From assembly GCA_964623445.1 (NCBI GenBank), contig CAZURD010000003.1, positions 1-40,474 on the forward strand: DNA of 40,474 nucleotides. Direction: 5' to 3'. The notes beneath the pieces are model-generated. The model was not told the origin of the DNA and did no database searches. It saw only the letters and a program-made list of their open reading frames with translations. Each line of letters starts with the position of its first letter. Position 1 is the first letter of the stretch. The DNA comes from an uncultured Prevotella sp. GTDB lineage: Bacteria > Bacteroidota > Bacteroidia > Bacteroidales > Bacteroidaceae. The translations under genes and the position numbers were made by a program. Shown one piece after another: positions 1 through 40,474 of this stretch.

Positions 1-133
1 GCCTCGCCGAAAGCGTAGCGGGCTACGCCGAGACGAGACGGATGGCAAGATGCCGACAGGAGCGCGGAAGCAGGCGAAGAGTTTAAAGAAAGCCCTTTCT
101 CGGCGCAATAACGCCTAATGACCGATTTGGGAT
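1..133. mobile_element. MITE-like fold-back element, family A (truncated by window edge)
   Basis: Reverse complement of 1-133 aligns nearly base for base with 16999-17133. It contains the GCGTAGC-GG-GCTACGC hairpin (13-28) and ends GACCGATTTGGGAT followed by TA. Confidence 0.8.
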
Positions 134-294
134 TATTCTGAAAACAGGCAATCCCAAATGCAAGTTACGCTCGCTGGCGGTGCTGAAAAAACACGACAAA
201 CGGGAATCGCAAACCAGAGAAGAATTTGGGATTTTTGCGCCGTCATTTCGGAATCATTGCGGCGCAAAATGTAAAATAACAGTCAAAAGCGGGG

Positions 295-448
295 CGGTTG
301 ATGCCCCGTTATACCGCGTTTTGACGGAAATCGGGGCGCATTCGATGCCCAATCGCGAGGCAACGGGGCATTAAACGGCGGGCAATTAATGCCTTATTGC
401 ACGCCGTTTAATGCCTTATTGCGTCCCAATTAATGCCCCGTTGCGCGG
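295..448. repeat. 22-bp-period array of 17-bp cassettes (copy 1, 7 units, mixed orientation)
   Basis: Units start at 295, 317, 339, 361, 383, 405 and 427, e.g. CAACGGGGCATTAAACG (361), CAATTAATGCCTTATTG (383), CAATTAATGCCCCGTTG (427). Confidence 0.85.
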
Positions 449-611
449 CGGCGAGACTGCTTTTCACGTGGCGAATGAGGCTCACAGGACTTACAGTCCT
501 CATAATCAAGCAGTTGACAAATATGCCTCCAGAATCGCGTATTTGCGGCAAAAGATTTTGTTTCTCAAAAAAACGCCCAAAATCGAGGCTTAAACCTTGA
601 AGTTTTACTTT

Positions 612-690
612 AACCAAAATCGGTAATTAGGCCGTTGTTGCGTTGGGAAAAACTTTTCTTTAAGCCCTTAGTCGGCTTTTGTATGCGCCA
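612..690. repeat. Degenerate end fragment of family A element
   Basis: AACCAAAATCGGTAATTAGGCCGTTGTTGCGTTGGGAAAAACTTTTCTTTAAGCCCTT resembles ATCCCCAAATCGGTCATTGGGCCGTTATTGCGCCGAGAAAGGACTTTCTTAAAACTCTT at 16999. Confidence 0.6.
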
Positions 691-1114
691 ATACCTACTT
701 TCGGTGTTTTCCTTTTATTAACGCCGTGTCACCGCATCTTTCCATATTTTTAACCACAAAAAGTCGGCAATTTAGAATGTTCACCCACTGCAAACGCATT
801 TGCATCACATCCTATATGCAAGGCCAGCGGCGCAATATTGAAGAGCGAACCTAAAATCGCAATAACCTGCTTGCCAACATATTACAACAATAGAACAGCA
901 TAAAGAATTGCATCTGTCAAGGCTCTGGGCACATGAACGGAAAGACAGTGCAGAATGAAAGCACAATTATTAGGAATCGAAAGCATATTTTACAGAATTA
1001 AGAACAGAAAAGAATTGTAACCGTATTCTTCAGAATACCAACAAATTGCGATTGCGTGTTAAAAAGAATATTGTGAATTTTGCACCCGAAATAAAAGGCA
1101 AAAAGGATTTTTAT

Positions 1115-3499
1115 ATGTGGATATTCAACCTAAGAAAGACCGTGCTTCTCGCAGTGGCACTCGTTTCTTTGGCTGTACAAGCCCAAGAGGCGGGCTTGAT
1201 TTCCGGGCGCATCTACACCGCCGACAAGCAGCCTGCCGACTTTGCCGCCGTGCAGCTAAAGGGCACGGGCTATGGCAGCAGGACCGATTCCGCAGGCCTC
1301 TACCACGTGAAAGCACCCGCAGGCGACTACACTCTCGTGGTGTCGGCCATAGGCTATAAGCCCATCGAACGCAAGGTGACGCTGAACGCGGGCGAGCGCG
1401 TGAAGCTCAACTTCCGCCTGAGCGAGGCTTCAATAGAGATCGGCGAGGTGCAGGTGGTGTCGTCGGGGGTGAGCCGCGTGAATAATTCCGCCTATAACGC
1501 CGTGGCCATCGACACCCGCGACATGCTCAACACCACAAAGACGCTCAGCGAAGCGTTGGCCAAGGCCCCCGGTGTGAAGCTGCGGGAGTCGGGCGGCGTA
1601 GGCTCCGACATGAACATTACGCTCGACGGTTTCAGCGGACGGCACGTCAAAGTGTTCATCGACGGCGTGCCGCAGGAGGGTGTCGGCAGCTCGTTCGGCC
1701 TCAACAACATTCCCGTGAACTTCGCCGAACGCATCGAAGTGTACAAGGGCGTGGTGCCCGTGGGCTTCGGAACGGATGCCATCGGCGGCGTGATCAACGT
1801 GGTGACGGGCAAGAAACGCCGCAAGTGGTTCGTCGATGCGTCATACTCCTACGGCTCGTTCAACACCCACCGCTCGCACGTGAACTTCGGACAGACGTTC
1901 GACAACGGGCTGACCTACGAGATAACGGCATTCCAGAACTACTCCGACAACGACTATTACGTGGACGCTCCCGTGTACGACTTTGAACTGGAAAGAATCA
2001 ACGTGAACGATCTCCAACACGTGAAACGGTTCAACGACACCTACCACAACGAGGCAGTGGCGGCAAAGGTGGGTGTCGTGGGGAAGAAGTGGGCCGACCG
2101 ACTGATGCTCGGCTTCACCTATTCGCACATGTACAAGGAAATACAGACGGGCGTAAGGCAGAAGACCGTGTTCGGACAGAAGCACCGCCACGGGCAGTCG
2201 TTCATGCCGTCGGTGGAGTATTCAAAGCGCGACCTGTTCATAAAGGGACTGAGTGTGATGGCCACAGTGAACTATAACCGCAACTCCACGACAAACGTGG
2301 ACACGGCGACATACCAATACAACTGGCTCGGCGAAAGGCGGAAGCGCACGAGCGCGGGCGAGCAGTCGAACCAACTGACGCGCTCCGACAACGACAACTG
2401 GAACTCAACGATCACGGTGAACTACCGCATATCGCGCATACACACGCTCACGTTCAACAACGTGTTCAACTGGTTCAGGCGCGAAAACACCTCGCTGCTC
2501 ACCGCTCAGGAAATCACCGACCCGATAGCCAAGAGGTCGAACAAGAACATCGCCGGGCTGTCTTACCGCCTGATGCCGAACGACAAGTGGAACGCCACGG
2601 TGTTCGGGAAATACTACCGGCTCTACACCGCAGGCCCGGTGGCCACCTCGTCCACCCAGTCAGACTACGTGCGCACCGGCCGCACGCTCGACTGCTGGGG
2701 CTTCGGCGCGGCGGGCACTTACTTCATACTGCCCGGACTGCAAGTGAAGCTGTCCTACGAAAAGGCATACCGACTGCCCACCGTGGACGAGATGTTCGGC
2801 GACGAAGACCTCGAGACGGGCAGCGTGACCCTCAACCCGGAGAACAGTCACAACATAAACGCCGGCCTTAGCTACCAACGCACGTTCGGGCAGCACTCCG
2901 TCTACGCCGAGGGAGGCTTCATCTACCGCGACACGAAAGACTACATACAGCGCCAAATCGCGGAGTTGAGCGGCAACCGCGAGGGAGCTTACTACCACAA
3001 CTACGGACGGGTGAAGACCAAAGGCTTCAACTTCTCGGCACGCTACAGCTTCGGGAAGTGGGTCAGCGTTGGCGGCAACTTCACGCAGATGGACGTGAGA
3101 GACAACGAACGGCTGATGGTGGGAAGCACGTCGGTGGCCAACCCGCTATACAACACGAGGATGCCCAACTTGCCATACCGCTTCGCCGACAGCGACGTGA
3201 ACTTCTACTGGCATGACCTCTGGAAAAAGGGCAACGTGCTGACCGTGACCTACGACAACCAATATCTGCACAGCTTCTGCTACTATTCGGATGGAGTGAG
3301 CGCGACGAACATGGACGAATACATGGTGCCGACGCAGTTCTCGCACAACCTGACGCTCTCTTACAGCATCAACAACGGCAGATACAACTTCTCGCTGGAA
3401 TGCCGCAACTTCACCGACGAGAAGCTCTACGACAACTTCAGCCTGCAAAAGGCCGGGCGGGCGTTCTACGGAAAGGTGCGCGTAAACTTCGGCGGATAG
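1115..3499 (+). CDS. TonB-dependent outer-membrane receptor with N-terminal carboxypeptidase-regulatory-like domain (XusA-like, probable iron/siderophore uptake)
   Basis: Signal peptide after ATG 1115 (MWIFNLRKTVLLAVALVSLAVQA), plug motifs (VFIDGVP; AERIEVYKG; DAIGGVINVVT), LNPENS barrel motif and C-terminal GRAFYGKVRVNF. Followed by DUF4374 and PepSY genes. Confidence 0.93.
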   Translation: MWIFNLRKTVLLAVALVSLAVQAQEAGLISGRIYTADKQPADFAAVQLKGTGYGSRTDSAGLYHVKAPAGDYTLVVSAIGYKPIERKVTLNAGERVKLNFRLSEASIEIGEVQVVSSGVSRVNNSAYNAVAIDTRDMLNTTKTLSEALAKAPGVKLRESGGVGSDMNITLDGFSGRHVKVFIDGVPQEGVGSSFGLNNIPVNFAERIEVYKGVVPVGFGTDAIGGVINVVTGKKRRKWFVDASYSYGSFNTHRSHVNFGQTFDNGLTYEITAFQNYSDNDYYVDAPVYDFELERINVNDLQHVKRFNDTYHNEAVAAKVGVVGKKWADRLMLGFTYSHMYKEIQTGVRQKTVFGQKHRHGQSFMPSVEYSKRDLFIKGLSVMATVNYNRNSTTNVDTATYQYNWLGERRKRTSAGEQSNQLTRSDNDNWNSTITVNYRISRIHTLTFNNVFNWFRRENTSLLTAQEITDPIAKRSNKNIAGLSYRLMPNDKWNATVFGKYYRLYTAGPVATSSTQSDYVRTGRTLDCWGFGAAGTYFILPGLQVKLSYEKAYRLPTVDEMFGDEDLETGSVTLNPENSHNINAGLSYQRTFGQHSVYAEGGFIYRDTKDYIQRQIAELSGNREGAYYHNYGRVKTKGFNFSARYSFGKWVSVGGNFTQMDVRDNERLMVGSTSVANPLYNTRMPNLPYRFADSDVNFYWHDLWKKGNVLTVTYDNQYLHSFCYYSDGVSATNMDEYMVPTQFSHNLTLSYSINNGRYNFSLECRNFTDEKLYDNFSLQKAGRAFYGKVRVNFGG

Positions 3500-3571
3500 C
3501 CTGACACGCGCCCGAACCGACAATAAAGGCAACAATAAAGACAACGACAAAAAACAATATTCACAAACAAA

Positions 3572-5044
3572 ATGCAAACAATGAGAAAGTGTTATCTACT
3601 TGCCGCGATGGCCGCGATGGCCATGTCCGGACTGGTTTTCACCTCGTGCTCCGATGACGACAGCAACGACACGACCAACGGCACGACCGACGGCACGACC
3701 GACGGCGATGGCGGCTCAACGTCGTCCGACACGTATGCCAAATACGTGATAGCCACCACGATTACTGGGTCGGGCAGCACGACCAACATGCTGATAACAG
3801 CCGATTCGCTAAGCGGCGAAATATCTGCCTCGGGGGGGCTTGTCAACGACGGGGCAACCTATTGGGTGTTCCATAGCAACAAGTATCTCTACGCACTGAA
3901 CTACAACCAGGGCGAGTCGGGCACCACCTACTCTTACGAGCGCAACTCGGCCGGCAACATCCAGAGGCGCGACTATGAATATTACATCACCCGCTTCACC
4001 TCATACGGCATCTACGACGACGAGATAATCACTACGTCGTCCGGCGAGGGCAACCCCGACTGGGCCGATGACAGCGGTTACGTGCCCTACGTATTCAAGA
4101 TTACCCACCTCAACGTGGTGGAGGAAACGTCATATAAAAACGAGACTTACAACTCCGACGGCGAATTGGTAGTGGAAGACTCTTCCTACATCTGCGAGAA
4201 CTTCCTCGGCAACGGCGAGTATGTCACGCTTGCAGGAATTGAACAGGTGGGTAGCCAAATCTACTCGGCAGTTATCCCCATGGGACTGACGCAGTATGGC
4301 GCCAACCAACGCGCAGCCGACGGCTCACGCCTCTGGGTTCGCGACGGCTACGACGACCTGATAAAGACGGAAAGCGGCGGCTCGAACTCCGCTTCCTACA
4401 GTGAAGGCGAGCTGCAATACACGCAATGGCCCGACAGCTGCTGGGTGGCAATATTCAGTGACAACAGCTTCACGGAGAAGAAAATCATCAAGACGGGCAA
4501 GATAAGCTATGCCTGCGGACGATACAGGTCGCAGTATTACCAGATGATTTGGGCTACGGACGACGGCAAATATGTCTACGTAATCTCGCCGAGCTATGCC
4601 AAGACCATGAGCGACGAGCGTCAGCAGACCACGCTCGATGCCGGCGTTATGCGCATAGACACAGAGGCAGAGGCTTTCGACGACTACTACTGCAACCTTG
4701 AAAGCCTCTCCGAGAACGGGCTTCAACGCAGCTGGTACATCGGCGACCACAACTTCCTCTTCCTCATGTACGACGGTCCTCTTAGCGGGGCAAGCTCCAC
4801 TGCAACCGTGCTGGCGGTGTTCAACGCCGAAGAGAAGAGCCTCAAAAACGTAGAAGGACTGCCTGACGACGTGTCGGGATTTGGCTCAACGCCCTACATG
4901 GAGGGCGGCATGGCATACGTGTCGGTGAACACCGAGTCGGGTTCTCCCGCCATCTACGAGATTAACCCCTCCACGGGCGAAGCCACAAAGGTGCTCACCG
5001 TGAGCGGAGCGACAACCATCGCAGGTGTCGGCATCATAGACTAA
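3572..5044 (+). CDS. DUF4374-family surface lipoprotein (XusB-like)
   Basis: Lipobox FTSC followed by an acidic SDDDS linker. Motifs [30 protein letters not shown] and [18 protein letters not shown] recognised as DUF4374. Confidence 0.88.
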
Positions 5045-5067
5045 GCGGTCTCACCGCATAATGGCCT

Positions 5068-5101
5068 GTGGGCTGGAGCTGCTTCCACGGCTTCAGCCCA
5101 C
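5068..5101 (+). other. Intergenic stem-loop between DUF4374 and PepSY genes
   Basis: GTGGGCTGGAGC ... GCTTCAGCCCAC inverted repeat with no clear U-tract; possibly an mRNA stabiliser. Confidence 0.55.
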
Positions 5102-5171
5102 TACCCGTAAAAAGGGGCAACGATGTCCCGATATGCCCCATTCTTCCCTTAACCAAAATCCCGAACATACA

Positions 5172-6413
5172 ATGATAAAGAAAATCCACTTGTGGCTCTC
5201 CGTGCCTTTCGGCATCTTGATAACCCTGATATGCTTCTCGGGGGCTATGCTCGTGTTCGAGAAAGAGATAACAGAGGCCATGAACACAGGCCTGTACAAG
5301 GTAGATTCGAGTGCAGGCAAGCCACTGCCAGTGGACGTTGTGGCTGCGCGCGTGGCCGTGACCCTGCCCGAAGATGTCAGCGTCACGGGCGTAACCGTCG
5401 TCCCCGACCCATCGGAGGCATATCGGGTGGGGCTGTCAAAGCCACGCCGCGCCGTGGTCTACGTCAACCAATACACTGGCGAAGTGCTCGGACGGCAGGA
5501 ACGTCCCGCGTTCTTCGCTACCATGTTCAGCCTCCACCGCTGGCTCCTCGACAGCGGACGCCCCGACGGCCGTCCCGCATGGGGCAAGATTGCGGTGGGC
5601 GTTTCCACGATAATGTTTGTCATAGCACTCATCACCGGCATCATAATCTGGTGGCCAAAGTCGCGCAAGGCATTGCGCAACAGCCTCAAACTGACCGTCG
5701 GAAAGGGACGATTCCGCTTCTGGCACAGCCTCCACGTGGCCGGCGGTGTCTACGCGATGGTGCTGCTTCTGGCTATGGCACTTACCGGACTAACGTGGTC
5801 GTTCTCTTGGTATAACCGCGCATTCTATGCCGTCTTCGGCGTGGAAGCCCCCTCCGGAGGCGGTCACGGAGGCGGAACAACGGCCAAGGCGCAGTCCGGA
5901 GGCGGACGGCAGCAGGCGGACGGTGAGCGTGGCGGACGCAGTGGACGCAACGGCAACGGCGGCGAACGTCACGGCAACGGCGAAAGACGCGGCGGCAACG
6001 GCGAGGGACGGCGAGGCAACCACGGCCCCAAAGCGGAACGCAACGACTTCACGTGGCAGCGCGTCTACGACCAACTGAACGCCTCCAACCCGCACGCTGC
6101 ATCGATAACAATAGGCGACGGGGAGGCAACGGTAACGCCGGGAGGATTAGGAAACACCCGCGCCACCGACAGATACACATTCGACAAGGCGACAGGACAA
6201 GTCACGTCGGCCACGCTCTATGCCGACTCACAGGCGCAAGGAAAGATGCGCGGGTGGATATTCTCCGTACACACAGGCTCTTTCGGCGGCTTGTTCACGC
6301 GCATTCTGTGGTTTCTTGCGGCACTGCTTGGCGCAAGTCTGCCCCTGACGGGATATTACTTGTGGATAAGGCGTCTTTACATGCGCCACAAGCACGCAGG
6401 AAATAAAGCCTGA
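5172..6413 (+). CDS. PepSY-associated TM helix domain inner-membrane protein (XusC-like, putative ferric reductase)
   Basis: IHLWLSVPFG, LHRWLL, FWHSLHVAGG and SVHTGSFGG His motifs, with four to five TM segments. Start taken at MIKKIHLW. Confidence 0.9.
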   Translation: MIKKIHLWLSVPFGILITLICFSGAMLVFEKEITEAMNTGLYKVDSSAGKPLPVDVVAARVAVTLPEDVSVTGVTVVPDPSEAYRVGLSKPRRAVVYVNQYTGEVLGRQERPAFFATMFSLHRWLLDSGRPDGRPAWGKIAVGVSTIMFVIALITGIIIWWPKSRKALRNSLKLTVGKGRFRFWHSLHVAGGVYAMVLLLAMALTGLTWSFSWYNRAFYAVFGVEAPSGGGHGGGTTAKAQSGGGRQQADGERGGRSGRNGNGGERHGNGERRGGNGEGRRGNHGPKAERNDFTWQRVYDQLNASNPHAASITIGDGEATVTPGGLGNTRATDRYTFDKATGQVTSATLYADSQAQGKMRGWIFSVHTGSFGGLFTRILWFLAALLGASLPLTGYYLWIRRLYMRHKHAGNKA

Positions 6414-6427
6414 AAACATACGGGCGA

Positions 6428-6452
6428 CGTAACGGGGCGTTACGTTTCTTTT
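6428..6452 (+). terminator. Probable intrinsic terminator of the TonB/DUF4374/PepSY operon
   Basis: ACGTAACG-GGG-CGTTACGT stem followed by TTCTTTT, shortly after the PepSY stop. Confidence 0.6.
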
Positions 6453-6455
6453 CAC

Positions 6456-6463
6456 TATCTTTG
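6456..6463 (+). promoter_or_regulatory. Bacteroidota -7 promoter box for the glutaredoxin-like gene
   Basis: TATCTTTG matches TAnnTTTG, about 95 bp upstream of ATG 6557. Confidence 0.55.
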
Positions 6464-6556
6464 CCGTGTCAAGGAGGCATTCGCTGCCCGCGCGTCTGCA
6501 ACAGGCGGCTGGCAGGCCTCCCGGCATTGGCAATGTATAACGTAACGCTTCAAGCA

Positions 6557-6856
6557 ATGATTAAGATTTATGGAATGGAGACCTGCCCGGACTGCACTTA
6601 TTTGGACGAGCAGGTGAAAGGAAACGACAACTACGAGGTGATAGACATCGGCAAGCACGTGCGCTATCTGAAGGAATTCCTGCGCTTGCGCGACACCGCC
6701 GAGGCTTTCGCCGCCGTCCGCCGCATCGGGGCTGTGGGCATACCGTGCTTCGTTCTCGAAGACGGCACAGTGACGCTGAAGCCCGAAGAGGCCGGCCTGC
6801 GTCCGCGCCCAATGGACGAAGGCTCAGCGTGTAGCATCGATGGCAAGGGCTGTTAA
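6557..6856 (+). CDS. Glutaredoxin-related protein (thioredoxin fold)
   Basis: IYGMETCPDC (CxxC), GIPCFV cis-Pro motif and C-terminal ACSIDGKGC. Confidence 0.85.
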   Translation: MIKIYGMETCPDCTYLDEQVKGNDNYEVIDIGKHVRYLKEFLRLRDTAEAFAAVRRIGAVGIPCFVLEDGTVTLKPEEAGLRPRPMDEGSACSIDGKGC

Positions 6857-6900
6857 GTCCATTTCACGCCAAAACTAAGCCCACTTTACGCCAAAACGAA

Positions 6901-6930
6901 ATTAGGCCGCAACGATGGTTGCGGCCTAAT
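6901..6930. terminator. Bidirectional terminator between convergent genes
   Basis: Perfect 13-bp inverted repeat ATTAGGCCGCAAC-GATG-GTTGCGGCCTAAT. Confidence 0.75.
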
Positions 6931-6964
6931 AGGTTTGTATGCGAAGCCTCCTGGGGCTTTATTG

Positions 6965-7123
6965 TCAGTTCTTGAAGAAGTCCTTCACAGCTTCGTTGGG
7001 CACCATCTTCTCCTCGAAGACATACGCGCCAGTCTTCGGGCTTTTCACCATGCGTATCACCTTGGAGTATGCACGGCCATCCTTTGAACCCTCGTGGAGG
7101 GTTGCCACGGTTTTCTTTGCCAT
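6965..7123 (-). CDS. DUF4295 family small protein (52 aa; below the ORF-track cutoff)
   Basis: Hand translation MAKKTVATLHEGSKDGRAYSKVIRMVKSPKTGAYVFEEKMVPNEAVKDFFKN. It sits in the usual Bacteroidota position after rpmG. Confidence 0.9.
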   Translation of the reverse strand: MAKKTVATLHEGSKDGRAYSKVIRMVKSPKTGAYVFEEKMVPNEAVKDFFKN

Positions 7124-7147
7124 CTCGTGTAGTCTTTGTTACGGTTT

Positions 7148-7336
7148 TTACTTAATCTCCTTGTGGAGCGTCATCTTCCTCAGGATTGGGTTATACTTCA
7201 TCAGTTCCATCCTGTCGGGAGTGTTCTTGCGGTTCTTTGTCGTCACGTAACGGCTCGTTCCGCTCATCCCGCTGTTCTTCATCTCAGTGCATTCGAGTAT
7301 CACCTGCACACGGTTGCCTTTGGTCTTCTTAGCCAT
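7148..7336 (-). CDS. rpmG: 50S ribosomal protein L33
   Basis: [18 protein letters not shown]...[35 protein letters not shown]. Confidence 0.97.
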
Positions 7337-7342
7337 TTTGCG

Positions 7343-7606
7343 TCAGTCTCCTATCACTTTAATGTCTTTCCAGTCGCAGTACCCTTTGGCCACGGCCTTC
7401 TTCAGAGCTGCGTCGAGTCCAATCTTGTTGATCAATCGCAAGCCAGCGGCACTCGTCTTGAGCTGAATCCAGCAATTCTCCTCGACGTAATAGAACTTCT
7501 TCTTGAACAGGTTAACGTCAAAGGTGCGCTTGGTGCGATGCTTCGAGTGCGACACATTGTTGCCAATCTGTGCCCTTCTCCCCGTAATCTGACAAATCTT
7601 CGCCAT
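7343..7606 (-). CDS. rpmB: 50S ribosomal protein L28
   Basis: [33 protein letters not shown]; start at 7606. Confidence 0.97.
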
Positions 7607-7657
7607 CTTTATCTGTTGTTTTCGTTTCTTTTTGAGTTTACTGTTCCAAACAGTTTG

Positions 7658-7689
7658 CAAAGTTAGGGCTTTTTCCCCTAAAAGCCAAA
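7658..7689 (-). promoter_or_regulatory. Primary-sigma promoter of rpmB-rpmG-DUF4295
   Basis: Minus strand TTTG (7686-7689), 20-nt spacer, TAACTTTG (7658-7665). Confidence 0.75.
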
Positions 7690-7771
7690 CATTTGCTTTA
7701 AAAATCAGAATATTATGCCTTTTTTCCACTTCCGTAGAGTGGCCGTGTGGCCTCGGATGGCAGCCCGGCTG

Positions 7772-8275
7772 CTATTCGGCCTGATATTCATCCGCTTTCA
7801 GGAAGTCGAGGAAGAGCTGCATGGCTTTCTTTGTGGCTATGGCGAGGTTTATGTCGCGTCCGTGGTCTTCCTCAACCTTGAACGTCACGGTCTTGGCTGG
7901 TGAGCCACAGGCCAGCCACACCGTCCCGACGGGTATGTCCTTGGAGCCGCCCGTGGGCCCGGCTATGCCCGTTGCGGCTATCGCGAAATCCGTTTCGAGG
8001 GCGTGGCACGCTCCTCTGACCATCGCGATGGCCACCTCCTCACACACGGCCGTCTTCTCTTCGAGCAGTGTGTGCGGTACGCCGAGCAGCCTTTCCTTCA
8101 CCTCGTTGGTGTAGGAGATGATGCCTCCCTTGAAGTATTTCGATGCTCCTGGCACCGAGATGATGGCCTCGGCAATGCGTCCGCCCGTGCAACTCTCTGC
8201 CGTGGCAAGCGTCTGCTCGCGTTCCCAGAGCAGCTGGCTTATCTCCCTGCTGATTATTTTGCTTTCAAATTCCAT
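7772..8275 (-). CDS. cinA: CinA C-terminal domain protein (PncC-like nicotinamide-nucleotide amidase)
   Basis: LATAESCTGG, PGASKYFKGGIISYTNEVK, TGIAGPTGG and PVGTVW motifs. Confidence 0.9.
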   Translation of the reverse strand: MEFESKIISREISQLLWEREQTLATAESCTGGRIAEAIISVPGASKYFKGGIISYTNEVKERLLGVPHTLLEEKTAVCEEVAIAMVRGACHALETDFAIAATGIAGPTGGSKDIPVGTVWLACGSPAKTVTFKVEEDHGRDINLAIATKKAMQLFLDFLKADEYQAE

Positions 8276-8287
8276 GTCGGTGAGCTT

Positions 8288-9319
8288 TTATTTGAATGTG
8301 ACTTTGGAGAACGCCGGCGCGTCAATGGCGCAGAACTCCCCGTTGAGGTATTTGTAATGGCCCGTGATTGCAATCATGGCCGCGTTGTCTGTGGTATAAC
8401 TGAACTTCGGGATGTATATCGTCCAGCCGTATTTCCGTGCGTGTTCGCGGAACGCCTCCCGCAGTCCCGTGTTGGCACTCACGCCCCCTGCCACTGCCAC
8501 GTGGCTTATCCCAGTCTGCTTCACGGCGATGCGCAGCTTCTTCATGAGTATATCCACCACGGTGAACTCAAGGCTTGCGGCGAGGTCTTCCTTATGGGCT
8601 TCCACGAAGTCAGGCTCTGCCTTCACCCAGTCGCGGAGCGAATAGAGGAACGATGTCTTTAGTCCGCTGAAGCTATAGTCAAGCCCCGGGATGTGAGGCT
8701 GTGCGAACTTGTATGCGTGCGGGTTGCCCTTACGCGCGAGCCTGTCTATTATCGGCCCGCCGGGGTAGCCCAATCCCATCACCTTGGAGCACTTGTCGAT
8801 GGCCTCGCCCGCCGCGTCGTCGATTGTCTGCCCGAGCACTTCCATGTCGTTGTAGGCATTTACGCGCACAATCTGCGAGTTTCCGCCGCTCACGAGCAGG
8901 CAGATGAATGGCAGCGGCGGTGCGGAATTGTCGTCGGGCGTCTCCTTTATGAAGTGCGCCATGACGTGGCCTTGCAGGTGGTTTACGTCAATCAGCGGTA
9001 TGCCGAGCGAGCGGGCAAGTCCCTTTGCGAAGTTCACGCCCACGAGCAGCGAACCCATCAGTCCCGGGCCGCGCGTGAACGCCACTGCCGTGAGGTCGTC
9101 CTTGGTTATCCCGGCGCGCTTGATGGCTGTGTCCACCACGGGCACCACGTTCTGCTGGTGGGCGCGTGAGGCCAGCTCGGGCACCACTCCGCCGTACTCC
9201 CGGTGTACGTCTTGGCTTGCGGTGACGTTGCTCAGCAGCACGCCGTCGCACAGGACGGCGGCCGATGTGTCGTCGCAGCTGCTCTCGATGCCTAATATAT
9301 AGATGTGGCCTTGTTTCAT
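8288..9319 (-). CDS. tsaD: tRNA N6-adenosine threonylcarbamoyltransferase TsaD
   Basis: ILGIESSCDD, GGVVPELASRAH, HLQGH, DDAAGEAIDK and TDNAAMIA motifs. ATGA overlap with the map stop. Confidence 0.96.
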   Translation of the reverse strand: MKQGHIYILGIESSCDDTSAAVLCDGVLLSNVTASQDVHREYGGVVPELASRAHQQNVVPVVDTAIKRAGITKDDLTAVAFTRGPGLMGSLLVGVNFAKGLARSLGIPLIDVNHLQGHVMAHFIKETPDDNSAPPLPFICLLVSGGNSQIVRVNAYNDMEVLGQTIDDAAGEAIDKCSKVMGLGYPGGPIIDRLARKGNPHAYKFAQPHIPGLDYSFSGLKTSFLYSLRDWVKAEPDFVEAHKEDLAASLEFTVVDILMKKLRIAVKQTGISHVAVAGGVSANTGLREAFREHARKYGWTIYIPKFSYTTDNAAMIAITGHYKYLNGEFCAIDAPAFSKVTFK

Positions 9320-10176
9320 CTTGAAAGTATCTCCACGCCGTGTTCGGTCATAAGGAACGTGTGTTCCCACTGTGCGCTCGGCAGTTCGTCGCCCGTCACC
9401 ACCTCCCATCCGAAGGGGTCTTCGGCATCGATGAACACGCGCCAAGTGCCCATGTTTATCATTGGCTCAATGGTGAACACCATGCCGGGCACGATCAGCA
9501 TTCCCGTGCCCTTGCGCCCGAAGTGCGTCACCTCCGGCTCTTCGTGGAACTGAAGCCCCACTCCATGCCCGCAGAGGTCACGCACCACGCCGTAGTGGTA
9601 GCGTTCGGCGTGCTTCTGTATGGCGTTTCCGATGTCGCCCACGAAGCAATACGGCTTGGCCGCTTCCGCCCCGATCTCGAGGCACTCCTTGGCCACGCGC
9701 ACGAGTTGTTCCTTTTCGGGCGTGGTCTTGCCGATGATGAACATGCGCGAAGCGTCCGCGTAGTATCCGTCGAGTATGGTCGTGAAGTCCACGTTCACTA
9801 TGTCGCCCTCGCGCAGCACGTCTTTCTCCTTCGGTATGCCGTGGCACACCACCTCGTTGATGCTCGTACACACGCTCATGGGGTATCCCTCGTAGCCGAG
9901 GCAGGCCGGCGTGGCTCCGTGCGCGGCACAGTAGTCGCGGCAGATGCGGTCTATTTCAAGTGTGTTCATGCCCTCGTGGATGTGCTTCTCCACCTCGTCA
10001 AGCACGCCCGTGTTCACCACGCCGCTGCGTCTGATGCCCTCTATCTGTTCCGGAGTCTTGATGAGGCTGCGCGTCGGGACGAGTTTCCCCCTCCTCTCCT
10101 GCTCCATCACACGCAAATCAAGCTCGGTAGGCTCGGCTCCGTGTGCCAGCGTCCACCTCCTTCTCTTGCCAATCAT
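9316..10176 (-). CDS. map: Type I methionine aminopeptidase
   Basis: CTSINEVVCHGIP, DIVNVD, GHGVG.FHEEP, FTIEPMIN and SAQWEHT motifs. Confidence 0.96.
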   Translation of the reverse strand: MIGKRRRWTLAHGAEPTELDLRVMEQERRGKLVPTRSLIKTPEQIEGIRRSGVVNTGVLDEVEKHIHEGMNTLEIDRICRDYCAAHGATPACLGYEGYPMSVCTSINEVVCHGIPKEKDVLREGDIVNVDFTTILDGYYADASRMFIIGKTTPEKEQLVRVAKECLEIGAEAAKPYCFVGDIGNAIQKHAERYHYGVVRDLCGHGVGLQFHEEPEVTHFGRKGTGMLIVPGMVFTIEPMINMGTWRVFIDAEDPFGWEVVTGDELPSAQWEHTFLMTEHGVEILSR

Positions 10177-10267
10177 AGACTTTGTTTAAAGTAAAGCACG
10201 TGCAAAAGTACAACTTTTCCGCCATACGGCGCAACGTTGGATGGTTTCTTTCGGCAAAAGCCGCATG

Positions 10268-10349
10268 AAAAAACGAGCGGGAAGCCCCGGCACGCGGCGG
10301 TGGACCTGCGCCAATCGCACTGTCCACCGCCGCCGCCCGGCTTTCCGCT
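10268..10349 (-). terminator. Long GC hairpin, probable terminator of the antiporter gene
   Basis: AGCGGGAAGCC...GCGGCGGTGGAC / GTCCACCGCCGC...GGCTTTCCGCT preceded by an A6 run (U-tract on minus strand). Confidence 0.55.
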
Positions 10350-10386
10350 GTCCTCAAGTCTCCTTGTAAATATTAAATGTAAGCCG

Positions 10387-11727
10387 TCAGAAGATGAACG
10401 TGCGCTCCAGCCAGTAGACCAGCATTCCTGCCAGATAGCCGGCGAATGCCACTAGCGTGATGCGCTTCATGTACCACACGAAGGTTATCTTCTCCAGTCC
10501 CATGACCACCACTCCGGCCGCAGAGCCGATGATGAGCATCGAGCCGCCCACACCGGCGCAATAGGCGATGAGCTGCCAGAAGATTCCGTCCTGGGCCATG
10601 TCGCCTACTTCTGCCATTGGATACATGCCCATGCAGGCTGCCACGAGGGGCACGTTGTCGACGATGCTCGACATCACACCGATGATGCCGGTGACGAGAT
10701 AGTGGTTGCCCTCAAAGGTCACGTCGAGCCACTTGCCGGCCATTGTGAGCACGCCGATGGTTTCAAGGCAGGCCACGGCCATGAGTATGCCGAGGAAGAA
10801 GAGTATGGTGCTGATGTCCACGCGCTTCAGCATGTTGGTGATGCGCTTCAGCGTGCCGTCGTCCTCGCCTTCGGGGTGGCTGCGGTAGAAGATTTCCGTC
10901 ACCGTCCAAAGCAGGGCGAGGATGAGCAGTATGCCCACGAACGGGGGCAGGTGGGTGATGCTCTTGAAGATGGGCACGAAGATAAGTCCGCCCACGCCCA
11001 CGAAGAACACCGCCTTGCGCTGGCCGTCGGAGAGTCCGCCGGCAGCCACGGCAGCCGTGTCGGGAGCAGCCTTCACGAGGTCGCCCTTGAGCCACATCTG
11101 GAAGATGAGCGCAGGCACGGCCATCGAGACTATCGACGGCACCAGCAGTTCCTTGATCACGCCGGCTGCGGTGACGAGGCTCTTGTTCCACAGCATGATG
11201 GTGGTCACGTCGCCGATGGGCGAGAATGCGCCGCCGGCATTGGCCGCGATGATCACCAGCGAGGCGTAGATGATGCGATCCTTGTGGTCGGAGACGAGCT
11301 TGCGCAGAATCATAACCATTACGATGGAGGTCGTCATGTTGTCGAGGATGGCCGAGAGGATGAACGTCATGAACGCAATGCGCCACAGCAGCGAGCGTTT
11401 GCTCTTGGTGTCAATCATGTTGCGCACGAAGTTGAAGCCGCCGCTTTGGTCGACGGTTTCCACAATGGTCATTGCTCCGAGCAGGAAGAACAGCGTGGTG
11501 GAGGTGCTTCCAAGATGGCGTTCCATCACTTCGCTCACAGCCGAGGCAACGTCGCTTCCGACCGCCCCAGAGATGTAGCTGCCGGGATCAACCATAAACA
11601 GTGTCCAGCAGGCCACGAACATCAGCAAGGCCACGGCAGCCTTGTTGATCTTAGTCAAGCTCTCGAGTGCTATGCACAGATAGCCACACACGAAGACGAC
11701 TACAATCGCAATAGTCAATGATGTCAT
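10387..11727 (-). CDS. nhaD: NhaD-family Na+/H+ antiporter
   Basis: Polytopic membrane protein with INKAAVALL, LSAILDNMTT, AANAGGAFSPIGDVTT, SSIVDNVPLVA and GGSMLIIGSAAGV motifs. Confidence 0.88.
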   Translation of the reverse strand: MTSLTIAIVVVFVCGYLCIALESLTKINKAAVALLMFVACWTLFMVDPGSYISGAVGSDVASAVSEVMERHLGSTSTTLFFLLGAMTIVETVDQSGGFNFVRNMIDTKSKRSLLWRIAFMTFILSAILDNMTTSIVMVMILRKLVSDHKDRIIYASLVIIAANAGGAFSPIGDVTTIMLWNKSLVTAAGVIKELLVPSIVSMAVPALIFQMWLKGDLVKAAPDTAAVAAGGLSDGQRKAVFFVGVGGLIFVPIFKSITHLPPFVGILLILALLWTVTEIFYRSHPEGEDDGTLKRITNMLKRVDISTILFFLGILMAVACLETIGVLTMAGKWLDVTFEGNHYLVTGIIGVMSSIVDNVPLVAACMGMYPMAEVGDMAQDGIFWQLIAYCAGVGGSMLIIGSAAGVVVMGLEKITFVWYMKRITLVAFAGYLAGMLVYWLERTFIF

Positions 11728-12048
11728 TTTAGGTAGTTATTAGTAAATTGTCGATTATCGCTGCAAAGATAGCAAATAACCTCTGAATTGTAATCCCGAT
11801 ATTGCAAAAATAACCACGTAATCGTTTACAGCAGATGCGCTAATACCGACACACAATGCCGCGATGCCTCTTCGCCACAGCCCCATTGCGCACCGCATGG
11901 CGGCTCGCACGAATACAAACATTAACCTTTCGACGGATTGATTTTAACACGGTCGAATGGAGCGAAATGGAGTGCTGCGCAGCCGTGAACGCCATCCCGA
12001 CATCGCAAAACAGCCGCTTTCTGACCCCAAAAAGCCTCACCCACGCCA

Positions 12049-12175
12049 CAACGAGGCATTAAACGCTGTGCAACGAGGCATCAAGCGCACCGCGTTTTGA
12101 CTTATATCGCACCGCAACGAAGCATTAAACGCAGGCCAACGAGGCATTAATTGCGGGGCAAAACGTCCCATAACG
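12049..12175. repeat. 22-bp-period array of 17-bp cassettes (copy 2, 6 units)
   Basis: Units at 12049, 12071, 12093, 12115, 12137 and 12159, e.g. CAACGAGGCATTAAACG, CAACGAGGCATCAAGCG, CAACGAGGCATTAATTG. Confidence 0.85.
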
Positions 12176-12540
12176 CTGCACACTCTCGCATCAAACGCAC
12201 ACAAGCAACTGCCACACAACGACTTACTGCTGCACACGCTACACGCGCATATTTGCGCCCAAGCGGCGGATTTTTTGCGCCGTGGCCGGTTTTCGCGACT
12301 TTCGTGTAAACATAAATTACCCGCGTTGGCATTCCTATTCTTTTTTTAACGCACCGGCGGCAAGCACGGACTGCATCGCCCCGCCTGTGCCCCAACAGAC
12401 TGCCCAAAGCACCAACGGCGGCTGACGTGCCATAAAGGGCGGGGACAGACACCGCCCAACGCCCACCGACAGAATCCCGAGCGTTCAAATCTTTTAGCAT
12501 AAAAATCAAATAACGAAGATTCCGTTCAGAATAAAATCGC

Positions 12541-12548
12541 TAACTTTG
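12541..12548 (+). promoter_or_regulatory. -7 promoter box of the rhamnose operon
   Basis: TAACTTTG about 45 bp upstream of the rhaB ATG. Confidence 0.6.
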
Positions 12549-12591
12549 CCCAATAAACAAGCCAAAACTAAATACTGCTAACACACTAAAT

Positions 12592-14073
12592 ATGGAAGAA
12601 AAGAAGCTATTCTTCGCTGTCGACCTCGGGGCAACAAGCGGCAGAACCATCATCGGCACGCTGGCCTCGGGCAAAATCGAGCTTGAGGAACTCACGCGAT
12701 TCGACAACGACCTGATAGAGGCGCAGGGACATTTCTACTGGGACATCTACGCCCTATACCTTGAAATAATAAAGGGACTGAAGCTCGCCGCACAGCGAAA
12801 CTTGCCCATCCGCTCCATCGGCATCGACACGTGGGGCGTAGACTTCGTGTGCGTGGGCAGCGACGGTGCGCTGCTGCGCAACCCGCTGGCCTACCGCGAC
12901 CCGCACACCTTTGGCATGATGGAGGACTACTTCGCCTCTGCCGTGGACAAGGCCACCGTCTACGACATCACGGGCATACAGTTTATGAACTTCAACTCGC
13001 TCTTCCAGCTCCACGCAATGAGGAAGAACGGCAATGCCGCGCTTGAGGCGGCGGAGAAGATTCTCTTCGTGCCCGATGCCCTCAGCTATATGCTCACGGG
13101 CAAGATGGTGTGCGAATACACCATAGCCTCCACCAGCCAGATGCTCGACCCGCGCACAAAGCAGCTCGACGAGAAGCTCCTCGCAAGCGTGGGACTGACG
13201 CGCGACAAGTTCGGACAGATGGTGAACCCCGCCACTGTGATAGGCACTCTCACCGAGGAAGTGCAGAAGATGACCGGGCTTGGCCCGCTGCCGGTGGTCG
13301 CCGTGGCCGGCCACGACACGGCAAGCGCAGTGGCCGCCGTGCCCGCCAAGGACGAGAAGTTCGCCTACCTGAGCAGCGGCACGTGGAGCCTGATGGGCAT
13401 AGAGACCCACGATGCAATAATAAACGACCTGAGCTACGAGCGCAACTTCACCAACGAAGGCGGCATAGAGGGCACAACGCGATTCCTGAAGAACATCTGC
13501 GGAATGTGGCTCTACGAGCGTTGCCGCAAGGAATGGACAGACGCGCCCAAGTCGCACGGGGAGCTTATAGCCGATGCCATGAAGCAGCCGGCGTTCCGCT
13601 CCATCATCAACCCCGACGACCCGATGTTCGCCAACCCACCCTCGATGGTGGAGGCAATACAGGAATACTGCCGCCAGACGGGGCAGCCCGTGCCGCAAGG
13701 CTACGCCAAGACCTGCCGCTGCATATTCGAGTCGCTCGCCCTGCGCTACCGCCAGGTGTTCGGCTACCTGCGCGACATGGCCTCCTTCCCAATCGATGTG
13801 CTCCACATCATCGGCGGAGGCTCGCTCAACGCCCACCTCAACCAGTTCACGTCCAACTCGCTCGGCATTGAGGTGCTCGCCGGCCCGCAGGAGGGAACGG
13901 CCATAGGCAACATCATGTTGCAGGCCAAGGCCGCCGGCGACGTGGCCAACATCTGGGACATGAGGCGCATCATCGCGGCTAGCATCGAGATGAAACGCTT
14001 CACGCCCGCCGACAGGGAGGAGTGGGACGCGGCTTACGAACGCTTCCTGCAAATAACGGAGGGCAAACAATAG
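12592..14073 (+). CDS. rhaB: Rhamnulokinase (FGGY family)
   Basis: AVDLGATSGR, IGIDTWGVD, GHDTASAV, SSGTWSLMG and FTNEGG...RFLKNICGMW motifs; adjacent to rhamnose isomerase. Confidence 0.93.
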   Translation: MEEKKLFFAVDLGATSGRTIIGTLASGKIELEELTRFDNDLIEAQGHFYWDIYALYLEIIKGLKLAAQRNLPIRSIGIDTWGVDFVCVGSDGALLRNPLAYRDPHTFGMMEDYFASAVDKATVYDITGIQFMNFNSLFQLHAMRKNGNAALEAAEKILFVPDALSYMLTGKMVCEYTIASTSQMLDPRTKQLDEKLLASVGLTRDKFGQMVNPATVIGTLTEEVQKMTGLGPLPVVAVAGHDTASAVAAVPAKDEKFAYLSSGTWSLMGIETHDAIINDLSYERNFTNEGGIEGTTRFLKNICGMWLYERCRKEWTDAPKSHGELIADAMKQPAFRSIINPDDPMFANPPSMVEAIQEYCRQTGQPVPQGYAKTCRCIFESLALRYRQVFGYLRDMASFPIDVLHIIGGGSLNAHLNQFTSNSLGIEVLAGPQEGTAIGNIMLQAKAAGDVANIWDMRRIIAASIEMKRFTPADREEWDAAYERFLQITEGKQ

Positions 14074-14152
14074 GCCGCGCCAACGAAAGGACACAGGCAC
14101 AAAGACAGAAACAGCACACAATCTCACAACAAATAACATAAACCTAAAGCAA

Positions 14153-15409
14153 ATGAAAGCAGAACTTGTACAGAAGGCTTACGAGATAGCGAAGGAACGC
14201 TACGCAGCCGTTGGTGTCGACACGGAGAAAGTGCTCGAACAGATGCAAAACTTCCACCTCAGCCTCCATTGCTGGCAGGCCGACGACGTGAGCGGCTTCG
14301 AGGTGCAGGCAGGAGCACTCTCCGGAGGCATCCAAGCCACGGGCAACTACCCCGGACGCGCACGCAACATCGACGAGCTGCGGGCTGACATCGTGAAGGC
14401 CAAGTCGTACATCCCCGGTTCACACCGCCTCAACCTCCACGAGATCTACGGCGACTTCCAAGGCAAGGTGGTCGACCGCGACGAGGTAACACCGGAATAT
14501 TTCCAGAGCTGGATAGACTGGGCGAAGGAGAACGACATGAAGCTCGACTTCAACTCCACTTCGTTCTCGCACCCGAAGAGCGGCAACCTCTCGCTCGCCA
14601 ACCCCGACGAGGGCATCCGCCAGTTCTGGGTGGAGCACACGAAACGCTGCCGCGCCATCTCCGAGGCCATCGGAAAGGCACAGGACGACCCCTGCATAAT
14701 GAACCTGTGGGTACACGACGGAAGCAAGGACATGTGCGTAAACAAGTATCTCTACCGCAAGCTGCTGAAGAAATCGCTCGACGAAATCTTCGCCACCGAA
14801 TACAAAAACATGAAGGACTGCATCGAGTCCAAAGTGTTCGGAATCGGCCTTGAGAGCTTCACCGTTGGCTCGAACGACTTCTACACGGCCTACGCCGCAC
14901 AGAACAACAAGCTCATCACGCTCGACACCGGCCACTTCCATCCCACGGAGAGCGTGGCCGACAAGGTGTCGGCAATGCTGCTCTACGTGCCAGAGCTGAT
15001 GCTCCACGTGAGCCGCCCGGTGCGCTGGGACTCCGACCACGTGACCATCATGGACGACCCGACGCTCGACCTCTTCCAGGAGATTGTCCGCGCCGACGCC
15101 CTCGACCGCGTACACTACGGACTCGACTACTTCGATGCCTCCATCAACCGCATCGGAGCATACGTCATCGGCAGCCGCGCCGCACAGAAATGTATGGTCC
15201 GCGCACTGCTCGAACCGCTGGCACAACTGCGCAAGTATGAGGCCGAGGACAAGGGCTTCGAGCGTCTCGCTCTGCTCGAAGAGGCAAAGGCTCTGCCTTG
15301 GAACGCCGTCTACGACGAGTTCTGCCTGCGCAACGACGTACCCGTGGGCGCAGAGTTCATAGCCGACGTGGAGAAATATGAGGCCGACGTGACCTCAAAG
15401 CGCGCATAA
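14153..15409 (+). CDS. rhaA: L-rhamnose isomerase
   Basis: SLHCWQADDV.GFE, GGIQATGNYPG, LDTGHFHPTE, HVSRPVRWDSDHV and GLDYFDASINR motifs. Confidence 0.96.
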   Translation: MKAELVQKAYEIAKERYAAVGVDTEKVLEQMQNFHLSLHCWQADDVSGFEVQAGALSGGIQATGNYPGRARNIDELRADIVKAKSYIPGSHRLNLHEIYGDFQGKVVDRDEVTPEYFQSWIDWAKENDMKLDFNSTSFSHPKSGNLSLANPDEGIRQFWVEHTKRCRAISEAIGKAQDDPCIMNLWVHDGSKDMCVNKYLYRKLLKKSLDEIFATEYKNMKDCIESKVFGIGLESFTVGSNDFYTAYAAQNNKLITLDTGHFHPTESVADKVSAMLLYVPELMLHVSRPVRWDSDHVTIMDDPTLDLFQEIVRADALDRVHYGLDYFDASINRIGAYVIGSRAAQKCMVRALLEPLAQLRKYEAEDKGFERLALLEEAKALPWNAVYDEFCLRNDVPVGAEFIADVEKYEADVTSKRA

Positions 15410-15433
15410 CCCACAACAGACCAACAAGGGACA

Positions 15434-15630
15434 AGAAACTGTTTTGAATTTATCGTGTGGTGATTGGGGATGAGTTTTTGAGGCAGTTTTGTTTCCGTGA
15501 TGAGGAAGATAGCGGGCTATCTGACGAAGCACGGGAGCGAAAATGGCCAAAAAATCGCCCAAATCACGCACGAAGACTAAAGCAAAAAGTCAAGGGAAAG
15601 GACTTCTTGTAGAAATTCAAAACAGTTTCT
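15434..15630. mobile_element. MITE-like fold-back element, family B (197 bp)
   Basis: Perfect 18-bp TIRs AGAAACTGTTTTGAATTT / AAATTCAAAACAGTTTCT, complementary internal arms, central AGATAGC-GG-GCTATCT hairpin (15507-15522), no ORF. Confidence 0.8.
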
Positions 15631-15634
15631 AAGG

Positions 15635-15741
15635 AAGCCAGGGGAGCCGGAGGAGTTAGGAGACAAACGTCTTGGCTGCATCAACGACAGGCCGCCATGA
15701 AGCCATTGCCCTCCAACTCCCTTGATTCCCCTGGCTTTTTT
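15635..15741 (+). other. Long hairpin followed by T-run between rhaA and rhaT
   Basis: AAGCCAGGGGA...GGAGTTAGGAG / CTCCAACTCC...TCCCCTGGCTT, then TTTT. Confidence 0.6.
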
Positions 15742-15964
15742 GAGTGACATCGCTCAAGCCTTGCAACGGCGTTCCACGGCTTCGAGTCGACGGCGGCTTG
15801 CAGGCCGAGACCGCAACGCAGCAGGAAATGCGGCCGGCGGGACTTGGCGAGGCTACTGCCACAAAGCCACGGCGCAGACGGGGCATGACGATGGATGCCC
15901 ACCCGGAAGCCGATGCCAGAGTGTACGGTGCGTCCCTTGACTAATCCTTTCACACAAAAAGACA

Positions 15965-16999
15965 ATGGACATCGCAATAGGACTGCTTATCATAGCCATC
16001 GGCGCGTTCTGCCAATCGAGCTGCTACGTGCCAATAAACAAGATAAAAGACTGGAGCTGGGAGTCGTACTGGATTGTGCAGGGCGTGTTCGCGTGGCTCG
16101 TGCTGCCGCTCCTTGGCGCACTGCTGGCCGTGCCAGAGGGCCACAGCCTCCTTGAACTGTTCACGGCAGATGCCTCGTTCAACATCTGGATGACCATACT
16201 CTTCGGGGTGCTGTGGGGCGTGGGCGGACTCACGTTCGGCCTCTCCATGCGCTATCTCGGCGTGGCCCTGGGGCAGTCGATAGCCCTCGGGACATGCGCA
16301 GGTCTCGGAACGATAATGGGCCCGGTGCTGCTCAACGTGTTCTTCCCCGAACTCGACGCGCTCAGCTCGCTCACGTTCTCCGTGATTCTCGGCGTGGTGG
16401 TCACGCTGGTGGGCATCGCCATCATTGGCGTGGCTGGCTCGATGAAGGCCGCCTCGCTCTCTGAAGAGGAGAAAAAGGCTGCCGTGAAAGACTTCAACTT
16501 CCCCAAGGGGCTTGCCATCGCACTGCTCGCAGGCTTCATGAGCGGCTGCTTCAACGTGGGACTGGAGTTCGGCAAGGGAATAAACTTCGGCGATCTCACG
16601 CCCGACATCTACAAGACGCTGCCAGCCACGATGCTCGTGACGCTCGGCGGATTCTTCACCAACGCCGTCTATTGCTTCTACCAGAACTCTAAGAACAAGA
16701 CGTGGGGCGACTACCGCAAGGCCAGCGTGTGGGGCAACAACCTCGTGTTCTGCGCACTCGCAGGCGCACTGTGGTACAGCCAGTTCTTCGGCCTCTCGCT
16801 CGGCAAGGGCTTCCTCGGCTCGTCACCGACGCTGATGACGCTCTCGTTCTGCATACTGATGGCACTCAACGTGGTGTTCTCAAACGTCTGGGGCATCATC
16901 CTAAAGGAGTGGAAAGGCTGCTCGCAGAAGACCATCGGCGTGCTCATCGTGGGCATCGTGGTGCTGATTATATCCTCGTTCCTGCCACAGCTCATATAA
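15965..16999 (+). CDS. rhaT: L-rhamnose/proton symporter
   Basis: WSWESYW, LWGVGGLTFGLSMRYLGVALG and NVWGIILKEWKG motifs; about 10 TM segments. Confidence 0.95.
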   Translation: MDIAIGLLIIAIGAFCQSSCYVPINKIKDWSWESYWIVQGVFAWLVLPLLGALLAVPEGHSLLELFTADASFNIWMTILFGVLWGVGGLTFGLSMRYLGVALGQSIALGTCAGLGTIMGPVLLNVFFPELDALSSLTFSVILGVVVTLVGIAIIGVAGSMKAASLSEEEKKAAVKDFNFPKGLAIALLAGFMSGCFNVGLEFGKGINFGDLTPDIYKTLPATMLVTLGGFFTNAVYCFYQNSKNKTWGDYRKASVWGNNLVFCALAGALWYSQFFGLSLGKGFLGSSPTLMTLSFCILMALNVVFSNVWGIILKEWKGCSQKTIGVLIVGIVVLIISSFLPQLI

Positions 17000-17195
17000 T
17001 CCCCAAATCGGTCATTGGGCCGTTATTGCGCCGAGAAAGGACTTTCTTAAAACTCTTCGCCTGCTTCCGCGCTCCTGCCGGCATCTTGTCTCCCGTCTCG
17101 CCTCGGCGTAGCCCGCTACGCTTTCGACGAGGCCAGAAGCCAACCTGCATGGCATGACCGCAGAATCAGCCTGAAGCCTAACGACCGATTGGGAT
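16999..17195. mobile_element. MITE-like fold-back element, family A (complete, 197 bp)
   Basis: Imperfect TIRs ATCCCCAAATCGGTC / GACCGATTGGGAT, central GCGTAGC-CC-GCTACGC (17106-17121), second copy at 1-133. Confidence 0.82.
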
Positions 17196-17220
17196 AAGAC
17201 AGACACACATCCGCAACTGA

Positions 17221-17271
17221 CTGAGCCGCCTCCGAAGCACGACAGCGCACCGGAGGCGGCTCAGCGTTTTT
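17221..17271 (+). terminator. Intrinsic terminator of the rha operon
   Basis: 14-bp perfect stem CTGAGCCGCCTCCG / CGGAGGCGGCTCAG followed by CGTTTTT. Confidence 0.75.
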
Positions 17272-17367
17272 GCGACACACCCGCCTTGGCTCGTTCGGGA
17301 AAAAGGCTTACCTTTGCAAACGAAATGCACAAGCGCGCCACAGCCTGCCGCTTATGCCCTGTCAGCA

Positions 17368-20300
17368 ATGGAAATCAAGGAATTACAAGCCTTATATGCC
17401 AGCCTGCCGCAAGTGGGCGCGCTGGCGAAAGCGATAAGCAACAGTTCATCGAAGACAATCTACCTCGGCGGCCTGGCGGCCTCGGCAGCCCCAATGGTGT
17501 TCGGAAGCCTTGCCGAAAAATGCGGGGGGACGTTCCTGTTCATACTCCAAGACGCAGACGAGGCCGGCTATTTCTACCACGACCTGACGCAACTCAGGGG
17601 CGACGACAATGTGTTCTTCTTCCCGTCATCATACCGGCGCGCCGTGAAATATGGCCAACGCGACCCAGCCAGTGAGATATTGCGCACCGAAGTGCTCGCC
17701 CGACTGTCGGCAAAGGCCGGCGGCAACGGCGGCACGCCGCTCCATGTGGTGACGCACCCGGAGGCCGTGGCCGAGCTGGTGGTGTCGCGCAAGAGCCTCG
17801 ACAGTAGGCGCATAGAGCTGAAGCAGGGGCAAACGGTGGATGTCGGGGAACTGGCCAAGACGCTACGGGGGCTTGGATTCAACGAGGTGGACTACGTTTA
17901 CGAGCCGGGGCAGTTCGCAATGCGCGGCAGCATCCTCGACATTTTCTCTTACAGCGGCGAATATCCCTACCGAATAGACTTCTTCGGGGACGACATCGAC
18001 ACCATGCGCACATTTGAAGTGGAGACGCAACTCTCGCGCGAGAGATGCGAAAGCGTGGTGATTGTGCCCGAACTGACGGCACAGACAGACGGCCAAGTGC
18101 CTGTGCTCGACTTCCTGCCGGCCGATGCCACGCTCGTGGTGCGCGACCTTTCTTTCGTGCGCGACACCGTGGAACGCACGTGGCGGGAGGGCTTCTCGAA
18201 GCAGGCCATTGCCGAACGGCTTGAAGAAGCCACGGAAATGGAGCGTCGCGACATACTCGAAAAGATGCGCCGCGAAGCACGCCTGATGGACGGCAACCGC
18301 TTCGCAAAGGCCGCAGCGGGATTCCGCATCGTGGAGCTGGGGCGCAGCAACGTCCCCGGGCAAGAGGCAACAATACAATTTGACACCACGCCGCAGCCCC
18401 TATTCCACAAGAACTTCGACCTGCTCGAACGCTCACTCGAAGACTATGCACTCCGTGGCTACCGCCTGTATGTGCTCGCCGACAGCCAGAAACAGAACGA
18501 ACGCCTGCGGGAAATATTCGCATCGCGCGCCAAGGCAGGCAGCGGAATAGAGTTCACGCCGGTCAACCGCACGCTACACGAGGGCTTCATCGACAACGAC
18601 TTGCGCGTCTGCCTCTTCACCGACCACCAGATTTTCGACCGTTTCCACAAGTACAACCTGCGCTCCGAGAAGGTGCGCGGAGGCAAAGTGGCTCTCACTC
18701 TGAAGGAAATCAAGCAGTTTGAGCCGGGCGACTACGTTGTACACGCAGACCACGGCATCGGCCGCTTCGGCGGTCTCGTGCGTATGCCGAGGGGCAACGG
18801 CTACCTCGAAATGATCAAAATACAGTATCTCAACGGCGACACCATCTACGTTTCGATACACGCCCTGCACAAAGTGTCCAAGTATAAGTCGCAGGACAGC
18901 GGCGAACCGCCACGCCTTAGCCGCCTCGGCAGTGGGCAATGGGAACACCTGAAGGAGCGCACGAAGAAGAAACTGAAGGACATCGCACGCGACCTCATAC
19001 GCCTATACGCACAGCGGCGCAGCGAACGGGGCTTCGCCTTCAGCCACGACACGTTCATGCAACATGAGCTGGAGGCCAGTTTCCTATACGAAGACACGCC
19101 CGACCAGCTCAAAGCCACCAACGACGTGAAAGCCGACATGGAGCGGCAGCGGCCAATGGACCGCCTCGTCTGCGGCGATGTGGGCTTCGGCAAGACCGAG
19201 GTGGCTGTCCGCGCGGCGTTCAAGGCGGCTTGCGACTCGAAGCAGGTGGCGGTGCTCGTGCCCACAACGGTGCTGGCCTACCAGCACTACCGCACGTTCA
19301 GCTCGCGACTGAAGGACTTCCCCGTGCGCGTGGACTACCTCACACGGGCACGCACCGCCAAGCAGACGAAGGAACTGCTGGCCGACCTTGAAGCGGGAAA
19401 GATAGACATACTCGTGGGCACTCACAAGATAATAGGCAAGTCGGTGAAGTTCAACGACCTCGGACTGCTCATCATCGACGAGGAACAGAAGTTCGGAGTG
19501 GCCACCAAGGAACGCCTGCGGCAAATGAAGACGAACGTAGACACGCTAACGATGTCGGCCACGCCAATACCCCGCACGCTGCAATTCTCGCTCGTGGGGG
19601 CACGCGACCTCAGCATCATACAGACACCGCCGCCAAACCGCTACCCTATACAAACGGAGATACACACGTTCGGCGCGGAGATAGTATCCGACGCAATAAA
19701 CTTTGAAATGAGCCGCAACGGACAAGTGTATTTCGTAAACAACCGCATCAGCGACCTGCAATCAATCGCCGGGATGATAAAGAAATACGTCCCGGACGCA
19801 CGCATCGCCATCGGACACGGGCAGATGAAGCCGGAGGAACTGGAGCGGATCATAATGGACTTCGCCAACTACGACTACGACGTGCTGCTCTCGACGACCA
19901 TCGTGGAGAACGGCATCGACATCCCAAACGCCAACACCATTATAATAAATGGTGCGCAAAACTTCGGCCTCAGCGACCTGCACCAGATGCGGGGGCGCGT
20001 AGGACGCGGAAACCGCAAGGCGTTCTGCTACCTGCTCGCGCCGCCGCTGGCATCCCTCACCGCAGAGGCGAGACGGCGACTTGAAGCCCTCGAAAGTTTC
20101 TCCGACCTCGGCTCGGGCATCAACATAGCCATGCAAGACCTCGACATACGCGGGGCGGGCAACCTGCTCGGGGCGGAACAGAGCGGATTCATTGCCGACC
20201 TCGGCTTTGAGACCTACCAGAAAATCCTAAACCAAGCTGTGACTGAACTCAAAAATGAGGAGTTTGCCGACCTCTACGCCGAAGAAGCGGCCAGCGGCGA

Positions 20301-20835
20301 GGCTACGGGCGATGACTTCGTGGACGACTGCTCACTGGAAAGCGACATCGAAATGTACTTCCCCGAGAGCTTCGTGCCAAGCGACAGCGAACGAATGCTG
20401 CTCTATCGCGAACTCGACAGCCTCAAAGGCGATGACGAACTGGAACGCTACAAGGCACGCCTCGTCGACCGCTTCGGCAAAGTGCCGCCCGTGGCCGAGG
20501 AGCTGATGCGCGTCGTCCCGCTGCGCATCACGGCCAAAAGACTGGGGTGCGAGAAAGTGATTCTAAAGCAATCGCGCATGACCCTCTTCTTCGTGAGCAA
20601 CCCGCAAAGCCCGTTCTACCGCAGCAAGGCGTTCGACAGCGTGCTCGAATACATAGGGCGCAACCCGCGCCGGTGCAACCTGCGCGAGGTGAACGGCAAA
20701 AGGTCGCTCACCATAAGCGACGTGAAGACGGTCGCCGAGGCCGTCGACACACTGCGGGCAATGGCCGCCCCCATCTCAACAAAGCCAGCGGCACAGTCCG
20801 TTCAAACGTCCACAGCTGCCAAATTGCCTCTCTAA
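17368..20835 (+). CDS. mfd: Transcription-repair coupling factor
   Basis: UvrB-like N-terminus, RID ([14 protein letters not shown]), SF2 motifs ([40 protein letters not shown]) and TRCF C-terminus. Start at ATG 17368, downstream of a TACCTTTG -7 box. Confidence 0.97.
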
Positions 20836-20862
20836 TATGCCATAATGACATATCCACTGCTA

Positions 20863-20878
20863 TGGTACACAAGTTGCA
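20863..20878 (+). promoter_or_regulatory. Putative sigma54 (-24/-12) promoter of hsp20
   Basis: TGGTACACAAGTTGCA has GG-N10-GC spacing matching the TGGCAC-N5-TTGC consensus, 85 bp upstream of the ATG. Confidence 0.65.
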
Positions 20879-20962
20879 TTATCTTAGGTGAAAGCCGAAG
20901 CGAAAGCCAAGGCAAGGACAAAACAAAGAATGTGTAACTTTTAAAGATAGGAGATTCAGATT

Positions 20963-21388
20963 ATGACACCAAGTAGAAGAAACTCTGGATGGTTGCCCGA
21001 TGTGTTCAACGACTTCTTCGATATGGACTTCATACCAAGAGTAAACACCACCGCACCTGCCATAAACGTTAAGGAATCGGACAAGGCTTACACCGTGGAG
21101 CTGGCCGCACCTGGACTGAAGAAAGAGGACTTCCAAGTGCATATCAACGACGAGGGAAACCTCTGCATAAAGCTGGAGAGCCATAACGACCACAAGGAGG
21201 AAGACAAGAACACGCGCTATCTGCGCCACGAGTTCGCCTACGCCAAGTACGAACAGACCTTGATTCTTCCCGACGACGTTGACAAAGACAAGGTTTCCGC
21301 ACACGTTGAAAACGGTGTCCTCACCGTGGAACTGCCCAAGGTGGAGGAAAGAAAGGCTAAGGTGGCTCGCCAAATCACCATCGGGTAA
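20963..21388 (+). CDS. Hsp20/alpha-crystallin small heat-shock protein
   Basis: PAINVKE...VELAAPGLKKEDF, YLRHEF, LPDDVD and ENGVLTVELPK motifs; C-terminal ITI. Confidence 0.95.
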   Translation: MTPSRRNSGWLPDVFNDFFDMDFIPRVNTTAPAINVKESDKAYTVELAAPGLKKEDFQVHINDEGNLCIKLESHNDHKEEDKNTRYLRHEFAYAKYEQTLILPDDVDKDKVSAHVENGVLTVELPKVEERKAKVARQITIG

Positions 21389-21459
21389 AGCCCAATGCCA
21401 CTGGCAAGAAAAGCCAAGACGAGTGGCTGTTGCCGCCGAACTTTGATTGATTGACCATG

Positions 21460-21501
21460 AAAGGGGGATGTGTCAGACCAGACGCATCCTCCTTTTGCTT
21501 T
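21460..21501 (+). terminator. Intrinsic terminator after hsp20
   Basis: AAAGGGGGATGTGTC-AGACCA-GACGCATCCTCCTTT followed by a T-rich tail. Confidence 0.7.
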
Positions 21502-21662
21502 CTGCCGGCTTGCCCGCCACAAAGCACTATCACCGGTTTCTTCGTCCTTTCAGGCTTTCGCTGTGGGCTTAACAGCAGATGGCAGCGTTTACACGCTGGT
21601 GGAATTAAAACAAATTGACGATATTGGAATTGGCAAACAACTTTCAGATAATCTTGTCTATG

Positions 21663-21712
21663 AAATAGCGAACGAGGGCATGTCCGTTTCGACATGCCCT
21701 CGTTCGCTGTTT
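21663..21712. terminator. Terminator hairpin downstream of ppiD
   Basis: AAATAGCGAACGAGGGCATGTC-CGTTTC-GACATGCCCTCGTTCGCTGTTT, 22 bp from the ppiD stop. Confidence 0.75.
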
Positions 21713-21734
21713 CCCTGTTGTCCGCTACAAGCGG

Positions 21735-23876
21735 TCAGAAGAAGATGTAGCGGCGGTCAACCACGTTGGCCTTGGTGTAAAGCTCGTTGATGAAGCGGCT
21801 TGCGGCCTGCAAGGCTGCCTGCCTCTGCTGCTGCTCGACAGTCTTCTCGTCGAACGTTGCGCCCTCGCGCTGTGTCTTGTCGAGCACTTGGAAGACGAAC
21901 GCACCGCCGTTGCCTTTCACCACTTCGCTGCGGAATGCACCATTGTCGGTGGCGGCCACTGCCCCGCTGAGTGCGGGTTCGCTCGAGCCTGTCGCGCGGA
22001 TGAATGCCGGTGCGCCGAATGTCACGCGGCGTATGGTGTCCACCTGCGCACCCTTGGCCTTGGCCTCGTCAACGCTCTTCACGCCGGCGAGCCTGGTGCT
22101 CAGCGTCTCAAACTTCTTGTCGCGCAACACTTCGGGGCGCAACATGTCTACGACATCGGCTTGCGAGCGGTAGCCTGCGGGGTGAATCTTTTCGATGGCG
22201 ATCACGAGCAGATGGTCGTTGTTGCCGCACTCATAGAGCGGTGACACCTGACCCACCTTTGCATCGAACACCCAGCGCAGGGCTTCCGTAGTGGCACGGA
22301 TGCCGGCAATGTTGTGTTCGGAGCTGAAGAGGTCGTTGCGCTCACGCACGGTGAAACCGAATTCCTTTGCATTCTGCTCGATGCCCTCCAGCGTTTGGTT
22401 GGCACTCACGAACTGACTGAACTTGTTGTATGCGGCGGAATAAGTTTCCTTGGAGAAGTCGATGCTACGCTTCACGACGGCGGCGACATACTTGTCGACC
22501 ATGTTCTTGCGGCTAACCACCTGCACAATGATGTTGCCTTGCGTCATGGCGATGTTGCGAATCTCGCCCACTGCCATCGTGTTGAGAGCCTCAAGATATG
22601 CCTTCGTGTCGGTATCGATAATCTGCGAGCTTTCATACATCTCCGACGTGAGCCACGTTGAAACGCCATTCTGGCCGTAACGCTTGGCAATGGTGTCGAA
22701 AGGAGCACCGGCGTTGAGTGCGTTGTAGATGCTGTCGGCCGACTGGCGTGCGGCATCGAGGCTTTGGTCGAACACTTGTATCTGCTTGTATTCAACAGAG
22801 TCGGGCATCAGCGTCTTGCTAATGAGCTTGACAACGTTGAACGTGTTGTCGCTCGTCGTCTCGAATGGAGCTGTGGTTTCCCCCACAGTCATGGAGTCAA
22901 TCCGGCCTGCTATGTCGCGCGGCATGGCGCTGCGGGTGACCGGTATTCCGGTGTAGGACAGCTGCGACTGTGCCTTGCGCACCACGTCGGCAGGCTCTGC
23001 GCCGTCGGCAAGCTGCTGTTGCGCCTCGGTCACGGAGGCCATGATGGCTGCGCGGTCGGCTTCGGAGGGCAGCACTTGGAAGTCAACGTACTTTATGTCG
23101 CGGCTCTCGGCATACTGCCTGAAACGCTCTTTCTGCTCGTTGTACTTTGCTTTCAAGTCGGCCTCGCCCGCCTCTACTTCGTTGTCGTTGACAGTGTTGT
23201 AGGCAATGGAAGCCAGCACCACCGTGCTTTCCTCGTTCTGACCATCGAATGCCATCTTGGCCTGCACGGGATTGGAGAGCAGGGAGTACGAGAGCAGCGT
23301 CTGATACTTAATAGCGAGCAACTGCTGGCGCAACGATTTCTCGATGAATTGCCAGTAGGCGTTTATCATGCGATATTGCTCGGCGACCTCGGGGCTTTGC
23401 CCAGCCTCCACTTTCTTGTAGTCGTCGAGGAAGCGTGTGAGCAGCGTCACGTCGAAGCGGCGCGTCTGTTGGTTGACGAAAGGTGTCTGGAGGAGCATCG
23501 GGTTAGTGCCCTCGCGGAGCACTCCGCGCAGTTCCTCGTCGGTCACATCAAGCCCGAGCCTGCTGGCTTCATCCTCGATGATGGCGTTGTTCACAAGCGA
23601 ATTCCACACTTGGTCTTTCGCTTGGTTCAGCTCTTCTTCCGTGAGGTTGTCGCGGCCTTGGGTCATTTTCAGCACCTCCTGGTACTCATCGAGCAGGGCT
23701 TGGTATTCCTGGAGCGACACTTTCTTGCCGAGCACTTCGCCGACTTGCATCCGTCGCTCATTGTTGGTGGCCTCGCACGAGCGGAACATCTCCTCGGCGA
23801 TGAACGCGAAAAGGGCGAGACCGATTATTATAATTAAGGTGACGCCTCTCTTTCTTATTTTTCCTAAAGCTGCCAT
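21735..23876 (-). CDS. ppiD: SurA N-terminal domain / parvulin-type peptidylprolyl isomerase (PpiD-like)
   Basis: MAALGKIRKRG + N-terminal TM anchor (LIIIIGLALFAFI), GLDVTDEEL, ESRDIKYV, rotamase-like ADSIYNAL.AGAPFDTIAKRY, C-terminal VVDRRYIFF. Confidence 0.85.
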   Translation of the reverse strand: MAALGKIRKRGVTLIIIIGLALFAFIAEEMFRSCEATNNERRMQVGEVLGKKVSLQEYQALLDEYQEVLKMTQGRDNLTEEELNQAKDQVWNSLVNNAIIEDEASRLGLDVTDEELRGVLREGTNPMLLQTPFVNQQTRRFDVTLLTRFLDDYKKVEAGQSPEVAEQYRMINAYWQFIEKSLRQQLLAIKYQTLLSYSLLSNPVQAKMAFDGQNEESTVVLASIAYNTVNDNEVEAGEADLKAKYNEQKERFRQYAESRDIKYVDFQVLPSEADRAAIMASVTEAQQQLADGAEPADVVRKAQSQLSYTGIPVTRSAMPRDIAGRIDSMTVGETTAPFETTSDNTFNVVKLISKTLMPDSVEYKQIQVFDQSLDAARQSADSIYNALNAGAPFDTIAKRYGQNGVSTWLTSEMYESSQIIDTDTKAYLEALNTMAVGEIRNIAMTQGNIIVQVVSRKNMVDKYVAAVVKRSIDFSKETYSAAYNKFSQFVSANQTLEGIEQNAKEFGFTVRERNDLFSSEHNIAGIRATTEALRWVFDAKVGQVSPLYECGNNDHLLVIAIEKIHPAGYRSQADVVDMLRPEVLRDKKFETLSTRLAGVKSVDEAKAKGAQVDTIRRVTFGAPAFIRATGSSEPALSGAVAATDNGAFRSEVVKGNGGAFVFQVLDKTQREGATFDEKTVEQQQRQAALQAASRFINELYTKANVVDRRYIFF

Positions 23877-24021
23877 TGTTATGTGATTGTTTTTTGTTTT
23901 GTTCTTGTCTGGTTCGTGGCAGTGGCTTGCGCCCGTCAAGGCGCAAAGCCCATTTTGGTGGGCAAAATTACTAATTTTAAATCAATCGGCCACACAAATT
24001 GTGGAAAAAGTGGCAAAAGTG

Positions 24022-25395
24022 CTATCTGTCATCGGCTTGGGCGGAATGCGCCTGCTCCTTGGTGAGCGTCACGACGAGTGCCCGCGTTGTGGACTTGCCT
24101 ATCGCGAAGCGGTTGTCGGTGCGTTCGCCCACGAGCCATGCCATTGCCCCCGTAGCATCGAAGAGGGCGAGTTGCCCCTCCCTTTGGAATATGTTTCGCT
24201 TGCGGTCGGTGAGATAGTCGCTCACGAGGCGCGAGCCTTTCATGCCAAACGGCACGAAGCGGTCGCCTCGTTCCACAGGTCTCACGGTGAGCGGGAGTTT
24301 CACCCGCTCCGCGTCGAGGCAGGCAACGTCGGCCCCGCGCCGTGGGTTGAAGTCGCCGTCTACGGTCTCGTAGGCCAGTTTCAGGCGGCATCCGGCATAC
24401 ACGTAAGTGCCTTCGATGGGCAGGCGCATGGGCTTAGGCTGCACGGCCTTTGGCGCGATGACGATGTTTCCTTGGTGAATGGTGAGCCGCCATGAGTCCG
24501 CTTCCACCACGCGCCCCGCCCCGGCATCAAGCATTGTGCCCACGGCCAGTGCCTGCTGGCGACTGAATCCGTAGCGGGAGAGCAGCTCGTGGAGCACGCA
24601 TTGCAGCGATGGCTGGCTGCGGAGCTGTGCGATGGAGATGGTGATGAATGCCCCGTCGCGGCGTTCCAGTGACGATATTGCGGCAGAAATGGTGCTGTCG
24701 TAGACCTTGGCAGCCTCGGCAACGTTGTCCGCAGTCCGCATGATGCACTGCGCCACGCTTGGGTTCACCTCGGCCATGAGGGGCAGTATGCAGAGCCTCA
24801 CCTTGTTGCGCACAACGTCGGCCACGAGGTTTGAGCTGTCGGTCACATAGTCCTGGCCGCGCTGGCTGAGGTAATCGAGAATGTCGGCGCGGCTCACGCA
24901 GAGCAGCGGCCTCACCACGTGGCCGTTTCGCGGACTTATCCCCGTCAGTCCGTGAATGCCCGTACCGCGCATGAGGTTCATCAGGACGGTCTCCACGCTG
25001 TCGTCGGCGTGGTGGGCAACGCACACCTCGCCGGCTCCGATGTCGCTGCGGAGGCGGTCGAAATAATCGTAGCGCAGGTCGCGTGCAGCCATCTCAATGC
25101 TCACGCCGTGTGCCTCGGCGTATCCCCGCGTGTCGAAATGTGCGATGTGGAACGCCACGCCCTTGGCTTCGCAGAGGCTGCGGACGAATCGCTCGTCGCA
25201 GTCGGCCTCATCCCCGCGCAGGTGGAAGTTGCAGTGGGCGGCATCCACGTCGTAGCCCAGTTCGAGCAGCGTTAGCAACAGTGCCACGCTGTCCGCCCCG
25301 CCGCTCAGTGCCACGATATGTCGCTGTCCCTTGGAGAGCAGACCGTGGACTTCGATGAACGATGCCACAGCCGACGTTAGGGTGTCGCGCGTCAT
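24022..25395 (-). CDS. tilS: tRNA(Ile)-lysidine synthase
   Basis: PP-loop VALSGGADS, EMAARDLRY, AHHADDSVET, VRPLL, DSSN and RNKVR motifs. ATGA overlap with upstream gene gives start 25395. Confidence 0.95.
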   Translation of the reverse strand: MTRDTLTSAVASFIEVHGLLSKGQRHIVALSGGADSVALLLTLLELGYDVDAAHCNFHLRGDEADCDERFVRSLCEAKGVAFHIAHFDTRGYAEAHGVSIEMAARDLRYDYFDRLRSDIGAGEVCVAHHADDSVETVLMNLMRGTGIHGLTGISPRNGHVVRPLLCVSRADILDYLSQRGQDYVTDSSNLVADVVRNKVRLCILPLMAEVNPSVAQCIMRTADNVAEAAKVYDSTISAAISSLERRDGAFITISIAQLRSQPSLQCVLHELLSRYGFSRQQALAVGTMLDAGAGRVVEADSWRLTIHQGNIVIAPKAVQPKPMRLPIEGTYVYAGCRLKLAYETVDGDFNPRRGADVACLDAERVKLPLTVRPVERGDRFVPFGMKGSRLVSDYLTDRKRNIFQREGQLALFDATGAMAWLVGERTDNRFAIGKSTTRALVVTLTKEQAHSAQADDR

Positions 25396-26561
25396 TCCAC
25401 GTAAAGCACGAGACCCTTCAGGTATTCGCCCTCCGGATGATATATGTTCACGGGGTGGTCGGCGGGCTGGTGGAGCTGGTGTAGTATGCGGACGCGGCGG
25501 CGTACCACCGTGGCGGCCGTGAACACCGCATTGCGGAAGTTGTCTTTCGTGACCACCTGACTGCACGAGAACGTGAAAATCAGTCCGCCGGGCATGATTT
25601 TCTCCATTGCCTTGGCATTGAGGCGCGTGTATCCTTTCAGCGCGTTGTGGAGTGCGGCGCGGTGCTTGGCGAACGCCGGCGGGTCAAGCACGATGAGGTC
25701 GTATTGTCCCTCGGCCTTGTCGAGGAAGCGGAAAGCGTCGTCGCAGAAAGCCTCGTGGCGGCTGTCGGCGGGGAAGTTCAGCACCACGTTCTGCCTTGTC
25801 AGTTCGATGGCTTTCGCACTGCTATCCACGGAGTGTACGAGCGTGGCCTCGCCACGGAGCGCGTAGACGGAGAATCCGCCCGTATAGCAGAACATATTCA
25901 GCACTTTCCGGTTTCGTGCGTATCTTTCAAGCAGGCTGCGGTTTTCGCGCTGGTCGATGAAGAAGCCCGTCTTCTGCCCCTTCAGCCAGTCGATGTGGAA
26001 GCGCAGGCCGTTTTCCGTGGCCACGTTGTCGCCGCCACCAATGAGAAAACCGTCGGCCTGTGCGATGCCGGCCTTGAATGGCAGTGTGGTCTCGCTCTTG
26101 TAGTAGACGTTCGACACGGTGCCGCCCATGACATCGACTATGGCGCGGGCGATGTCGTTGCGCGATTCGTGTATGCCCACGCTGTGGGCCTGCATCACGG
26201 CGGTAGCCCCGTAGACATCAACGACAAGCCCCGGGAGGAAGTCGCCCTCCCCATGCACGAGGCGGAAGGCATCGCTGCCGGCCAGACCCGCCGCGCGTCG
26301 CATGGTCAGCGCGCCGGCCAGTGCGTTGCGCCAGAAGTCGTAGTCTATCTCGATGTCGTCGAACGAGAGCACCCTCACGGCTATTGAGCCTGCCTGATAG
26401 TGTCCCACGGCGATGAAGTCGCCCTCGCTGTCCATCACTCTCACCACGTCGCCCTCGGCCACGCCATCGTCTGTGGCGGCTATTGCGCCCGAGAACACCC
26501 ACGGGTGGAAGCGCAGCAGGCTCTCTTGCTTGCCGCGCCTAAGATATGCCTTGCGGTACAT
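25392..26561 (-). CDS. rlmI: Class I SAM-dependent rRNA methyltransferase (RlmI-like)
   Basis: HPWVFSG (PUA), FRLVHGEGDFLPGL, GQKTGFFIDQRENR, VLNMFCYTGGF, LDPPAF and EGEYLKG motifs. Confidence 0.88.
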   Translation of the reverse strand: MYRKAYLRRGKQESLLRFHPWVFSGAIAATDDGVAEGDVVRVMDSEGDFIAVGHYQAGSIAVRVLSFDDIEIDYDFWRNALAGALTMRRAAGLAGSDAFRLVHGEGDFLPGLVVDVYGATAVMQAHSVGIHESRNDIARAIVDVMGGTVSNVYYKSETTLPFKAGIAQADGFLIGGGDNVATENGLRFHIDWLKGQKTGFFIDQRENRSLLERYARNRKVLNMFCYTGGFSVYALRGEATLVHSVDSSAKAIELTRQNVVLNFPADSRHEAFCDDAFRFLDKAEGQYDLIVLDPPAFAKHRAALHNALKGYTRLNAKAMEKIMPGGLIFTFSCSQVVTKDNFRNAVFTAATVVRRRVRILHQLHQPADHPVNIYHPEGEYLKGLVLYVE

Positions 26562-27183
26562 GTTCCTCTTTTTGCTTTATCAATTCATAATCACCGGTGG
26601 CTTCGAGCCTCGCCAACTCTTCGTAGAGCATGATGCACGCCCACGCATCCGTGGCGGCATAGAGCTTCTGCCGCTCGGTGAGCACGTCGGCTTCCCAGTT
26701 GGTCAGCTGCTGTCCCTTGCTCACGCGCAGTCCGAAGAAGTTTGCGTAGAGCTTTTGCAGGCTCCTGTCTTCCACGCCAATCTCGCCCACGTGCTCTTGC
26801 AGGTCGATGAAGTTGCCGGGCTTGAAGTCGGCAAGTTTGTGCAGCATGAACAGGTCGTCATGGAGCGAAAGCCCCACTTTCGGCACTGTGGTGTCTTCGA
26901 GCAGGCGCACGATGGCGGGGGCGAGACCCATATAGTTGAGCCTGAAGAGAAAGCAAATCTCGTGGGTGGCTGCCTGAAGCAGTGCGACGTTGTGTACAAC
27001 GCCTTTCCTGAACGACGGCCTCGTCTCCGTGTCAATGCCGATCAGGGGTTGCGTGAGCAGGTAGTCGACACCACGTTCGGCCTCGGCTGCGTTGAGCACG
27101 ACGACGATGCGGCCACCGAAAACAACGCTCGGCAGGCGGCCGATGAGTGCCTTGTCATACTTGCTGTATATCGTTTTTTTCAT
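26539..27183 (-). CDS. 3'-5' exonuclease (DEDDy, RNase D/WRN-like)
   Basis: IGIDTET (ExoI), VALLQ, LHDD and YAATDA (ExoIII) motifs. Start MKKTIY lies downstream of a TACTTTTG box at 27251-27258; overlaps rlmI by 23 bp. Confidence 0.9.
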   Translation of the reverse strand: MKKTIYSKYDKALIGRLPSVVFGGRIVVVLNAAEAERGVDYLLTQPLIGIDTETRPSFRKGVVHNVALLQAATHEICFLFRLNYMGLAPAIVRLLEDTTVPKVGLSLHDDLFMLHKLADFKPGNFIDLQEHVGEIGVEDRSLQKLYANFFGLRVSKGQQLTNWEADVLTERQKLYAATDAWACIMLYEELARLEATGDYELIKQKEEHVPQGIS

Positions 27184-27438
27184 TGTCTTGCCGGGAATGA
27201 TGGCCATGCTGCCCACGCGCTGTCGCGTCGCCATACAGCCATACAATTTGCAAAAGTACAAAAAAATGCCGACCCCGCTGCCCTTTCTCCCGATTTTCGC
27301 TTTGCGGAGGCCTGTGCGCATGAATTAGGTGCATGGATGGACATCCGGATATTGCGCGGCGGAAAGTGCGCCAGAGGCGGTGGCAATGCCGCATTTGCCG
27401 TTAACACAAAAACATCAAAGGGAGGCAATGCGGACGGA

Positions 27439-27557
27439 CTTGCATAACACACTGGCAAACAATGGATTGCAATAAATGCCTCGTTGCGATGCAACGAGGC
27501 ATAGCTTGAAAACAGCGGAGGCACGCCCGCTTTTTAGTTGCTTATTTGCAGCCATGC
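27439..27557. repeat. 22-bp cassette element (copy 3: dyad + 2 cassettes + tail)
   Basis: CAATAAATGCCTCGTTG (27470) and CAACGAGGCATAGCTTG (27492). Tail TTGAAAACAGCGGAGGCACGCCCGCTTTTTAGTTGC is identical to the reverse complement of 40284-40319. Confidence 0.85.
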
Positions 27558-27638
27558 TGAAAAGCGCAGCACATGGCCGAAAGCCGTGGGGAACGCCGTC
27601 GGACTTGCGGGTTCGGCGGCTGTGCGCGGGGCATTTAC

Positions 27639-28109
27639 TTATAGGTGGCCGTGGCCTCCAGCCGCTGCATTGGATGTCAGTTCGTTTTCAATCCACGCCA
27701 TGAGTACGCTGACCACATACGCCTGCTCTTCGCTCGTGAGGCTTCGCCTGGCGGGAATCCCGTGCCACTTTGCAAGGCATCCACGGCAGCAACAGCCCGT
27801 GGCGTGCTGGGCAACGAACACAGGATGCCCGCGCATGGGTGTCTGCCTGCCGTCGTTGGGAATGACGGCAGGGGCGAGGCGTTTGGCAACGAAGTCCGAA
27901 GCGTGCCTGCGTATGGTGGCCATGCCTTTCCTGTCGATGTAGGCTCTGTCGCTCGCAGACAGGTGGAACTTGCTGCGGAAAGCCGACTGCGCCAGCCGTC
28001 CGAAGAGTCTGGTGTGGTCGTATGCCGTCCCCCTCGCGGCGTTGTCGTCTCCCGTGTCGTCCGTTTCGCCAAAGAGGCTCGGCTCGACGATGTGGCTTTG
28101 CTTGTTCAT
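27639..28109 (-). CDS. DUF4186 family protein
   Basis: RLAQSAFRSKFHL, NDGRQTPMRGHPVFVAQHATGCCCRGCLAKWHGIP. Confidence 0.88.
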   Translation of the reverse strand: MNKQSHIVEPSLFGETDDTGDDNAARGTAYDHTRLFGRLAQSAFRSKFHLSASDRAYIDRKGMATIRRHASDFVAKRLAPAVIPNDGRQTPMRGHPVFVAQHATGCCCRGCLAKWHGIPARRSLTSEEQAYVVSVLMAWIENELTSNAAAGGHGHL

Positions 28110-28227
28110 TGCTGCATGGATGCCCCACAGGCGTGTACTTGTCGCTCGATGTTGCGCCGTTGGTTGCCTCCTTGTCCGTTGCTGTTCTTGCTGTCCGTCT
28201 TGCCTGTCCGGCCTTCTGCCCGCGCCT

Positions 28228-28791
28228 TTACTTCAGTGCCTTGCCGTCAGAAAACGCCTGCCCCACCTTTCCGCCGAGGGCTATGTAGCCGTGGTGTACG
28301 GGGTCGAACGTTATCAGTCCCATGCGCTCCACGTCGGGTTTGCCGTCTTCGGCAAGGTATTTCTCGTCGACAAGGATGTTCACTATCTCCGCCACGATGT
28401 AGTAGCCGCTTTCCGACTCGTCTATCTTCTGCGTCATGCGGCATTCCATCGTCATCGGAAAGTTGGCGAACAGGGGTGCGTTTACGTTCGGGGCTTTCTC
28501 CACCGTCCACCCCGTCTTCTCGATTTTCCTCGGCTCGTTCCTTGCCGAGACTATGCCCACGTAGTCGGCGGCAGTCATTGTCTCCTGCGTGGCAAAGGCT
28601 AGTGTGAAGTCGGCGCAGTGGTTCAGGTTCTTGGTGGTGGCGTGGTTGCCCATCGAAATCATCACCTCCTTCATGTCCCATTGGCCGCCCCATGCGGCGT
28701 TCATGGCGTTTGCCACTCCGTTCTCGTCGTAAGTGCCGATGATCAGCACCGGTTGTGGAACCATCCACGGCTCCGGTTTAAAACTTTTCAT
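28228..28791 (-). CDS. Flavin reductase-like / flavoredoxin family protein
   Basis: PQPVLIIGTYDENGVANAMNAAWGG, ADYVGIVS, VNAP and GKVGQAFSDG motifs. Confidence 0.88.
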   Translation of the reverse strand: MKSFKPEPWMVPQPVLIIGTYDENGVANAMNAAWGGQWDMKEVMISMGNHATTKNLNHCADFTLAFATQETMTAADYVGIVSARNEPRKIEKTGWTVEKAPNVNAPLFANFPMTMECRMTQKIDESESGYYIVAEIVNILVDEKYLAEDGKPDVERMGLITFDPVHHGYIALGGKVGQAFSDGKALK

Positions 28792-29020
28792 TGCTGTATT
28801 CCTTTCTTCTTTGGGTTCGCTTATCGTCTGTTTCAGGGTGTTGCTCTGACGGGCAAGGCTCTTGCCGTGCATTCCGCACAGCGTAATTGGCCGCGCCGTT
28901 CCGCTCCGTTCGGGGAGCAATGCTGTGGCCGGATGCCTTGGGCTGACAACTTGCAGCCTGCAATTAAGGGCTGAAGCCCTATGCAAAAATACACTTTTAA
29001 CTCGAAAAAGTGCCGCACTT

Positions 29021-29080
29021 TAGCAAAAATTGGCCGTCGGAAACAGAACCGATTCTGCGGTCATGCCGCGCAGGTTTTGC
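29021..29080. repeat. Decayed fragment of family A element
   Basis: 29051-29076 GATTCTGCGGTCATGCCGCGCAGGTT matches the reverse complement of 17142-17167 at 24/26 positions. Confidence 0.65.
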
Positions 29081-29135
29081 CGCCACACTGCCGGATGCGT
29101 GGCGGTCGGGGGCGCAGCAAAGTCCGGAGCACGAC

Positions 29136-29185
29136 AAAAAGAGAGCGGGAGGAAAGTGGCATTGCGCTGCTTTCCTCCCGCTCTC
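29136..29185 (-). terminator. Intrinsic terminator of pheT-yebC
   Basis: AAAAA-GAGAGCGGGAGGAAAGTGGC-ATTGC-GCTGCTTTCCTCCCGCTCTC; U-tract on the minus strand. Confidence 0.75.
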
Positions 29186-29282
29186 CTTGCCCACGTGGAC
29201 TTCGGCGGATACCGTTTGCGGGGCTGAAGCCCCGTCGGCCAGGCCCCGTTGCGTCCCCGGGCAGACTATTGTCCGAACGTCA

Positions 29283-30014
29283 TCACTCTGCCTCGGGCTT
29301 CATGTTGGTGTAGACATTCTGCACGTCGTCATCGTCTTCGAGCAAGTCCACCATCTTGTTGATGGTCTCGCGCTGCTCCGGAGTGACATCTTTCAGGTCG
29401 TTGGGAATGCGGGTGAACTCTGCGCCCGTGACCTCCAGACCCTTGCTTTCAAGATGTTTCTGAATCTCTCCGAAGCTCGACGGCTCGCCGTAGATGGTCA
29501 CCTCGTCCGTCTCCTCGTCCACATCGTAGTCGTCTTCTACGCCGAAGTCGATGAATTCGAGAATCAGATCGTCCATGTCAACAGCGTCGGTCTTCTTGAA
29601 AGTGAACACGCACTTATGGTCGAAGAGGAACGACAGCGAGCCTTGCGTGCCGAGGTTGCCGCTGAATTTGTTGAACACGGCGCGCACGTTGGCCACAGTT
29701 CTCGTGGTGTTGTCGGTGGCAGCGTCAACGAAGATGGCTATGCCGTGAGGGCCATATCCCTCGTAGGTCACTTCCTTGTAGTCCTTCTGATCCTTGCCGA
29801 GAGCGTTCTTTATGGCCCTTTCGACGTTGGCGTTGGGCATGTTCTCGCGCTTGGCGGTCTGTATGATGGCACGCAAGTGAGGGTTGTTCTCCGGATCCGG
29901 CCCTCCGGCCTTTACGGCGATGGCTATCTGTTTCCCAATCTTTGTGAACGTGCGGGCCATGTGTCCCCACCTCTTCAGCTTTGAGGCTTTGCGATATTCA
30001 AATGCTCTTCCCAT
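29283..30014 (-). CDS. yebC: YebC/PmpR family protein
   Basis: MGRAFEYRK, GGPDPENNPHLR, YEGYGPHG, TDNTTRT and DDDDVQNVYTN motifs. Confidence 0.94.
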   Translation of the reverse strand: MGRAFEYRKASKLKRWGHMARTFTKIGKQIAIAVKAGGPDPENNPHLRAIIQTAKRENMPNANVERAIKNALGKDQKDYKEVTYEGYGPHGIAIFVDAATDNTTRTVANVRAVFNKFSGNLGTQGSLSFLFDHKCVFTFKKTDAVDMDDLILEFIDFGVEDDYDVDEETDEVTIYGEPSSFGEIQKHLESKGLEVTGAEFTRIPNDLKDVTPEQRETINKMVDLLEDDDDVQNVYTNMKPEAE

Positions 30015-30025
30015 TGAAGTTGTTG

Positions 30026-32488
30026 TTAACGGAGCTGCGCTCCAAGTTTGTTTGTCAGGTTGGATGTTATTTTCTGCATTACGGCATCTATCTGCTTGTC
30101 GGTGAGCGTGCGCTCCTCGTCCTGCAATATGAGGTTGATTGCGTAGCTCTTCTTGCCTTCCGGCAGCTTGTCGCCCTCGTAGACATCGAAGAGGGTGACC
30201 CCTTTCAGGAGCTTCTTCTCGGCTTGTCGCGCCGTCTGCTCTATGGCGGCAAACTCCACGGAGGCATCGACGAGCAGCGCAAGGTCGCGGCTTACGGACG
30301 GGAACTTGCTCAGTTCGACGAACTCCACGTGGCTCTTGGCCGTGGCTTTCATCAGTGCCGTCCAGTCGAGTTCGGCGTAGTAGACGGGCTTCGACAGTCC
30401 GAACGCCTTCAAGATCTTCGGCGCAACGATACCCATTTGGGCAAGCGGCTTGCCTGCACGGGTGTCGATTGCGAGGCCGGCGGAGAACACGTCGCACTGC
30501 GTCTTGCGCCTCACCGTGGCGGCCTCGGGCAGTCCGATGCGCCTGAACACGTTGGCGACGTGGGCAGAAAGCTCATAGAACGAGGTGTCTTCGTCGGGGT
30601 GTGCCCAGCTGCCCTCCACCCTCTTGCCCGTGAGCCAGAGTGCGAGGTGGCGGCTTTCGTGGTAGGCTGCCATTGGGTTCTCGGCGTTTTTGCGCTCCGG
30701 GGTGAACTGGTACACATTGCCAAACTCGAACAGACGCAGGTTGGGGTTGCGCCGGTTGGTGTTGTGGGCGATGCTCTCCAAGCCGCCGAAGAGGAGGGTG
30801 CGGCGCATCACGCTAAGGTCTGCGCTGAGGGGATTCATTATCTTCACGCAGCTCTCGGCGGTGTAGGTCTGCTGCATTTCGTAGTACGTCGCCTTGGTGA
30901 GCGAGTTGTTCATTATCTCGCCAAAACCTGCGCCGACGAGCTGTTCGCCTACGGCATTGGACTGTTTGTGCTTGCGGTCTTCGTCCGTCGGTGTCACGAG
31001 GCAACCTTTCAGCTGCGTGGGAATCTCCACATTATTATATCCGTAGATGCGGAGGATGTCCTCAACGACATCGCACGGGCGTTGCACGTCAACGCGATAT
31101 GTCGGCACGTGCAGGTCGACGTAGCCCTCGCCCTCGCCCTCGATGGTCATTTCGAGGCTCTGGCAGATGTCCTTTATCTTGTCGCTGCCTATCTCCTTGC
31201 CCACGAGCGAGTGAACGTAGTCGTATTCAAGGTGTACGTGCGCCCCGTCGATGGGTTCGGGATAAACGTCCCTAATCTCCATCGACACCTTGCCGCCAGC
31301 CAGTTCCTTGCAGAGGATGGCGGCCTGCTTCAGGGCGTAAATGGCTATGTTGGGGTCGGCACCGCGCTCAAACCGGAACGACGCATCGGTGCTCAGGCCG
31401 TGGCGGCGTGCGCTCTTGCGAATCCATGTGGGGTGGAAACATGCGCTTTCGAGCACCACGTTGCGTGTCGTTTCATACGTTCCGCTGCCCTTTCCGCCGA
31501 ACACTCCGGCTATGCACATAGGCTCTTTGGCGTTGCAGATGCTCAGGTCGTGAGGGCCGAGGATGTGCTCCTGTCCATCGAGGGTGATGAACTTCGTGCC
31601 CTCGGGCTGCGTGCGCACCACGATCTTGTGGCCTTCCACCATGTCGGCATCGAAGCAGTGCAAGGGCTGTCCGTATGCCATCATAATGTAGTTCGTGATG
31701 TCCACGATGTTGTTTATCGGCCTGAGACCTATCGTGCGCAACTTGTCCTGTATCCATTTCGGGCTTTCCTTCACGTCGCAGTCGGTCAGGCTAACGCACG
31801 CATAACGCAGGCAGGCCTCCTTGTTCGCTATTTCCACGTCCACGTCGAGGTCGTGGTTGTCCACGGTGAAGGCTTCGCAACCCGGGCGATGGAGAGCCGT
31901 CGGCAGTCCGTTGCAGCGCATCCAGGCATACAGGTCGCGCGCCACGCCCCAATGCGAGAGCGCGTCTGCGCGGTTGGCCGTGATGTCAATCTCTATCAGC
32001 CAGTCGCTTTCGAGGTTGAAATATTCGGCGGCAGGCTGACCCACGGGAGCGTCGTCGGGCAGCACCATGATGCCGTCGTGGCCCGTGCCGAGGCCAATCT
32101 CGTCTTCAGCGCATATCATGCCGCAGCTCTCAACGCCGCGCAACTTCGACTTCTTGATGACGAACTCGCGGTCGCCGTCGTAGAGTACGCAGCCCAAGTC
32201 GGCCACCACCACTTTCTGCCCGGCGGCGACGTTGGGCGCGCCGCACACTATCTGGGAGGGCGTTTCGCGCCCCAAGTCCACCGTGGTCACGTGCAGGTGG
32301 TCGGAGTTGGGGTGTGGCTCGCACGTGAGCACCTTGCCCACGTAGAGGCCGCGAAGCCCGCCGCGCACGCTCTGCACCTCCTCAAGAGCGTCCACTTCGA
32401 GACCCGTCGAGGTGAGCGCATCGCACACCTGTTGCGGCGTAAGGTCGAAATCGACGTACTCTTTGAGCCATTTGTATGAGATGTTCAT
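30026..32488 (-). CDS. pheT: Phenylalanine--tRNA ligase beta subunit
   Basis: MNISYKWLKEY, IVCGAPNV, KLRGVESCGM, ITANRAD, INNIVDITNY, SFRFERG and FDX-ACB C-terminus. Confidence 0.97.
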   Translation of the reverse strand: MNISYKWLKEYVDFDLTPQQVCDALTSTGLEVDALEEVQSVRGGLRGLYVGKVLTCEPHPNSDHLHVTTVDLGRETPSQIVCGAPNVAAGQKVVVADLGCVLYDGDREFVIKKSKLRGVESCGMICAEDEIGLGTGHDGIMVLPDDAPVGQPAAEYFNLESDWLIEIDITANRADALSHWGVARDLYAWMRCNGLPTALHRPGCEAFTVDNHDLDVDVEIANKEACLRYACVSLTDCDVKESPKWIQDKLRTIGLRPINNIVDITNYIMMAYGQPLHCFDADMVEGHKIVVRTQPEGTKFITLDGQEHILGPHDLSICNAKEPMCIAGVFGGKGSGTYETTRNVVLESACFHPTWIRKSARRHGLSTDASFRFERGADPNIAIYALKQAAILCKELAGGKVSMEIRDVYPEPIDGAHVHLEYDYVHSLVGKEIGSDKIKDICQSLEMTIEGEGEGYVDLHVPTYRVDVQRPCDVVEDILRIYGYNNVEIPTQLKGCLVTPTDEDRKHKQSNAVGEQLVGAGFGEIMNNSLTKATYYEMQQTYTAESCVKIMNPLSADLSVMRRTLLFGGLESIAHNTNRRNPNLRLFEFGNVYQFTPERKNAENPMAAYHESRHLALWLTGKRVEGSWAHPDEDTSFYELSAHVANVFRRIGLPEAATVRRKTQCDVFSAGLAIDTRAGKPLAQMGIVAPKILKAFGLSKPVYYAELDWTALMKATAKSHVEFVELSKFPSVSRDLALLVDASVEFAAIEQTARQAEKKLLKGVTLFDVYEGDKLPEGKKSYAINLILQDEERTLTDKQIDAVMQKITSNLTNKLGAQLR

Positions 32489-32526
32489 AGCTGTGAATCT
32501 TGTATTGCTATAATGGAATAATGGCG

Positions 32527-32558
32527 CAAAAGTAATACTTTTCCAGCGTTTAGCCAAA
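32527..32558 (-). promoter_or_regulatory. Primary-sigma promoter of pheT
   Basis: Minus strand TTTG (32555-32558), 20-nt spacer, TACTTTTG (32527-32534). Confidence 0.7.
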
Positions 32559-32807
32559 TTTTTTGCCATCAACCCCTATCTGCGGTCTGGCCGTCAAGGC
32601 GAATTGTGGGTTTGGGACGACCGACTGGGGGTTATCTTTTGGGTGTTAGGGGGTTATGCTTCACGCGGCTTCACTCTGTGCAGGAAAGGACAGGGCATTC
32701 AGCAGCAACCGACATCGACAGGAAATGGGGGAAATCTCGCCCGGCAAAGATTCACGATTACGCCCCGCACAAGGCACACAGCGAAGCCCCGCCCGACTGC
32801 CTCCGCG

Positions 32808-32957
32808 CAACACACAGGCACTCAACGATTTACAAAATGCCTTATTGGCCTCCAATAAGGCATTAATTGCAACGCAATAAGGCATTAATTGGACTCCAAC
32901 GAGGCATCCGTTGCAATGCAATTAGGCATCCGTCGCAATGCGACGAGGGCTGAGCCA
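32808..32957. repeat. 22-bp cassette element (copy 4: dyad + 6 units)
   Basis: Units at 32831 (reverse), 32853, 32875, 32897, 32919 and 32941; CAATAAGGCATTAATTG occurs exactly twice. Confidence 0.88.
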
Positions 32958-33071
32958 CAACCGCGCGGGGTTGGCGGAGTGGCGTTTTGCGCAAAGACAA
33001 GGGCAACCGAATGCCGTTGTTGGTGGCATCCGGTTGCCCTGTTCTTATCTGTCGCCTGCGCTTTCGCGCTG

Positions 33072-33755
33072 CTACTGCCTTGCCTTTTCGTACCATTCGC
33101 GCAGCACCCCGCGCGGCGTTCCAAGCTCCACAATTCTGTCGAGCGTGGCCTTTGCGTCCGATTTGCGCCCCATCCGCAGTTGCACGTCGGCCAGAGAGAG
33201 CAGCAGGTCGGCATCGCTTGGCCTGCGGCGGACGGCTTCTTCCCAGTCGTCGAGCGAGGCGGCGAGTGCCCCCATGTCGCGTTCGAGGCTCGCCCTTGAT
33301 GCGTATGCCACCGCGCTGTCGGGGAACATCTCCACCATGCGGTTCATCTCGTCGAGGGCTTCGGCCTGCTTGTCGCGCATGATGAGCGTGTTCGACAGTC
33401 CGATGCGCGCCTCAAGGTTGTAAGGCGTGATGCGCAGCAGGGCGCGGTAGTCGGCCTCCGCCAGTCCGTATCGCCGCATCTTGTTGTGCGCGAAGGCGCG
33501 GAAGAAGAGCGCGGCGGGGTTGTCCGGCTCCTTTTCGAGCACGAGGCTGTACTCCTCGGTGGCGTAGTCCCACTGCCCAAGCTCCATGTTCACGGCGGCC
33601 TTCCGCAGGTGCAGGTCGGTGGAGTAAGGCGAACGCGCTATCTCCCGACGCAGCGTGTTGAGCGAATCGCTCCATTGTTGCGTTGTCTGCGCCGTTGCCG
33701 CGCACGCCGACAGGGCGACCATTGCGAGCATCGCAGCGCGCGGCTTCATGCTCAT
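33072..33755 (-). CDS. Secreted tetratricopeptide-repeat protein
   Basis: Signal peptide ([23 protein letters not shown]) and several TPR-like repeats (e.g. [22 protein letters not shown]). ATGA overlap with the leuB stop. Confidence 0.85.
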
Positions 33756-34813
33756 GCCTTCGCGATGAAGTCGGCAATCCATGCGCCCACGGCCTTCGTG
33801 CCGTAGTGCGCGCCGCCCTCCACCTGTATTTCCGGCGTGCGCACGTTGGCTTCGAGCGATGCGTCGACGGCGCGGCGGACGAGCGCGCCCTCTTCCTTCA
33901 GGCCGAAATGCTCCAGAAGCATGGCGGCGGAGAGTATCTGCGCCAGCGGGTTGGCAATGTCCTGGCCCTTTGCCTGCGGCCACGAGCCATGCACAGGCTC
34001 AAACACCGGGGTGCTTTCGCCCGTCGATGCCGACGGCAGCAGACCCATTGAGCCGGATATGCAGCTGCCCTCGTCGGTGAGGATGTCGCCGAACGTGTTC
34101 TCCGTCACCATCACGTCGAAGAACGTCGGCTCTGTTATCATGCGCATGGCGGCGTTGTCCACGAACATATAGTCCACGCGGACATCCTTGTTTTCCTCCG
34201 CCATCTCCTTGGCGACCTGCCTCCACAGGCGGCTTGATGCAAGCACGTTGGCCTTGTCAACCACCGTGAGGTGGCCGTTGCGGCGGCGTGCGTAGTCGAA
34301 GCCCACGCGGAGGATGCGCTCCACTTCAGGACGCGTGTAGAGGTTGGTGTCGTATGCCTTGTCGTTGTCCTGATATTTCTCGCCGAAATACATGCCACCC
34401 GTCAGCTCGCGGATGCACACGAAGTCGGCCCCCTCCACAAGCTCGGCGCGCAGCGGCGACTTGTGCAGCAGGCACTTGAACGTCTGCACCGGGCGTATGT
34501 TGGCGTAGAGGCCGAGCTTCTTGCGCATGGCCAGCAGCCCCTGTTCGGGGCGCACCTTGGCCGTGGGGTCAAGGTCGTACTTGGTGTCTCCCACTGCGGC
34601 GAAGAGCACGGCATCGGCCCTTTTGCACGTCTCAAACGTGGCTTCGGGGAACGGGTCGCCAACGGCTTCGATGGCCGCAGCCCCGCAAAGGGCCTCCTCG
34701 TAGCTGAACTCATGGCCGAACTTGGCCGCTATTGCGTCGAGGGCGGCCTTGCCCTGCTCCATTATCTCCGGCCCAATGCCGTCGCCGGGCAGCACTGCTA
34801 TCTTCAGTCTCAT
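33752..34813 (-). CDS. leuB: 3-isopropylmalate dehydrogenase
   Basis: [47 protein letters not shown] and FEPVHGS motifs. Confidence 0.96.
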
Positions 34814-36396
34814 GTCGTTTGTATGTGTTTGTCGTTTGTTTCCTCTATTATGTTGAGCATCTTGAATGTTGCCTTGATGGCCGCTTCGGTCTGGTCGGCA
34901 TCGAGACCGCGCGTGCGCAGGGGCTTGTCGCCGTTGCGCCACGTTATCACCGTCTGCACGAGGGCATCCGTGCGCCCTCCCGGCGGGATTGTCACGGCGT
35001 AGTTTTCAAGCGTGGGGAATGTCTTCCCGAGCGATTCGCGGTAGATCTTCCGCAGGGCTTTCACGAATGCGTCATACTGTCCGTCGCCCGTGGAAGTGGC
35101 CTCGTAGTCCGTCCCGTTGATGCGCACTTTCACGCTGGCCATTGGCTTCAGGCCGTAGGACGAGGAGACAACGTAGTTCACGAGCCTCACCTTGTCGTCC
35201 GGGACGGAGTGTTTCAGCACGTCGCTGACGATGAACGGCAGGTCTTCCTGCGTCACAAGTTCCTTGCGGTCGCCGAGTTCGGTGATGCGCTCCGTGATGC
35301 GCTGCGTCTGCTCGGGGGTCAGTTCAAGCCCCAGCTCTTGCAGGTTGCGCGCAATGTTGGCCTTTCCGCTGTTCTTGCCGAGGGCGTATTCGCGCTTGCG
35401 TCCGAAGCGTTCGGGCACGAGGTCGTTGTAGTATAGCTTCGCCTTGGAGTCTCCGTCGGCGTGAACGCCTGCCACTTGCGTGAACACGTTTTCCCCCACG
35501 ATGGGCTGGTTTGGGGCGATGGGTATGCCGGAATAGTTCTCCACAAGACGGCTCAGGGGGTTCAGCTCGTCCTCGCGGATGCTCGTGAGGGCATGGAACT
35601 GGTCCTTCAGAATCACCTGTACGCTTGACAGCGGAGCGTTGCCGCAGCGTTCCCCCAGCCCGTTAACGGTCACGTGCAGCCCCTTCGCGCCGCAGAGCAC
35701 GGCGGCGAGCGAGTTGCTCACGGCGAGGTCGTAGTCGTTGTGCGCGTGGAAGTCGAAGTGCGCCCCGGGGTAACGCTTCTGCATCTTGCGGAAGAACTCA
35801 ATCACTTGGAGCGGGTTCAGTATGCCGAGCGTGTCGGGGAGCATGAAGCGTCGTATGGCCGTATGGCGCAGAGCGTCCACCACTTGATAGACGTATTCGG
35901 GCGAATCTTTCATGCCGTTGCTCCAGTCCTCTAAGTAGAGGTTCACCGATATGCCGCGCTCCGTGGCGTAGTCAACGCACCGCTGTATGTCGGCGATGTG
36001 CTCCTCGGGCTGCTTGTGCAGCTGTCCGAGGCAGTGCTTCAGCGAGCCTTTGGCAAGAAGATTCACCACCTTGCCCCCGCAACTGGCTATCCAGTCAATC
36101 GAACGGCCGCCGTCCACAAAGCCCAGCACCTCCACGCGGTCGAGCTTTCCGACCTCTTTCGCATAGCGGCAAATCATCGACACCGCCTCGCGCTCGCCCT
36201 CGCTGACGCGCGCGGAGGCCACCTCCACGCGGTCAACGTTTACGTCGTTGAGCAGCTTGCGGGCAATGACGAGCTTCTCGTGCGGCAGGAACGACACGCC
36301 GCTTGTCTGCTCGCCGTCGCGCAGCGTGCTGTCCATTATCTCCACGAAGGGCGGTATGCGGCTGTAGGAGCTGTTCACTTGTTGTGCCGTTCCCAT
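34810..36396 (-). CDS. cimA: Citramalate synthase (second LeuA-family DRE-TIM enzyme)
   Basis: [31 protein letters not shown] and HAHND motifs, LeuA-type regulatory domain with [10 protein letters not shown]; located between leuD and leuB. Confidence 0.82.
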
Positions 36397-36965
36397 GCCT
36401 CTATCTTGTCCTTGCTAGCCACGAGGAAGTCGATGTCGTCCTGCCCGTTCATCAAGCAATGCTTCTTGTACCCGTTTATTTCAAACCGTTCGCTGCGCCC
36501 CGTGGCCTTGTTGGTCACGATCTGCCTCGGAAGGTCCACTTCCACGAGCGTCTTCGGGTCGGCGGCGATGGAGGAGAACAGTTCTTTGAGGAACTCCTCG
36601 CTCACCACTACGGGCAGCACGAAGTTGTTAAGCTCGTTGTTCTTGTGTATGTCGGCAAAGAAGCTGCTTATCACCACGCGGAATCCGTAGCCCGCTATGG
36701 CCCATGCGGCGTGCTCGCGGCTGGAGCCTGAGCCGAAGTTCTTCCCCGCCACGAGTATGCACCCGCCGTAGGTGGGGTCGTTGAGCACGAAGTCGGGGCG
36801 CGGATTGCCGTTCTCGTCGTACCGCCAGTCGCGGAAGAGGTTGTCGCCGAAGCCGGCCTTGTCAGTGGCTTTGAGGAATCGGGCGGGGATTATCTGGTCT
36901 GTGTCCACGTTCTCCAGAGGCAGTGGCACGCAGGTGCTTGTTATGACGTCGAATTTCTGTTTCAT
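36375..36965 (-). CDS. leuD: 3-isopropylmalate dehydratase small subunit
   Basis: NVDTDQIIPARFLK, NFGSGSSREHAAWA and FADIH motifs. Confidence 0.96.
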   Translation of the reverse strand: MKQKFDVITSTCVPLPLENVDTDQIIPARFLKATDKAGFGDNLFRDWRYDENGNPRPDFVLNDPTYGGCILVAGKNFGSGSSREHAAWAIAGYGFRVVISSFFADIHKNNELNNFVLPVVVSEEFLKELFSSIAADPKTLVEVDLPRQIVTNKATGRSERFEINGYKKHCLMNGQDDIDFLVASKDKIEAWERHNK

Positions 36966-36970
36966 CGCTG

Positions 36971-38365
36971 TTACATTAATGTGCGTGGGTCGGTTATCAC
37001 TCCCGTGACGGCGGCTGCGGCGGCCATGAGCGGCGAGGCGAGTATGGTGCGTGCCCCGGGGCCTTGCCGTCCCTCGAAGTTGCGGTTGCTGGTGGATACT
37101 GCATACTTGCCCGCCGGCACCTTGTCGTCGTTCATTGCGAGGCAGGCCGAGCAGCCCGGCTGGCGTATCTCGAATCCGGCCTCGGCAAGGATGCGGTCTA
37201 TTCCCTCCTCGCGTATCTGCCTGTCCACCGCCCACGAGCCGGGCACGAGCCATGCCACCACGCCCTCCGCTTTCTTCCTGCCGCGCGCGATGGAGGCGAA
37301 GGCGCGGAAGTCCTCTATGCGCCCGTTGGTACATGCGCCGAGGAACACGTAATCGATCGGCTTTCCGAGCAGCTTCTCGCCCGGGGCGAAGCCCATGTAT
37401 TCGAGCGACTTCAGGAACGAGGCGCGCCCTGCCTCGTCGATGCTCTCTGCCGTGGGTATGGCCGATGTGACCGCCATGCCCATGCCGGGGTTCGTGCCGT
37501 ATGTCACCATCGGCTCAATCTCGGCGGCATCGAACGTCAGTTCCTTGTCGAACACGGCATCGTCGCCGCTGCGAAGCTCGCGCCAGCGTGCCACGGCGGC
37601 ATCCCACTCCGCGCCCTGCGGGGCATACTGCCGACCCTTGATGTAGGCAAACGTCGTCTCGTCGGGGGCTATGAAGCCGCCGCGTGCGCCCATCTCTATG
37701 GAGAGGTTGCAGAGCGTGAGGCGGCCTTCCATGCTCATGTCGCGCACCACGCTGCCCGCATATTCCACGAAGTAGCCCGTGGCTCCCGAGGTGGTGAGGC
37801 GCGACATGAGGAACAGTGCCACGTCCTTGGGCGTCACGCCCTTGGCGAGCTTGCCCTCGATGGATATGCGCATCGACTTCGGCTTCTGCTGGAGTATGCA
37901 CTGCGAGGCCAGCACCATCTCCACCTCGCTCGTGCCGATGCCGAACGCCACCGCCCCCACTGCGCCGTGGGTGGACGTGTGCGAGTCGCCGCAGACTATT
38001 GTCATGCCCGGCAGCGACAGTCCCTTTTCGGGGCCTACGACATGTATTATGCCGTTGTCGGGCGACATCATGCCGTAGTGCGACAGCCCGAACTCACGGG
38101 CGTTGGCCTCGAGCGTCTCCACCTGATGGCGCGAAACGGGGTCTTCGATGGGCTTGTCCTGGTCGTGCGTGGGCGTGTTGTGGTCGGGCATACAGTAGAT
38201 GCGCTCCGGCCGCAGGCAGCGCAATCCGCGCTGGCGCAGTCCGTCGAAGGCCTGCGGCGAGGTCACCTCGTGGCAGTAGAGGCGGTCGATGTACAGCTGG
38301 CATGGCCCGTCGTCGATGGCCTGCACCACGTGGCTGTCCCATATCTTGTCGAAAAGAGTGTTCAT
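36971..38365 (-). CDS. leuC: 3-isopropylmalate dehydratase large subunit
   Basis: [39 protein letters not shown] and [12 protein letters not shown] motifs. Confidence 0.97.
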
Positions 38366-38379
38366 TTTGTGCTTGGTGT

Positions 38380-39879
38380 TTATTTCCTGAATTTGTTGAT
38401 GCAGTCTATGTAGGCTTCCACCGAGGCCGTCACTATGTCGGTGTTTGCCCCGAAACCATAGTAGACGCTGCCGTCGTGCTCCACTTGCATGTGTACCTTG
38501 CCCACGTCGTCGGAGCCTTTGCTTATGGCTTGGATGGTGAATTCCTTCAGCGTCATTTCCTTGCGGATGATGCGCTTCAGTGCCTTGATGGCCGCGTCCA
38601 CGGGGCCGTTGCCCGAGGACGACTCCTCAAACTTCTGTCCCGAGATGTCGAGGCCTATGCTGGCCACGCTCCTCACGCCCATGCCCGTGGTCACTTGCAG
38701 GTAGTCGAGCTTCACGGAGTGGCTCTCGGCGGTGTCCGCCCCGGCAAGCATGAGGATGTCATCGTCGGTCACTTCCTTCTTCTGGTCGGCCAGACGGAGG
38801 AACTTCTGGTAGATCTTGTCCACCGTCTCCTCGTTCGTCACGGTGATGCCGAGCACCCCAAGGCGATATTTCAGCGCGGCGCGGCCGGAGCGTGCAGTGA
38901 GCACGATGGAGTTGTCGTCCAGTCCCACGTCCTTGGGGTTCATTATTTCGTAAGTCTGCACGTTCTTCAACACGCCGTCCTGATGGATTCCACTGGAGTG
39001 GGCAAAGGCGTTGCGCCCCACCACTGCCTTGTTAGGCTGCACGGGCATGTTCATCAAGCTCGACACCATGCGGCTCGCGGGGTAGATCTTCGTGGTGTTG
39101 ATGTTGGTGTCGATGCCAATCTCGCGGTGGCACTTCAGTATCATGGCAACCTCTTCGAGCGATGTGTTGCCGGCGCGCTCGCCTATGCCGTTCACGGTCA
39201 CCTCCACCTGCCGCGCCCCGTTCAGCACGCCGCTGAGGGTGTTGGCCGTGGCCATGCCGAGGTCGTTGTGGCAGTGGGTGGAGATTATTGCGCGGTCGAT
39301 GCCGTCGACGTGCTCCATCAGATACTTTATCTTCGCACCGAATTCCGACGGCAGGCAGTAGCCCGTGGTGTCGGGTATGTTCACCACCGTGGCCCCGGCC
39401 TTTATCACCGCCTCCACCACGCGGGCCAGATACTCGTTGTCGGTGCGTCCGGCATCCTCTGCGTAGAACTCCACGTCTTCGACGTAGCGGCGGGCATACT
39501 TCACGGCGGCCACGGCGCGTTCCACGATTTCGTCGCGGTTGCTGTTGAACTTATATTTTATGTGCTCGTCGCTCGTGCCGATGCCGGTGTGTATGCGCTT
39601 GTGCTTGGCGTAGCGCAGGGCATCGGCGGCCACGTCGATGTCTTTCTCCACGGCGCGCGTAAGGGCGCAGATGGTGGGCCACGTCACGGCCTTTGATATT
39701 TCGATCACGGAGTTGAAGTCGCCTGGGCTGGAGATGGGAAAGCCCGCTTCGATTACGTCTACGCCGAGCTGTTCGAGCATCTTGGCCACCTGAATCTTCT
39801 CAACCGTGTTGAGCTGGCAGCCGGGCACCTGCTCGCCGTCGCGCAGCGTTGTGTCGAAAATGTAAAGTCTTTCGCTCAT
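38380..39879 (-). CDS. leuA: 2-isopropylmalate synthase
   Basis: [46 protein letters not shown] and GNGPVDA motifs. Confidence 0.96.
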
Positions 39880-39905
39880 ATCTTTTTGTCTTTGGAGTTG
39901 CTTAT

Positions 39906-39947
39906 AAAACCAAAAGACCTTTCCCACCCGTGGAGTGAGAAAGGCCT
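39906..39947 (-). terminator. Attenuator terminator upstream of leuA
   Basis: Minus strand AGGCCTTTCTCACTC-CAC-GGGTGGGAAAGGTCT followed by TTTGGTTTT, 26 nt before the leuA ATG. Confidence 0.8.
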
Positions 39948-39967
39948 GACACTTTGTTTGTATATGG

Positions 39968-40048
39968 TCATGCGCTATATGTCCCACTCCCGTGCGTCCG
40001 CGAAAGTCGGATAATGTTAAGGGTAAGCGATAGACCAATGTATGTCAT
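39968..40048 (-). CDS. Putative leu operon leader peptide (26 aa, [26 protein letters not shown])
   Basis: Four Leu (CTA, CTT, CTT, CTT) and three Ile codons within codons 4-15. Lies between promoter and terminator and contains the antiterminator strand GGAGTGGGA. Confidence 0.72.
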
Positions 40049-40075
40049 GTCTTGATGGCTTGTTGTTTTCGGCTG

Positions 40076-40107
40076 CAAATATAGTGCATTTATTTCATGC
40101 GCACAAA
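40076..40107 (-). promoter_or_regulatory. Primary-sigma promoter of the leu operon
   Basis: Minus strand TTTG (40104-40107), 20-nt spacer, TATATTTG (40076-40083). Confidence 0.75.
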
Positions 40108-40267
40108 TAAATCGTAAGTTTTTGAGGCCAAAATGTGATATTTTTGTTTGCTGGGGCGCAGATGAATGATTGTTTTCCCAAAATGCAAGGAAGAATCCTC
40201 CGCCCCCTCGCGGCGGATGGCTGGGGCTGCCCGCAGGGCGACTTCGCGCCCTTGGCCAATGGCGGGC

Positions 40268-40430
40268 GCATGGTTGCAAATGTGCAACTAAAAAGCGGGC
40301 GTGCCTCCGCTGTTTTCAACAGCTGCCTTATTGCGTCGCAACGGAGGCCGCATTACGCTCCAATTAATGCCGTTTTGGAAGCCAACGAGGCATCCATTGC
40401 AACCCATTGTCTGTCAGATTGTTGTGCAAG
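40268..40430. repeat. 22-bp cassette element (copy 5: tail + 4 cassettes + dyad; inverted relative to copy 3)
   Basis: Units at 40317, 40339, 40361 and 40383; both flanks homologous to 27439-27557 in reverse complement. Confidence 0.87.
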
Positions 40431-40474
40431 GGCATTCGTTTCAATCCCATTAACATATTTAACTTAACGGAAGC

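Follow-up and report, generated by a model that had tools for sequence, protein, structure and literature searches.

A phased 22-bp repeat lattice in Prevotella, homologous to the PINSR repeat and occupied by transposons at its joints in related species

The intergenic arrays described here are somewhat more probably than otherwise (probability about 0.55) the local version of an interspersed mosaic repeat that extends across Prevotella and is homologous to PINSR of Prevotella intermedia. Under this reading the host likely retains the repeat as a phased scaffold for protein binding, and recombination at its symmetric 11-bp joints likely reshuffles it.

Results

The genome contains a phased lattice of short cassettes. 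Genome-wide, we identified 141 intergenic arrays of 17-bp units that are separated by 5-bp spacers and thus have a period of 22 bp. All five loci and individual slots listed in the first-pass annotation of the window, the 40,474-nt stretch analyzed here, were located, including the divergent unit CGTTTTGAC, which is in phase at both 317 and 12093. A position weight matrix of the cassette, refined on matches from the same genome with spacing playing no part in its training, yielded 507 matches at a score of at least 13, and an equally long order-4 Markov control gave 23, the former count being optimistic because the matrix was trained on those matches. They form 168 clusters, 141 of which have at least two in-phase slots. 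Among pairs of matches up to 200 bp apart, 631 of 633 spacings are multiples of 22, and the 321 pairs at exactly 22 bp comprise 228 in the same and 93 in opposite orientation. The lattice, the in-register flips and the high genomic copy number proposed from the window are thereby borne out. The cassette core is asymmetric, and neither the consensus nor its variants carry a GTAG tag. The joint of every 22-bp unit is a two-fold symmetric 11-bp sequence, TTG-S-NNN-S-CAA (TTG-N5-CAA), so that an exchange at the joint preserves the register in either orientation.

No array overlaps a gene as predicted genome-wide by our own simple gene caller; 42 are located between divergent, 39 between tandem and 11 between convergent genes, with 49 at contig edges. 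Placement upstream of operons, as annotated, is consequently usual and not obligatory: all five window arrays lie 5′ of a gene start, while convergent settings occur elsewhere. The array at 12049..12175 is flanked by divergent genes for a citrate transporter family protein and an FGGY kinase. A candidate empty site was observed at 32576-32994 in run X3. Arrays are evenly spaced, with 1 of 48 neighbor gaps below 5 kb (12.4-17.6 expected); the second chromosome of P. intermedia OMA14 lacks this evenness (20 of 56 gaps, 21 expected). Rfam searches for RNA families or CRISPR repeats at gathering score returned no match in the window or in eight loci from relatives.

Table 1. Features of the repeat arrays and their arms in the window.
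Feature	Position	Strand	Remark
Seven-slot array, subfamily C, mixed orientation	295..443		295, 317, 339 degenerate; 361+; 383-, 405-, 427-
IHF-like motif in element arm	504..516	+	exact match to the E. coli IHF consensus
Arm motif TCGCGTATTTGCG	535..547	+	nearest cassette 91 bp away in 10 of 18 linked cases
Six-slot array	12049..12175	+	12049+, 12071+, 12115+, 12137+; 12093, 12159 degenerate
Array of two cassettes	27470..27508		27470-, 27492+
Conserved arm, end TTTTTAGTTGC..TTTGCA	27509..27551	+	matches, as reverse complement, the arm on the left side of the 40317 array
Subfamily B element 5′ of pheT	32809..32957		left arm conserved, hairpin arm truncated; cassettes 32831-, 32853-32919+
Conserved arm, element 5′ of leuA	40273..40316	-	
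Array	40317..40399		40317-, 40339 degenerate, 40361-, 40383+
5-bp spacer	40356..40360	+	three adjacent changes in a near-identical strain (run X1)
Palindromic arm motif copy, consensus TTAACATAATTATGTTAA	40450..40467	+	

The arrays are embedded in longer elements of fixed length that contain an IHF-like motif. Arm motifs are found at fixed distances from the array and the arms are combined in mosaic pairings across elements. For type-A elements, the distance between anchors is 198 bp in 26 of 28 copies at a mean identity of 78%, part of this spacing being fixed by the filter. No covarying stem was found when type A was searched for conserved RNA structure; subfamily B arms were folded copy by copy. 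The IHF-like motif, defined by the E. coli consensus, adjoins 23 of 141 arrays versus 4 of 262 array-free regions. The palindromic motif TTAACATAATTATGTTAA has 64 genome matches, counting both strands, and TCGCGTATTTGCG also adjoins arrays in three relatives (G294, G109 and G293). Stacked copies, with their ends judged by eye, show neither terminal inverted repeats nor target duplications.

Flips are arranged in a subfamily-specific manner. Of the 32 subfamily B arrays, 25 show exactly one orientation switch, mostly at the terminal slot; in subfamily A, 39 of 45 arrays lack any switch. Many flips are inherited and not recurrent. Cassette halves assort near-independently, and flipped neighbors, compared within subfamilies, resemble each other no more than shuffled pairs do, indicating that they are not local copies and agreeing with the earlier view that simple slippage does not explain them. 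These two observations and the mosaic arms were counted in favor of non-local shuffling. Counted in favor of change at a single locus were two differences at the 40317..40399 array, namely a gain of 22 bp in runs X4 and X5 and a block change in the 40356..40360 spacer in run X1, likely a block swap. A neutral minisatellite, with flips produced by template switching through local hairpins at the symmetric joints, is very improbable: joint symmetry would permit it, exact reverse-complement neighbors number 7 of 93 (4.2 expected, p=0.12) and subfamily C shows a slight likeness between same-orientation neighbors (p=0.005), but inverted neighbors and spacers are not in excess within subfamilies, for which reason neither local slippage nor hairpin copying was retained as the chief origin of flips, and element length is fixed and array spacing even.

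Array sequences are related to PINSR and differ between species. PINSR is a 188-bp intergenic repeat of P. intermedia with 177-184 copies and no terminal inverted repeats, its source and function being given as unknown (Naito et al., 2016). PINSR copies fetched via the published primer consist of four 17+5 units with slot-level flips. A type-A HMM (nhmmer) matched 14 of 14 of these primer loci with 14.6-25.0 bits, compared with a maximum of 12.3 among 280 shuffles, with homology spanning the array and adjoining motif and thus less than the full 188 bp. Both families have the same first cassette behind the IHF-like motif in the same phase, and both are intergenic, high in copy number and free of terminal inverted repeats; unlike PINSR, the arrays of this genome have a different main cassette and several arm subfamilies. 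Primer PINSR-F has no match here at two mismatches and matches 2 of 400 relatives. As judged from sequence comparison, the array family is homologous to PINSR and hence already known, so the novelty attached to the arrays in the first-pass annotation, which had named a full match to a described Prevotella repeat as removing it, is lowered. The lattice, the flips, the wider distribution and transposon targeting are not described in the accessible part of the PINSR paper (Naito et al., 2016), and neither the lattice nor array targeting turned up in a literature search that covered few subscription journals. Species dialects, the equivalence of joint and att site, in-register transposon ends and the spacer as coupling sequence were likewise not found in print. 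Each Prevotella species possesses its own cassette dialect. A strict cassette pattern, which detected 5 genome loci, 0 of 40 relatives and 0 metagenome loci, is too dialect-specific, and the reversed-pattern control is no valid negative, since it also picks up the cores of cassettes belonging to other dialects.

Transposons of other Prevotella are located at array joints. These 14-19 kb elements encode tandem tyrosine integrases, and their size, integrase tandem and att pattern suggest kinship to MTnPi elements, which have been reviewed as low-specificity with an AT-rich preference (PMC5704250). The att patterns of MTnPi1-3, TTAC/TTGC NNNNN AA over 11 bp (PMC4755523 Table S3), correspond to the array joint TTG-N5-CAA; the TTRC-N5-AA core is present at joints here and used for integration in relatives. 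Of 21 distinct transposon left ends that could be resolved, 19 have two in-phase joints upstream, against a background of 4.6% of 1292 TTR-N5-YAA sites. The transposons divide the array at a joint, with no cassette duplicated, and their 5-bp coupling sequences do not match: the 5 bp of attL and attR differ in 6 of 8 elements for which both ends are available. The 5-bp spacer behaves as the transposon coupling sequence. All six PINSR-type array insertions that could be oriented by eye point in the same direction. In pattern-poor genomes, 22- or 44-bp periodic DNA adjoins 4 of 7 resolved ends, and three of the dialects seen at these ends occur genome-wide (42, 94 and 415 matches); three transposon ends in relative G012 have no visible array. 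Neither an integrase of the MTnPi-type family nor a clear transposon end was found in the present genome (94.8% complete, 182 contigs), and the spacer-swap and reshuffling step is therefore carried over from relatives.

Discussion

Several processes could together generate the observed arrays. Insertion and excision of a transposon would swap spacers, while recombination of one inserted copy with another, or short inter-locus conversion, would join half-arrays either way round. Such joining could yield flips, gains and losses of 22 bp, mosaic arms and species dialects. The lattice may be bound by an IHF-like factor and a further host protein and, once bound, probably organizes the nucleoid; transposons would probably home on the bound complex or its shape and not on the cassette sequence. 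Conservation of element length at 78% identity, combined with the even array spacing in this genome, argues for a protein scaffold under selection. The protein-binding lattice suggested from the window is indirectly supported by these two features and the IHF-like motif, but its binder was not found. HU-family genes were considered as binder and gave four matches with no clear link. Five Prevotella genomes yielded no ScpA or MukB, and our own pattern detected no dif site in this genome. A tentative extension, which we regard as possible and short of probable, is that the Prevotella chromosome is organized by a dispersed, even nucleoprotein lattice with a period of two helical turns, its dialect drifting from species to species through integrase-driven shuffling and transposons finding it by geometry or bound protein and not by its sequence.

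Unlikely, and still the rival with most weight, is a selfish non-autonomous element whose mobilizing enzyme demands a fixed geometry, with transposons exploiting the most abundant safe target. The abundance is patchy among species, relative G294 contains a homogeneous family of ~400 bp, array positions are not conserved in the distant relative G318 (1 of 15, within chance, over 400 kb of its 2.5 Mb) and the minimum spacing could represent target immunity. However, the elements show neither sharp ends nor target duplications, with arm conservation fading out, the Y1/RAYT transposase is absent here and from two 2-contig array-bearing genomes, and about three-quarters of PINSR loci are reported to be common to two strains (Naito et al., 2016).

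Alternatively, the integrase itself could build the arrays if a shifted excision took one host cassette along on the transposon circle, to be left in either orientation at the following site. We consider this improbable: rejoining the two flanks of L141 restores a normal four-cassette PINSR, in 8 of 8 elements the left and right flanking cassettes are not the same, none of the transposon ends bore a lone foreign cassette and the integrase was found neither here nor in 38 of 49 array-rich relatives. In favor of this rival are the composition of the unit as cassette plus coupling sequence, ends that are in register even where the dialect lacks TTG/CAA, one dialect confined to an insertion site and the resemblance of the arm palindrome both to the transposon right end and to the left end seen in a more distant group of integrases.

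Lower still is the likelihood of dispersed Rep3 iterons that titrate an initiator or coordinate a second chromosome. Prevotella Rep3 genes do have 22-bp iterons, one contig of a viral collection has lattice-matching iterons 5′ of Rep3 genes and in 4 of 11 genomes the conserved Rep3-like gene has host arrays on its 5′ side, yet Rep3 was detected in only 23 of 60 genomes, being found neither in this genome (HMM, tblastn) nor in array-bearing G223 and G157, and the protein is ~84% identical across genomes of differing dialect.

These results reveal the internal anatomy of PINSR, extend its distribution to the whole genus and supply a first partner for its mechanism. They also move MTnPi-type elements from low-specificity to array-targeted, predicting the landing sites of cargo-bearing elements in Prevotella. 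If the scaffold part is true, the arrays represent a testable chromosome-organizing element in a group whose genomes yielded none of the usual SMC partners.

Comparison with known systems

Rep3 plasmid iterons have the same 22-bp period as the arrays, and in R6K and pSC101 an IHF site adjoins the iterons. Unlike such iterons, the ~140 arrays here are dispersed, of mixed orientation and in a genome in which Rep3 was not found. REP/BIME elements of enterobacteria and pseudomonads similarly have more than 100 extragenic copies, regular units of mixed orientation, species-specific sequence and an IHF-type site (PMC2817692), the counterpart here being an IHF-like motif enriched beside arrays. In contrast to REP/BIME, the cassettes are no GTAG-tagged hairpins, enrichment is at divergent instead of convergent regions and RAYT (PF01797) is absent from this genome and from 4 of 5 array-bearing genomes. 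The BrickBuilt MITE of Porphyromonas gingivalis, also an intergenic array between a conserved leader and tail, had been put forward as a possible analogue and is the wrong comparator: it consists of direct 23-nt repeats without spacers, with 19 copies and IS-type terminal inverted repeats (PMC4596501), and its published unit consensus looks unrelated to the cassette by eye. Tn4555, which targets a 207-bp repeat via TnpA, is likewise a tyrosine-integrase element from the Bacteroidota that is directed to a repeat of its host (PMC5704250); its target is a single locus, whereas the arrays number dozens to hundreds per genome and differ in sequence between species.

Phased arrays form a genome-wide 22-bp lattice

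All five array loci of the window are present exactly as the first-pass annotation described them, including slots and orientations. The phase and the in-register flips that it proposed extend to the whole source genome (G000; 2.30 Mb, 182 contigs, 94.8% complete), in which the window is contig C3. A cassette PWM scan returned 507 matches in the genome; a Markov control gave 23. Spacings of up to 200 bp fall on multiples of 22 in 631 of 633 cases, and neighbouring cassettes face opposite ways in 93 of 321 pairs. None of the 141 multi-slot arrays overlaps a gene predicted by our own simple gene caller, and one intergenic region never holds two arrays. Per kb of natural intergenic DNA, arrays are about twice as common in divergent regions (0.60) as in tandem or convergent ones (0.26 each).

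Coordinates of arrays and associated features
Feature	Sequence	Position	Remark
Array	C3 (window)	295-448	
Array	C3 (window)	12049-12175	
Array	C3 (window)	27470-27508	
Array	C3 (window)	32831-32957	
Array	C3 (window)	40317-40399	
Subfamily B hairpin arm	C3 (window)	32941-32990	truncated copy
TTAA-CCCAAATCGGTC-TTAG end	C3 (window)	near 620	
Subfamily B arm	C9 (G000)	14695 region	hairpin adjoining array
22-bp iterons matching the lattice	L069 (viral-collection contig)	3718-4121	beside two Rep3 genes

The repeat unit consists of a 17-bp cassette and a 5-bp spacer, which is found in either orientation and nearly always begins and ends with C or G. The resulting joint, TTG-S-NNN-S-CAA, shows two-fold symmetry. 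Left and right cassette halves vary near-independently, and one common pool of 5-mers supplies both cassette ends. Arrays are embedded in longer elements whose arm clusters combine as mosaics. In type-A elements, the distance between the two far anchors is exactly 198 bp (9 x 22) in 26 of the 28 elements having both, a spacing partly fixed by the filter, and elements with this distance share 78% mean identity. Exact matches to the E. coli IHF consensus lie beside 23 of 141 arrays compared with 4 of 262 array-free regions. Arm conservation fades gradually, and neither sharp element ends nor target duplications were found in the compared copies.

Several arm features were also observed. Subfamily B arms in G000 carry a hairpin of about 60 nt followed by a T-run, with folding at z ≤ -3 in 14 of 20 matched copies and two arms that appear to covary copy by copy. 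In a relative, G294 (L093-L112), the four-cassette core is near-invariant between copies while neighbouring arm positions are free to vary. The TTAA-CCCAAATCGGTC-TTAG type represents a second mobile-element end in G000 with 69 copies, 30 of them within 400 bp of a cassette, and also flanks a PINSR-type array at locus L054.

In subfamilies A and B, most flips are inherited

Flips in subfamilies A and B are mostly inherited, with 39 of 45 subfamily A arrays having no flip and 25 of 32 subfamily B arrays having one. Subfamily C is varied, with at least one flip in 48 of 64 arrays. Local slippage, already discounted in the first-pass annotation, does not explain the flips: within subfamilies, flipped neighbours were not copied locally from one another. 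When subfamilies were pooled, tests for likeness of flipped neighbours came out weakly positive, probably an effect of subfamily structure.

At the 40317 array, contigs of sequencing runs X4 and X5 (one study) have 67 letters over a stretch that has 45 in the window, and an X3 contig spans 1251 letters against 1229. A near-identical strain (X1) shows three adjacent changes within one spacer of this array and 8 differences in 176 bp overall. In the distant genome G318, an array is present at 1 of 15 array-adjacent genes, indicating that gains and losses of arrays occur on long timescales.

The arrays belong to the PINSR family

PINSR, first described in Prevotella intermedia, is a 188 bp intergenic repeat of function unknown, reported in 177-184 copies and in four species and described as having no terminal inverted repeats (Naito et al., PMC4755523). 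Of 400 genomes of the genus, 2 contain a match to its forward primer. At all 14 forward-primer loci the reverse primer lies at the expected distance, each locus consists of four 17+5 units, and flips differ between copies. An HMM built from G000 elements matches all 14, each above all 280 shuffles. Together with the shared anatomy, this identifies the G000 arrays as a PINSR homologue and hence as members of a known repeat family. This homology and the named records that match the cassette pattern point to Prevotella as the genus. In the literature searched, with few subscription journals in it, we found no account of the 22-bp lattice or of transposon targeting of arrays, and the link to a transposon mechanism is new. 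The sections of PMC13597742 and PMC11602168 at hand contain nothing bearing on the arrays.

A joint-to-joint pattern has at least 20 matches in 57 of 400 genus genomes (hand count), a lower bound since G406 scores 0 yet holds 415 matches to its own dialect. Each array-bearing relative so detected has its own cassette sequence. Outside the genus, a three-joint pattern occurs once in each of 2 of 200 genomes and in none of the others. One contig labelled Clostridiales (L011) carries the dialect of Prevotella sp. UBA2850, and its label is possibly a binning error. At L047-L051 and L059 (G108, G383, G057, G142, G089, G289), one conserved 22-bp array, whose number of units varies, separates an HU-HIG gene from a metallophosphoesterase gene that is probably sbcD. 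In 4 of 11 genomes (L259, L262, L260, L255), an array in the host dialect lies upstream of a conserved Rep3-like gene; according to the PINSR report, its Rep_3 gene has no iteron-like repeats nearby (PMC4755523).

Array joints serve as transposon attachment sites in relatives

The att sites of MTnPi1-3, mobilizable transposons with tandem tyrosine integrases, read TTAC or TTGC NNNNN AA (PMC4755523 Table S3), the same pattern as the array joint. A 2017 review classes these elements as low-specificity, favouring AT-rich regions (PMC5704250). Homologues of an array-adjacent tyrosine integrase occur in 11 of 49 array-rich relatives. Their 28 loci yielded 21 left ends after omission of 6 without a resolvable end and 1 duplicate, and two in-phase joints lie upstream of 19 of these compared with 4.6% of 1292 same-genome background sites. 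Elements fetched with both ends split the array at a joint, and the 5-bp sequences at the two ends differ in 6 of 8 elements. This is the behaviour of coupling sequences, known from Tn916-type elements.

Pattern-poor genomes contain integrase homologues in 11 of 60 cases (30 loci, 7 of them showing an end that could be resolved and belongs to the close family). Periodic DNA of 22 or 44 bp abuts 4 of these 7 ends and is absent from the other 3, all in G012. G000 encodes two PF00589 proteins; neither an integrase of the array-associated family nor a clear transposon end was found in its 94.8% complete assembly.

A distant integrase group (48% identity; L197, L206, L211-L214) has left ends starting with TTAACATAA, which equals one half of the palindrome found in type-A arms, and the flank of L213 is 22-bp periodic. 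In G292, a transposon lies within a complete PINSR-type element (L143 / L159) and the other insertions lie in a different dialect, which suggests transfer of the surrounding segment. In G157, same-orientation 22-bp arrays without TTG/CAA ends adjoin transposon ends (L200, L217), with three units separating two tandem elements at L200.

Spacing, proposed mechanism and comparison with known repeats

Only 1 of 48 neighbour gaps in G000 is below 5 kb compared with 12.4-17.6 expected under four nulls respecting intergenic positions, with 0 of 1000 draws as low in each. Based on published coordinates (PMC4755523), chromosome 1 of P. intermedia OMA14 has 13 of 119 such gaps compared with 27-31 under a simple exponential. 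Chromosome 2 shows no deficit (20 of 56, 21 expected), which argues against even spacing as a general rule. ScpA and MukB were each found in 0 of 5 genomes, leaving room for another organiser and proving none.

The joint is symmetric, the geometry is fixed and relatives use the joint as an att site. Exchange at joints could produce flips, add or remove units, combine arms into mosaics and give rise to dialects. The array geometry may be kept by a host protein together with an IHF-like factor, and transposons would home on this complex.

BrickBuilt, suggested earlier as a possible analogue, is a different repeat, going by the part of its description at hand (PMC4596501). Judged by the sections of PMC2817692 at hand, the G000 arrays have neither the GTAG hairpin nor the RAYT of BIMEs and are not members of that family, but they work in a similar way.
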